Assembly (NCBI GenBank): GCA_965285935.1
Contig: OZ260662.1
Span: 80,600,001-80,664,000, forward strand
DNA from: Ophelia neglecta
Lineage: Eukaryota
Direction of reading: 5' to 3'
Length of the DNA: 64,000 nucleotides
Positions 1 to 64,000 of the stretch are shown here, one piece after another. The translations under genes were made by a program, and so were the position numbers. The notes below the pieces were generated by a model, which was given only the letters and a program-made list of their open reading frames with translations, searched no databases and was not told the origin of the DNA. Position 1 is the first letter of the stretch; every line of letters starts with the position of its first letter.

Positions 1-1155
1 TCAATATGACCGACATGGTAACCTCCGGCAATGGTGGAACAACGAGACGATAGAGGCCTTTAGGGCGCGGGCCAAATGCATGATCGACCAGTACTCCAAG
101 TATGTCCTGGAACCCTTCGGATTACACGTAAGTCTTAGGTTTTAAATATTTCATTCACCACAGCTTCTAGAAGAAAACCTAAAAAGGTGTGGGGAATATC
201 AATCACACGTTTTCATCGTCGTTTGCTTTCAGATCGACGGTATGAATACTCAGGGGGAAAATATAGCCGATAACGGGGGACTTAAGGAATCGTTCAAGGT
301 ATGAGACTACGTACTGTCTAAAAACGCACAAAGAAATGAACCGCAAAACAAAGGGACAGAGGGTGGTTATTCTTTAGAATTTCGACTAATGTGAGCGGAC
401 GAGTGATACAGTACGTGTGTAACTTTAGGATAGATTTTAAATGTATGAAAATGCATGTAAAAATGAACAGCGGGTACTGATGGGAATTAATATGGAAACA
501 ACATTTATGGTTGTATGCCAAATATTCCACGGTCAGTGGATTTACCAATTTCTGCACTGTTCCAATTTGCTGTTTTAAGGCTTATCGGAAATGGGTTGAA
601 ACACATGGCGAGGAGCAGTCACTACCTGGAGTGAATCTGACTCACAATCAACTTTTCTTCTTGAATTACGCTCAGGTAATAATTGCAGAATACCCTAAAG
701 ACTAATAGGTCTGTTCGAATGACCATTACCTTGTTTACCGTCCGCGAAACTAACTCTGTGGCTTTTGTCAATCTTAGATCTGGTGTGGTATCATGAGGGA
801 CGAAGAAGCTTTGCACAAAATTCGCACATCGGTTCACAGCCCAGGACCAATAAGGTGGGTGAATATATAAAACCGTTACCTGTTTGCTATTGGCATCATT
901 ATATATATAATATATATGTATATTTTTGAGGCGAGGGCTTAATGAATTTCCTCTTTATTTATTCCCCCACCCATTAATGTGGGAAAGAATTCTGACATCT
1001 GTGGATTTCTCCGTGGTATAATTTCTTAGATAACAATTTGTGAATTCCTTTTCAGGGTTCTTGGGCCACTTTCTAATTCGTATGATTTTGCTGAGGCGTA
1101 TAACTGTCCGGTCGGAAGCAAGATGAATCCTACAAAAAAATGTTCTGTCTGGTGA
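1..1155 (+). CDS. Neprilysin/ECE-family (M13) metallopeptidase, last 5 exons (5'-partial): <1-127, 233-298, 580-675, 778-854, 1056-1155
   Basis: Spliced translation: [12 protein letters not shown]...[23 protein letters not shown]...[13 protein letters not shown]...[39 protein letters not shown]. It has the GENIAD zinc-ligand motif, the HSP motif and the C-terminal CxxW of M13. All introns are GT-AG and in phase. Confidence 0.95.
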
Positions 1156-3546
1156 AAATTTGGTTTAACTTAGAGAAGTAACTCTTACCAGCCATCTGTT
1201 CTGTAGGTTTTGTTTTTAAGTGCAAGACGATCAGCAAAAGAACTCCCTAGCATGCTTTGGAAATTGGTACCTTGCTAAAATAGTGTACTTTATTGCGATG
1301 TCTCCTTTTGTAAATAAGAACAACAGCAAACCCTAAGTTCAATTTTCCACCTCATTTACATTGTAAAAATACATGTGTCCATTTGAAGAATATAATTAGG
1401 AAAATGTTCCTGATTATCATCAACTGATACAATAATAGCGTGCTTAATACAATTGTATAAGGCTTTGCCCCATCCACAATTGCTATTACTACCCTCGATG
1501 AATCCTCAGCATTATTATATGTTTCATAATTAACTGTATAACAATTTTCTACAATTTTAATGCTTTTTTTGTGCAATGGATAAGATATAGAAAAATCTTG
1601 CTTTGATTTTTAAAATTGACATGATGTTCCAATGCCAACTTTGAAACAGTAGTTTATTCATGAATTGTTGCATATTTGTCATTAAATAGTTTTAGCAACC
1701 CGAGGCTGAAAATTAAACCTGGCCTGGACCCCAGGCATTGTGCTCTCTTCTAAGCAGTGAGATAAACCGCAGTTAGCTTGAAAATGTTATTTGTTGAAGA
1801 ACATATGACGTCCACTAAATAAATTAATGCCAGTTTGTCCCTGAGTTTATAAAGATGGGGGAATTAGGGAAGCTAAACTGCTCTCGCACAAAGTTTAACA
1901 AACAATGCGCATGCCCGACTCTTCGTCAGAGCGGGTGCACGTGATCTTCTCCCTTTAATATAATTGGACGAGATCATTGGAGTGCTTAACCTACCTCTTG
2001 TCCGCACAAACCCGTTTGTCCCACACTGACAAAACCTGTCATTTTTGAATAAGTATTGGAGCTGAATATTAGTCTCACCGGATTTAAAAGGGGTTTCCAT
2101 GCCCAGGTGTACTGAATAAATGTACAGGTAAGTATTTCCTTTCAGAACATGGGCAACCATATTTCGTTTTTTGAATACGATATAGGCCTATCTACTCGAG
2201 AAATTCGTGTAGACACGCGTTACCTTTTTACTAGATTACCATTTGGTATAATCCGACGTATTCACAAATCTTTATATCCTACACTTTTTTGTACATACTG
2301 TTATATAAATCCTTGTATTCATCATTCATTAATTTTACAAATATAAAATAATGTTGTATTTAGTAATTTGTTTTAGATAGAAACAATGGTGCATATTTGC
2401 AACAATTAGTATATAGTAATATTATTTGAAAATTCTAAATGCTGCAATCAGTGTTAATCGTGAACGTGTAAAATATCACTTATTCACATTTATTACTTGT
2501 ATCTAGTCGGCGTAAAATTGCTATAAAAATCATGCATTAATCACATGGTTGTAACTATAGTTATGTAAACATGGACCACTTGAATATTAATATTTTCTTA
2601 CAAATAGTGAAAAATATGACCAGATGTTCTGTCCGAGTCAGTCTGTCTTAGTTCTATCTAAATGTGATGTAGTTGTGAACTGGTTGTTAAAGTAAATCGA
2701 TTCCATTTCGATTATTCAAATTGAATTTTAGCATTGGTGTTTTATTCTTGATTGGAAGATTGAAAACTGCTTTAGTAATCATGGAAACACGTCACGTTTT
2801 TTAAACATTCATAGGACTTCACAAGGTTTAGTGAAGTGATATGCTAATCATTGATACACACATTGTATATGCCGATATAATCAATAAACTTTGATTTCGT
2901 GACGTTGAGACGTTCCATTTATTCCTTATTAAGACAGCTCAAGCATCAAATAATGTCGAAACATTGTTGCTTCTCATCAATTCCACATTATTAATACACT
3001 CCAATGATTTACTTAAATATTAACCATTTAAACACACCTGTTTTCGACTCCGCAAGGGCCTACACTATGGTTGATTACGAGAAATTTCAGGACAAACGTC
3101 TATCGTTATACTTATTTGGAGTGACTCAAATTCTACTATAATATTCATATCGGCCATTAGCTACAAATTGTTTTATTAGTTGTATCATGAAAGGAATATA
3201 AATTGATATTCAGTCCACAGAAACATGTTTAGACGCGAGTCCTTGTAGTTTATTTTTAATCTTGCATTATGCTTCATGCATTTATTGTTGACTATAAAGT
3301 TTATTTCCGTCTATATTACATGCCGGTGTACGTACATCAATAAATGTTTATTAAGCCGTTTGGTCTAGGCGTGTTTACTTCATAGGGGAATTTCTTATAT
3401 CCAACCTTATCAGCTTCGAAAACTTTAACTGCATTCAAAACAGATAACAGCTGCATAATACCCAGGTATTTAAAAACATTAATATTTTCTTGTTACTCCT
3501 TCATAGTGTATTTCTCGCTCTTGCATCCATGCAGGGATAAAACAAA

Positions 3547-6500
3547 ATGCTTGTAAATATTTTGATCGTGATATTATGCTCCTTTGCTGTGTCTGGAGAA
3601 AAGGAGTCATATGAAGGGTGAGTTAATTATTTTCGAGAGTAAATATGTGATTAGTCTATAAACAAATACAGACTCAGACTCAGACTCAGACTCAGACAAA
3701 TTTATTTAGGACAATAAAGTATATACATGGGTTATGCATTATTGTGGACAAATAATGGTTAGTCCAGGGAGACACAAGTTAAGACATATAATGTCGCTCT
3801 CACATGAGCCACCCTTAGAATTAATTAAATAAAATTTAAGTTTTCGTCAAGGCAAAAATAATAAAATTGAACATAACAGCGATTGTAGATTAACTTAATT
3901 ACTCCAAACCAAGATAAACCAAAACGAAAAAAGATAATATAAAGCCAACAGCCGTGGCAGGTAAAAAAGAAAGTAAATACAACAAAGCAACACACTCCTT
4001 TATAAGCGAACTATAATATAACTGAAAGAATATTTAATTATCATTTTAAATACGCTTGAGACAAACAGAGGAAGAAGGAGGCTCCATCCAGTCTCTATTC
4101 GACAGGGCAAAGAATGATGCGTTATTGCATAATTAATGCGAACGAATAATATAAATGACATCAAGACAAAAGAATAATAAAAAACAGAAAAAACAAACAA
4201 AACAAAATGAGGCATGGCAAAACAAAATCATGCAGAGTCTTGACACACATAACAGTGCGGTATAATACAAGCTTGTGAGTAGCTATCAATGAAATGTTTC
4301 TTGACAAAAATAGAAAAACCACTTAAGCTATGCGTATCTACTTTTGTTTTAATAACATTTGGAGTTTCATTCAGAATAGAAATAACCTTATGTCTGAGGG
4401 ACTTTTGTGCAAATGTGTGCTTGGCCTGCAAGACATGTAAACTACCAGAACCACGTGTATTGTAACCATGAAGCTCAAAATTTGTCAAGATTGGAAGATT
4501 ATAGAAATATGCCGGAAGTAAGTTATTTTTCAATTTAAAGAAAAATTTTATTATTTGGGTTTTATAAATGTCTTCAACCTTAAGGAGGTAAAGATCTTTT
4601 AAAATAGGTTCAGAATGTGCATTATACTTGGCGTCTTTAATAATTCGGACTGCTTTTTTCTGCAGTTTCTGACTTCTAGAATGCTCATGTCCCCAGGCCA
4701 GAATACAATAATTCAAGTGAGGTACAATTAGTGTATTGTAAAGAGTCAAAAGAATATTTTGAGGAAGAATTTTTTTCAATTTGCACATTATACCAACAGC
4801 CTTAGAAATCCTACCAGCAACTTTGTTTATGTGACTAGCCCAGTTTAAATGTTTGTGAATAGTCAAACCCAAAAAATTAAACTCATCCACATGTTCCAAA
4901 TAAGTGAGATCAATCTCAATGCGTGGAACTTGTATAATCTTACGGGGCATGTGGAACACAGTAAACTTTGTTTTATCCTTATTTAGAGACAGTTTATTCA
5001 CCCGTAGCCATTCTATAACCTTAGCTAACTCCTCGTTGATCGTATTCTGAGTGTTTGTTGTAAAATTGTTTATTTTGAAAGAGCGCAAGGTACTATTTAA
5101 TGTGGTATCATCTGCATAAATTACTGAGTGAAACAACCTGCTGGCAAAATTAATATCATTCATGTATATAATGAATAAGAGGGGGCCTAAAATAGACCCC
5201 TGTGGTACTCCAGTTTTAATGACCAGTAAGTCTGATCTAGCTTCACCCAGTTGCACAAACTGACTTCTATTAGAAATATAGCTCACAAGAAGCGAGAGAG
5301 TATTATCAAATAAACCATAGTAACGGAGTTTATAGATTAAAATTTTGTGGTCAATGGTATCAAATGCCTTTGATAAATCCATATATATGTTTATAGGTAG
5401 TTCGCCCCTATCTAATTCTTGAATAATTGTATCTATCAGCTCGAGAGCTGCTAGCTCAGTAGAGTGTTTTGGTCTAAATCCATATTGGTGATTGTAAAAT
5501 AAATTTTGAAGTTGTAAAAAATGATACAATTGAGAAGAGATTACCTTCTCGAACACTTTAGAAATCACAGGCAACAAAGAGATAGGGCGATAATTTTTAA
5601 TTAGAGTGTTGTTGTCCTTTTTGTAGAAAGGAATTACTTTTGCGATTTTGAGTTTGTCTGGGAAGACACCCATGGTAATTGATTGGTTTAAAATAAGGGT
5701 GATGTAGGGACTAAGTTCATTTTTTACAAGTTTCAAAAAATTAGAGGAAATTTCATCATACCCACAACTTGATTTAGATTTAAGCTGTTCAATAGTTTTA
5801 AGTGTGAGACAATTGTCAACCAGGTCAAACTTTAACTTGTTTATATTGGGACAGAGCAAATAATCAGCAAAACTTTTGTTTGAGTGTATGTTACTTATGT
5901 TTGCTGCAAGGTTTGGCCCAACATTGATGTAATAGCTATTAAAAGCGTTGGCAATACTAACAGGATCTGTCACTAATTTACCATCAATTTTAAAGAAATC
6001 AGGAAAACGTTTTTTATTGTCAGTTTTGTTTAATATAATATTAATAGTTTTCCAAGTATTTTTAATGTCATTTTTATATCGGTCAAAAGAGGATTCATAA
6101 TATTTTCTTTTGGCAAGAGTAATATTTTTCCTTAAAATATCATTATACATATCCAAATTTGACTTCAAAGTTTGCCTTTCTACAGTATCTTGGGGGGTCG
6201 ATATGACCCTTTTATACAGTTTGTCTCTGAAATTGATGGATCTAATGATACCATGTGTGATCCATGCAGAATTTTTATGTTTGCGTTTATTAAATTTGAC
6301 CGTTTTAGTTCCAAAATGTTTATGGTAAGATTCAGAAATGACCTTTTCAAGTAAATTATAATTGCTGATTGGGTCAAAGTCTAGATTGTAGTTAAGTTTA
6401 TGCTCCAAATTGGCAGAGACAATATCTTTTTTAAAATTTTCAACTGAGTTAGGGGTCTGACGTTTAATCTGAATAAATTTAGGCACATCTTTTTTAAAGT

Positions 6501-9500
6501 TAATAATATTAATTGAGAGAAAATACGGCTGATGATCCGATATTTTGTCTAGCAAGACTCCACCAGTAGACTCATTTAAGTTTGAATTGAATTTACAAAT
6601 AAAGTTGTCTTATAATGTAGCCTTATATTTCGAAAATCGGGTTGGCAATGTGATTTTGGGAAAGAAACCAAGACTCATTATTGTATCCAGATAGTCAGTA
6701 AATATTGGAGTGTCATTGATTCGAAGTAAGTCAATATTATAATCTCCGGCAACAATCACATCACCATTTCCTTTACTTAACCGTTTTAAAATCAGAGAGA
6801 ATTCATTAATGAAGAGCTTGTAGTTTTCATTTAAATGTCGAGGGGGTCTGTAAATATTCCCCAGAGTTAATTTTCTGCGGAGGCCATTACCAGCTACCTC
6901 AATAAATTGCCCCTCCCAAATCACAGAATTCTTATAAACCTTAACTACTTTGTACTCAAAATCTTCTAATAAGTAAACTGTTAGACCTCCATGCGATGAG
7001 CATATACTACCCTGATGAATCATTTTATATCCATCTATTTGTAGAAGAGACAATTCAGATTGATCAGTAAGCCACGTTTCTTGGATACAAATAGCCCTAA
7101 AAAATTGGCCATTACTCTTATGTTTTTCTATTAGAATATTAATGCTGTCAAATTTAGCTCTCAAGCTTTGACAATTTAAACTTAATATAGAGAAATTTTT
7201 ACCTTGGGTGTTTAAAATATCAATCAGTTTTGAGTTATCCACATAAGGAGAATGTTTTATAATCTCTGGTTCATTTACTGAGGCAATGTCCTCATTATCA
7301 ACCTCATGACCTAAAATATTCAAAAGGGAATTATTGTTGAGACCCCCAAAATGTTTAAGAATTTCTTCGTCCTCACCCATTAAGAATTATTATGTATTAA
7401 TAGAAGAATCAATAAGAGTAAATAAAATAGTTTAATCAACATGACTGTGTATTTATAGAGATAGCAGAGGCAAATATAAAAATACTGATAGTTATGTATT
7501 GATAATAATATATGATAAACAAGTACTGATAGCAATATCATGGCCGAGCCAACCATCAAAAGCACTGATGACCAAGCACTAAATGAAAAAATAATATGAT
7601 AGTTGAAGCAACCATCCAGGTAAACATACTTGCCAATACACCCAAAGGCAGATAGACAAACATTTAACATAACACCGACACGGGATTGACACCCTATCCA
7701 CCAGAGTCTGGAAATAAGTTCAACAGAAAATACCTTCGAGTTCACTGAATGCACTGAAATCCCGTGGCAATTTCAAATAAGATTGCCATATTCACAAAAG
7801 GTCATTCCAGGTCATTCATGTCCTGCTCAGTCACAACCTTGATGACCCTGCTGGTATCAGTCTTCCTTATAAATATATGCCCATCCTTGATCCACAACCA
7901 CTTGTAATTTGCATTCTTCTTGAGTTCTCGAGCCTTGCCGAAAAGCCGTTTTTTCTCCGGAGCTAATTGTTCATTGACATAAAAAGGCTGTTCTGGAAAT
8001 GAAGGGTCAATCCTGTCAGTTGTCATGTTGGCCCTTCTAAGTTTGAAGTCCCTTAGGAAATCCCTTTTTACCCTCCGTTTAGAGAATTTAACCACAATTG
8101 GTCTAGGAGTAGACCTGATTGTAGCCCTAGGTGGTAAGGTTATTCTATGAGCTGCTTCAATGTCGTCCAATGAGATGGTTTTACCAAGAGTGTTACCGAT
8201 CTTCATGATTATTTGATCAATGCCTTCATCCGCCTTTTCTGGGATTCCATGAATTTCAAGATTGTTTATCCTAGAATACTGTTCCAGCTCAAGGACTCTG
8301 GACTGTAAGCCTCCATTGAGTTTCTCCAACTCCTGTATCTTAGCAACATGTTTTCCCTGCTCAGCCCTTAATTCAGCATTTTCTGTCTTAATTTGACTGA
8401 CAATATTCAAATGTTCTTCATATTTATCACTTAAGAATTGTATAGAAGTTTTCATCTCAGCCAAGTCATTGCTTAGCTTAGGTATCTGACTCACTGACTT
8501 CTGGATGTCCTTTAGAATATCACTGGAATTAAGTTCTGATGCCATACCTGTAGACTGAGGAAGGACAGGAGAGCCTCCGTCCCTATGCTTTTTCTCAAGA
8601 TGTACAGACGAAGGAGATGTGTCGCTAATGTTACGTCTTTTTAGAGGCAAGGGAGTCTTGTATTCCATAGCAATATAATATAGTACATTTTGTTTACAAG
8701 CCTGTGCCAATGGAATTGTATACCAAAGTGCAATCGGATACCAGTTTGTACCCACAGCTGTCGTTCTGGTCTGTTGAATTTCAATTGTCCATTGTTCAAT
8801 ATAGAAACCCCTGTTTGATTGTATGTGCAGTTAGGTATGCTGAGTCTAAATTGTATAAGACTGCTATACATACATTCCAGATTGAGGGCATGTGACAAAT
8901 TTAAAATCCAATATCTGAAGAAAGTCCATAATGCTATGTTCCTCAAGCAAGCACACCTGCATTCCGAACATATTCACACAAACAACTCACGTATTTCCAG
9001 ATTTTCAAGACCACGATCTGATGTATAATTTGAAGTTTTTAGAGAGGCCAACAAAGTAGCCAACCTACTAGCTGGCCTTGACCTTGACCTTGACCATTTC
9101 CCCGGGATGGGGTGAGGGAGGGGGGTGGGGTGGTCAGCTGTCTACGATTTAGGGGAGGGATGCAGAGCCGGCAACTCAAATTGGGTGTCAATGTTATAGC
9201 AAAGTCGGTGAAAACGACCCTACCTCTTATCAGCTTATCAACCAACCGCCCCCCCCCCCCCCCCGCCCCTGGGAGCGTTTCGCATCCACGTAATGAAGAA
9301 AGTAGTGTATCGGGCCTGGACAAGCGCATCTGATAAGATCCTGGTACCTTGTCTAGAGGAATGTTTATTTTGTCGCATATGACATTTTGTTTCTTAGGTA
9401 CACCGTGTTGGAAATAATTCCTGCAACTCAAATGCAGCTGGACTACCTCCATATGATGGTAACCAATGAAAATGCGGTAGGTTTTAAAAGGCAAACGGAA

Positions 9501-12500
9501 GTAAAAACCTGGCAGACCAACCGAAATCAGTATTCACAAAAGTCGACTAAAAACGACACATAATATCTATCATATGGTAACATTACAGCAATCCCCTTAA
9601 AAATAAGCTGGTAATTAAGTTTGTTTGGAAAAGTGCTTGTGCAAACCTTTACTTATGGACAGTAAACGTTTCATAACTATACATCAATTTAAAGAAGTGA
9701 CTGTAGTATTCTACTACTTACCACGTCTTACTACTTACCTCGGTTATTGCGGTCATGGCAGAGGGTAACCTAGTAACAGGGTCATATGTTCCATGTACAC
9801 CAACCAGAACCAGTACCAGTATTAAATGACATAGCACATCACTTTCATGCTCTCCTCTTTATTTACCCTTATAACCTGTCTTACAATTCTACATTGGCGA
9901 CGAGGATACTTACGAACTTTACGCGAGGATACATACATCATCAGGAACAATATTTTGTGAGGAGGAGATACGGAGTTTTTACGAATTTACAGATTTTGGG
10001 AACTATAGTGTTAGCAGATTAGCTCAGCGTTATCAATACAGGCCATTACAGGAAAAAACCGGTCAGATCCAGTTTTGGTCAGTTCAGGACGGCCCAGTCG
10101 AGATCGCCCAGCCAAACGCACGTGGAGTCAGTCAGTTTTTGGAATCTACAACATGGCGGACAATGGCCAGCAGGCAAGTTCAGTGCCTTACTATCCCCCT
10201 TTTGAATACGACATGGATAAAGCTAACGCAGGATCAAGATGGAAGAGATACATAGCAAAATTAGAACTTTTATTCGGAGCAATGGAGATACCAGATGAAA
10301 AACAAGACAGGAAAAGATCCCTGCTATTACACTACGTTGGAGACAGCTGTTACGACATTTACGAGGCCAACAAGGGAGATACGGCAGAGACGTATGACGC
10401 GACTAAACAGGTATTTAAGGATTATTTCGAACCAAAAACAAACATACAGATAGACATTTTTCATTTTCGCACATGTAAACAAAAGGAAGGGAAATCGCTT
10501 GAAGAATTCGTTACTGAACTGAGACAATTAGGAAAGAATTGTGAATTTGTGAACACTGACAAGGAGATACTATCGCAAATCATACAACATTGTAAATCCT
10601 TTAGACTTCGCCGCAGAGCTTTGAGAGAACCAGAAAAGAGCTTAGCAGATATTGTGGAACTTGGAAAAACACTCGAAAGATCAGACGTAACTGCAGCTAC
10701 TATGGAGGCCCAACCGGGTGTAAACGCAATACACAAGCAACAAAATAAAAAGTCACATGGACATGACAAAAAGAATCGTACGGCCCCCACCAAACCAACT
10801 TACGGAAAAGGACCAGATAGGAACTATAAACAAAAGGTACGAAATAATGAAGGAACAGGCAGCAACAAGACATGTATATTCTGTGGAGGTAATTTCCCGC
10901 ACCAAGGACAGTGCCCGGCTAAAGGTAAAGAATGCCATTACTGTCACAAATTAAACCACTACAAGAGTTGTTGTTTGAAGTTAAAGCACAAAAACAAAAT
11001 TAGACAATTACTAGTAACTACTGAAGGAGAACCGGAAGAAATACCGGAAGCCAGCCAATCAAGTACAGATTCTGATTCAGAAGATTACGTGTATTTAGTA
11101 CAATCTGTAAATGCAATAGGCAGAGATAAGCCTATGGTGCATTTGAAATTAAACAATGTGAATACAAAAATTTTGTGGACACTGGCACTACGATCAATAT
11201 TCTTGATAGGAAGACCTACGAAAGCATTGGAAGGCCTACACTTACAAAATCAGATACAGTAGCTTACTCATACCAGAGTGACAATAGTGTCAAGATGATG
11301 GGCCAATGTACAGTGAACATTGAAACCAGAAATTTGAAACAGGCCCACGTTTTTGAGGTTGCTAAAGGCAACTATGGATCACTTCTCAGCTACAACACAG
11401 CCAAATGTCTGGGACTAGTGAAAATTATAAACAATGTTCAAGACAATATCAAAGACAAATTTCCAGGGATATACGAAGGAATTGGCAAATTGAAAGGGGT
11501 CAAGGTCAAACTACATGTTGATGAAACTGTCCGTCCAGTAGCCCTGAAACACAGAGTCACGCCATTCCACTTGAGAAAACATGTTGAACACGAGATTGAT
11601 AAACTTTTGGAAGAAGATATTATTGAACCAGTGTATGGTATACCAACGCCATGGATATCACCAATTGTAACACCACCAAAGAAAGATGGAAAGTCCATCA
11701 GACTGTGTGTTGACATGCGCGAACCTAACAAGGCAATACTCAGAGAACGCCATAAAATGCCAACAATGGATGAAATGATCAGTGACCTTAACAATGCAAA
11801 GGTTTTCAGCAAACTAGACTTGAGGTCAGGCTATCATCAACTAGTACTAGAAGAGTCGTCAAGAGAAATCACTACATTTAGCACACATAAAGGCCTTTTC
11901 AGATACAAAAGGCTGAGTTTTGGAGTTTCATCCGCAAGTGAGGTGTTCCAGAAAGCAATTCAAGATGTGATTCAGGATGTTCCCAACACAAAGAACATAA
12001 GTGACGATATCATAGTGTACGGATGTAAGGACAAAGAACACAACAAGGCACTAGATGACACCCTGAGGCGCATTCACGAAAAAGGCCTCACGCTCAACGA
12101 AGAAAAATGTGAATTTAATAAACACAAAATCACATTCTACGGAATGGTCTTCAGCGCAGATGGAGTCTCTCCCGACCCCAAAAAGGTTAAAGCCATCAGA
12201 GAGGCTGATAGACCTGAAGATATATCAGCTGTGAAGAGCTTCCTGTCGACAACCAAATTCTCATCGAGGTTCATTCGAGACTATTCCAATATTACTGAAC
12301 CACTACGGAGGCTCACAAAACAAGATGTCACATTTAAATGGGGAGATGAACAGGAAGCAGCATTTCAGAAGCTCAAAGCAGCCCTGACAGATTACAGTAC
12401 TTTGGCCTACTTTAATCCGAACGTACAAACAGAAATCATTGTGGACGCTGCGCCACATGGCCTCGGCGGAATACTAGTACAAGGCAAACAGATTATCTCA

Positions 12501-15500
12501 TACGCAAGCAGATCGCTTACAGATGTCGAGTCCAGATACAGTCAGACAGAAAGAGAAGCCCTGGCTGTCGTATGGGGTTGTGAACACTTTGATACATACA
12601 TCAATGGAGCCGATAAGGTCATATTGACAACGATACGCCAGAAGCTCCTGCCCCTACCGAGCCGTCTCCATCACCAAGGAGATCCAGCCGCCAAAGAAGG
12701 GAACCTACGCACCTGAAGGATTATATTAGATCATAAATTTATTATTATTCATAACAGTCGAGTAGACACGTATTCGTATAGAAGAAACATTTATTTTAGT
12801 ACAACGGCATAAATTTTTAGTTTACTAGTTAACTGTTTAAAATATGTGCTGAATGATCTGGACTGTGGACATTAATATCATCAACAAAAAAAAAAAAAAC
12901 ATTGGTGAAGAAGAATGTAGTATTCTACTACTTACCACGTCTTACTACTTACCTCGGTTATTGCGGTCATGGCAGAGTGTAACCTAGTAACAGGGTCATA
13001 TGTTCCATGTACACCAACCAGAACCAGTACCAGTATTAAATGACATAGCACATCACTTTCATGCTCTCCTCTTTATTTACCCTTTTAACCTGTCTTACAA
13101 TTCTACAGTGACTATTTTTTTCAACTCGTTGCTGATTGTTTTGTGCATGATATCCCTTTATAGTTTGATGTTTGGTTGGAGGCGCGTCGTGTTGGCGATA
13201 GGGCACATATTATGATCAGTCCAACTCATTTGATATCAACTGTCAAGGAACTGCGTAGCAGAGGAATCACATTTAAATATTTGATTACAAATGTTGAAAA
13301 GTAGGTAACAATAAAATTAATATGTTTACTGTGATATAGCCACTAGAATATAGGCTATATTCAGCAATAAACATTAAAAAAATGTTTGAACGTATCTGAT
13401 GTTAGTCTCGTAGAACAAGAGGGGGAGCGTTTAAGGAGAAAGAAGAGCACACGATCCGGATCCGACTACAATGATTTCAACACGTATGCAGAAGTGGGTA
13501 TCATTGAATGAATTTTTTTTAAGTTATACATAAATCAACACCATACATGTAAGTGAATGTTTAGTACAAAAAGAATGAAATAATATGAATCAATCTAACA
13601 TGTCAAACACAAATCATAGCAAATGCAGACGCATAAACCAAAACTAAACGAATCAAAGTGCAGTTTTTGCCTGTACAAAATACTGTCAATGGATATACAG
13701 AAGAATGGAGGCAAAGGGGATTGGACCCCAAATGGCGTATGTGCCCTCCCACTACTCCCACTACTAAAGCGTCATATAAAAATTGCACAACCGAGAAAAA
13801 ATTGCAAAGTTAGCTTAATTATTACAGGAAAATCCTGACATATTTCATCAATCAGAAAGGAGAAATCATTTTTCAAAAAAGAAAATACACAAAAATAGTC
13901 TCCAGAAAACTGTCAGTTAATCGTCTGTGAGAAATTTATATTTCCTGAACTGTAGTTGCGAGGTGCTATAAAAAGAAGTTTAAACGTTTATGTGATCATA
14001 GATAATGGTTGAAATGGACAGAATGGCGGAACGATGTCCCACTCATTTAGGAGTCTTCTGTCTAACCTATGTCATTGGGAAGACTTATGAGGGAAGATAT
14101 CTTAAAGTACTTAAGGTAACAGCAAATCTCAAGACTAGGAGCAGCTTTAGTTACTGGTTTGATATATAACATGTATATGAATTTAGCCATACAATATGAT
14201 GTGGTATTCTTTCGAATAACATAAATCGGTTTTTCGCACAGGTTTACAAGAATGGAGGTGACAGAAAGGCATTTTGGTTAGACTCTACGATACATGCCAG
14301 AGAATGGCTCTCCCCAACTACTAATCTCAATATCGCCAACAAGGTTTGAAACTGGGGTTTGTTTATTATTGTTAAGTTGAGTGTGTATTTAATTATTGTT
14401 TAAAAAATATTCTTTAATGATTAGATTTATTTCCGTTTAATATGCAACATCTGGCTGTATTGTTTGTCGTATTTAGCCCTCAAGATATACACGGACACGA
14501 TTGCTCTGTTTTAAATGTGTCTGTTTTAATACTTTATTTAAACGGTTAAAAAGGCCTATCGCCCCTTATCCATGAAAATATCAAATGACAATATTCCAAT
14601 TGTACGGGAACTGATCATTGGAATCATTATGTTTGGTGAATATATTACCGGACAACTGTCCCCCAGACACTAATTAATAAATTGATCAGATTTAAACTAG
14701 GCAGTGCGCCATATTGAACATTTCAAATCAAACAAATCAGATGATTTCGAAAAAAATGAAAACATATACAATTTGCATTTAAAATCTTTTTGGTATGTTT
14801 TTATTTGACAATCTTTTTTTTACCAAGCTGATTAATGATTACGGTACGGATACCGAAGCCCAGGTGATGCTAGCAGATACCGACTGGTACTTCCTGTTTG
14901 TAATGAACCCGGATGGGTATTCCTACACGTGGGACGTCGTAAGATACGCCAAATACAGTTATTTTTATTTTAAAAGATGATATAACGTTTTCATATCGAC
15001 ATAGAAGGCAGTCAAACCCAAATTTACGCAGTAGGCCTAGTAGTAGTCAATATAGGAAGACTATCATCACGTGATCTCATTACCACCACTCTGTACGGAC
15101 ACTTTATTTTAAATAGGCTCGCCTGTGGAGAAAAAACCGTTTCCCAAGTAGGGAGGCAGGTATAAATACAATATGCAATGGAATTGATCTCAACAGGAAT
15201 TATGAACTTCGTTGGGGAGGTAAGTTTGTTAGTTATTCAACCATTTTCGATAAGAATTTTAATCACACATCAGGTAGTCCATCATAATTATTTTTTACTA
15301 TTAATTTTTATCTTTAGGTTTTCTTGTCTTCCATATTTTCAGTTTCGGGTGCCAGTGACGACCCCTGTTCAATCGTTTACAAAGGCCACGTGCCTGCCAG
15401 TGAGCTGGAGACCCAGGCGGTCCAGGCCGAAGCCCAGCGGCTAGGGCCTACCCTGATTGCCTGGGTCAGCATCCACACGTATGCTCAGTACATTCTCCAT

Positions 15501-16869
15501 CCCTTAGGCAGCGAGACCTCACCAGGGGTATGCGAATACCTGCCTGACCCGCAAAACTCAGATGTGGTTGGTCACTTCATTTACACATAATAAACCTTGC
15601 TGAATGTCTTATTTTCAAGCTTTCTTGCAATGAATAACGTTGCGAGCCTTATTGAAGTTCATAAGAACATCGTTAATTTTCAAAGTTTTTGAGAAATTGT
15701 GTTCATTGCATGTATCACATGCTCACATACACAGACACACACATATATAGTATGTTATATTATTTTAATGTAGTACTATGTTGCCTCACGGATTGCGAAT
15801 GCAATAGAAACAGTCCACCAAACAGTATGGGAGCGTGGTAATTCTTGTGAAATTTTGTGTAAGTATATTAAACAAGAGTGAAACACTTTAAATTCAGAAC
15901 CAAGTAAATGGCTAATTTTTATAAATATCAAAATATTTCATTGCATGTTTTGTAATTGATTTCTTAGTAATTAAATTCTATCCTTTATTGACTGGTCGCT
16001 TGAGGCGGTCTCTACAAGCTGTGAGGGTAGTACAAATTTTATAAGATTGGCCAGGTCAACATCGAAATTCGTCTGCAAGCTGCACCTCTAATTAAAGGGA
16101 GAAAGCATTGCTAATTATCTGTTCACGGATAAAGTGTGTGCATGAAATAAACGACAATATATTCATCTTCGAGTTTCAATGAACACTTTCTCTCAAGTCA
16201 TCATCTTTACTGATGACCGGCCAATTCAATGTGGCTATCGGCGACGAGCGGCCAAGAGCAAAGGCGTCGTGATTGGATCTTGTTTCGCCGCGGCTTAATG
16301 ACACACCAAATTGTATTTCCATTAATCTTATTTATATAAATCACTTAAGGACAAGAAGCTGGACCTATGCTTGAAAACCACATAAAGTATATATATACAA
16401 AGCATATATGCACCATGTACCATTCAGACGAACTCATTATATGAATGCAGTGAGACTTATTGGCTGAATATCAATAAATTAGAATAAATAATAAGCCACA
16501 AAATAAAAAAAAGAAAAGAAAAATTGTTTCGTTGCATGGTAATGTCTGTCCAGTACTTATATCAATTAATCAAAAGACCCATTTAGCCGCATTGTATAAT
16601 TTGGCGCCAGTTAAGATGACACCGGTGGCTTAATAAAAGGTTTCTCCACAGATCCCGCCTCTGGGATGACGATGGACTACGCAATGGGATCTGCTGGTGT
16701 GAAATACGGCTTTTTGCCAGAACTCCGAGGCCAGACGACAGATGGCAGCAATATTTATGGTTTTGTAGCGCCACAAACCGAAATTCAGCCTGCTTTTGAG
16801 GAGACGTGGAAGGGCATTGTTGCCATGGTGATGGCTTCCAGGGAAGAGTGTCTGCTGCTGTTTTGTTAA
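3547..16869 (+). CDS. CP1: M14A pre-pro-carboxypeptidase, ~443 aa. Exons 3547-3617, 9398-9476, 13164-13300, 13406-13493, 14002-14115, 14242-14343, 14828-14938, 15117-15219, 15343-15566, 15774-15858, 16652-16869
   Basis: Signal peptide MLVNILIVILCSFAVSG, propeptide (FDVWLEARR), IHARE, NPDGY, WRKNR, DLNRN, IHTY, YPASGMTMDY and PELRG. GT-AG introns; exon lengths sum to 1332 nt with no internal stop. Introns 1 and 2 are expanded by retroelements. Confidence 0.92.
4228..7380 (-). CDS. LINE ORF2 (APE endonuclease + reverse transcriptase), split by one in-frame TAA at 6610-6612
   Basis: APE motifs LNCQSL, CIQETW, YRPP, GDYN and SDH; RT motifs NYRPISLL, DLSKAFD, GVPQGSILGP and YADD; C-terminal CIIPHCYVC. 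ORFs 6610-7380 and 4228-6555 are in the same frame. Confidence 0.92.
7802..8755 (-). CDS. LINE ORF1 protein (coiled coil + RRM-like/FP25K-like domain); true start probably downstream (MEYK or MASE)
   Basis: Heptad-rich region followed by RINNLEIHGIPE, AAHR, RPIVVKF, YVNEQL and WIKDGHIFIRK, motifs typical of CR1/L2-group ORF1. Confidence 0.85.
   Translation of the reverse strand: MGTNWYPIALWYTIPLAQACKQNVLYYIAMEYKTPLPLKRRNISDTSPSSVHLEKKHRDGGSPVLPQSTGMASELNSSDILKDIQKSVSQIPKLSNDLAEMKTSIQFLSDKYEEHLNIVSQIKTENAELRAEQGKHVAKIQELEKLNGGLQSRVLELEQYSRINNLEIHGIPEKADEGIDQIIMKIGNTLGKTISLDDIEAAHRITLPPRATIRSTPRPIVVKFSKRRVKRDFLRDFKLRRANMTTDRIDPSFPEQPFYVNEQLAPEKKRLFGKARELKKNANYKWLWIKDGHIFIRKTDTSRVIKVVTEQDMNDLE
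9702..9893 (+). repeat. 5' LTR
   Basis: Direct repeat of 12916-13107 with 2 substitutions by eye. Confidence 0.95.
9895..9907 (+). other. Primer-binding site, tRNA-Ser(GCU) type
   Basis: TGGCGACGAGGAT lies 1 nt after the LTR and is complementary to the 3' end (...ATCCTCGTCG-CCA) of animal tRNA-Ser(GCU). Confidence 0.8.
10153..11262 (+). CDS. gag with two zinc knuckles; frameshifted just before the protease active site
   Basis: Zinc knuckles CIFCGGNFPHQGQC and CHYCHKLNHYKSCC. The ATG at 10153 is the likely start. Confidence 0.88.
   Translation: MADNGQQASSVPYYPPFEYDMDKANAGSRWKRYIAKLELLFGAMEIPDEKQDRKRSLLLHYVGDSCYDIYEANKGDTAETYDATKQVFKDYFEPKTNIQIDIFHFRTCKQKEGKSLEEFVTELRQLGKNCEFVNTDKEILSQIIQHCKSFRLRRRALREPEKSLADIVELGKTLERSDVTAATMEAQPGVNAIHKQQNKKSHGHDKKNRTAPTKPTYGKGPDRNYKQKVRNNEGTGSNKTCIFCGGNFPHQGQCPAKGKECHYCHKLNHYKSCCLKLKHKNKIRQLLVTTEGEPEEIPEASQSSTDSDSEDYVYLVQSVNAIGRDKPMVHLKLNNVNTKILWTLALRSIFLIGRPTKALEGLHLQNQIQ
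11175..12716 (+). CDS. pol fragment: aspartic protease (DTG), RT and N-terminal RNase H; integrase missing
   Basis: VDTGTTINI, RLCVDMR, FSKLDLRSGYHQ, NISDDII, VDAAPHGLG and YSQTEREALAVVWG. No HHCC or DDE integrase follows. Confidence 0.92.
   Translation: MDTGTTINILDRKTYESIGRPTLTKSDTVAYSYQSDNSVKMMGQCTVNIETRNLKQAHVFEVAKGNYGSLLSYNTAKCLGLVKIINNVQDNIKDKFPGIYEGIGKLKGVKVKLHVDETVRPVALKHRVTPFHLRKHVEHEIDKLLEEDIIEPVYGIPTPWISPIVTPPKKDGKSIRLCVDMREPNKAILRERHKMPTMDEMISDLNNAKVFSKLDLRSGYHQLVLEESSREITTFSTHKGLFRYKRLSFGVSSASEVFQKAIQDVIQDVPNTKNISDDIIVYGCKDKEHNKALDDTLRRIHEKGLTLNEEKCEFNKHKITFYGMVFSADGVSPDPKKVKAIREADRPEDISAVKSFLSTTKFSSRFIRDYSNITEPLRRLTKQDVTFKWGDEQEAAFQKLKAALTDYSTLAYFNPNVQTEIIVDAAPHGLGGILVQGKQIISYASRSLTDVESRYSQTEREALAVVWGCEHFDTYINGADKVILTTIRQKLLPLPSRLHHQGDPAAKEGNLRT
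12916..13107 (+). repeat. 3' LTR
   Basis: Preceded by the purine tract GGTGAAGAAGAA and followed by the TSD GTGAC. Confidence 0.95.
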
Positions 16870-16986
16870 CTTCTAATAATGTCAAATAAATTAAGAGCCA
16901 CTCACTTGTTGTTTGTCACTAGTTCAAGTTAACATTTTCGAGTATATGATTAGCAACCTCCTCTAAGTATGATACTCTGTCATATA

Positions 16987-17164
16987 CAGTGAAACCTGCC
17001 TTAAAGACCACCTCTATAATCAGACCATCTGTCAATTCAGGCCACCAATATAAGGATGTTGCTGTATACTTTCAATGTTAAATATCCTGTCTAAACAGAC
17101 CACTTCCAAAATCAGACCAGTATTCTCCAGTCTCTTTGGTGGTCTTAATTTACAGGTTTCACTG
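16987..17164. mobile_element. Tc1/mariner (pogo/Tigger-like) MITE between the convergent CP1 and CP2 3' ends
   Basis: TA|CAGTGAAACCTG...CAGGTTTCACTG|TA terminal inverted repeats with a TA duplication; internal GACCAC/GTGGTC repeats. Confidence 0.85.
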
Positions 17165-17227
17165 TAAGTAAATTCCATGAACACAACGAATTCACCTGCA
17201 TTTAATCAATTTTATTAATGAGCATAA

Positions 17228-20200
17228 CTAACAGAGAAGAAGAGTACACTGATCACTTAGTTTGTCCACCATAGTTGTGAAGCCAATGAATATTTCTTCA
17301 AAAGATGGCTGTATTTCACTAGCAGGGGTGATAAAGCCCCCGTACCGGCCACGTGTCTGTTAACGAATATATCAAATAAACAGGATTATTGAACCGCCAA
17401 TTTGATTTCAATTTGAGAGTAAGGTAATTAACATTTTTATCAAATTAATAATGTTTACTCAGTGCAAGATATCAAAACTGGGTCGACAGAACTAAACAAG
17501 GATATTTGACCTAATTATCTAGAACTATTTTGTTATATGACTTGCCTCTGGAGAGAATCCATACATGACACCAGCTTTAGCTCGGGCATAATCCATGGAC
17601 GAGCCAGCTGCTGCATCTGATAATAAAGCAGTGCACACATTAAGCATTGTCCTGTAAATTCAAAAGCTTGAAAAAAGCACCTCCCAATAGGATATCTGAC
17701 ATCGCGTTCCCAAATCGCATTCAAGGCGTCATACAGATCGAAGACCATGAAACAAAAACCCCAAGAAGCTACCCGAGCGAGGAAGCAGGTCTTTATTCCG
17801 AAGGTCCGATGTTTCGAAGGTCCGTTATTCCGAAGGTCCGATGTTCCGAAGGTCCGTTATTCCGAAGGTCCGATGTTCCGAAGGTCCTATGTTCCGAAGG
17901 TCCGATGGTGCGATAGGTTAATTGCGCAGTGATCTAAGATGCCAAATTTGCCCTTTGATCGGGAATGGATGTTATTCGCCAGCAATTTAAATTTCAACCA
18001 GATTTTTAGAGGTCCATCGCGTCAATTATTTAATTCTATAGCAGCGGTATTTCGATAACTCGAAACTAATGCAGTTTGGTACAAAAGTAGACACAATACA
18101 AGGCGCTGGTCATTTATTATATAAGAGGCGGGGTGTTTATCTATACACTTGAGGGAGGCTGCCACAGAGTCTACGCAGCAGGAAATAGGGATATGTTCAT
18201 AAATAATAATGCAGAACCCCTGAATGTAGACGCAGCTGGAACAAAATATTTGCTTAAACACTAAAAAGTAAGATGTTGCTTATTAGCATTTCATTTCATT
18301 TGACAAAAACCAAATTCCAAAATATTAGTAGGCGTATAGGACTTAAAAAAGGGGGTTGATACCTGGCAGTAAGATATAAAATGGAAAAAGTAGCCTAGCA
18401 AGCACTGATGATGGTAGTTGCTCTGGCTAGTAAGAATGGTTCACGTTGTCCTAACAAAGCCTTTTTCATATTTTCGCAATACTATGCCCCCCCCCCCCCC
18501 CCGAGCGAGCCTGACACAAATAAACAACAAACAAGGATAACACAAATATAATACAAACTAACTTTTCTCACTCACAACTTACATAAATTGCACATGAACA
18601 TTCTTATTTTTTACCAGGAAAATAATTTTAGCTATAGGCCGATACATTTTATCGTACTTTAGAACGCAGCGACTCGAACAGACTCTGCCTTTACAGATAG
18701 AATCAATGATGCCGAAATTGGGAGCTAAAATTTCCATTGCTGCCTGAATAAGCTCAAGAATATCTTTAGTTGATGCCTCATTTTATTTGATTATCAAGGA
18801 CACATGTTCACAAACGGTGTACTTACAAATGGTTTCACAAACATTTCCCCTCGACCACACAGTGTTATGTACCCGTTCAGTGTCGTCAGCCATGGCATTA
18901 ACAACATTGTGCTGAAAAATATCATTTACAAGAACATAGTATAACAGAATTACTCGAAGAAAATCCTAGATGGCACTATCACATTAATAGTACTTATATA
19001 ATTTAGCAAGGTTAGTTAATATTTGGCTTCTGTAGCATACATTAAAAGCAAATAGTTTAACTGCAAATTGTTTAAAACATAATTAATGGTAAAATAATAC
19101 CATACGTGGTACAAGACAATGCGTCATAAAATGAATTCTTTCAAATAACAAGTAGGACAGGAGAACCAACAAAAAGGGCTAGCTACCGTTGCTACTGAAC
19201 TTGTTCTCACGCTTATGTGAAACATAGGTGAAAACCTGGATTGTGGTTTTTGGTATTTGAACTATACTGACTTTCATTTCTGCTCAAATAGAATGAATAC
19301 TGTATATATTAAGATATTCTTATTCTGGAATCATTTATAGTACAAATGTTAGTAAGTTGCAGAACTGTCAAAATCCTAGAAATTAGCAGATAGGATTTAA
19401 GGCCGCGTTTAAGTGCCATTTGTGAAAAAAACGTTATAAAATTGTACAGTCGCTCTACATCGTGTCGTTTTTGCGGGCGACTCGGTTGAACAACCCCGGA
19501 AAAAGTGCACTGTACAAGTGCTGAATAAAATGATTAAATTATTTGGAAAATAAAAGGCAAAACGGACAATGCTTAAAATCACATGCTCACACAAATGGTA
19601 TCGTCTGGTTCCGGCATGTGTTCACATTGGTCTCCGTCCATTGTACCTAAAGGCATCAACCAGTAATTTCCAAAAGAATGTATTGATGCCATAGCGATCA
19701 TATCTGTCGATAGCCGGTCATACTCGGCTTGCACGGCTTGGGTTTCTGGTTCTGACGCAGGGCCGTCTCCGTGATAGGTGCCCCCGCATGGTACCGGACT
19801 TGTTCCTACAGCTGGAACATGACATTACAACCAACAACATATATTATTCAAATTTCAATTGACGTCTTCATATAATCAATTGCAAGTGACTTCATTGGTA
19901 GACCAGGCCAGTTAGCATCATAATCCGGTGCCCGCTGATTTGTCAATATGAAACGTGACGCTTACCATGTTATGTGACGTCATTGGCTATCACTAATGAG
20001 CGTCAGATTAGCTTCGGCAAATCATCAAACATTGGCTAATGACGCTAACCAGCCCGTTCTACCAATGAGGGCAGGACACGTCACTTGCAATAAATAATGT
20101 GAAAATTGATTCTCCTATAATTTTAGCTTGGTTTTAACATGATTCATGAATAATCTGTGTGTTTAATAAATCAAGCTCGTCCTTTATATAGGGCATTCAA

Positions 20201-23200
20201 AGTGCGGACGAAGCACCATTGCTTACAGCTCCATTTATAATCAAAATTCCTGTTAAGATCAACCCCTCGGCAGAGGGAACCTTCATTGAACGATCGGTTC
20301 TTTCTCCAAAGGCGATCCTATAAAAAAAGAACAACTTATATCATATAGATATTATGGGTGAAGTATAACCTTTTAGTTTTACAAATAAGACTTTTAGCAT
20401 TAATGAATTGTTATGGTCAAGCGAAACATCAACTCAAACTTTCAATGATGGAACCAGTTCCCGCTGTATATTGTGAGACTGGTTATGTGTAAGTAAATTT
20501 TCTTAAAACATCGAATTCGGTCCTTACACCGTCGACATCCCATGTGTACTTGTATCCATCGGGATTCACGACAAACAGGAAATGCCAATCGCCTTCACTA
20601 AGAAAGAACTTAGCTCGCAGGTCATCGTCATAATGCTGAATTAGCTGAAAAGTCAATCACCAAAAAGTGTCCAAAATCACCTGAATTGATTGGGAAGGTT
20701 CTGGGCACTTAACAGCGTCAAATAGCACAGGATTGAATACCTGGCAGATAAGGACCTAGTCCGTGTATCATATCAATGTTTTTTTGAGTAATTCTATTTA
20801 TATACATGATAGTCATGTTAATTTAATAGTTTGCGGGAAGTACTTGAAAATAAAGAAGCAGTTAAAAGCCTACGTGATTGGCGATTTTTAAAGCAGTTGC
20901 CCCTGCCATCCATTCTCTCGGATGTGTTAAAGAGTCGATCCAAAATATTTTTCTGTTTGGCTCATCTTTGTACATCTGGCAAAATCACAGAAACCAACCC
21001 GATAGACAAGATTACTATCATAGAAGTGCCTCATTGTTAACTTTATGTTATATTGGTGCTGAATTATGCACGTGCTAATTTAACAGGGAAGATTGTGTCA
21101 GCCGACAGGAGGCCTATTAACCGATTAAATGTTTACAGACAGATGTTCGTACGTCAGCTGATAAACACGACCGTACCCTGAGGACTTTGAGATCTCTGCC
21201 TTCCACAGACTGACCTATAACATACGTCTCACAAAGAATGCCATGTGTCACAGGACATGCAGCAACCATCACGTCCATTTCATCAATAATCTGTTCAACA
21301 AGCAATATTGCAATAATGCTGATTTATATGGAATATTTTTCACATTTAAATAGCTGTCATTTAGTGAATAAAACGAGTCTCAAAATTAGCTAAAAATATA
21401 TATAATTATAGTGAGGTTTTTTTTATATACTTACATCTTCATACGTATTGTATTCGTCGTAGTTAAATCCCTGATTTGAGTCTCGAGCATTTTGAATTCG
21501 GTCCCTTTCTTCCTTAATCAAACTACAAAACATGAAAAATAACTATAAGGGGCGACAGCTGACCCAACAACGGCATCGACGAATATCTTATTCGGAATCT
21601 AACTGAAAAGTATTATTCAACTAAAGTCCCAAACTTCAAAATAACTCCAGCCTGATGAAAACTGCAGAAGTTTAATGCTTTGACATGGAATCTCCGAATG
21701 CCAAGATGGAATCATTTACAGTCATTTACCCGTTTATACATTTGCTATATAGTTAAGTTGGTCATACCTGCCTACATCTTGGACGAATGTTTCAACGTGT
21801 AGACCAGATGATGTTAAGTAGTCAGTCACAGGCTCCACAAGTCCGGGTGGAACCAATATCATCGTCTGGTCGCCAACGACTCGACTTACTCGCCAAAATG
21901 ACAGCTTCAAATGTATTTTAAAGGAATGCTTTAGGAAATTATGGCACGTTAACTTGCGACCGTTTACAAAAAACGTGTTACGAAAATTTACACGATAATC
22001 AATAATTTTAACCAAAAAGGGCTATTATAAATATTTCGTAAAATGTGTAGAAGGTTGATATGCAATGAACATTTCACAATTGAAGCCTCTTTATGTCATA
22101 TGTATTGAATTGCCAATTTACTTACTTCTTGGTTTTCTTGCAAATCCACTAATAGCTGAAGGTGTTCTTCGTCAGTGGGTGTAATTTGCAATACTCCAAA
22201 GCTGCAATATGTAATTTGGGATCATGGTGTATTTTAGAAGACAATGCGTTTGAGGGGAAGGGCTGCATTCTTCTTGGCCTTCCTAACACCCTAGTATAAT
22301 GGCCTCCGTATGCTAGCTATTTTGTATTTTATTTAGCATTGCAGCCGCCTAGGACAAGTTACACAGACTTTATGTAGGACTAATGTATGTATAAGTCGGG
22401 GGGTTCATCTACAATGTTCACTGAATATTTGATCTTATGACAGAGATACTTTGGTAATCGGAGCAAAGAACCAAACTGTAATATATATGTATGTATGTAT
22501 TTATTATGCATGCATATGGTCAACATTCCGATATTGTGTGTTGTTTACAGGATATGAATAGTCCTAACACAATATAGGCCTATGCCAAGATTTCTTTGAG
22601 TAATTTCCTATACATCCGCATTTAACCCAGCGAAAATGGAGCAGCAATGCCAGAAGCTAATTGTACTGACCGAGAGCAAGAGGCCAGTTTGCCAACCCTA
22701 CAGATGGATAGCGTTTAGACCATGAAACCTAGTTTATGCAAAGACTATTATTTTGATTGCTAAACATTATTATTCGACATAAGAGGAGCAACTATCTAGA
22801 CAGCAGTATATACATCATGTGGTCAATTTCCAATGTAGCAGCCATTTAAATTACATTGTTTTATTGCAATATTCTTTAAGAAAAATTCCAGTCACTACGT
22901 ACATAATTATTATGTTATGGACAAATTTTGGCCCTAGGCAATATAACAATCAAATGAAGGATGCTATGAACGAAATGTTCAAGGTACCTGGACATCAAAA
23001 TATATAACAGGAAAAAACGGCAGCCGTTTTAAAAATAAATTGCGGCCAACCGACAATATAACAATAATGCTGCTATTCCATGAGCGTGGTTGACATTTTG
23101 AATGACAAAAAGCCACAGAACTACAGATGTGTTCATGCATTAAAATTTAGTTCAGCATATCAACGGTGTTTTAAATGTGCGTGTTCCCCTTTTCCCCACA

Positions 23201-23421
23201 ACGGCCTCCAAGATTTTATCCTGACCCCTTTAGTAGTTTGTTAGTCTCTTGATGGGTACTACAATATTGATCTTAAGCGTCACATCTTTAGAGAAAAATT
23301 AGCTTTGAAATGTGTAAGCTATTTATACAAACCCATTGTAGTTCTTTGGAGTTTCAACGTATTTGCCGCCAGCGCAGTTGATAATCCCACCAAGAAGCAA
23401 TATGGCGTTCACGTAGCCCAT
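17228..23421 (-). CDS. CP2: M14A pre-pro-carboxypeptidase, ~439 aa, 12 exons: 23421-23333, 22201-22126, 21904-21768, 21522-21435, 21290-21177, 20975-20874, 20644-20528, 20317-20227, 19811-19591, 18911-18827, 17616-17546, 17356-17228
   Basis: Signal peptide [47 protein letters not shown] and SPE/TRG, ending CTLLLC*. The exons give 1320 nt in frame; the last intron is GC-AG. Confidence 0.9.
17793..17907. repeat. 16-bp tandem repeat (~7 copies; TTATTCCGAAGGTCCG alternating with ATGTTCCGAAGGTCCG)
   Basis: Directly visible in CP2 intron 10. Confidence 0.9.
19879..20091. mobile_element. Fold-back/MITE-like element with long imperfect inverted arms in CP2 intron 8
   Basis: ATTGCAAGTGAC...TCATTGGTAGA..GTTAGC pairs with GCTAAC..TCTACCAATGA...GTCACTTGCAAT. 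Confidence 0.6.
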
Positions 23422-24406
23422 GGTGAACTCCGATTGTATGTTCACATCCGCTAACTGTTAAACACTACAGGACAGACCATTTGATTTAGTTCAATGTTAT
23501 CGGGGTTTTCCTTCCCCCATGAATACAATCATTTAGATGTACTACCTTTCTTGAAACTTTCACGATTCCCCCCGGTAATATTAGTATGTTTATAATTTTA
23601 ATAAGGCTGAACTAAGTTATGCAAATATCGCTCCGATTTTACACGGACTATTTTGCTATTCGTATTTTGTTCCCGGTTCTGTGAGTTGCCAGCCTTACTC
23701 TTCAATCAAAATGGATACAATCATGAGGTACATTGCATATTGGGAAAGCAAACAGGTGTCGTTTATGTACTAAAAAGCTTTCTTATCTGCACAACCACGA
23801 AACAACATTTGTGTTCGTCATCGGGTTACCCTCTCAACCATCTCCTCTATATAAAATGAATATTACAATCTTATCAAACATTCTCATTCAGAACACAGAA
23901 ACACTAAAAATGTTAGCAAGATTATTCCTACAATACTAAGTACAAAATTAGTAAGAACCAGATAACTGGTCCAAAACATGCTAATCCTATTGTAATTATT
24001 CACAGACGTCAGTGTTGTGTATATAGAGATGTATAAGACGGTGTTATATTTCTTGTAAATGGTAAATTTCGTACTCCTTAATTCGAATGCTCATTGAATA
24101 AGTATTTAGCTTACTATTTAAAAAACCAGCAATACAAACCATCATGGTAAAAGAAAGAAGTATACTTAATGTGTGTTCATACTTATTGGTAATAGATATT
24201 TTTTATTGTAACAGATATATAAACCAATTTTTGACAAATTTGATCACTTTCTCATTATAATTTGGGAAGTAGGCCCGACAAAACTGTCGTAACGCGTACG
24301 AGGTTAGGCTAGGTAATCATAATTTCATTTATATCGCTTCCAAAGTTCAATAATTTGAGATAATAAAAACACCTCTGCCGTGGTTATTAAAAAGAAATAA
24401 TTCACC

Positions 24407-24561
24407 ATGAATGTTGTATTATTTGGCTTGTTTGTAGGATTCATATGCTTGGATATTTGTGATGCTTTCGGACGGAGAAACTTGTATAACGGGTAACTGA
24501 ATCCTACATCTTATATAAACCAATAATATGATGAAGGCAGATGATCGATCGAGGATTTAAA

Positions 24562-24601
<40 letters not shown>

Positions 24602-27600
24602 CACGAGAGTTACAGAATCAAATAATTTAATGATATGCCTACGCATTTTCATAACGCCGTATCATCGCCGGCGTCATGTTACGGCCAGGAACCATTGCAA
24701 CTTTTACCCCCCTGTCTTCAGTTTCCCGAAACCAGTGTGATGCAAAAATAAACGTGTAGTTCTAAAAAAACAACCCCATTGTAGATATCGGGAAGTTTTG
24801 GTTTAAAATACAACGTGAGTTGACGAAAGATTCCTTGGACGAAAGTTTCTTTGGACGAAATGACTTAAATATTTTGCAGACACTTGCAACAAAATATCTG
24901 CGGCCAAATTCCATGCACGTCATAGTGCGGTACCAATCAAGCTGCTCGAGAATGCATGTAAAGTCATTTAACTACGTATTCATTCAAAGTGTCTACATAG
25001 AACATTAATACAGTGAAATCTGTCTAATCATGTCAGTTAAGGGACTTGAAAAAATGACCACATTTTGTAGGTGACCTAAATAGGCAGGTCAGTTAACACG
25101 GGCATAAATGAGGATCGGGCTATTATTTAGTGACCTTAATGGGCAGGTGACCGTATTACAGAGGTGACCACAAACACAATTTTGACTGTGACCGTATTCT
25201 TACAAAAAAAACGAAGAAAAGGCAAGCTTGGTTTATCGAAAAGCTTGAATGAAATAAAGTCGTCGTCATTGGCACAACAGAGATCCTCTTCATCGGGAAC
25301 CGGAAAGGTGGCCATTTTCAAATCCATTTGCACAATGAACAGTTGCCATATCATAGTAAACTGCGAGATAATGTCGTATAGGCCTACAAGTCCACATATA
25401 ATCTAGCTGCTATATGAGCTTATTTTATTTTATACTATACACACAGATGCTACTTTAGGAACCTTGCAACACGAGGCTAGTGTCTACACTCGATAAATAT
25501 ATCTCATATATGTTGCGACTGTTCCTGTGAAAGATACCTCCCTACGGCATTGAGGCAGTTTCCATAATAGTTGGTGGTTCCCCGCGAATGCTCCCCTTAA
25601 ACGTGACGTTACCTTGTGTCGTTGGTCGAGTGCTATATGCTCCACTTTACTCTGTTCTTCCTGTTAAGAAGCAGGCCAATTCATAAATTTTAATGTTGAT
25701 ATTTCTTCGATTAGCTACCAGGTTCTCAGCGTTGTGCCGGCCACAAAAGAACAGCTGGATCACGTGTACCGTCTCTCCCAAAACAATGACCAGGTGGGCC
25801 ATTTTCTTTGTCTTCTCCCTCAAAACTTGTAACACATTAATTTAAAATGATATTCCGGTTTTGTCGCTTACTGTCAAAACATATTGCGATTGATCAATCG
25901 TAAAGTAATTGTCAGCATGGCCTTAAAGGTCCAATATCTGTCCTAGAATCAGCCTTGGCTAGGCCTACTGGAGATCAGCTCGAGTAAGCTTATTATTGGA
26001 TGATGTCAAGTCGAATAAGCTGATATTAATATTGGCTATTAAATCATATATAGTAAATAATCCCAAATTAAATCATTATAATAATGCAAAAAAATGCAAA
26101 TAAAGTGCTTATAAAGAAATGTATGACAGCTGCATACACGAATTTACATGGAAGCAACGATACAAATGTTATGCAGAACATAACGATAACCAAAGCGCTC
26201 AGCTAATCAGCCCAGGGATGTGAATATCCCCTCAGATCTACTGAGCGGACAAGCGGCAGCCTGGTACGCCAGGCTTGTAGAACGGTTTCCATCCCAAGAA
26301 CAAATATTCCAGAGATGAATCACTGTTATATGGAACTTATCAATTTTCAGTTGGATTTCTGGATGGACGCCAGGAGAATTGGCGATGAAGCACAGATAAT
26401 GGTTCCTCCAGCACAAAGATACAATTTACATAACTTTTTGCAATCCAGAGGCATGCAAGTTAAGACTGTTATCAGAGACGTAGAAAGGTAAACAAATTTT
26501 AAATTTTAGGCGTAGGCCCGGGGAGGGGTTCTGTTCTCACCGGTGTGGTATAGTTGTGCCATCTCAGTGTGGGGTCTCTAGTATAGGCCCCCTCCCCCTG
26601 GGATCTAAGAGATGAAAGGGGTCTGCCCTGGCATAAAGGTTCCACCCCCCCCCCCCCTCTGGGATGATAGAGAAGATGGGGGTCTTAGATATAGTCCTCA
26701 TTTCCCCTTTAGGATGTCACATAAGAGAGGAGTCTAGGATATAGGCCAAATTCCCTCCTGGAATGTGACTGCCCTCCCACATCATCGAGGCCCTTTTAAA
26801 CCGATTATAGTAAGATTTATGTCAATGAAGACTTAACCCGGGCCAAGGCTAAAATGTTGAAAAGCCTTAAGTCCTCGGATAGTGTCGAGTCTGCCTGGGC
26901 CCGTAATGGAAAATTGCTGGCCAAGCGCGCCGGGAGAACCCTAGTTGTCCGGCTTTACAACTTTCGAGATGTGTTGGACACCCCTCTCCCTGACAGCTAC
27001 GCCGGTGCGGCTAGCACCCCGGTAACGTCGGCTCTTCAGCGGTACGGGTCTGGAACTCAACCTATCACCTCAAAGAAGCGTGAACGCCCGAGTCCAAGGC
27101 CATCGCCTCATGTGTCAAAGCGCAGGAACCAGGCTGCCAGTCCTCCTAGTCAACTGGCTCTGCTTCCATCTCGTCTTGCTCCGCCATCTAGTCGCGTGCC
27201 TCCTGGAGCGTCTAACAGAGGTGTCACACACCATCGTCCTCGACCTCGGTCATTGTGTCCTGACCTTCTACGAGCCGGCAGGCCTACGACCACGGTTTAT
27301 CCCACTGACATGCCGTCCTGAGGAGTGAACGCCACGGACCAGATATTAACTTTCTTACGTCAATGACAGCTCGTCCATCCTTGGACTCTTACTTACACTT
27401 TGATATCTGCAAACCAATACTTATGTATGTATGTATATATGTGTGTATATTTGCGTGTGTATGCATGTAAATGTGAGGTTCATTTCACCTCAGTCGTGAG
27501 TTTATTATTATATCACCATTTACTTTCCTCGCTCACTTATAGAAAGTTAATTTTCCTTGTTTACCCGCTTGATCGCCTACTTCGTATTTACCCAACTGCC

Positions 27601-30600
27601 AATGTTTTGTTTCACATTTAGCCATCAATCACTTTCACCCCGCCACTTCATGCCCATACTCAGTAATCACCTTCCTAATTCATCGTATCCACCAATTAGT
27701 CGTAGCGATAGGTTGACAGTTATTCTGCCAAACCCTTGTGATTGTCTGTGGCCTAAGCTATCCAGTCAGGCCCAAGTACATTGTTGCACACCTCTACATC
27801 TGCGGCCAGGTGAACCGTGTCCATCTCATAGTCATTCGTCCGATTGGATTTATTACTTGTTGGTCTCGGCCTTGTTAGCTATGCCCATTCCCTCGTTAAC
27901 TATATATTGCCCAGTTATCAATGGCATGACAGGTATCAGTCCCCACTTTAATACTTTCCAACATGATATGCATTGAACAATATCGCGCAGCCATCGGCCT
28001 GTTTGGTCTGGGCAAAAAAAAAGCTCCGAAGCGAGGCTCTGTTCTGGTTAATCATTTTCCACATATCTTGCTTTACTTGGTTCATTTCCCCCTCAATTGT
28101 GCTCCGCTGTGGCGACATTGAGGCTAACCCCGGTCCTGTTGGCAGAACTGGCATTTCTATTTCATATCAAAATATACGCAGTGTTCAAGCGTCGGCCTTT
28201 ATAAATGGCAAACATGATTGCAGTAAATTTACTCACCTGTGTGCTTTTGCTTCCCACTATCAACATGACATTATTGCTGTATCTGAGACATGGTTGTCCC
28301 CCACTACTGTAAGCTCTTCTTTAATGATACCTGGATACCTCTCTCCCTTACGCAAGGACCGTGATAGCGTGGGTGGCGGACTGGCTGTGTATTTATCAGA
28401 GTTTTTCCCTGGAAAGCGTCTTCCTGACCTTGAATCCAATTCTATTGAAAATATTTGTATTTCTGCGAAGCTAAACAACCTGAATACACTTTTATGTTTC
28501 TATTACCGAATCGTTCTTCTTGAAGCTATTCAAGAAGTCTTAGATAACTCTTTAGATGAATTCTCACTCATCTCATTCATTGGCGACACCAATGCCAAGC
28601 ATGAGCTCTGGTGTCCCACTGACGTAATTAATGCCGATGGTAGAATCGTTAATGCATTTTTCAGTAAGCACGGCTTCTCTCAACTAATCCAAGTACCAAC
28701 GCGCATTGCTGGCACCACTTCTTCCTGTCTTGATCATATATTCATTAATTCAACTACAAATGTTGCATCAAGTGGTGTGCTGTCCCGTCTTGTTGACAAT
28801 TGCGACCATTTGCCTATATTTTTGGATCTTTTTAGGAGTGCCGGTAAACAGCATTGCTACAAACGTGTAATCTGGGATTTCAAAAATGGCGACAGCGACC
28901 GCTTTCGTGATCTCCTATTTATTGCCCCATGGGAAATTATCTTTTCTATCGCCAGTATTGACGACATGGCCGAAAACCTGTCCAATACTATACTCCAGTG
29001 TGCCGAGTCTTGCTTCCCTCACAGAGAGGTCACAATCAGACCTCATGACAAGCCTAGGATGACCGCCACCGTGAGGAAAGCGATGCTGGTGCGCGACCGT
29101 TACCATAAGTCTAAAGACCGTAGTGCCCATCACTTGGTGAAATATAATTCAGCTCGAAACCGCGCGACCTCACTAATACGCGATGCTAAAGCCGACTATG
29201 ATGCTAAAACGGTGATGATGAAACAACTTCCAGTGTTAATGTATCCTCTTCGAACTGGCGCCGTTTAATTAACGTTCTACTAAACAATAAATCGTGTGCA
29301 GCGCCCAGTTCGGCCCCCATTCACCAAGGTGACCTTATAATCACTGATTCTGAGGTCAATGCCGAGATCTTCAATGACTTTTTCATAGCTCAGTCTACTG
29401 TATCTGGAGCGGACGACCCACTTCCTGTACTTAATACTCAGCCTGTGGAGTTGATCCCATCTATAGAGGATAAAATTATTACTGTTGCCGATGTTTTTCA
29501 CACTCTAAGAAATCTTAAGTCCAATAAAGCCACAGGTCCAGACCAAATAGGTAACTTTCCCTTGAAAAAAGCTGCACCATCACTCTCTGGACCACTTGCT
29601 TCTCTTTTTAATAAATTACTGACTCAATGCAGATTCCCAACTATTTGGAAGAGTGCCAATGTAATTCCATTACATAAGAAGAACAGTGTACATGACTGTA
29701 ACAATTACCGTCCAATTTCCTTGCTTCCCTGCATGTCCAAAGTTTTAGAAAAAATTATGTTTCAGCATCTCTATAACCACTTGAGAAATCATAGCATTTT
29801 AATTCCTAACCAGTCTGGTTTTATTCCTGGTGATTCCACCATAAACCAGTTGATTGATATCTGCGAGAACATTGCGAACGCTCTGGGCGCCAGTGATGAA
29901 GTCATAGGGGTTTTCATTGATCAAACCAAGGCCTTTGACAAAGTTTGGCATAAAGGGCTTCTACCCAAACTTTATAAGTACGGCATTAATGGCCAGACAC
30001 TATCCTGGTTAACTGATTATTTGACCAACAGACGCCAACGTGTCACCCTTCCTGGTGGCACGTCCTCTTATAAGGCCCTTTCTGCCGGTGTACCGCAAGG
30101 TTCGGTTCTAGGACCATTACTCTTCTTGGTCTATATAAACGATATCACTGAAAGTCTGGTCTCCAAACCCTTCCTTTTTGCGGACGACACTTCATTAATG
30201 TACCGGTTTCAATCAGATCGTAAAGATACTGCTGTATCTACGCTTAATGATGATCTCTCTCTTATTCAGTCCTGGTGTAGAAGCTGGAAAGTCATTATAA
30301 GCATTCCCAAAACTAAATGTATTTTGTTCAGTAGAAAGTCTCGGTCCGGTCCTGACTTTTCTCTCCTTTTAGGTGATAACGTTGTTGGTAGTTGTAATTC
30401 TGTGAGTCACCTGGGCGTTACACTCACGAGTAACCTGCAATGGAACGAACATATCTTGAATATTTCCAAGAAAGCTTCGATACGCCTTAACACGTTGCGC
30501 CTTCTTAAATACAAGATGTCCAGGAAGGGTTTGGACACAGCTTACATGTCCTATGTCAGACCAATGTTGGAATACGGCTCTGTCCTTTTCCATGGTTGTT

Positions 30601-33600
30601 CTCAAGACATGTCCAACGTGCTTGAAAAACGTAATGTTGAGGCGGCTTCTATTGTTTCGGGAGCCAGGAAGGGAACTTCTCATAATCCTCTTCTGGATGA
30701 ATTAGGTTGGAATACTCTTGCCTCCCGTCGACGTAGGGCCTTACTCTGTAAATTTTATGATATATACCATGGCCACTCACCTAAGTATCTCCAAAACTTC
30801 TTACTAACCTTGCCTAAGGTTTCGCGTTCTACACGTAGTGCTTCAAACTTAATAGTTCCCACTCCTCGTTGTCGAACTCATCACTATATGAGCTCCTTCT
30901 TTCCCTTAGTAATTTCGGAATGGAATAAACTTCCCCCTTGCATCAGACTAAGCCAGAGTAAAGCTACTTTTAAAAAACGCATCTCCTCCCCGATCAGTAA
31001 ATCTCCCTCCTGGTTTTTCATGGGTTCGAGACCTACACAAATTTTCTTAGCGCAGTGCAGGCTGGGCTGTTCTTGCTTAAATGAGCATCTTTATCTTAAC
31101 CACTGTGTATCGTCCCCTGCATGTCAATGCGGTGCAGTCAGTGAAGGCATTAGTCACTTCTTTTTATTTTGTCAAAGATATTCCCGCCTGCGACTTCCAC
31201 TATTTGAATATTTCAATCGTCATAACATACCCAGCAATAATCATGTTAAAACAATTCTCCATGGGCCTGCTTTTACCTCCTTGCCGGAGTTTGTAAACCT
31301 AATCGATGTCTACGTCAGCAATTCTGGTCGCTTTGTCAACTAATATACTGTTTAATCATATTATTGATTTTCATTACATTTCTCATTTCATTCATCGATT
31401 CACCATTTTTACATATAAGCTTAATCATCTTTGCTCCGTTTGTCATATTATTTTCACAGCATTTGTGTAAAAAAAAAAAAAAAATTAGATGCTTAAATTA
31501 CGACACATACCTTCATCTATTCTATTTCGCACCTGTCGGTGCATACATTATTTGTTCTTATTCTGTTGGCGCATGTTATAGTAATATTATAATCATAACC
31601 GTTGTTTTTCACGTGATACTTACGCTTTTGTTAGCATTTGCTATTGTAAAAATCACGTTGTAAATAAATATGTTTAAACCAAGAAAGGAGGACCCTGACA
31701 CGTTCCAACTAAACACATCGCTAGTATGTATACATAAACCAACGGGACTTGTATTGCCAAACATATGTGAATTGTGATCGCATTCTTAAAATGATTTAAT
31801 TATTAAATTTTGCAGTCTAGTCTCGAAGGAAATGGACGCAATCCAAAACAGACGGAATCAGAGGCTCGGGGACTTTGATTATAACGACTTTCATACATAT
31901 GACGAGGTAAACTGATTTAAATGGCAATAATAAATACTGGTAAAGAGAAGTATAGAGCAGTAGATTCATCGCTTTCAATGCTGATTTCTGAATGCGAACC
32001 TTTAATAAGATTATAGATGAGATGAATGCCATGGTAACACGTTGTCCCACCCACCTCGGTATCAAGTGTGAGACATACGTCATAGGCCAGTCTTACGAGG
32101 GGAGAGATCAGAAAGTCCTTAGGGTACGTCGGTTAATGTAAGAAATCAGAAAGGTCTTAGGGTAAGTCGACTAATGTAAGAGATCGGAAAAGCCTTCAGG
32201 AAAGTAGGCTCATGTAAAAGATCAGAAAGGCCTTAGGGTAAGTATGCTAATGTAAGAGATACAGATAGATACAGATACAGATAATTTATAACCAGAAAAC
32301 ATGTATACAAAACCAAACTGACCTAGAAACAAAATGCAATTGCATAAATAAAAAGCAAAATTAAATTTGAAAAGTAAGAATAAGTAAGGATATGTAAGGA
32401 AAACAAAAGAAAGTAACCTGGTTGAGGGATACCCTTCTAAGGTTAACACCGCTATCGAAGGGCGTCCCTACTAAAAAGATGTAAACAAATAGAAACATAG
32501 TTACGAATGTGTAAAACAATGTGAGAAATAATTAATGCAGGAAATAATTCTGTAATACAAAATATACAAGTTTGAATTGAAATCATGCGATCAGAAAGGC
32601 CTTAGGATAAGTATGCTAATGCAAGAGATCAGAAAGTCCTTAGGGTGCGTAGGCTTATGTAAAGGATCATAAAGGCCTTAGGATAAGTAGACTAATGTAA
32701 GATATCGGCAAGGCCTAAGGGTTAGTAGAATAGTGTAAGAGAACAGAAAGGCCTTGGGGTAAGTAGAATCATGTGAGAAATTGGAAAACCCTCCCGATAA
32801 GTAAGCGTATGTAATAGATCAGAAAGTTCTTACGGTAAGTAGAGGTCATGTAAGAGGTCAAAAATGCCTTAGGGTAAATAGGCTAATTTAAGACAACAGA
32901 GATGCCTAAGGATAAGTAATCTAATGGGTATAGATGGACGTAAGAGATCAAATTCTTTGAGTAAGTTGGCTAATGTAGGTCATTTTACCCCTCCAGGGTG
33001 GAAATTGTGATGTTTTTTCTTGTAAAAAATATTAAGTACGTTGAATGGTACTTCCAGGTTTACAAAGACCAGCCGTATCGCCGAGCCTACTGGATGGATT
33101 CTCAAATTCACGCTCGAGAGTGGCTCGCTGTGGCAACAAATTTGAAATTTGCAAACCACGTTCGTATAAATTAAAGTTTAAGAAGTCAATGATCGTGTGT
33201 TAAAACGTTCAGGGCCATGCTGCCTGTAATCAGTATTTTCCCGATTCTTGACATAAGATTCATAGTTAGAAGAAAACGATTTTATTTTTCGACCTGTAAA
33301 ACATCTGTTAGATTTAATCCATGCAACATTTTTGGCGCGTTTTACTTTCCTGTTGCCCGTAGATGATAACTAAATATGACTCGGACACTGATGCCCGGAT
33401 GATGTTAGATGATGGAGACTGGCACTTCCTGTTTGTACACAACCCGGACGGCTATGTCTATACCTGGACGGACGTAAGGTTACTTTACATTATACTATTG
33501 TTTCAAATGTATTTTCTCAACTATTTTAATACCAATAATTGTGGCGTTTTTGTAAATAAAAGGAAAGGATGTGGAGAAAGAATAGGTTCAACAATACAGA

Positions 33601-34586
33601 AACAGTTCCCGGAACAATCTGCATCGGAGTAGACTTGAACAGAAATTATGAATACAAATGGGGAAGTACGTGGCACTAACAGATAGGCCTAACTTTATAC
33701 TTTTTATGAAAGCAATTACATTTTAATACAACGACGTAGGATATAAAGGTGACAACTTAAATGTTCTTATGTACTGATCATTTGTTTCTTTTTATCCCAT
33801 ATATAAAATTTATTTTCTAAGACGCTGGCACCAGCAACGATCCGTGTTCGACTATCTATAGGGGCGAGGGACCCGCTGATCAGGTAGAGGTCCAGAACGT
33901 ACAAACGGAAATCCGGCGGCTAGCTCCTCATCTTAAGGCTTTTGTTTCAATCCACACGGCTGCCCGTCTTATCTTGATGCCTTGGGGGAGTCTGGTCGAT
34001 CCCGCTGATACATCAGTCTGTGAATACCTGGAGGAACCCGAACAGAGCGAAGTGGTAGGCACAATAAAACAATATGGCATAATTCAAAGTTTGCAACATT
34101 TTTATTAGCAAATATTATTTCTAAACATATAACCAAATACTCTCATATACACAGGACTATGTTGCAAAGCTAATGGCTGAGAAAATTCAAAACACCTTTG
34201 GATACAGCACATGGAAAGGCGGAAACACCTGTGAAGTCATATGTTAGAATTATATATTTTTGGCATAACAAAGATATCTCTTATCGCTCACAAACATACA
34301 CCATTACTCGATTAAAATATGAAAAACGTTTAGTTCAGATTCCTTTTGCCAAAGCCTTTTTTATCCCATAGATCCGGCTTCAGGATCGACCCAGGACTAT
34401 GCTAGAGGAGTTGGTGGAGTGAAATACTCCTTTACCCCAGAGCTGAGAAACGAGGATTCTGATGGTAATGTTTACGGCTTTGTACCTCCAGCTTCCGAGA
34501 TTCAACCTTCATTCGAAGAAATGTTAAACGGCTTTATCACAATGGTGAATGCCATCAATGGCAAATGTGTGCTCCTTAATTGTTAA
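24407..34586 (+). CDS. CP3: M14A pre-pro-carboxypeptidase, ~452 aa. Exons 24407-24492, 25715-25793, 26351-26487, 31816-31906, 32010-32123, 33058-33159, 33363-33473, 33563-33665, 33822-34054, 34155-34242, 34372-34586
   Basis: Signal peptide MNVVLFGLFVGFICL, LDFW propeptide, IHARE, WRKNR, DLNRN, IHTAAR, YPASGSTQDY and PELRN, ending CVLLNC*. The exons give 1359 nt in frame. Confidence 0.9.
24571..24598. repeat. (TA)n microsatellite
   Basis: Directly visible. Confidence 0.85.
26780..31680 (+). mobile_element. 5'-truncated CR1-like LINE in CP3 intron 3, with a 2A-like peptide
   Basis: ORF1 remnant in which KPIIVRF is joined by an apparent deletion to IYVNEDLT...SAWARNGK. ORF2 APE+RT with a CCHC finger follows; the 3' end is AATAAATATGTTTAAAC. 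Confidence 0.9.
27973..31343 (+). pseudogene. LINE ORF2 (2A-like peptide, APE, RT, C-terminal zinc finger), frameshifted near 29220
   Basis: GDIEANPGP, QNIRS, VSETWL, GDTN, LDHIF, CDH, NYRPISLL, KAFDKV, GVPQGSVLGP, FADD and CQC...H...C. Confidence 0.9.
32101..32980 (+). repeat. 38-bp minisatellite (~14 units) derived from the CP3 exon 5/intron 5 junction
   Basis: Consensus ~AAGAGATCAGAAAGGCCTTAGGGTAAGTAGGCTAATGT. The first unit is the real exon end plus donor; the array is interrupted at 32261-32588. Confidence 0.9.
32261..32588 (-). mobile_element. 5'-truncated LINE 3'-end fragment inserted in the minisatellite
   Basis: (CAGATA)n tail next to an ATAAAT-type signal on the minus strand, the same architecture as the tail at 3669; GAT is duplicated at both ends. 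Confidence 0.55.
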
Positions 34587-36157
34587 AAATAAAAAAAAAG
34601 ATTACAATAACAATACTTCAGAGGAAAGTTGCCCTTGTTATTTCGAACTGAAAACGGATAGAAGAATCAACTGAAGACAACGAATAAAGTGGAAAGAATG
34701 ATTTTGAAAAAAAATACCAGTAAACATTAAATTCAATCAAATAGATGTTTCTGTGGATCGTCAATATCAACCAATTTACATTCATGGAAAATAGCACCCC
34801 TAGTTAAGTTCCCATGACTATCTCGTACAAAGGCTGTACGTTTAAACTACAAAGGTTGTACTCGACTCAATTTGCTCTACAGGGGGTGGCTTTACATTTA
34901 ACCCCCAGCACCACAGGCATTTGTTGATCATATCTTATCGCCACATAACACGTTTATTACTGAAAATCTAGCGATATGAAGAAACGGTGAATTGGCTTAG
35001 TTTTGAATCGTTATACGTAGTTGACAATCATATATTAACAAACGTATGCATTTAATAATTGATATTGCTATCTGAGATGTTCAAAATGGCAACGTTACCT
35101 AAAGAAAAGAGAATTTCTGGAGCTCAGCTTGACTTGACGGGCGACACGATTATTCTATACACTTTCGAAATCATTTGTACTTTTAAAAGTAATATTGTTA
35201 AGCTACCAACTTGGCGGTTTTCATTGCCAAATAAAATAATCCGTAATGGAAAAAAACTAGTATCAACAAAAGGCCGACAGGTAAATGCCAATTAACAATT
35301 GTCGTGGACTAACGGGGGTGTGTTAATGTCTGGTTCAGCCAAATTTTGAAAAAAGGGAGTGAGAATGTTGATATTACGGTCTAAGCCATAGCGTCAAAAA
35401 TTGGAAACAAGGAAAAGAGTCCTAAATGTGAAGAGGACTAGATGTCACCGCTATGTGATATTTGTATATATCCCAATGCACTAACCATATATTAGATTAA
35501 TCTGCAGGTATTCAAATTGAATATTGAGAAACCCATACATGTATATGGCATCTTTAATGTATGCATGGTAAAGTTGGTATTTTAGTGGTAGCAATAACTC
35601 TCACTCACATAGCAACAGGTAGCTTATTTATCACTTTAAATTTGTTATTTGGCAAGAATGACGTTGTTGCTGTTGATTTTATATTCATATGTTAGGCCTT
35701 TCGGTGAGTAATTTCGTACAAGTGATAACAAGTACATGTATTACTTATTGAAGTTGTATTATTTTGTTGCATGCATCAGTAGATTGCTTCATGACTGTTA
35801 CGTGTTATTAATGTGAAAGTCTTGGTGAATTTTAAATTTTGAGTGATCATGGATATCAATTTGGTTCTGTTTATTCTGTTTATATAGAAAAAAACATAAT
35901 TTGCAGCTCTGTAGTTTTTGACTGCTAGTTGCTTCATTAATATTACGCTTGAAATACATGGGCCTTTCTTAGGGTCCTAATTATTTTGACAATATATTGT
36001 GTAACCGATACAGCCTTTCTCTAAAATTAAACATTGCATGACAGAAGTTGCCAGAAGCAACCCAATTGAAGATTTAGGACAGAATTTGCATGTTGCAAAA
36101 ATAATAAGATAAACAAGCACAGATCAAAATATCATTTTTCACCGTTCTTTAGAATGG

Positions 36158-39100
36158 TTAACAAAATAAAAGTAAGCAATCCTCTCTTAATGCCATCACC
36201 ATGGCAACCATGCCTGACCACATCTCCTCAAAAGCAGGCTGAATTTCGGTTTGTGGTGCCACAAATCCATAATCAACGCTGCCATCGGATGTCTGGCCTC
36301 GGAGTTCTGGGGTAAAACCGTATTTTACACCACCAAATGCCACAGCATAATCCATCGTCAGACCAGAGGCTGGGTCTGTTAATTCAAAGACAATATACAT
36401 TGATAATTTTGCTGTGGTAGGTCTGGTAAGCCAAACGTCTTTTCAAGTTCAAAAATGGCTAATCAAATATACTTGGTGGACCTTTTCCAACACTTTCTAT
36501 ACCATTAAGCGAAAAAATCCGAGACTATACAGAATAAATATTGGATGTAGCTCACTATCAGATATTCAAATACCATTTGACAAAAACATACTTACAAATG
36601 ACAGCACAGGAATTACCGCGCTTCCAAGTTGTGTGATGAACTGTCTCCATGGCATTAGCCATCCGTGTTGCAATATAATACTAAAAATAGAAAGACGTAA
36701 GAATCCGGTTCAAACTTATTGCAATACGGACTGTTTCAAATCACTTGCTCTAAGACCTGTTGGCGAGGCTGTAATTACACGTCGTAGGAAAGAAAAAACT
36801 GCTTTAATTTATCGCAGTAGTGACATACTGAATCAGAGTTCGCTGGTTCTGGCAGGTATTCACAAACCCCAGGGGCTGTTTCGCTACCCCAGGGGTGTAA
36901 TATGTAATTCCCATACGTATGGATAGATACCCAGGCCTTCAAGGTGGGGCCCAGACGTCGAGCCTCGGCCTGGACCGCTTGGGTCTCCAGCTCACTAGCA
37001 GGCTCGTGTCCCTTGTAAACTATTGAACAGGGGTCATCAGTGGTACCCGAAACTGAAAACAAGTTCAAGGAATGTTACTAAAATTTCTGATATAGCTATT
37101 CAATGATAACTCATCCTCAAATTGAACGTGCCTAACATATTGATCAACCATGCCAGTTTAATCTCATAATTTATTAATTAATATATGCTCGTTCATTTTG
37201 GTTACTTGTTTTATTACCTTTGCTGTTTCGACTGTCTTAAGGGTCATTTAAGAAACTGGGAGGAGTGGACGCTGGAAAAATATATATATGTATACGCTTG
37301 TCTTTTAAACATATTTAACAATCTAGCCAAACCGACCTCCCCAACGAAATTCGTAGTTCCTGTTTAGATCAATACCAATGCAGTCTGTGTCGATGCCTGC
37401 CAGACGACTCGGGTAACGGTTTGTTCTCCATAGACGAGCCTTTCCATAAGTAAATACATTCGGAGTTAATTTGTTTTTGGGAAACGCCCATCGAAAGACA
37501 CATGTATGGTCGTGTTATATTCAAGAAGCTGTTTAAACTATTACATTATACACCATACTATGTCCAGTACTTCGACCAGTAACGGCATAATAGGTCAATG
37601 AACTAAAAATACCAACCCATATGAAAGATGATGTGATCAAAGCCGAGAATGATGCAAGAAACGCAGAAAACTTTTTCATCAGTAACTGTTAAAAAACACT
37701 GGTTACTTTGGTGATGACGACAACGATAACATTTTGATGTGATATTATGTGGAGAATAATGATAATGTTTACGTCGGTCCATGTGTGTGCATATCCATCC
37801 GGGTTATGTATAAACAGGAAGTACCAATCTGTGTCCTCTAGCATGACCTGGACCTCGGCGTTCGTACCATACTCACTGATCAGCTGGGTTAAACATTATA
37901 AACATTCAATCGTTAGTTTAACGTTAAAATTTTCTACGAATAAAACAGATTAGTGCCCGTTAAGTACAAAAATATAAGAAGTAGAACATTGTAATCATGT
38001 CGTCGTAATATGCATTGATTATAAATGTATGATCTTCGACAGACAAGTGCTGGCAAAAACCTTGTTGGCGATATTAAGATTGGTAGATGGCGAAAGCCAT
38101 TCTCTGGCATGAATGGCGGAGTCCACCCAGAATGCCTGTCTGTCGACACCATTCTTGTAAATCTGTGAGAGAATTGATATCAGTTACTAGGAATAATACA
38201 TTGTGTTTTGAAATACAATGGAACCCCTAAAGAGTGGACTTATAAGAGGGGTGGTTTCTCATCAGGCAGTGTAACCCCTGATGCAAGACCACCCAAAAAT
38301 GGCCAAAACCGCACTTTTTTGCTAAATGCTTTGTTATACATGTATGTACCTGTAATGTATTATAAAAATCGAATTTCAATGGTATATTCCCACAGTAATG
38401 ATATTATGGAAAATTTAACATTCGTTTTACCTTGAGAACTTTGAGATCCATTCCGTGGTGCGTCTGTCCAATGACATATGTTAAACAGAATACGCCCAAA
38501 TGAGTTGGGCATCTCGCCGCCATGTTCTCTGTCTCCGCCATTATCTAGCGTTGTATAAAACAAGCACCTTAATTTCATTAAACAAATGTTTAACTAATGG
38601 ATTTAAGTAACACGAAAAGTGTGCAGATCGAACTTTGTTTATGCAGTATATGTACCAAGAGGACACTTGATGATACTTACATCGTTATATGTGTTGAAAT
38701 CATTGAAGTCGAATCCAGACTTAGTGAGCTTCTTTCTTTGTAAACGCTCCCTCTCTTGATTTACCAGACTAACAACAGAAGGCGTGTTAATGCATACATC
38801 TTTGGTTTCTAAATACTAAATGCAAATATAATAAGCTAGCCACATTATCCTTGACTCCATGGATATAATCTGAACTGTAATATCAATCAAAATATAAGAT
38901 AAAGCCCCCTTGTCATACAACCAGTGAATAATTACATTCAAACTATTATTACCAGAGACGTATATACCGAGAGATTCGAATCGGGCCCTCCTTATACTCA
39001 GCGTAAATGTTTATAGGTTATTCGCGCTCGAGCTCACGTTGTAAGCGGGATTTTGTGAGATTTTGAGAGTTTTGTGAATCGAGAGAGCCGCCATTGTGTT

Positions 39101-40684
39101 CACATCGAGGAAATCGAGCGAACATTGGTCACCAAACACAAACAGAGATAAATTGGCGTAGTCAGAAGGTAAATATAACGTTATTCTGCATACTTTAGTA
39201 CAAATAATCGGTACGTAGTATTATTGCTTGAGTGGCATGCGTAACTTTCCCACAGATATCTTCAGCGATAGCCGCGCAGATCCAGGCCGTAAGCGGCCAT
39301 ATTGAAAAATTATATGTGCATTTCGCCTTGTACTTCTGCCGCTAAATATTCAATCAAATGTCAATTTTGTTTTATGAATGTGTGTTTTATGACTATTTCT
39401 ATGAACACCAAGTATTGTGGTATACTTCACAAATAGACCAAAATGCTCCTCATAGTGTACCATTTTGACCCTTAACGTATCGGTATCGGACTGACATTAA
39501 CACTTTCCATTTGCTTTCCAGATTGCTGATAGTTAACATTTGTCATGATTAAACCGCTTTATATCGTGGCTTGCTGGCTATAATCAACACGACTCCGGTC
39601 AAAATTGCGTTTCGGTGTATTATAGATGAGTAATTTTCCATTCGCAATCGTTCTCCGCGCAGAAAATACAAAAAATAAGTTTCTGCGGCCTCGTCCGGAC
39701 ACGTCTGCGCATGTGCGGCCTGATTCACAGCTCATTAGCATTAGAGTGGCGCATTAACTCTTTGCGACCGAGGGCCCGATTCGAATCTTTCGGTGTATAC
39801 ATCTCTGTTATTACTAAGTACTAAGTACTAAGTACTATTACAAATGTAACATATGTGTAGAACCTCCCGGTACAAAGCAAGAACAGACTCTTGTAGGACA
39901 TAGTATACTAACAAGAAAACACGATTATACCCCGGGAAGTCAACACTCAGGATAAATTGCTATTAGTTGTTATACATTTGATGAAATATTTAGTGAGTTG
40001 TGAAACAACAATAGTGTTTATATTATTTGCCCATATATATATTCAGTATTCAATATCCAATAAACAAGAAAAGCGATGCGTATAAACCTATAGCATAATG
40101 ATCAATATTTACTTTTCTACATTTGTGATAAGACGTTTAAATGAGAGTCCCCCTTTCAGTAGGTCTTTGAGCATGGATGGCAACCGAGTTGGACTTATCA
40201 TCACGTGTGCTGTATCACCAACTCGACGCGCCTCCAACCAGATATCTAACTACAAACAAATATAGAACAAAACAACTCTCTTAACTAAAACAACAAGTCT
40301 CAAGAGGTATGAACTTCAATATACCAGAATATCTGTTTCAGTGGATATAATTGATAAATGAAATGCCTGTTGTTTGCACTTGCCTCATTGTCGCCGGTCA
40401 CCAATACTTGGAGATAGTCGAGTTGCGCTTTACTTCCAGGCCTTATTTCCAACACCGTGTATCTAAGAGGCAAAAGAAAAAATCCCTGTTAATATATAAA
40501 GATATTTTAAAACATTATGAAATAAAGATCCTTTTATCGTTTTACATCCATCTGCATCCAAATATCCATGATACTGTGATTTGGACTAAACATATATTAT
40601 GATAACTCACCCCTCATAAGACTTGTTTCCTAAGACAGCATAGAAACAGGAAATTACAATCGAAATATGTAGAAGTATTTGCAT
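36158..40684 (-). CDS. CP4: M14A pre-pro-carboxypeptidase, ~444 aa (closest to CP1). Exons 40684-40611, 40462-40384, 40249-40113, 38768-38681, 38544-38431, 38162-38061, 37883-37773, 37439-37337, 37052-36829, 36680-36596, 36375-36158
   Basis: Signal peptide MQILLHISIVISC, IHARE, WRTNR, DLNRN, IHTY, YPASGLTMDY and PELRG, ending CLLLFC*. The exons give 1335 nt in frame; intron 2 has a GC donor. Confidence 0.92.
38953..39807. mobile_element. 855-bp non-autonomous DNA transposon (P- or hAT-like) in CP4 intron 3
   Basis: ~38-bp TIRs CAGAGACGTATATACCGAGAGATTCGAATCGGGCCCTC / GAGGGCCCGATTCGAATCTTTCGGTGTATACATCTCTG, with a 7-bp TSD TTATTAC. Confidence 0.85.
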
Positions 40685-43590
40685 TATCTTGTTTGCACTT
40701 GTAACGATGGAATAACAATGAAGAAGAAACTCAGTTATGCACAAAAACTGATTTGACACTTCTTGAAACCCGTGGGTACCTGTCAGCTGTGAACTTATTT
40801 AAATATATTACCACTGTATTCACTGATAAACTCGTTTACATATTTGTTAAGGGGAAACGTATCAAAAAAATCAAAAGACAACCTACATATTAAGTCATAT
40901 GTGATCAGAAACATATAATACTTTGATCAAAAGGATACATAAAGCGTATCCTTGTTCAGGAAAACACTGGTATTGTTTTTCTTTTCGTGCTTTCAAAGTG
41001 ACAACAGCAATTAAAGTGATATTCATTACATAATTCGTTAAATCATTAGACAGACATATAGTTAGACATGGCTGCATAAAATGTTTTTATAGCCGCTTTG
41101 GTAGAAAAATATAGCACTTATTGAGGGTTTTGCTGCTCATTTATCTAAATATTAAGAAATTATATTTATAATAATAATATGTATTATTATAATAAAAAAA
41201 CAGCAAATCGTGAATATTTAAAAAAAACTTTCCTTGTGAATTGGCATCGAATCCATCTAAATAAATCTCTTTCGCACATTACTTTTGCACCCATTAACGC
41301 CATAGAAAGGAGATAATTAGATTAATAAAAGATACAGAAAATAGTGAACTAATAGTTGCTAGGTACCAGCATATTTGTATACAACATATATTGTGCAAAC
41401 TAAGAGGCTATTCACTAATACTTAATAAAGGTGCACTAAAAAGGTAACGCTACAAGAAAAACTAATCATTTGTGAATAAGAACGAATATTGATTCCACAA
41501 AACAATGGTTCTCAATGTTCTTAAACATAAAACGTTCACATCAGTTTTTCTGCAGGGTAAAATAAATCCTTTACATATATTCATTGAGTTATTTGAATAT
41601 CAAACATTCGCACCAGACGCTTTTAATGTCTGGGTGTGTTTTATACATAAAGTTAGGATGTATGTTGCTTGAAACGAACTCACAACTATTGGTTAAGGTA
41701 TGCAAATAATATTCAATATATGTGGAAATGTGATGGCGACTCACGTCGTACTTCAAATGATTGCAACGCAAAATAATAAGTTCCCATAGCGTCATACTAG
41801 CAGAACCATCAGACCAGCTTGCCTGTCATTATCCACAATAACAGTCTTGACATCCATACCATTCGATTGCAGAAAGGAACGCACTTCGTCTCTTTGAACC
41901 GGAGATTTCATTATATGTGCTTCATTTCCGATTCTTCGGGCGTCAAGCCGGAAATCTATCTGAACGATGAATGCTACCTTCCATTACACCCATTACGACA
42001 ATATCAGTTCCTCCATTTATATATAATTACTGCACATGCATATTCAAAACTAGTGCAATTGAATTAGTCAAGTTTGTTACATTTTAATAAACCAAGTATC
42101 CATCTGGTCACTGTCTTGATAAAGGTGGCAAATATGGTCTATTTTTTCTCTTGTGGCTGGCACGACGCTAAGAAGATTACAACTGTAAATAATTGCCAAT
42201 TTCATAATTCATAGATTGTATTATTGAATCAATGACTTTGTGTCAAGTCCCTCTTTTTGAAATCATCAAAAACCTGGTGGCCTAGAGCGCCGAGTAAAAA
42301 AATGTTACAGCGTTGATTAATCATGTTTTAATAATATAGCTCACCTGGCATGTAACTATTTTAGCTCAAATACATGAACTTTGGAAAGTTGATAAAAGGC
42401 AACGGCTGGCGTTACAACGAGATAAATGAAACATTGTGTTGCATTTTTCAATATATGCATCGTAATTAAGGATTTTCTCCGTGCTATAATAAAAATAATA
42501 ATTCATATTTCGTGACTAAATATAATAAAAGAGACCATACACAACATTGCTTTGAACATCATTCAGAGGATTATTGAATCATCTCGGAGCCCCCCCCCCC
42601 TTTTAAAAATGTGGGAAACCTTTGTTTTATAATATCTGTCGGAGCCATGTTCTATCAATGTTACAACATGGTGGCCCTGAATTTGGTGTAGAATAATGAA
42701 CTGACATAACGGAATTTGAACTAGTCTTCATGTAAATAGAAATAAGGACATTTATAGTAAAATAATCATCAGGTCTTGCATGCTTTGTCTAGTATTTCAG
42801 ATGTATTATTTTAATGGCAGATCTCAGTTAGACTGGCAACTTTCCTTGCTCCGGAAAACTTAAACTTGAAAGTATAAAAGCAAGTCTCACAAAACAACTA
42901 AAAAACAAAGAATGTGTTTATAAGCATATTCAAGTCATATTTCTCCATTTCTCAAATACTTTTATTCATCACTACTTATGTTTTCTATTATATTTTGGGG
43001 CCTTAATTCGAAATGCCACTACTGTCTGGTTTACTGTTAAAATGTATTATGGTTACCTTCCGTATGCTATCCCCACCATTGTCATACATATTAGAATCTA
43101 TCAATTATTTTCCGATGTATGGAAGCTTTTGACATTAATTTTTACACGTAAACTTGGTTTTATAACAATTAACATTAAAAAGAATAAGACTTTTCGCGTA
43201 TTTTCAGTTTAATAAACCGGTCTCGTGTCCTTAAATAGTATCAATACCTTGTGACCGCATTTAAATCATATATATATATATATATGAATTGTCATTGTCT
43301 TGCTATATATTTATGCATTATAATGTGTTGTACATTATTAAATATTATAAGTTGATTAGTTTAATCAAAGTAGGAATTAGGTTTGAAATATTTTGAAGGA
43401 AACAAACAGTTAAGAAGTAACTAATCCTTTTTATTATTTTATTGTTTAGTCATAACCTGCGGTATTTCTTTATTTGTCAACATGACTTCTCTAAACGTTG
43501 TTTATTTGTTCAATATATAATTTGCATAAGTTTACCAGTCGGGCAGCGTTCTTTCTTTATTAGTGACACAAATCGTAAGTGTTTATTCCG

Positions 43591-46500
43591 CTAAATGAAC
43601 ATCCAACCTACAAGCAGGCTCACTAGGGGAAACACACAGCAAAAGTAATGTGTATTCAATGAATCCCCGCCGCTGGCACAGGGTGGATCTAAAAGTTATC
43701 AACTTAATAAAGTTAAGGCATAAATCAACATGCAGTAATCAATGAGTCTGCTAGTATAGATCATAATTTGTACTCATGGGCTGTTATTCCCAATATAAGA
43801 AATATTTGGAAAACGAAAAGTACGCCTACATTTACATTTTGTTGTTGATGTTGTTCAATTCAGAAAAAAAATGTACCTATATTTACTATGATTATGCCCT
43901 GATTAGTAATCACTATTGTAAACACACTCACCAGTCGGCTTTTCCGTAACAACCGGGATATTTCCCCCGTTAATGGCGTCGACCATGGTTACAAAGCCAG
44001 TCCACATTTCCAAAAAAGAGAGATTGATTTCCGATGCAGGGGGTACAAAGCCGTACCAGGTATTATTGGCATCCTCATTTCTTAGCTCCGGAGTAAAGGA
44101 ATATTTTATCATACCGACACCCCTGGCATAGTCTTGAGTTATTCCTGAAGCAGGGTCTAAAAGAACAGACAGACATGATGGATAAACATAGATTCCAATC
44201 CAAGTTTGCGAGTAGTTCGGCATTAAAGTATGAAGACATGCGCTTACATATTGTGTCACAAGAATTCCCGCCACTCCAAGAACTATGATTGAAATATTCT
44301 TGGATGTTTTTAGCCATAAGTTTAGCAACACCGTCCTAAAAGTATATCAAATCTCGCCATTCAATATTCATTATTTTCAATAGTTGAATAAAATATATGT
44401 AACACAATTGATTAAGATATATATCGCAGGATAAACAATACACATTCAAACTTAATTCCGCAGGTGCTTACAACGTCGCTTTGCTCGGGTTCTTCAAGAA
44501 ATTTACAGATGAGATCGCTGGCATTGGCGCCGGGATTTATAACCATGCCCCAGGGGGACAAAATGAGACGAGCGGCCGTGTGGATTGTAGCAAATGCTTT
44601 CAGTGAGGGAGCTAAACGCCGGATTTCCTTTTGGACGTTCTGGACTTCTATCTGGTCGGCGGGTGATTGACCCTTGTAAATGTTTGAACAAGGACTGTCA
44701 CTGGTTCCAGCATCTACACAAAGGAAGGCAGGTGTGTTCAGTTTAAGTTTGCTACTTGTTCTAAACATTATTATACAGGCGTCCTTATTAATAAAACGTA
44801 TATCATATGAAAGTAATATTGCAAACTGAAAAAAGTGGTCATTTTGAAGACTAAAATAAACTCACTTCCCCAACCGTACTCATAATTCCTGTTTAAATCA
44901 ATTCCCATACAATCTGTACCAGGTATCGTTTCAGAGTTGTTGAAACGATTCTTTCTCCAGAGGCGATCCTATAATGACTAAACTAATTAGGTCTAATTTC
45001 TATTTTCAGTATAATATTGGTGGTTTTAGCAAATAGATATACATGTATCTGACTTAGTTTGAAGTCATATCAAATAACATTACATCCGTCCAGCTGAAGA
45101 TGTAGCCATCTGGGTTGTGTACGAAGAGAAAGTACCAGTCGCCGTCGTCCATCAGTCTCCGGGCCTCATCACAGCTGTCGTAGTTTGTTATGATCTGAAG
45201 AGATTCAAATCATGAATGATATTAGCAGCGTACAGGTACTGATAGAAAGTAGATTAATGAAAATGCATGTTATAGTAAAACCTGGCTTAAAGGACACCTG
45301 ACAATTAGGGACACACTGACTATTCAGGACATTGTTTTTAGTACAGTTGTAATACTTTACATGTAAAGTAACCTGTGAAATAAGGACAACTGAGAAAAGA
45401 GGACAGATCCTGATTTAATACCAAACCTGTTAGGCACAAACTTAGTACAAAATGACAAAAACTATGATGAACTCATCGAAGTGGTTGTGTATGCATTTAG
45501 ACCATATGCCCGCACGATGTATACTACCTCATTTATATAAATCCATATAGATAGTATGAAGTCACCGTAAACGGAGAACACTTGTATGATATTGTAAATA
45601 GTATTCTATTGTTAACCTATTACTATGTTGATTATTCTTACTTACCGTTATGCAAATGTATGCTTTCATTCATTTGAGGAAAATAAACAAACAAAAAATG
45701 TACATGTAAAGTAACCTGTGAAATAAGGACAACTGAGAAAAGAGGATAGATTTCTCAGTCCCTTGGCTGTCCCTAATTGTCAGGTTTCACTGTATCTTAA
45801 AAACCTTGTTTAGGTTAAAGGCCGTCGGAGGAAACTAAGGAATTTCTAGAAGGAGTCATTTGTGTGGTGGGAAGGGGTGGGGATGGAAAGGTGGAAGGTG
45901 CAGCAAACTGTATATTGACAACGAATTATACCAGATTCCAAAATTCTGTAGAATGGCATTTTATTTTAAAAGTTTTACTTTTTGATCCAAATTCAGAAAT
46001 CAAAAGGTTGATGACCGGCCAATAACCTGAAGCCTGACTGGCCGAACTTAATGATGACAGGGGTGTGACCGGACTAACTATTATGTGAATGCATGGCAGA
46101 ACATTCGATGACGTTTGCCCTACAATCCAGGTGACGCGCTACGAAAATTGCCAAAAGTCTGCGCGGTTACTAAGGTTGCCCGACTCGTCTAGTGTTCATA
46201 AGTACGGCCCATTCAAGTAAAGTTTTATACAGATTATCCAAAAACATCACTTAAACAAACAAAGTTCTCTGCATTATGTGACACTTGTTCTTAAGTTTCC
46301 GTAGCTACACTTAAAATTATGCATACATGCTGTGCGCCTCAGGTGTCCGCCATTACACAATTACAATTAATTCAGATATCAATCTTTAAAGTTGACCGTC
46401 TTGCTCGAACAACATCAAGTTACATCACCAAGAAGGTGCTCGCAATACTAATGGTTATTTGATTTTAGACCAATGTGTTTTCTACAAGCTTCTAGGAAAT

Positions 46501-48700
46501 TCATCAATAACGGTAATTGATTGAGAGTTTAATTAATAACTTTGAAATTTGAAAAAGAAAAACCGTCACATAAAGTTTCTGTCATAAGCTGTGTTTATTA
46601 ATCTAGTAAGCAGAAAGGACAGTGTCATCGGCACTTTGATTTATGAAAATAAAAATCCGTTCTACACAACTTTGGAATCTGGTATAAAAGCTATTTCTAA
46701 TGTAAGGCTATCAATGCCGAACCATTTCATGTTGATTCAAAGGATGGTGTGTTTGCCCTCGAAATGGTGAAATACGTTAATAACAATATATACAAAATAA
46801 TGGCTAAATAATACTATAAGGGGGGGATTGCCGTTCTTTTAAATAATAGAATACAGTTGAAAAAGGTTGCTGAAAGTTATATCTAGGTTGTAGGCTTTTA
46901 CATCGGCTGCCAACATTTCTGTTCAACATCTTTTCAGTGGGAAATAGTGTTTTAATAATATGACTTCCAGGGGAAGCAAATAAAAGACGATTGTGTTTCA
47001 TATACACGAGTTATTATTTAAAAACATACTTACGTGGTTGGCTATTTTCAGGTTAGTAGCAACTGCCAGCCATTCGCGAGCGTGAATTTGGGAGTCCATC
47101 CAGTATGCACGGCGGTTTGGTCGGTCAATATAAACCTGTCACAAAATAAGCCAATATATACGTTCAAAAACTTTTGGTCCAAACCACTCTCGATCCCCCC
47201 CCCCCCCCCCCCCCGGGCCTTAAATCAACGAAAGCACGTAACCTCATACTTTAACTACTATAAGTAAATGGCAACATGCACGACGTTTTAAAAGTTTAAG
47301 GAATGGAAAATGGTATATTTTTAGCAAGGGGAAAGCTTTCAGATTTTAAAGATGAAGGGAAGGATGTATAAAAAAAATGGGAATAAATGGGAACCGGATC
47401 CAGAATCTAGACGGCTCAGGTGATCTCTTATGAAAACAACACGACAACAACTTTTTCCTCGCACGGGTACCCTGTAACAACTGTATCATTTCCTTGATTT
47501 AATATTCTCTAATTCTCCTAAAATATCACACATATAATACTGCCTAAGGAGCGAAAAGTTTGAATTTAATTTTCACTAGCTACCCTCAGCATTTTCTGAT
47601 CTCGTCCCTCGTAGGATTGTCCGATAACGTACGTCTCACATTTAATACCCAGGTCACCTCGACATTTTGAAGCCAAGACGTCCATCTCGTCGATAATCTA
47701 GAATAAATAACTTAATTTGCTGCAATAACCATTACCTTGTGAAGTAAAATATTGGCACAGGATTGCACGAAACACCAGTAAGTATACTAGATATAGAAGC
47801 TATTGAAATTCTACCTCATCATATGTATGGAAGTCATCGTAATCAAATCCAGTTGAACTTCTCTTCCTCATCTCAAGAGATACCTTCCCCTTAGATAGTA
47901 AACTGTAATGCGATACAGTGTTTCTTATTCACCAATTTATGACATTTGCCATCGAGATTCGAACGTTACGGCTGATTAATTGTAATAAAGAAAGTCCCCA
48001 AATGAAATATATAAAAATTACTACTAGTATTCTATATTTCTTGTATTAATGTCGACTGGCAGTTGCGTGTCTAAAGATATATTCGGCCCTACCTTTCCAC
48101 ATCGTCGATTGTAATTTTGTGTTCCATACCGAGATCTTTCAGATCTTTAACCATGTTTTTGTATTTGTGAGGAGGCACCATGATAAGTGCCTCATCTTCT
48201 GCTCTGCGCGCATCGGTCCAAAAATCTAGCTTAATAAGAAAACGTAACGTTTCAAACTTTCGTTTATACGTAAAATGAATGAGTTAAATCCAATGACTAA
48301 GAAATATTCATCTATTTATTACATGACAACAGGCATCCATATTGGTCACAAACATGTAACGGACGAATTTCTACTTAAGATGGAAATAAACTTATAACAT
48401 TATCAATAAAAACTACAAAATATTGCATCTAACCTCGGCGTCATTGACTGAGATGGCATGAAGACGTTTTACTTGGTTCAGTGTTTTGGGGGTAACGCCA
48501 ATTACCACGTATCTGAAAATAAACGTTGGGCAGTTATTGGACATGCAACCAAAAATATCACTGTACGATTATTTTAGCGGAGTTCACCATTACATTGCTT
48601 CTCGTCCCTACCCTTTATACAGCCCAGGATCATATCCCAAGCACGGGCCCTGACACTGGGCAAAAACAAAGAACAGCACCAGCAACGACACGAGCTGCAT
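43591..48700 (-). CDS. CP5: M14A pre-pro-carboxypeptidase with an extra C-terminal exon (probable GPI signal), ~491 aa. Exons 48700-48612, 48512-48434, 48229-48093, 47902-47815, 47697-47584, 47135-47034, 45194-45084, 44968-44866, 44713-44472, 44335-44248, 44156-43932, 43688-43591
   Basis: Signal peptide MQLVSLLVLFFVFAQC, IHARE, WRKNR, DLNRN, IHTAAR, YPASGITQDY and PELRN. The donor G|GTGAGT at 43931 joins an in-phase hydrophobic terminal exon; 1476 nt in frame. Confidence 0.88.
45273..45792. mobile_element. Tigger-like MITE carrying a nested ~290-bp insertion
   Basis: TA|TAGTAAAACCTG...CAGGTTTCACTG|TA ends; an internal 51-bp direct repeat at 45358-45408 and 45701-45751. Confidence 0.75.
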
Positions 48701-51700
48701 CTTCTAGATTTTCTCGATAAATGATTCCTATGTACCGCTAATATCTAATCTCACCGAGCTTAAATGTTATCTCCCCCTAACTGTGTTGTTGAAAATAGGG
48801 GGGATACTTATTTGGGTCTATTGCTGTCCGGTAGTGTTTTATTTTTTTTGTGATTTTTCCGATATTGCTGTTTATCAAATCAGCTCACCGCTAGTTTGAC
48901 CCTCCACGATCAATGTTTCCGAAAGGCAGCCGGGCGGAATACACGTCATCTAATTTTCATTTAAAAATCATGTATCTCTGCCACACAAATCACCATGGAT
49001 CCCTGATCTATGTGTCTTTTATGACTCCTGTTTTTAATGCTGCTGAATTAACTTTCGATTGTTTTTGGCCATTTTGAGATACAGTTCACATGTGTTTGAC
49101 CAATTTTTAGCTAATGTAAGGTTAAAACCCCATAAATAACCAGATCTAGTTCAGAAAATAATGGATTCGAACAATTTCAATATTTTCCATATGTTTTTGA
49201 TTATGTTTTTTTTCTGATAAGTGTTTTAATTTGGAAACTACAAAGGTGCCAAGATGTTATGCATTTGGTTTTCAGTTGTTCATAAATGTCAGTCAAAACC
49301 ACTATCCAGGAGTTGAACGATTAGGCTATAACTGCTCACGACAGCTGATACCATTTCCCCTCGACTGGGGTCGTGGAAAACTAACATTATTTTAGGGGCG
49401 TTTAACCGTTTATATGGCTTATAGAAATCATATCTGATAATCTTGTTATGCCTTTACAATGCCAACATCACAAGAAACTCCTTTGTTCGTACAGAATTTC
49501 TTCCAAAATGCATTAATTGAAGCTCATGCCACTAAAAGCGACTCCGATAGCATTTTCCAATATGACCTTCACCTATTTCTTTAAGGACAGCCCAATTTTG
49601 TGTTATTAAAGTGTTGTGAAAATTTGGTCGGTGGGTGGTGGTGGCGTAGGTTTGTGTTATCAGAACGTTACCAGATAATTTTCTGACAAACATAATGATC
49701 CAAGTTATGAATAGGATGGAACCATACAGTTCTCAACGCCTTGATGTTTAATGATCACTTCACTGGCCGGGCAAATGCATTTTAAGCACCATAAATCTTT
49801 TATCCACTCACTTAATATCTGATTCACTACTAATGGCCAACGATAAGTATCTGTATATTTGGCAAAACTTCGGCCTTTATCTATTACAACATTAGATTGA
49901 TTGTTATAAATGACTATGCCTTATCCGCAATACACCGCAATAAAATAAATAAACTCACTTCAGTACCCTCTAGATTTGTATATTAATTACTAACTTCCGT
50001 GCTTTAATCGTGATTCGTAACCTGTTGTATTTGTATTGCGTGTCCATACAACTCTGCTATTGTGTGTGCTTGCACTTAAGTAGGCAAACTACAAAATACC
50101 TTTGTTTTACATGATTAGCCATGATTAATTTTCCCCATTAACTCTGCTAAAAACGAATATTCACTCTAGACACTGGCGAATATTTTCTTGATGTGTTTTA
50201 GGGACGCACCGTTGGGGATGGGGGCGAAGATAACTTTGGAAAGAAAGCTTTTTAAAACACATTTAAAACTAATTACTAGTTTTAGCGCAAATTATCTTTT
50301 TTTCAGAAGTTGGGCAACATAAATTTTGTTTCCAAATTTGGCCGACTCAGAATTTGGCTACGAGAGTACGGGTACGAGGCCTAATGATTTTTCCAAGGGC
50401 TTCACTATAGCTGTCATGTAAATTTCAATTACCAAAACATAAGTTAATTCATTTCGTATCTCTAGCCTATAGTCTGTTTCGTATATCAAATGTAGTCGTT
50501 TTCATGTTAAACCCTCCGATGTGCATTGTTGGCACTATGAGAAATTCAACAACAAATAAACGTTTAATGTTAGGCCATCTCAAATTTATGTTATGACTAA
50601 AACCGATGGAAATTAGCGAAATCACCCACAAATAAGAATTTATGAACACGTGGGAGGTTTGACCTGGTAGAAGGAGGTATTAAAGTGACCTGATACTGCC
50701 ATTTGCTGCATTATAAGGGATTTATGGTTCCATTATACATATTGTTTTATGGCATAAAGGGCAAGGCCTTCGACCTTGTATGGGTTCAAAAAGTGTACAT
50801 AGTCACTATACATGTGCACGATAACCATACACAAGGCCACCAGAAAACAGAGAACAGAACTTAAATAACACTGGATAGAAGTGTTCAAACATAGGCAGAA
50901 AGTAAAGGGGAACTATACAGCAATACACGTTTGCAAGGCTTACAAACTAACGAGAATACAAGAACCTCAAAGTCACCAATAAGAGTAATCATACATCTAG
51001 ACTAAGATTTGCTGACTAGTATAATTTCAATGAGTTTAAAAGCATGACGCAACATATGGTCATTTGTGGTGGACATAAACTTAAGCATGAATTTAAGCAT
51101 ATAAATTTGGACTTATAAATTGTGTTTTTTCTAACTGATAGGCGATGGAGCAAAACTTATCGAATTATACTTATATAATTCATAAAAGTCTGTAAATAAT
51201 TAGTCATCAGTTGTGTGGCGATGGCGCTTTATTTATTTATTGTCTAATAGGCCTAGTTTATATCAATTTTCATTGATTGTACTCTTCAGAAAATGGGGCA
51301 GTAAAGATTATATATGAAACTTGAACCTTGAGCTGCAAGTCAGTCATAAGCAAGCGATGGATTGGTAGTATGATCGACTGTAGCCTATGAACAACTTAAT
51401 TATTAATAAATCAAATACTTGTGTTTTTCCCCATTTCTGTAGGCTAGATGTGTCTGTGCAAGGATATTCCCGAGCATTTTCCACTCAAATCAATAAAGGA
51501 TTTTTTTTTTATTTCCTTCAAAATATTTATAAAATGCATTCAAGAATATAATAGCGTCCTCGGGCTTTCTAGCTGAAACCCGTATATTTGACGGAATTAA
51601 CCGGAGATCTAATATGACCCCAAATGAAAAAACCGAGCAAAGTTATATTTATACTTTGTCTTGCATACATTATCTCAAATAGAGATCATATATTGATCGA

Positions 51701-51989
51701 CTTTTTAATCAGTGTTGGCTCGTCCCCAAGTCCGCAACAGGGAAATATAGGCGCAGGACGTGTAACTTTTCAATGTAGCCAGTTTCGCTGTCTGGATAAA
51801 ATAATGCTGCAACGGACCTGTGGCTTTTTAAAATTGCCAGTCCCGTTGGTTTTTTTGCGGTATATTTTTTGTAATAAAACATAAAACACGGAGCAGTCTG
51901 AACGTGCCCCCGTCTGATCCTGTTTATACATGCCTCTGATTATACAAGTGTACAGACTGCGCTGAACCACGTTTTGTGGTATCCGCCCA

Positions 51990-51998
51990 TCTCTCTCA

Positions 51999-52044
<46 letters not shown>

Positions 52045-52125
52045 GGTCTGTCTGTCTGTCTGTCTGTCTGTCTCCCAGTCTCTCTGACTCTCTCTATCTC
52101 TGACTCTCTCTCTCTCTCTCTGTCT
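51990..52125. repeat. (TCTG)n/(TC)n compound microsatellite
   Basis: Directly visible. Confidence 0.9.
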
Positions 52126-52308
52126 CCCTTCATTTTTAACGTTTCTGTCGAATAATTATATTCTAACCAAATGACCTCTCTGAGAGAGCCAACATAGTTT
52201 ATTAATAATGTGAAACAGTGCCTATATGTTTTCATAATGTGCGAAGATAAAATTTATATTGTTTGTTTAGAAGTTGTTTATTTTGGTTTGATTCTATTCG
52301 TGACGTAC

Positions 52309-53570
52309 TTGGTTAGCTATTTTCAGATAGGTAGCTACCGCTAGCCACTCTCGGGCGTGGATCTTAGAGTCTATCCAGTAGGCAGGGCGGTTTGGCGTGT
52401 CAATTTTAATCTGTGATAGGCAATCATAAAACCTAGTTAGCAAGTTTCCGTGTCGACGCCCACCATGTGCAATGTAGGGCATGAAAATGTAAAAATTGGT
52501 GTATCCAATGAAAGTAATTCTTTTCCTATTTGGTCATAGCCGTTGTATTTTCTGATCTCTTCCGTCGTAGGATTGTCCGTTAACGTACGTCTGGCATTTA
52601 ATTCCCATATCACCTCGACATTTAGATGCTTAGACGTCCATCCCGTCGATAATCTAGTATAAAATAACGATGTCTAGATAATAAATGGGTACGTTTGCGT
52701 TCATTTTGGTGTGTACAAATATCTAAAGGTTATTTTAAAAAATACACGGGAATAAATTTCAAGAGACTTCTAAAATGCCTATCTCGTCATATGTATGAAA
52801 GTTATCATTATCAAATGAAGTCGATCAATTCCTCCCCTCTCTCAATAGGGTCAGTCGGGGATGATGTAATAATTCTAGTTCAGCCTGCTAGCAAGGAGGT
52901 GACAGCACTGCATACCAATAGTCTGCACTTGAATGTGGGGCTATAGACTACAGATTTGCAGCGGTTCCATGTTCATTGCGAAACCTGTAGCTATCACACA
53001 AATGTGAAATTTACCTCAATGGAAAACCCTCTCAAATGTTAATCATCCCTGAAAGTGTTGTTTTGATTACTTCAACAAGCACTAAGTAAGGGCTTTTAAA
53101 ACATCATTCCCATGTTAAATTCCCATAAGAACAGCTGAAAGTAGCCCCACTTATCCCAGCCTTACCACTGCCTTTTAATTGCAATCAGCTTTGGAGGTGA
53201 GAAAAGTGGTTGTTGGTCAGCAGTATGAAACATATCCGAATGGCGCTATTTTAAAAGTGTCATCTCAAGTTCTCATCGGACAACAACCTGCCGCACGTGC
53301 CAGTTGAAAATTTAACTGAAATGGTTAATTTTATTATGATTAAGTTCTACAAATAAAAAAGTAATATTACTATTAATATTTCTATTAATTAATGAAGAAT
53401 GACAATTGTGTGTCTGCAGAAATATTCGTAGTTACCTTTACACATCGTCGATAACAAATTTGTGTTCCATGCCGTCTTCATTTATATATTTACCATGCTT
53501 TGTATTTGTGGCGAGGGACCATGATAAGCGCCTCATCATTTATCCTGAGAGAACTCACCCAAAAGTGTAG
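52309..53570 (-). pseudogene. CP6: partial M14A pseudogene (exons 3-6), a CP5-type duplicate
   Basis: Exon 3 (~53570-53436) has frameshifts and stops. The exon 4 remnant (~52784-52830) has its donor mutated to AT. Exon 5 (52653-52540) has an in-frame TAA and a lost donor. Exon 6 (52410-52309) still reads IHAREWLAVA. Confidence 0.85.
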
Positions 53571-54700
53571 CTTAATTTTTTTTTAACTTTACCTTTCTAA
53601 ACATTCGTTATATGCAGAAATGTGTCGTAAATACAATAACAGAAGTGGTCACCAAAAGTGAGCCGCCCCTTGTTACACATTAAAACTTTACAATTGCGCT
53701 TGAGACTTTCTACATGCATGTTATATGCTTGCTTATAAAAAAGTATTTTACAACCTAACTCTTTACAAAGGATCCCAGGACTTGAATGACAACATAATAG
53801 TCTTGGGAAATGTGGTCACTTTCCAAAGTTGACCATAATTATTACTACAGAAAGTTGCATGATACTTATCTGTATAAACATTTTTATGTGTCGCTTGCTA
53901 AGAAACAGTTGTCTATTAGCAATAAACTTCCCACAGTCAAACAGTTAATAAAATTATCACCTAATTCGTTACATACGTTACATTTTCTTTCTTCCAGTAC
54001 CATCTTGTCTTCCTTTTTCATTAGCTAGATAATGATAACTAAGCCTAAATTTTGACATCCAGATTCTAAGAGAGGGTGGGAGTATCAGTAAATAATGTTC
54101 AAGAGACAGATCTTTCTAGTTCTATTATTTCACTTTGAGTAATAATCTAGGTGTAGTCTCCCGATTAAACCATGTTCGACTAGATAACCGGACAATCTCT
54201 TATCATATATTACAGACGTGAACAACTTTCGCAAAGAGAAAAAAATGGTGATTATCCGGAACTTCATTAACTCCCTTTTAAAATATATATCGAGAAATGA
54301 CGCCGAAAATATATATGCAAGGTACTAATTATGACTCTCACGAACGTTGTGATTTACTTTTGCCTAATGATGGTGAGATAGTGTCAAGATTGTTATTAAT
54401 GGTCAATATTCACCTCATGTCGCAGGTGGGAGCAAAGAAATTCTGGATATCGACCCCGTGGAAATAACTTTTGTGATCGTGATGGGAACTGGCGGGACGA
54501 TACTGCTGACTACGGGGAAAATACGGCATATCACAGTTGGGGTAATAGTGAAGGTTACGATCACAGCGAGAACCCTTACTTCTCCAATTGAAGATGCTTC
54601 GTTTATATGCAAAGTTTAAAACGTCTCTGAAAATGTATTGTAACGTTATAATATATGTTTGCGCTGTGTCATGTAAAGGTGGCAGTTTAGTATTTGTAAC

Positions 54701-57700
54701 ATGGACAGTATGTTCAAGGTAGCTACGTTAAACGCAAGGGGATTGGGTGATATTAAAAAAAGGAGGGACATATTTGAGTATTTGAGAAAGCAAAATTGTA
54801 ATTTATATTGTATTCAAGATTTTCACTGTACCACAAAACTTGAAAACCAGTACGAGAAAGAGTGGGGTTATAAGTGTATTTTTAGCTCAGTCTCCTCATG
54901 TAGTAGAGGTGTTGCATTGCTCTTTAAGTACAATTTTGAATTCCAAATTCATTGCACAAAAATAGACAAAGAAGGGAATTATGTTGCGTTAGACATCACT
55001 ATTGAAGGCACTAGGTTAACGTTAATCACATTGTATGGGCCAAATAGAGACACTCCAGGGTTTTATTTAAATATATCCAATATTGTTAATGAATTAGAAA
55101 ATGCTACTGTTATCATATGCGGAGACTGGAACTTAGTGAGAGATCAATCAAAAGACACTAAGTATTACAGAAACGAAAATAATTTAAAGTCCAGAGAGGT
55201 TGTCGAAAATATGTGCGAATTGTTTAACTTATATGATCCCTGGCGATCATTGTACCCTGATACCAGAAGGTATACATGGCGTCAAAAACGCCCGATAAAA
55301 TTTGCAAGGCTGGACTTCTTTTTAGTAACTGAAGATTTGCTTAATCTAACCGATAGGGTGGATATTCTCCCCTCCTATCGATCCGATCACTCCATGGTCG
55401 TTGCTGACTTTGAATTAAAGACACAAAGCAGGGGTAGGGGATTTTGGAAACTGAATACATCTCTATTGAAAGACCCGGTATACATAGAAAAAGTAAAGGG
55501 AATTATTAGGGACACTATTAGCAAATATGCAGCCCCAGGGGAAGACCTTTCTAAAAAGAATATTAAGTTAAATATATCCGACCAACTCTTCTTCGAAATG
55601 GTTAAATTAGATGTAAGAGGTTTTTCTATTTCGTATGCGGTGGCTAAGAAAAAGGAGAGAGAGCGTAAAGAAAAGCAGCTGGAAGAGAAAATACTTACCC
55701 TAGAGGCCAAATTAACCTCTGCGACCATTTCACAGTCAAATAAGGAAATCAACTCCACTATAGAGTCAATTGATATTGTAAAGTCAGAATTGGAAAATAT
55801 GAGACAGGAAAGAGTAAGAGGCATATTACTACGGGCGAAATCTCGATGGCATGAAGAAGGGGAGAAAGCGACAAAATATTTCTGCAGCCTGGAAAAGCGG
55901 AACTACACCGCCAAACTTATATCTAAATAAATGACAACGGTAGTGAAATTACTGATCCGAAATCAGTTTTAGGAAAGGTTGAAGAATTCTACAAATCATT
56001 GTACTCCTCCAAGTGTTCCAATTTAAAACATTTAGATTATTTTTTAAACAACTTTAATGTGAAGAAAATTAATGATGCACAGAAACAAATGTGCGAAAGC
56101 CCATTTCAGGAATCTGAGCTTAAAGAAGCAATAAAGAACATGGCTAACGGTAAAACCCCGGGCTCTGATGGATTTCCCGTTGAGTTTTACAAGATGTTTT
56201 GGAATGAAATAGGTTACTTTTTATTGAGATCTATTAATAATGCTTTCCTTACCAAAGAATTATCTCCCATTCAAAAACAAGGGGTCATAACTTGTTTACC
56301 GAAAGAGGATAAGCCTAGGCAGTATTTGAAAAACTGGCGTCCCATAACATTACTGAACGTTGATTATAAAATTATATCCTCCGTTTTAGCTAATAGAATG
56401 AAGATTCCATTACAAGACATCATAGGAGAAAACCAAAAAGGCTTCCTCCAGGAAAGATTTATAGGCGAAAACACTAGATTAGTATATGATATTATAGATA
56501 TCTTACAAAGTAGACACCAAACAGCTCTACTCCTACTCGTTGACTTTGAAAAGGCGTTTGATTCAATCGAGTGGAGCTTTATTGAAAAGGTATTGGTCGC
56601 TTATAACTTCGGAGAAAATTTCTTAGCCAGGTTTAATTTACTTTACAGAAATTCAGTTAGCTGCGTGATTAACAATGGGTTTCCATCACAGTTCTTCAGT
56701 CTTGGCAGGGGATGTCGTCAAGGTGACCCCATATCACCGTACTTGTTTATATTAGCTATAGAGCCGCTAGCTCAAGCTCTTAAAAATGACAAACAGGTGG
56801 TTGGCATTAGATTAGAGGGTTATGAATTTCTCTTAGGTCAGTACGCGGATGACACCTTCCTGCTCTTGGACGGGTCACCTCAGTCTCTTAGGGCGGCAAT
56901 GAATAATTTTATAAAGTTTGAGAGCACGTCTGGGCTCCGAATTAATATTGATAAGACTCAGGCGGTATGGGTAGGGCACAACTCGCACCTACAAAATAAA
57001 ATGTGCGATGAAATCACGATCAAGTGGGTCGACTGTTTTAAGTTATTGGGAATAAAATTCACTCAAAACTTAGATAATATGATTGAAATTAACCTAAGAG
57101 ATAAAATTACGGAGACAAAAGCTCTTTTAAGGGCGTACTCGGGACGGACATTGAGCCTGTTAGGAAAAGTGACTGTGATAAAAACTTTGGCCATACCAAA
57201 ACTGGTTCATGTCTTGTCCGTTCTGCCTCGTCCGTCAAAGTGTATTATTGATGAACTAAAAAAGTTGTATAATGAATTTCTATGGAATGGGGGGAGGTCA
57301 AAAATTAAACGGTCAGTTTTGTCTAAGTCATATGACAAAGGCGGTTTAAAATACACTGATTTAGATGTATTTATTGATTCCTTGAAAATGTCTTGGGTGT
57401 ATAGACATGTTAAATCAGCAAACTCTGAAGGTGGTTGGCAACAGCTACTCAATGTAATTATTCCTCAGATGGATATGGGAAGCATATGGGATCTAGATGC
57501 CCCATCTTTAACTAATTTGTCAATGTATTTAAAGAATCCATTCTGGAGGCAAGTGTTAACTGGCTGGAGTAAATTTGTAAATTTGTCAACAGAAGGGACT
57601 ATAATAATACTATAATGAATATGCCAATTTGGTCATCATGTTATATTAAAAACGAAAATCTGCAAGTACTGAAAAGAAAATTGTACTCTAATGGGTGTAA

Positions 57701-58775
57701 AATGTTTAGAGACTTGTTTGATGTAACGTCAGGTACTATTTTGTCTTACAATGAGTTTAGAGTTAAATTTGATGTTGACATTAACTTCTTAGACTATGCA
57801 AGCTTAGTCGATAGTATACCACAGACTTGGAGACATCAGGATATAAATGTAAACAATAACAATTCTCCTGCTTTGTCCAAGATATTGACGTGTAAAAAGG
57901 TGTCTTGTTTTGTGTATTGGGAATTTATTAACAGCGATACCACATCTGCAAAATGTAAGCAAAAATGGTCTGAGATTGTTAATTGTGAATTCGTAGGAAA
58001 AGACTGGGAAATGTTCTTCTTACTGCCTTTTCGTATATCTGTTGAAAGTAAACTAAGAGCTTTTCAATTTAAAATTTTGCATAGGGTTCTTCCGACAAAT
58101 AGTTGGTTATACAAATGTAAAATTAAGGACTCGCCAAAATGTGATTTTTGTGGTACAGGGGTGGAGACCCTCGAACACCTTTTTTGTAACTGCCGTATAG
58201 TTCAGTCCTTATGGGAAGGCTTAAGTAACTGGTTGTGCCCTGTGGTAAGCCGTCTCCCAATTGGAAATGTTAAATCTATTCTGTTAGGCTACGTAGATGA
58301 TGATCCACATCTTGAGTTAATAAATATACTACTGACGGTGTCCAAAAGATATATTTATGTGAGGAAGTGTAATTCTAAATCGGTTAAGCTGCTTGATCTG
58401 TTATATTTCATTAAACAGTATTACTATATAGAAAAGCATATTGGCAAGAATAACTGTGTATTTTCGAAAAGACTAGAAAAATGGACACCAATCATAACAA
58501 AGTTGGAAGATTTGTAAAATTTAGTCTTGTCATTCATGTACCCTGAAGGACATATTTATAGGCCTATATTTGTTTTATTCAGATATATCATATATCATAA
58601 ATCATATCTCATATATATTATAACCTGTAAACCTGTCCAAATTATACACTTTTATTTCATTTGTATATAATTTGTTGGCTGCTAATGTGATTAGATCTTA
58701 CATTGCGATTGTGTACGTACTATTATTGGACAAATAAAATAAAAGTTTAAAAAAAAACCAAAAACAAAAAAAAAA
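54701..58775 (+). mobile_element. L1/Tx1-clade LINE: ORF2 with two -1 frameshifts (~55925, ~57600), 3' UTR and poly(A); probable ORF1 tail at ~54410-54592
   Basis: TLNARGL, LYGPN, GDWN, RLDFFL, SDHS, KTPGSDG, NWRPITLLN, DFEKAFD, GCRQGDPISP, QYADD and CDFC...H...C; A-rich tail at 58733-58775. Confidence 0.93.
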
Positions 58776-59069
58776 CATTATTCTTAAATGGGTTTTTAAT
58801 ATGGTTATTTAGCTGTATCTGATAACATGATATTAATAACTATAATGAAACTAAATCAATTAAGGAGGTATGACTCATCGGAGGGGGTCATGACGGTTAA
58901 AATTATTAATTGGACTTTGACTGCTGAGGTTGGCTCGCTTCCAACCCCTAATATTTGTATTTAGAAATAAGTTACCTCTCATTCCATTTATGGTGTACAT
59001 TAAAGTTACCTATCGGATAAGCGTGAATAAAATATGTCTATGTCTATGTTTATGTGTTTGTCTATTTGA

Positions 59070-60160
59070 AATGCCGCCGACTCCAATGTTTTGTTAATGT
59101 TAGAGACTTGGATGACTTGATCAACATTATGAATTTGGAACTTGGTAGATTACTTGAATGACCCAAGAGTTCATTTAAGGTCATTAAATCTCAGTACGTT
59201 ATATTTTGTAATGATATCAAATGCATTATTACTTCTAGAAATTTGTGTACCAATGGCGAAAGTTTAGAAAAGTACATTTCACTAAATTCATTGGTGTCAT
59301 TATATATTCGAAGTTTAAACTTATTAACGCTAAAAGTGTCGAAAGGTACAGTCATCTTGAATAATTGTCGGAGGACTCTTCCATCGATCTCCACATTATA
59401 TTACTCTGGTTAACCCATATCTTAACTATTGTATCCAGGCATGGGTCTCTGTCTCTGTATTAGTTTCACTATTACAAAATACCTCCAGAAAAGAGCAGTG
59501 CGACTCGTTTCATCTGCAGTGTATCATACTCACCCAGCTGGCCTATATGACCAACTTAACAACTCCCTTTAGCAAAGATGTATATATTATTGTCACCGTT
59601 CTAAGTCTAAATTGTATAAGGGTATTTTGCCTCCGATTTTTTATGATATGTCTATCTTAACTCAAGTTGTCCACGCATATCATACCAGACACAAAGCCAA
59701 ACTTCATGTTCATTTTAGTAAATGTCTGTTTTGACAAAAAAGTTAAATCTAGGAGGGTATTGATCTGGACTTTTGTGTTTGGTATTGTGAATTGCGACTT
59801 TTCTATTATTACCCTTAAAAGATCACTCAAAACTGTCTCTATTGCTCAGATCGATATTCCAAAATCTGTTGCGATTTACCTCTTTATTTTTATGGTATTG
59901 CTTTGACCTCGCTTCAATCCATACTGTCTAATATTTGTTTATTTAATTGCCTGACACTTTGCAACTTGCATTAATCTAATGTATCACTTTAAAGCTATGT
60001 ATCATGAGGGTACATACTCCACTAGGGGCCTAATTCTCGTTGACGCTAGGTTGTAGGTTATTGTTAAATGATTTATGTATTGTTATATTTGTATAATATT
60101 TTTAATGTCGGTATACCTACTTATTGCTTGATCTGCATATATTTATTTCTTTGGTTAATA
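59070..60160 (+). mobile_element. Old degraded CR1/L2-group LINE 3' remnant
   Basis: Broken frames contain NPYLNYCIQAW and LQKRAVRLV, matching VPHLNYCILAW/LQKKAVRII of the 4228-6555 ORF. Boundaries are approximate. Confidence 0.6.
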
Positions 60161-61424
60161 AACAACATGAATTATCCCTCGTCCCTGGTACGAACCTGAA
60201 CTCAGGATCGCCTGCATCTGGCTGGTTATGTCTGTAAATTTCATGTCCATGTTGTTCTGTTTATACTTTCACGGTTCCTTCATTATTCATGTCTGCGATT
60301 TCAGAGGTTTTAAATAATTAAACTGATTAGATTGCTTCTATATAATGTTTGGCTTGTTGATTTTGGTTGTTAATGGATTGTTTCATTTGTTTACCTTTTT
60401 GTCTGTATTGTTTATATTTCGTTTTAAGGCTTTCACATAACCAAATAGGTATAATAATTGTAATAATAGCCTCTCAAGTTATTCCGTAATGAAATTGATA
60501 ACCCATGGGAATACAGCATGTCTTGCATAGCGTGTATACTTTTTTATAGCTACATGCGTAATCTGCCGTGCAAAGGCAGAATGCAGTAACGCTACAAAGT
60601 TACGATTTTTTTATTTTTACAACTTTGTAATCTATAAGTGGGGAAATCTGTTACCAAAATAATTTTGGACATTGGACACAAGGAAAGGCATTTTCCATGT
60701 GTGGTTAACGACAGTAACTGGTTAAAATCCGTGTGATGCAAACGCAGAAGGTAGTAAGCGAGTTACTGCTGTTTGCCGTTGAAAGTATGCTGCCGTACAA
60801 AGGCAAAGGACAGTGTCATACATGTATTAATAAGTACATTGGGAAAAGACAGTATTATATGATTAGAGCAACTGATGAAAAGGCAAAAGACAATATCATA
60901 TGATTATTACAAAGGCATATGATTAACGCGAGGGCAGACGGTATTATCATAACCAATGCAAAGACAATGGGCAGTGTCGATTAAAAAGTCAATTTTAGAC
61001 TAAAATAAATCAATTGAAATTGTGGTATTGTATCAGTAGGTTGCACTTTTTGGATTATTTTTATAGCAGAGGTGTACGCTCTTCATTTTGCTGGTCGGTG
61101 GGATTACATTTAGACTCGTTTTTTTTCAAAAGTTAGCCATCGCGCCACAGCGGGAGCTTTTGCCCTTGGCCTTTGCTCGGCAATTATCAATAAACAATTG
61201 AATACACGAATTTAATGTACATAACTCCTAACATGCTATATAAAAAGATAAAGTGATTACATTCTGAAGTATCTAATTTCCCTACTTTCGTATCAGATTA
61301 AACTAAATCCTTTATAAACGTAATACTAAATACATACCAAAATAATCAATAATCAATAATAATAATAATAATAATAACAATCAGCAAGACAATAAACAAG
61401 ATAATTGCAATCATATTTATTAAA

Positions 61425-63756
61425 TTAACAATTTAGAAGTACACATTTGCCGTTGATGGCATTAACCATTGTGACAAAGCCGTTTAACATTTCCTCGAAT
61501 GAAGGTTGAATCTCCGAAGCAGGAGGTACAAAGCCGTAAACGTTACCATCAGAATCCTCGTTTCTCAGCTCTGGGGTAAAGGAGTATTTCACTCCACCAA
61601 CTCCTCTAGCATAGTCCTGAGTTAATCCCGATGCCGGATCTAAAGTATATCGGTTTAACATATTAAGTCGGTTTAACATATTAAGTAAGGCGACATCACG
61701 AAAAATTAATCGATTATTTGGATCCAAACATAAAGGCCCTATTTCAGAGTTGGAAACGTTTGTGGCAAAACTGCAATGCTAACATATTGTTTGGCAGGAA
61801 TTTCCGCCTTTCCATGTGCTGTGCCCAAAAGTGTTCTGGATTTTCTCAGCCATGACCTTAGCAACATAGTCCTGTGAGCAAAAAGAAACATTTGATGTTT
61901 GAGAATTAAAGGCACGGTTCAGAAAATGTATTGGTGGGATTAGCCTAAATATTCCAATTCCAGATCACAAGACACACCACTTCACTCTGTTCGGGTTCCT
62001 CCAGGAATTCACAGACTGACGTATCAGCGGGATCGACCAGACTCCCCCAAGGCATCAAGATGAGACGGGCAGCCGTGTGGATTGTAACAAAAGCCTTAAG
62101 ATGAGGAGCTAGCCGCCGGATTTCCGTTTGTACGTTCTGGACTTCTATCTGATCAGCGGGAGCTTCTCCTTTGTAGACATTTGAACATGGATTGGCACTG
62201 GCACCAGCGTCTGGAAATAAAATGTTCTAAGCTCTGGTTTTGATAATGCAACTGATATATCTAAAAAAAACATTTCCTCCCGTTTGAATGCAAAATTAAA
62301 TGAACATTTGAAATAAAACGTTAGCACGTTAAGCCCACGCCACACAGATCCACATACTTCCCCATTGGTGTTCGTAATTTCTGTTCAAATCTACGCCTAT
62401 GCAGTTTAAGACGAGTTCAGTATTGTTATATCTATTCTTTCTCCAAAGTCTTTCCTGAAACCAAAACCAACCTTAACATTACAAATATTGAGGCCAAAAC
62501 AACCGGCTATTGATTAAAGACGGACGTGCGGAGGCTATGCGGAGGCGGACGTCATGGATATGTCTGGGTGGCAAGAAGCAAAATTCTCCATCAAAGCTAA
62601 GGTAAGGGCTAGGGGTTTATTCAGTGTCCGGGAAAGGGTTAGGAACAGGTTTATACAGGTCTAGTATTGTGTCCTAAACTCGGGATTAACTTCCGCAAGG
62701 CTCCGCTTTTAATCAGAGGCTAAAAAATGCAATAAATAAACGAACGACGGATCATGGGAACAAGTATTGTAATGACATCTTCTTACATCCGTCCAACTAT
62801 AAACGTAACCATCCGGGTTGTGTACAAACAGGAAGTACCAGTCTCCATCATCTAACATCATCCGGGCATCCGTGTCCGAGTCGTAGTTGGTTATAATCTA
62901 CAAAGAAAATAAAAACGAAAATGCCAAGAAGTAAGGCTATTACCAGATAGAGTAAGAATATAAACATTAACCAATCACGGAGCGAGCTATTCCGTGTAGT
63001 CTTATATGTGCAAGGCGGAATTCTAGGATGTCATTATTACTTGCACAATGAGGGATATTGGAATTTGAAATTCTCAAAATGGGGACCTGCGGCCAACCTA
63101 GATAATAGGTGTATAGGCATATTAGCAATGTTTTGGCAGAACCCATGATCAAAAAATTTCAGAAAGTCGCCAGTAGGTCTACCATCCTTTTGTATTTAAC
63201 ATTAAAAGGGAAAAAATCGCGATCGGCTTCAATATTTATCAAGGATGTTGTTTTGCTGATCAAGCCCTACTGCTACTGTTGTGAGCGGCTTTGTGCCTGG
63301 GGTCTGGGAGGCGTTGTGCATTTTTTCTCTCCCTTCAACTCAGGAGTCTGAGCTTATCAGCAGTGATCAGGTGTTGGTGGTGTTTTCTGCCCCCCCCCCC
63401 CCCCACTCCTCCCTCCTCTCGTTGCCCTCGCCGTAATAATAGTTGTTCTCCACCTTCTTTGCATTTAACTAAGTTCCATTTTCTGTGTTAATATTTTGCT
63501 CGCATTTATAGTTATGTAAATTGTATCAACTCCGGTGTAACTATGTAGTTCAGGTACGAACAGACGAACTGATACCCAAATACAGAAGGACAAGACAAAA
63601 ATGCGTAGCCCTGTAGAGGTAACCAAGAACAACAATGTATATAACATTGCTCACGTGGTTGGCTATCTTCAGATTTGTTGCCACAGCAAGCCACTCTCTC
63701 GCGTGGATCTGGGAGTCCATCCAGTAGGCTCTGCGATACGGCTGGTCTTTGTACAC
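61425..63756 (-). CDS. CP7: M14A carboxypeptidase, exons 6-11 (5'-partial; closest to CP3): 63756-63655, 62897-62787, 62454-62358, 62210-61978, 61871-61784, 61639-61425
   Basis: IHARE, NPDGY, WRKNR, DLNRN, IHTAAR, YPASGLTQDY and PELRN, ending CVLLNC*. GT-AG introns in phase. Confidence 0.9.
62505..62720. mobile_element. Degenerate MITE-like element with internal GGGTTA-like motifs in CP7 intron 7
   Basis: Imperfect inverted ends TGATTAAAGACGGA..GCGGAG / CTTCCGC..TCCGCTTTTAATCA. Confidence 0.45.
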
Positions 63757-64000
63757 CTATAAATGATTATCATCTTAACAGAAAAACAGTATATGACAAC
63801 ATCTGCCAGAAGAAGCTTGATAATTACATTAGGGTTTTCCAGAAATTGCCCTGGAGCGGGGGGGGGGGGGGGATTTTATTTTTTGACCAAACCCCTCCGG
63901 ACTCGCTTGAAAAGCACCTTCCCTAACCCCTGTACAAATATGAGTAATTAAACCCACCACCCCCAGAATTCTCAACCCCCATCCTACGGACAATTTCAAC

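Follow-up and report, generated by a model that had tools for sequence, protein, structure and literature searches.

The closest described systems are the tandem CPO arrays, Cpo.1–Cpo.4 of Xenopus tropicalis and the CPO genes of fish, in which M14A paralogues evolve under purifying selection and vary at residue 255; the residue is polar in 19 of 74 and may be Gln255 (PMC9925722). One Gln255 enzyme, Cpo.3, has been assayed and cleaved a Glu substrate; its cleavage of an Ala substrate did not reach significance, and Phe was not cleaved (PMC9925722). Met255 is the defining residue of vertebrate CPA6 and, within the vertebrate scope of that study, was said to be absent from other family members (PMC2945764). 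The array described here shares with the CPO arrays the tandem arrangement, the varied residue 255 with Gln255 among its states, and purifying selection, and with CPA6 the Met255 of its genes CP1, CP2 and CP4. Unlike the Xenopus and fish arrays, it is an independent lineage with a full activation peptide, and its genes have Ser, Thr or Ala at position 243, where Cpo.3 has Phe243. The pancreatic procarboxypeptidases A1, A2, A4 and B (PDB 1aye, 1pca, 5om9, 2boa and 1kwm) are alike in propeptide and catalytic residues and probably in fold, as judged through P0179, a Gln255/Tyr198 relative with the same 248–256 motif as CP7; the predicted structure of this relative, which stands in for the spliced array proteins, has a procarboxypeptidase A fold (pLDDT 91, TM 0.87 to 1aye). 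The pancreatic enzymes nevertheless have Ile or Asp255 and Tyr198 and are about 30% identical to the array genes. M14B enzymes, such as CPD domains I and II, also have Gln at the equivalent of 255, but their basic specificity comes from Asp207 (PMC5683605); the array genes have Gly207, carry an activation peptide and lack a transthyretin-like domain.

In the window, a stretch of 64,000 nucleotides, six of the seven loci of the original prediction are intact M14A procarboxypeptidase genes, and the seventh, CP6, is a decayed fragment; the array is larger than that, and the 224 kb covering the window and its flanks hold ten intact genes besides the fragment. The additional intact genes are U3 (Ile255), U2 (Ser255) and U1 (Gln255/Ala198) upstream and D1 (Gln255/Ala198, Ser248) downstream. 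The spliced models have GT/GC–AG boundaries and no internal stops. CP1 (3547..16869, forward strand) has 11 exons (3547-3617, 9398-9476, 13164-13300, 13406-13493, 14002-14115, 14242-14343, 14828-14938, 15117-15219, 15343-15566, 15774-15858 and 16652-16869) and combines Tyr198 with Met253, Met255 (codon at 16672) and Leu268. Its intron 1 contains a LINE-type retroelement with endonuclease and RT, separate from the enzyme (4228..8830, reverse strand), and its intron 2 an LTR-retrotransposon remnant with gag, RT and RNase H (10015..12716, forward). CP4 (36158..40684, reverse; the end of exon 2 is not fixed in the model) is the sister of CP1, with 77% identity in the catalytic domain, and has Tyr198, Leu253, Met255 (36355) and Thr268. 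The third Met255 gene, CP2 (17228..23421, reverse; Met255 codon at 17596), has Phe198, Ser253, Ser268 and Pro70. An apparent frameshift 3′ of its Glu270 codon was rejected, as an additional GC–AG intron immediately 3′ of that codon, splicing 17546 to 17356, restores the open frame.

The remaining genes of the window have Gln255 and Ala198. CP3 (24407..34586, forward) matches both PF02244 and PF00246 and has Ala198 (33959-33961), Ser253, Gln255 (34392-34394) and Thr268, with a LINE-type retroelement in intron 3 (27967..31343, forward). CP5 (43903..48700, reverse) has Ala198 (44576-44574), Ile253, Gln255 (44136-44134) and an extended C-terminal tail. CP6 (52309..53570, reverse) retains remnants of four CP5-type exons, interrupted by stops and by a break in the frame; a tblastn search with CP5 over 48750-61300 found no exon past the one with H69/E72, leaving the fragment without positions 196 and 255. 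Another LINE-type retroelement (54677..58517, forward) separates it from CP7 (61425..64000, reverse), of which the window covers the last six exons, with Ala198 (62073-62071), Leu253 and Gln255 (61619-61617); the first five exons lie outside at 64465-65424 on the window scale, the first of them at 65424. CP7 is the sister of CP3 (89% identity), and an assembly duplication was rejected for this pair: the exons are 71–93% identical, the introns are unalike and dS is 0.57. A search of sequencing runs listed none of RNA with the array sequence. Reads from three runs of one sample covered 30 of 30 bins across 31500-48500, although the sample is perhaps the source of the assembly and the coverage thus not independent support. 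The first exon is hydrophobic and signal-like in all ten intact genes according to a simple hydropathy scan (not SignalP), and the activation peptide PF02244 scored above the cut-off in both exons tested, the CP1 propeptide exon being among the matches.

Alignment to the chains of solved structures agreed with the residue numbering that had been assigned by eye, and segments 249–256 and 196–204 align ungapped to the CPA1, CPA2, CPA4, CPB and CPO chains. The residues reported earlier at 198, 253, 255 and 268 were all recovered, as were the intact H69, E72, R127, N144, R145, H196, Y248 and E270 of the six window genes; the Gly253 ascribed to CPA and CPB is not general, the human CPA1, CPA4 and CPO chains having Ser. 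Across the array, the zinc ligands H69, E72 and H196 are present in 10 of 10 intact genes, as are R127, N144, R145 and E270. The Tyr248 codon is interrupted by an intron, Tyr being readable only once spliced, and the residue is found in nine genes, including all six in the window; the exception is D1, which lacks Phe279 as well and, on its sequence, may be weakly active. No array gene has the Asp at 255 or 207 expected of a CPB type or the Arg/Lys255 of a CPO type, while the genome contains Arg255 genes elsewhere (L017, L035) and its 22 other M14A genes show 11 different residues at 255. The Met255 typical of CPA6 is present in CP1, CP2 and CP4, and the array genes nest among annelid-type sequences in trees computed without any CPA6 sequence; the Met255 shared with CPA6 is probably convergent.

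This annelid-type M14A clade includes Capitella (CAPTEDRAFT_155643, _219486), Dimorphilus (DgyrCDS5267/5270/9173), Helobdella and Paralvinella sequences and transcripts, and all eight species-named proteins among 97 matches (P0158–P0254) were from annelids. The array follows its pocket defaults, Gly207, Pro269 and Ile/Leu253 with Met255, and Gln255 is frequent there. It differs in forming a well-supported subclade in which most members have an insertion after position 272: the ten array genes and one gene 7.4 Mb away group together (UFBoot 99), with support of 0.998 when about 100 relatives are added. Among 99 close annelid-type relatives, residue 255 is most commonly Met (40), followed by Asp (30) and with Gln in 9, though these frequencies are not independent counts, as the relatives are interrelated and the query held Met255 and Gln255 proteins. 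Met255 is thus not a nonclassical state; its occurrence in invertebrates contradicts the restriction to CPA6, albeit outside the vertebrate scope of PMC2945764. More broadly, the claim that the pockets are nonclassical or narrowed did not hold, since the array states are the majority or common ones in the annelid-type clade (Leu203, Gly207, Ser243, Ile247, Ala250, Ile/Leu253, Thr254, Met255 and Thr268). The concern that Gln255 might itself be common was partly borne out, by the 9 of 99 relatives and by 16 of 139 aligned stretches found with a profile biased toward Gln.

What remains distinctive is Ala198, an uncommon residue kept in five diverged paralogues. It occurs in 1 of the 99 relatives, and never there on the same protein as Gln255, whereas it is fixed in the five array genes; Dimorphilus members of the clade have Thr or Ser at 198. 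The motif around Ala198 was also seen in two exon-sized ENA proteins with 57–58% identity. A metagenome scan with an alignment of the His196 exon gave 405 pattern matches, none of them confirmed; a second scan gave one locus from 125 matches, a Gln255/Tyr198 enzyme; and a single-exon search for longer proteins found no match among 45 candidates, which is weak evidence. We found no Ala198 M14A enzyme in the literature searched, in which subscription journals are thinly covered, and the accessible parts of PMC6214572 and PMC2249575 have nothing on 198 or 255. None of the searches found the Gln255/Ala198 pair together on one protein outside the array.

The covariation of Gln255 with Ala198 noted in the original prediction extends to all five genes, but these form one clade (UFBoot 92), so that it represents a single inherited event rather than co-occurrence across independent origins. 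The DSQI preceding H69 goes along with Gln255 in four of the five, D1 having Met there. It is unlikely that the two residues are functionally coupled and define a new specificity subclass, for instance one that accepts acidic or amide C-termini when P1 is bulky or modified. Both are fixed in five of five members and joined in none of the 99 relatives, Ala199 and Arg200 accompany them, and the unrelated gene L042 of the same genome joins Ala198 to another amide, Asn255; yet within the clade 157 of 304 columns are invariant, and the pair makes up 2 of 11 clade-diagnostic columns, most of which lie away from known pocket positions. Each state is also found alone: all nine Gln255 proteins among the 99 have Tyr198, as do the Gln255 sequences P0012, P0128, P0149 and L051, and Ala198 occurs with Ala255 (L027), Val255 (P0224) and other residues in the P0030 domains. 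Position 198 is, moreover, absent from listings of S1′ residues; Tyr198 is assigned to the non-primed subsites and touches residue Val38 of the potato inhibitor (PMC10687636), and the likely effect of Ala198 is on P1 preference or on the binding of inhibitors. That contact, together with Tyr198 being a hotspot in three of five simulated enzyme–inhibitor complexes (PMC13388685), could indicate an escape from dietary, parasite or endogenous inhibitors through loss of the Tyr packing on the inhibitor's C-terminal tail. We regard such an escape as improbable, as the computed share of Tyr198 is about −1.5 to −4 kcal/mol vs. −12 to −32 kcal/mol for Arg71/Arg127 (PMC13388685), Arg71, Arg127 and Tyr248 are kept, the animal has no known inhibitor source, and pairwise tests showed no excess of nonsynonymous change.

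In those tests, 32 of the 36 valid pairs (U3 pairs left out) were saturated, and dN/dS was 0.07–0.15 in the four measurable array pairs, three of them inside the Gln255/Ala198 clade. The low ratios, with the single clade and the variation at 255, bear out the idea of a lineage-specific enzyme battery. They also make it highly improbable that the Ala198 genes are drifting or noncatalytic copies, such as binding proteins or pseudoenzymes: the residues lost from D1 and the decay of CP6 would fit such a fate, but all five retain the zinc ligands, R127, N144, R145 and E270. Although the five paralogues are only 60–89% identical, with synonymous sites largely saturated and varied codons, Ala198 and Gln255 are invariant; because of this invariance, the rarity of Ala198 and the recurrence of its motif, the subclass may be old and specialized. 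We consider it a slim possibility that the clade marked by Gln255, Ala198, Ala199 and Arg200 is an old, conserved annelid subclass with a remodeled S1–S1′ cleft that handles C-terminal residues hard for known M14A enzymes, such as acidic or amide ones following a P1 that is bulky, glycosylated or modified in another way, or that resists canonical carboxypeptidase inhibitors.

The reading that we favor, and hold to be probable, is a tandem array of M14A procarboxypeptidases that an annelid likely secretes for digestion, the paralogues likely sharing out C-terminal residues among themselves through position 255; the digestive role is likely from knowledge of the family. On this view a known family has expanded in the ordinary way within a lineage, Ala198 being the one modest variant, and the earlier observation was correct with its novelty overstated. 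By established CPA chemistry, the zymogen would be activated by a cut at the basic stretch with which the propeptide ends, H69/E72/H196 would hold Zn, E270 and R127 would drive hydrolysis, and N144/R145/Y248 would hold the terminal carboxylate. Variation at 255 among paralogues is usual for the family. CPA6 has a known specificity for hydrophobic C-termini, and the Met255 genes are predicted to cleave similar ones. The Gln255 genes are predicted to resemble Cpo.3, accepting C-termini that are small and neutral, polar, or possibly acidic, and, because of Gly207, not Lys/Arg. Ala198 is predicted, independently of 255, to open up the wall of S1/S2 and thereby to shift P1 preference or make protein inhibitors bind less tightly.

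The array carries modest weight as an invertebrate case of specificity-site shuffling within a tandem M14A array. Residue 255 of the annelid-type enzymes is far more variable than the textbook aliphatic/Asp/Arg scheme, with Met the commonest and Gln recurrent. The specificity of the Gln255/Ala198 pair is predicted from sequence, and the array provides a natural panel for P1′ and P1 preference, with Ile, Ser, Met and Gln at 255 and Tyr, Phe and Ala at 198. Should the Ala198 clade turn out to cleave with a new specificity or to resist inhibitors, C-terminal proteomics would gain a useful reagent.

Beyond the window, the analysis took in 100 kb on the upstream side and 60 kb on the downstream side, as well as 34 stretches at other M14 matches elsewhere in this intron-rich 762 Mb animal genome, where a profile search gave 142 exon-level PF00246 matches. 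Exon-by-exon modelling produced open models with canonical splicing for CP1, CP2, CP3, CP4, CP5 and CP7 in the window, U1, U2 and U3 upstream and D1 downstream, the first exon being hydrophobic in all ten intact genes; CP6 is a remnant with stops, lacking any exon beyond H69/E72. In a tree of 51 sequences and 287 columns (LG+G4), the ten genes and a gene at C2:88.01 Mb of the same contig formed one clade (UFBoot 99), and the array is a real, lineage-specific M14A expansion. U3 (stretches L003-L004; Ile255/Tyr198) is the sister of CP2 and has two additional introns, one before His196 and one within the last exon. CP2 has an additional GC-AG intron immediately 3' of the catalytic Glu270 codon (window 17545-17357, minus strand), found in none of the other nine genes, and its residue 271 is Thr, not Leu. 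A weak PF00246 match with stops just past U3 (G000:C2:80524944-80525156) is possibly one more fragment. Retroelements sit within or between the genes, three of LINE type (window 4228-8830, 27967-31343 and 54677-58517) and a remnant of an LTR retrotransposon (window 10015-12716), and a CP5 intron contains a very high-copy repeat (window 45274-45795; summed contig depth up to ~70,000 vs. ~30 in the flanks).

The spliced models bore out all residues given in the original prediction, the catalytic set among them. The last exon of CP3 aligns ungapped to human CPA1 from residue 250 and pairs its Gln with position 255, which in solved-structure chains is Asp in CPB, Arg in CPO and Ile in CPA4, while the His196 exon aligns Ala to Tyr198 of solved structures. 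The assignment of Gly253 as the CPA/CPB state did not hold generally, as CPA4, CPO and human CPA1 have Ser253. A full-length relative sharing the CP7 248–256 motif is predicted to adopt the procarboxypeptidase A fold, a proxy for the array matched at the level of fold without residue-level superposition.

A last-exon profile built from the five Gln255 genes matched 357 proteins among 1.84 billion representatives. Across 139 aligned stretches that have a residue at 255, from the best 150 of these and retrieved with a profile that favours Gln, position 255 took 18 different residues (including Asp 34, Gln 16, Ala 14, Val 11, Ile 11, Met 8 and Tyr 8) and position 253 was Gly in 38 and Ser in 37. 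From the best 120 of 575 matches to a full-length query, we defined by rank an annelid-type set of 99 (two query proteins and P0158-P0254), of which three fell outside the clade in the tree; all eight species-named proteins within P0158-P0254 are annelid, and by these closest named relatives the animal carrying the array is probably an annelid too. Here, position 255 was Met in 40, Asp in 30, Gln in 9, Val in 5, Ile in 5, Ala in 4, Thr in 3, Leu in 2 and His in 1, and position 253 was Ile in 37 and Gly in 30; because the sequences are akin and the query held Met255 and Gln255 proteins, these tallies measure commonness and not independent events. In a FastTree tree, read without a topology test, Gln255 occurred at five points of the tree besides the array. 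The pockets had been described as non-classical, but Met is the commonest residue at 255 in the 99 relatives and the other array pocket positions are common states of the annelid-type clade. Within the array, the pocket of U2 (L004-L005; Ser255, Cys253, Gly268, Ile243) diverges most; the sister gene of U2, L027 (Ala198/Ala255), is 7.4 Mb distant.

In 22 other M14A genes of the genome, which may hold more, residue 255 was Asp in six, Val in four, Tyr, Arg and Ala in two each, and Met, Leu, Ser, Pro, Asn and Ile once each. A second tandem cluster of five genes from the same wider clade (L050, L018-L022; C2:26.19-26.24 Mb) comprises three members with Asp255 and two with Val255. Three M14A-like genes (L032, L043, L044) have changes in their zinc or catalytic motifs and are probable pseudoenzymes, and the 3' exons of the L028 gene (Tyr255) recur 1.7 Mb from it as two partial copies (L029, L031). 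In an unrelated M14A gene (L042, C8:56.85 Mb), Ala198 and Asn255 make an independent small-198/amide-255 pairing.

Gln255 and Ala198 had been proposed to covary, and both do occur in all three window genes concerned. U1, CP3, CP5, CP7 and D1 form one sub-clade (UFBoot 92), however, and the pairing is therefore a single inherited event. The five genes share one residue in 157 of 304 gap-free columns, and 11 columns set them apart from the remaining five array genes, 198 and 255 being two of the 11. Each state is also seen without the other: Gln255 comes with Tyr198 in all nine proteins that carry it among the 99 relatives, as well as in P0012, P0128, P0149 and L051, whereas Ala198 is found with Ala (L027), Asn (L042), Val (P0224) and, in P0030, other residues at 255. 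We thus consider a coupled, specialised new subclass unlikely, even though Ala198 is rare (1 of the 99 relatives, against 94 with Tyr198), no single protein outside the array combined both states in the searched proteins and genes, both are retained with varied codons across paralogues 60-89% identical, and two exon-sized ENA proteins share the His-Thr-Ala-Ala motif.

An intron interrupts codon 248, which after splicing encodes Tyr in nine genes, as in all 99 relatives, but Ser in D1 (L011 3975-3710, minus strand). D1, a Gln255/Ala198 paralogue with Leu279 and a Cys-rich tail, may have attenuated enzyme activity. Of 36 valid gene pairs, four gave a measurable pairwise dN/dS (CP3-CP7, 0.10; CP1-CP4, 0.14; CP5-D1, 0.15; CP5-CP7, 0.07), all four under purifying selection, and non-catalytic drift of the Ala198 genes seems highly improbable.

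Published work offers comparisons. One study describes CPO genes in tandem clusters, a polar 255 in 19 of 74 CPO-like duplicates, pocket positions 203, 207, 243, 247, 253, 255 and 268, and a Gln255 enzyme, Xenopus Cpo.3, that cleaved a Glu substrate and, short of significance (P value of 0.09), an Ala substrate, and did not cleave Phe (PMC9925722). Others define CPA6 by Met255 (PMC2945764) and assign basic specificity to CPD domains with Asp207 and Gln255 (PMC5683605). A further study lists Asn144, Arg145, Tyr248 and Xaa255 for S1', places Tyr198 under S1-S4 and has it touching inhibitor Val38 (PMC10687636); in simulations of five enzyme-inhibitor complexes, Tyr198 emerged as a hotspot in three, with small energy (PMC13388685). 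Ala198 as an escape from inhibitors nonetheless appears quite improbable to us. No report of an Ala198 M14A enzyme was found in the literature searched.

For M14A enzymes the catalytic mechanism is established, and those secreted as zymogens usually serve digestion. The array proteins are probably likewise secreted as zymogens, with the basic end of the propeptide as the putative site of tryptic activation and a digestive role. The Met255 enzymes would prefer hydrophobic C-termini and the Gln255/Gly207 enzymes small neutral, polar or acidic ones, while Ala198 would act separately from residue 255, on P1 or inhibitor binding.

What the first reader, a model, noticed from the sequence alone, without database searches (positions are those of the whole stretch)
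43591..44156. One array member (CP5) has gained a probable GPI-anchor exon: a membrane-bound M14A carboxypeptidase that keeps its prodomain
Seen: CP5 exon 11 lacks the CxLLxC* end of its paralogs. It continues GGNIPVVTEKPT, splices (G|GTGAGT, phase 1) to exon 43688-43591 encoding DPPCASGGDSLNTHYFCCVFPLVSLLVGWMFI*, and an AATAAA follows the stop. CP5 also has many N-glycosylation sequons (NNS, NAS, NHS, NNT, NLS). Known: small residues (S/G/G), a spacer and a terminal hydrophobic run with no cytosolic tail form the GPI-signal pattern. Most M14A enzymes are secreted; vertebrate CPO is GPI-anchored but lacks a classic prodomain. Inference: an independent origin of a cell-surface (brush-border-like) M14A enzyme inside a secreted-enzyme array. 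Intron retention would give a soluble isoform ending KPTGECVYNSDY*. The ORF track misses this exon.
Basis: partly seen in the sequence, partly recalled or inferred. Interest (0 to 1): 0.75.

Follow-up and report, generated by a model that had tools for sequence, protein, structure and literature searches.

The report
Carboxypeptidase genes with membrane-anchor tail exon
Two neighbouring worm genes for a protein-trimming enzyme end in a small extra exon that looks like a signal for tethering the enzyme to the cell surface by a lipid anchor; the exon is well supported by comparison but unproven by RNA, and similarly tethered enzymes are already known in vertebrates.

Summary
CP5 (minus strand) lacks the C.LL.C* end of its paralogs. 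It has a consensus donor G|GTGAGT after 43932, an acceptor at 43688, and a 32-codon terminal exon (43688-43591). That exon encodes small residues (CASGG), a spacer and an 18-residue hydrophobic end. AATAAA lies 4 nt after the stop.

No RNA run was available, so splicing is not shown directly. Four comparisons support the exon:
- **Paralog:** CP8, 3.8 kb beyond the window, has a donor at the same codon and phase and its own in-frame GPI-like tail.
- **Chance rate:** about 3% per site.
- **Poly(A) signal:** none lies in the intron.
- **Other organisms:** three genomic ORFs of the same subfamily carry contiguous hydrophobic tails, one reading ...TPTDPPPC... where CP5's splice would give ...KPT|DPPC...

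"One array member" is therefore wrong, because at least two members carry the tail.

The Glu codon GAA of CP5 and CP8 sits exactly where the secreted paralogs have their TAA stop. The direction and number of changes are unresolved.

A GPI-anchored M14A enzyme that keeps its prodomain is already predicted for Xenopus CPO paralogs. This is therefore a probable new, lineage-specific member of a known kind, of moderate interest. The GPI call rests on a crude rule of my own.

The parts
43932..44156 (-). It encodes Y248 (split codon), Gln255, E270 and the last helix, then a 12-codon extension GGNIPVVTEKPT and the first base of a split codon.
   Evidence: Alignment to bovine CPA numbering. Peptidase_M14 profile positions 235-285 of 286.
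43689..43931 (-). Predicted last intron (243 nt), GTGAGT...ttttag. It contains no AATAAA or ATTAAA. Its first codons read GECVYNSDY* if retained (stop at 43905-43903).
   Evidence: A DNA contig of another haplotype or individual differs at 43703 and 43774 here but nowhere in the flanking exons.
43591..43688 (-).
   Evidence: Unique in the 762-Mb genome as peptide and as DNA. Passes the crude GPI rule.
43666..43680 (-). Candidate omega-site region CASGG. The possible omega/omega+1/omega+2 triplets are CAS, ASG and SGG.
43594..43647 (-). C-terminal hydrophobic segment YFCCVFPLVSLLVGWMFI (18 residues, no charged residue, no cytosolic tail).
43582..43587 (-). AATAAA, 4 nt after the exon-12 stop.
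   Evidence: In 4 of 5 C.LL.C paralogs the first AATAAA lies 2-16 nt after the stop. After CP5's read-through stop the first one is at +316, which is this same site.
44249..44335 (-). CP5 exon encoding ...NHSSWSGGNSCDTI (approximate limits from tblastn).
44472..44708 (-). CP5 exon with zinc ligand H196 (TIHTAA) (approximate limits).
44861..44968 (-). CP5 exon with WRKNR (R127) and DLNRNY (N144, R145) (approximate limits).
45087..45197 (-). CP5 exon ...MDDGDWYFLFVHNPDGY... (approximate limits).
47031..47135 (-). CP5 exon with zinc ligands H69 and E72 (IHAREW) (approximate limits).
47587..47697 (-). CP5 exon at the start of the catalytic domain (approximate limits).
48095..48232 (-). CP5 activation-peptide exon.
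   Evidence: Propep_M14 at 44.7 bits against a cut-off of 22.1, profile positions 23-67 of 73.
48608..48700 (-). ORF holding the probable start codon and signal peptide MQLVSLLVLFFVFAQCQG... The exon end was not fixed.
   Evidence: Read by eye only, with no predictor.

Best explanation
CP5 is an intact M14A procarboxypeptidase gene with a signal peptide, an activation peptide and a full catalytic set, with Gln at position 255. Its mRNA is spliced from the donor after 43932 to a small terminal exon at 43688-43591. The extra 32 residues have the layout of a GPI-attachment signal: a short Pro/Thr stalk, small residues CASGG for the omega site, a 6-7 residue spacer and an 18-residue hydrophobic end. 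In the ER the tail would be cut off and replaced by a GPI anchor. The zymogen, and after prodomain removal the active enzyme, would then sit on the outer face of the cell membrane. Its sister gene CP8, just outside the window, is built the same way. In both genes a Glu codon (GAA) stands exactly where the secreted paralogs have their TAA stop. Three codons and one base later comes the donor. A one-base difference at one codon therefore decides between a secreted enzyme ending C.LL.C and a tail-bearing one. What is shown: the gene anatomy, the conservation of the donor in the paralog, the tail ORFs and the placement of the poly(A) signal. What is inferred: splicing, GPI attachment, the tissue and the direction of the change.
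For: (1) The sister paralog CP8 has the donor AATG|GTAAGA at the same codon and phase, 12 codons after 'IN'. Downstream it has an in-frame ORF ...STGGGGTVTKLFCWWLFIPLYFLSGWPLV* that also passes the rule. The flanking DNA is too diverged to align, yet both ORFs are kept. CP8 has colinear exons 56-82% identical to CP5's. (2) The chance rate of such a tail is about 3% per site (615 of 20000 random starts, 6 of 209 GTRAG sites). (3) The two tails resemble each other beyond composition. The local alignment score is 38. It was reached by 35 of 5000 shuffles and by 157 of 5000 zone-wise shuffles. (4) The intron has no AATAAA or ATTAAA, and AATAAA lies at +4 after the exon-12 stop. This is the family habit in 4 of 5 C.LL.C paralogs. 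(5) Among 39 HMMER matches to exon 11, three genomic ORFs from other organisms belong to the same subfamily and run on into hydrophobic ends (P0004, P0005, P0007). P0004 reads ...TPTDPPPC... where CP5's exons 11 and 12 end and begin ...KPT and (D)PPC. (6) P0001, sister to CP8 in the tree (100/94), has the same 12-residue extension and ends at the Gly of the split codon. (7) The gene is intact. (8) A contig differing from the assembly at 11 places in 2 kb has no difference in exons 11 or 12. This is weak, since about 1 difference was expected in exon 12.
Against: There is no transcript evidence at all. The run search listed 3 runs from one sample and one study. All hold about 0.8 of the words, and their contigs are colinear with the genome across the intron, so they are DNA. 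The GPI call rests on a crude rule of mine, not on NetGPI, PredGPI or big-PI. P0005 and P0007 fail the rule (a spacer of 3 residues, a Lys near the end), and it gave 2 false positives among 199 full-length M14A proteins. A 3% chance rate is not negligible for one gene. CP8 has no AATAAA or ATTAAA within 400 nt of either candidate stop, and its acceptor is ambiguous, with three in-frame AGs. BLASTP finds no alignment between exon 12 and P0004, so the PTDPPC match is a short Pro-rich motif. CP8 lacks that motif. Tails are rare in this sample: 0 of 24 metagenome loci, and among the 199 proteins of 300 aa or more only P0100 has a long extension with a hydrophobic end. No full-length tail-bearing relative was found in any database. 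The read-through end GECV... faintly resembles the G(K/E)C(V/L) of the paralogs.
Confidence: 0.6

Rival explanations
1. Exon 12 is not used. CP5 ends at the read-through stop (...KPTGECVYNSDY*) and is an ordinary secreted enzyme. The downstream ORF is a chance open frame in AT-rich DNA.
For: No RNA data. About 3% of random or GTRAG sites are followed by such a tail ORF. GECV faintly resembles the G(K/E)C(V/L) start of the paralogs' C.LL.C end. Exon 12 has no detectable relative by BLASTP or six-frame search.
Against: The same donor codon and phase and a second tail ORF occur in CP8, although the DNA there cannot be aligned. By ungapped codon alignment the homolog of the paralogs' stop is the GAA three codons upstream of the donor, not the read-through stop. 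No poly(A) signal lies between the read-through stop and exon 12. Relatives with contiguous tails exist.
Confidence: 0.17
2. Exon 12 is spliced in, but the hydrophobic end stays on the protein as a C-terminal transmembrane anchor (or causes ER retention or degradation) and is not exchanged for GPI.
For: An 18-residue hydrophobic run could span a membrane. No real GPI predictor was run. The relatives P0005 and P0007 miss my rule.
Against: No residue follows the hydrophobic run, so there is no cytosolic stop-transfer charge. A small-residue triplet lies at the right distance in both CP5 and CP8. From general knowledge of GPI signals, this pattern is typical of GPI signals rather than of type I anchors.
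Confidence: 0.13
3. CP5 makes both forms. The spliced mRNA gives the anchored enzyme and intron retention gives a soluble one, so localisation is regulated by splicing.
For: Intron retention gives an in-frame stop after 9 codons. Both forms would share the same poly(A) site. From recall, other genes make soluble and GPI-anchored forms through alternative 3' exons (acetylcholinesterase, NCAM).
Against: Nothing bears on it directly. The donor is a perfect consensus, which argues for efficient splicing.
Confidence: 0.1

Closest known systems
Vertebrate carboxypeptidase O (CPO, M14A), a GPI-anchored enzyme of intestinal enterocytes (PMC6214572, abstract and passages read)
   Same: An M14A catalytic domain followed by a C-terminal GPI signal. 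It is a surface-tethered counterpart of secreted digestive CPA and CPB.
   Different: Mammalian and most fish CPO lack a prodomain, while CP5 has one. CPO has Arg at the specificity position (PMC9925722 passage), while CP5 has Gln255. No sign of orthology was found: CPO is absent from 29 and 11 PDB matches and from the named proteins among the 120 best listed in each. No tree with CPO was built.
Xenopus CPO paralogs Cpo.1, Cpo.3 and Cpo.4 (PMC9925722, passages read)
   Same: Signal peptide, retained prodomain, M14A domain and predicted GPI signal in tandem duplicates with altered specificity residues. These enzymes are activated by tryptic prodomain removal.
   Different: They belong to a vertebrate CPO lineage, and one paralog (Cpo.2) lacks the GPI signal. 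The case here is an annelid-type subfamily with an insertion after PELR and a tail in a separate exon. The paper's supplementary alignment was not available to me.
Carboxypeptidase M (M14B), GPI-anchored (recalled, no call)
   Same: A GPI-anchored metallocarboxypeptidase on cell surfaces.
   Different: It belongs to the N/E subfamily, has no prodomain and has an extra C-terminal domain. CP5 matches Propep_M14 and A/B-type structures.
Trichoplusia ni brush-border 'zinc carboxypeptidase' predicted to carry a GPI anchor (PMC7379565, table passage read)
   Same: An invertebrate gut-membrane zinc carboxypeptidase with a predicted GPI signal.
   Different: Its subfamily and sequence were not seen, and it comes from an insect proteome list only.
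Genes whose GPI signal lies in a separate or alternative 3' exon, such as acetylcholinesterase H form and NCAM-120 (recalled, no call)
   Same: A short terminal exon supplies the omega site and the hydrophobic end.
   Different: These are unrelated proteins. Alternative use of the exon is not shown here.

Membership tests
Peptidase family M14, subfamily A (A/B-type procarboxypeptidases) | Zinc carboxypeptidase domain with zinc ligands H69, E72 and H196 and with R127, N144, R145, Y248 and E270 | tested here: met
   Colinear Peptidase_M14 hits exon by exon. IHAREW, WRKNR, DLNRNY, TIHTAA and FTPELR are seen. Numbering comes from alignment to bovine CPA. Y248 is inferred from the split codon T|AC.
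Peptidase family M14, subfamily A (A/B-type procarboxypeptidases) | N-terminal activation peptide (Propep_M14) | tested here: met
   The exon at 48095-48232 scores 44.7 bits against a cut-off of 22.1, covering profile positions 23-67 of 73.
Peptidase family M14, subfamily A (A/B-type procarboxypeptidases) | Closest solved structures are A/B-type enzymes | tested here: met
   All 29 PDB matches to the H196 exon are CPA1, CPA2, CPA4, CPB, CPB2 or an insect CPB. The 11 matches to exon 11 are all CPA.
GPI-anchored proteins | N-terminal ER signal peptide | tested here: inconclusive
   The ORF at 48608-48700 begins MQLVSLLVLFFVFAQCQG. This was read by eye, with no predictor, and the exon end was not fixed.
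GPI-anchored proteins | C-terminal signal with a small omega and omega+2 residue, a spacer of about 5-10 residues, a hydrophobic end of 12-20 residues and no cytosolic tail | tested here: met
   CP5 has CAS, ASG or SGG, a 4-6 residue spacer and a hydrophobic end. CP8 passes too. 21 of 4560 control ORFs pass. The rule is my own crude one and not a published predictor.
GPI-anchored proteins | The tail is part of the mRNA and GPI is actually attached | not testable with these tools
   No RNA run is served for this organism. Attachment needs PI-PLC, Triton X-114 or mass spectrometry.
Carboxypeptidase O orthologs | Groups with vertebrate CPO in a tree, and has Arg at the specificity position 255 | tested here: not met
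   Position 255 is Gln. CPO is absent from the PDB matches and from the named proteins among the 120 best listed in each search. A tree including CPO was not built because no tool gave me a CPO sequence.

The most novel reading that the evidence does not exclude
In this annelid-type M14A subfamily, a single codon (TAA stop versus GAA Glu) lies three codons upstream of a 3' splice donor. It switches paralogs between a secreted form ending C.LL.C and a GPI-anchored form. Tails have been gained or lost several times: at least 3 changes on the exon-11 tree, in three separate well-supported clades. This would be a recurrent and simple evolutionary toggle of enzyme localisation inside one tandem array.
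Probability: 0.25. Interest if true: 0.55.

Novelty: new member of a known kind. Interest (0 to 1): 0.4.

Why it matters
If the tail is real, some worms tether part of their carboxypeptidase A/B repertoire to the cell surface as zymogens. Vertebrates reached the same arrangement with CPO, which suggests that luminal plus membrane-bound C-terminal trimming is a recurring solution. The locus also offers a clean natural comparison. Sister genes in one array differ at one stop codon and one small exon, which makes the evolution of protein localisation testable by simple expression experiments. For annotation, the terminal exon is invisible to ORF-based calls and would be missed without RNA data.

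Tried and rejected
**RNA evidence.** The look-up of sequencing runs (kind rna) listed 3 runs, none on record as RNA, from one sample and one study. Read laying showed they are genomic contigs colinear across the intron, with no splice joints at exon 11/12. The decisive test could therefore not be run.

**Contigs of the relatives.** Cluster look-ups gave no names or accessions for P0001, P0003, P0004, P0005 or P0007. I could not see what follows P0001's end, nor confirm the genomic context of the tail-bearing ORFs.

**Full-length tail-bearing relatives.**
- A profile search with A3 gave 192 proteins at E <= 1e-10 among 6102 candidates, with the best 120 listed.
- A search with P0114 gave 726 proteins, with the best 120 listed. 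Nothing there was closer than 45% identity to P0114, the closest full-length relative of the array.
- No listed protein had a clear tail except possibly P0100.
- The 72 and 606 unlisted hits were not seen.

**Metagenome scans.** The first, with P0007, found no relative. The second, with A4, gave 24 loci, and 0 of 24 have a tail.

**Homology of exon 12.** Six-frame and DNA searches of the window's own genome found only exon 12 itself. BLASTP of exon 12 against P0004 found nothing. MAFFT could not align the CP5 and CP8 DNA beyond the donor.

**Origin.** The exon-11 tree has only 60 columns. It puts the tails in three clades (3 changes), but holding all tail or extension rows together is not rejected (p-AU 0.107). 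That group was named after the tree was seen. Gene conversion may blur it, since CP5's exon 11 is 78% identical to CP7's.

**Readings rejected.**
- A TE-derived exon: depth is normal and the sequence is unique.
- An exon of another gene: it ends in a stop plus AATAAA, directly downstream of CP5.

**Literature.** The phrase 'GPI-anchored carboxypeptidase' gave 0 papers. 'annelid + metallocarboxypeptidase + GPI' gave 2 papers, 1 of them listed, a leech genome paper that I did not open. 'procarboxypeptidase + glycosylphosphatidylinositol + membrane-anchored' gave 2 unrelated papers. I therefore found no description of an annelid GPI-anchored M14A enzyme in these searches. Supplements were closed, and the supplementary alignment of PMC9925722 may bear on the Xenopus comparison.

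**Joined model.** All searches were exon by exon.
Full report
**1. What is in the sequence**

On the minus strand, the last catalytic-domain exon of CP5 runs from 44156 to 43932. It is followed by G|GTGAGT. An acceptor ttttag|AT opens an exon at 43688 that reads (D)PPCASGGDSLNTHYFCCVFPLVSLLVGWMFI and stops at 43593-43591. AATAAA follows at 43587-43582.

Reading through the donor gives ...KPTGECVYNSDY*. The five other last exons in the window whose end I read (CP1, CP2, CP3, CP4, CP7) all end C.LL.C*. The exon-12 frame opens only three codons before the acceptor and is absent from the ORF list.

**2. The gene**

CP5 is a complete M14A procarboxypeptidase gene. Pfam scans of single exons give colinear Peptidase_M14 pieces. 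One exon alone passes the Propep_M14 cut-off, at 44.7 bits.

tblastn of P0114 maps eight colinear exons. P0114 is a 393-residue JGI protein and the closest full-length relative found.

Alignment to bovine CPA puts Gln at position 255. All PDB matches are A/B-type enzymes, and CPO is not among them. A probable signal peptide opens the ORF at 48608-48700 (by eye). I never joined the exons; all searches were exon by exon.

**3. Is exon 12 real?**

No RNA run is served. The three runs found are one DNA sample. The case rests on comparison.

(a) The genome (762 Mb) has 16 matches to exon 11 at E <= 0.001. The closest match outside the window is L003, 3.8 kb beyond its end, which I call CP8.
- CP8 has colinear exons 56-82% identical to CP5's.
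- Its donor AATG|GTAAGA sits at the same codon and phase, 12 codons after 'IN'.
- About 90-135 nt downstream it has an in-frame ORF ending STGGGGTVTKLFCWWLFIPLYFLSGWPLV*.
- The DNA beyond the donor no longer aligns, yet both frames are open and both have the same layout.

(b) By a crude rule of my own, CP5 and CP8 both pass. The rule asks for a small omega and omega+2 residue, a 4-10 residue spacer, and an uncharged hydrophobic end of 12-20 residues.
- 21 of 4560 AG-started ORFs of 20-45 aa in the window pass.
- 615 of 20000 random starts are followed by such a phase-1 tail within 50-600 nt.
- 6 of 209 GTRAG sites are followed by one.
- This is about 3% for one gene, and far less for two.

(c) The two tails align with a score of 38. 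That score was reached by 35 of 5000 shuffles and by 157 of 5000 zone-wise shuffles.

(d) The first AATAAA lies 2-16 nt after the stop in 4 of 5 C.LL.C paralogs (+283 in CP4).
- In CP5 it lies at +4 after the exon-12 stop.
- After the read-through stop the first AATAAA is at +316, which is that same site. The intron holds no signal.
- CP8 has none within 400 nt of either stop, so it gives no information on this point.

(e) A contig that differs from the assembly at 11 places in 2 kb has no difference in exons 11 or 12. This is weak support.

**4. Relatives elsewhere**

The word search with exon 11 found 2 proteins among 4 candidates. P0001 (Logan, 79 aa) has the same 12-residue extension and ends at the Gly of the split codon.

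HMMER over 1.84 billion representatives gave 39 matches at E <= 0.001. Three of them run straight on into hydrophobic ends:
- P0004: ...AIDDYNARMTPTDPPPCPINVAPSTVNYNTLTLLTALMTGILLF
- P0007: ...NAPTPPPVCDCQCDTSGVRAVLPSMLTLVVFLSAIKIL
- P0005: ...ETGGAGCTTISFGLVLISACLAMIM

P0004 and P0005 lie on ENA contigs of about 46 kb, and P0007 on a JGI contig. They look like prokaryote-style calls on eukaryotic DNA, some with intron-like N-terminal junk. They share the subfamily's insertion after PELR.

CP5's exon 11 ends ...KPT and exon 12 begins (D)PPC, which matches P0004's contiguous TPTDPPPC. Caveats apply:
- BLASTP finds no alignment of exon 12 to P0004.
- CP8 lacks the motif.
- Only P0004 passes my rule.

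Tails are otherwise rare in this sample:
- Among the 199 proteins of 300 aa or more, only P0100 has a long extension with a hydrophobic end.
- 0 of 24 metagenome loci have a tail.
- No full-length tail-bearing protein was found, and nothing else is more than 45% identical to P0114.

**5. How the two kinds of end relate**

In an ungapped codon alignment, the ninth codon after 'IN' is TAA in CP1, CP3, CP4 and CP7. It is GAA in CP5 and CP8. The eighth codon is Cys in CP8 and P0001, as in the C.LL.C forms. Three codons and one base later comes the donor. One base at one codon therefore separates the secreted end from the tail-bearing one.

The direction is open. Shorter ends in L006, L008, L010 and P0114 favour stop loss in the CP5/CP8 ancestor.

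On a 60-column exon-11 tree:
- (CP5,(CP8,P0001)) is supported at 98/95 and is sister to CP3/CP7.
- P0003, P0004 and P0007 form a second clade.
- P0005 groups with P0012 in a third clade.
- This gives 3 changes of state.
- Holding all tail or extension rows together costs 24.6 log-likelihood units but is not rejected (p-AU 0.107). That group was named after the tree was seen.
- CP5's exon 11 is 78% identical to CP7's, so gene conversion may blur the tree.

**6. What it most likely does**

CP5 and CP8 probably enter the ER, lose the hydrophobic tail to the GPI transamidase near CASGG or GGGG, and reach the cell surface as lipid-anchored zymogens on a short stalk of about 16 residues. Removal of the prodomain would then activate them there.

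This is inference. I put the exon being real at about 0.8, and GPI rather than a transmembrane or other fate at about 0.8 given that.

**7. Against what is known**

- GPI-anchored metallocarboxypeptidases are known. CPO is an M14A enzyme of enterocytes without a prodomain (PMC6214572, abstract and passages). CPM is recalled from memory.
Xenopus Cpo.1, Cpo.3 and Cpo.4 keep a prodomain and are predicted to carry a GPI signal, and they are activated by trypsin (PMC9925722, passages).
- A Trichoplusia ni brush-border zinc carboxypeptidase is also predicted to be GPI-anchored (PMC7379565, table passage).
- An enchytraeid study lists ten CPA/B-like genes, all predicted extracellular (PMC11083476, table passage).
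- I found no paper on an annelid GPI-anchored M14A enzyme.
- That the genome is an annelid's comes from other agents' notes. It fits the named relatives Dimorphilus, Capitella, Paralvinella and Owenia.

**8. Verdict**

The exon and the GPI-like signal are likely real. They occur in at least two members, predate their duplication, and have look-alikes in relatives. The architecture already has a vertebrate precedent.

This is a new, probably convergent member of a known kind. Interest is moderate at 0.4. It would be somewhat higher if the stop-codon toggle proves recurrent.

Noticed in passing
L003:1255-1695 and L018:3782-7941 (G000:C2:80664001-80674000, just beyond the window's end): An eighth array member (CP8) is sister to CP5. 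It is intact exon by exon, has its own GPI-like terminal exon, and has a donor at the same codon and phase.
   Followed up: yes
window 45297-46829: Contigs of two of the three DNA runs join 45296 to 46830, skipping 1533 bases with 7 other letters between. Word depth inside the skipped part reaches about 100,000. This is an insertion/deletion polymorphism of a very high-copy repeat (probably a transposon) in a CP5 intron.
   Followed up: partly
window 61425-61449, 34562-34586, 36158-36185, 16836-16869, 17228-17255: Five paralogs end in a conserved C.LL.C* motif (two Cys four residues apart, at the very C-terminus), although they are only about 50-60% identical elsewhere in the exon. The function of this end is unknown.
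   Followed up: no
window 34374-34583 versus 61428-61637: The last exons of CP3 and CP7 are 97% identical over 70 residues although the genes are inverted.
   Followed up: partly
window 47185-47226: At a G/C homopolymer-rich stretch (reads as a Pro or Gly run in ORFs), contigs of all three runs break.
   Followed up: no
L016 (G000:C5:25406280-25406435 region): A distant M14A paralog on another chromosome-scale contig has a 40-residue non-hydrophobic C-terminal extension in its last-exon ORF. It may be a read-through into an intron.
   Followed up: no
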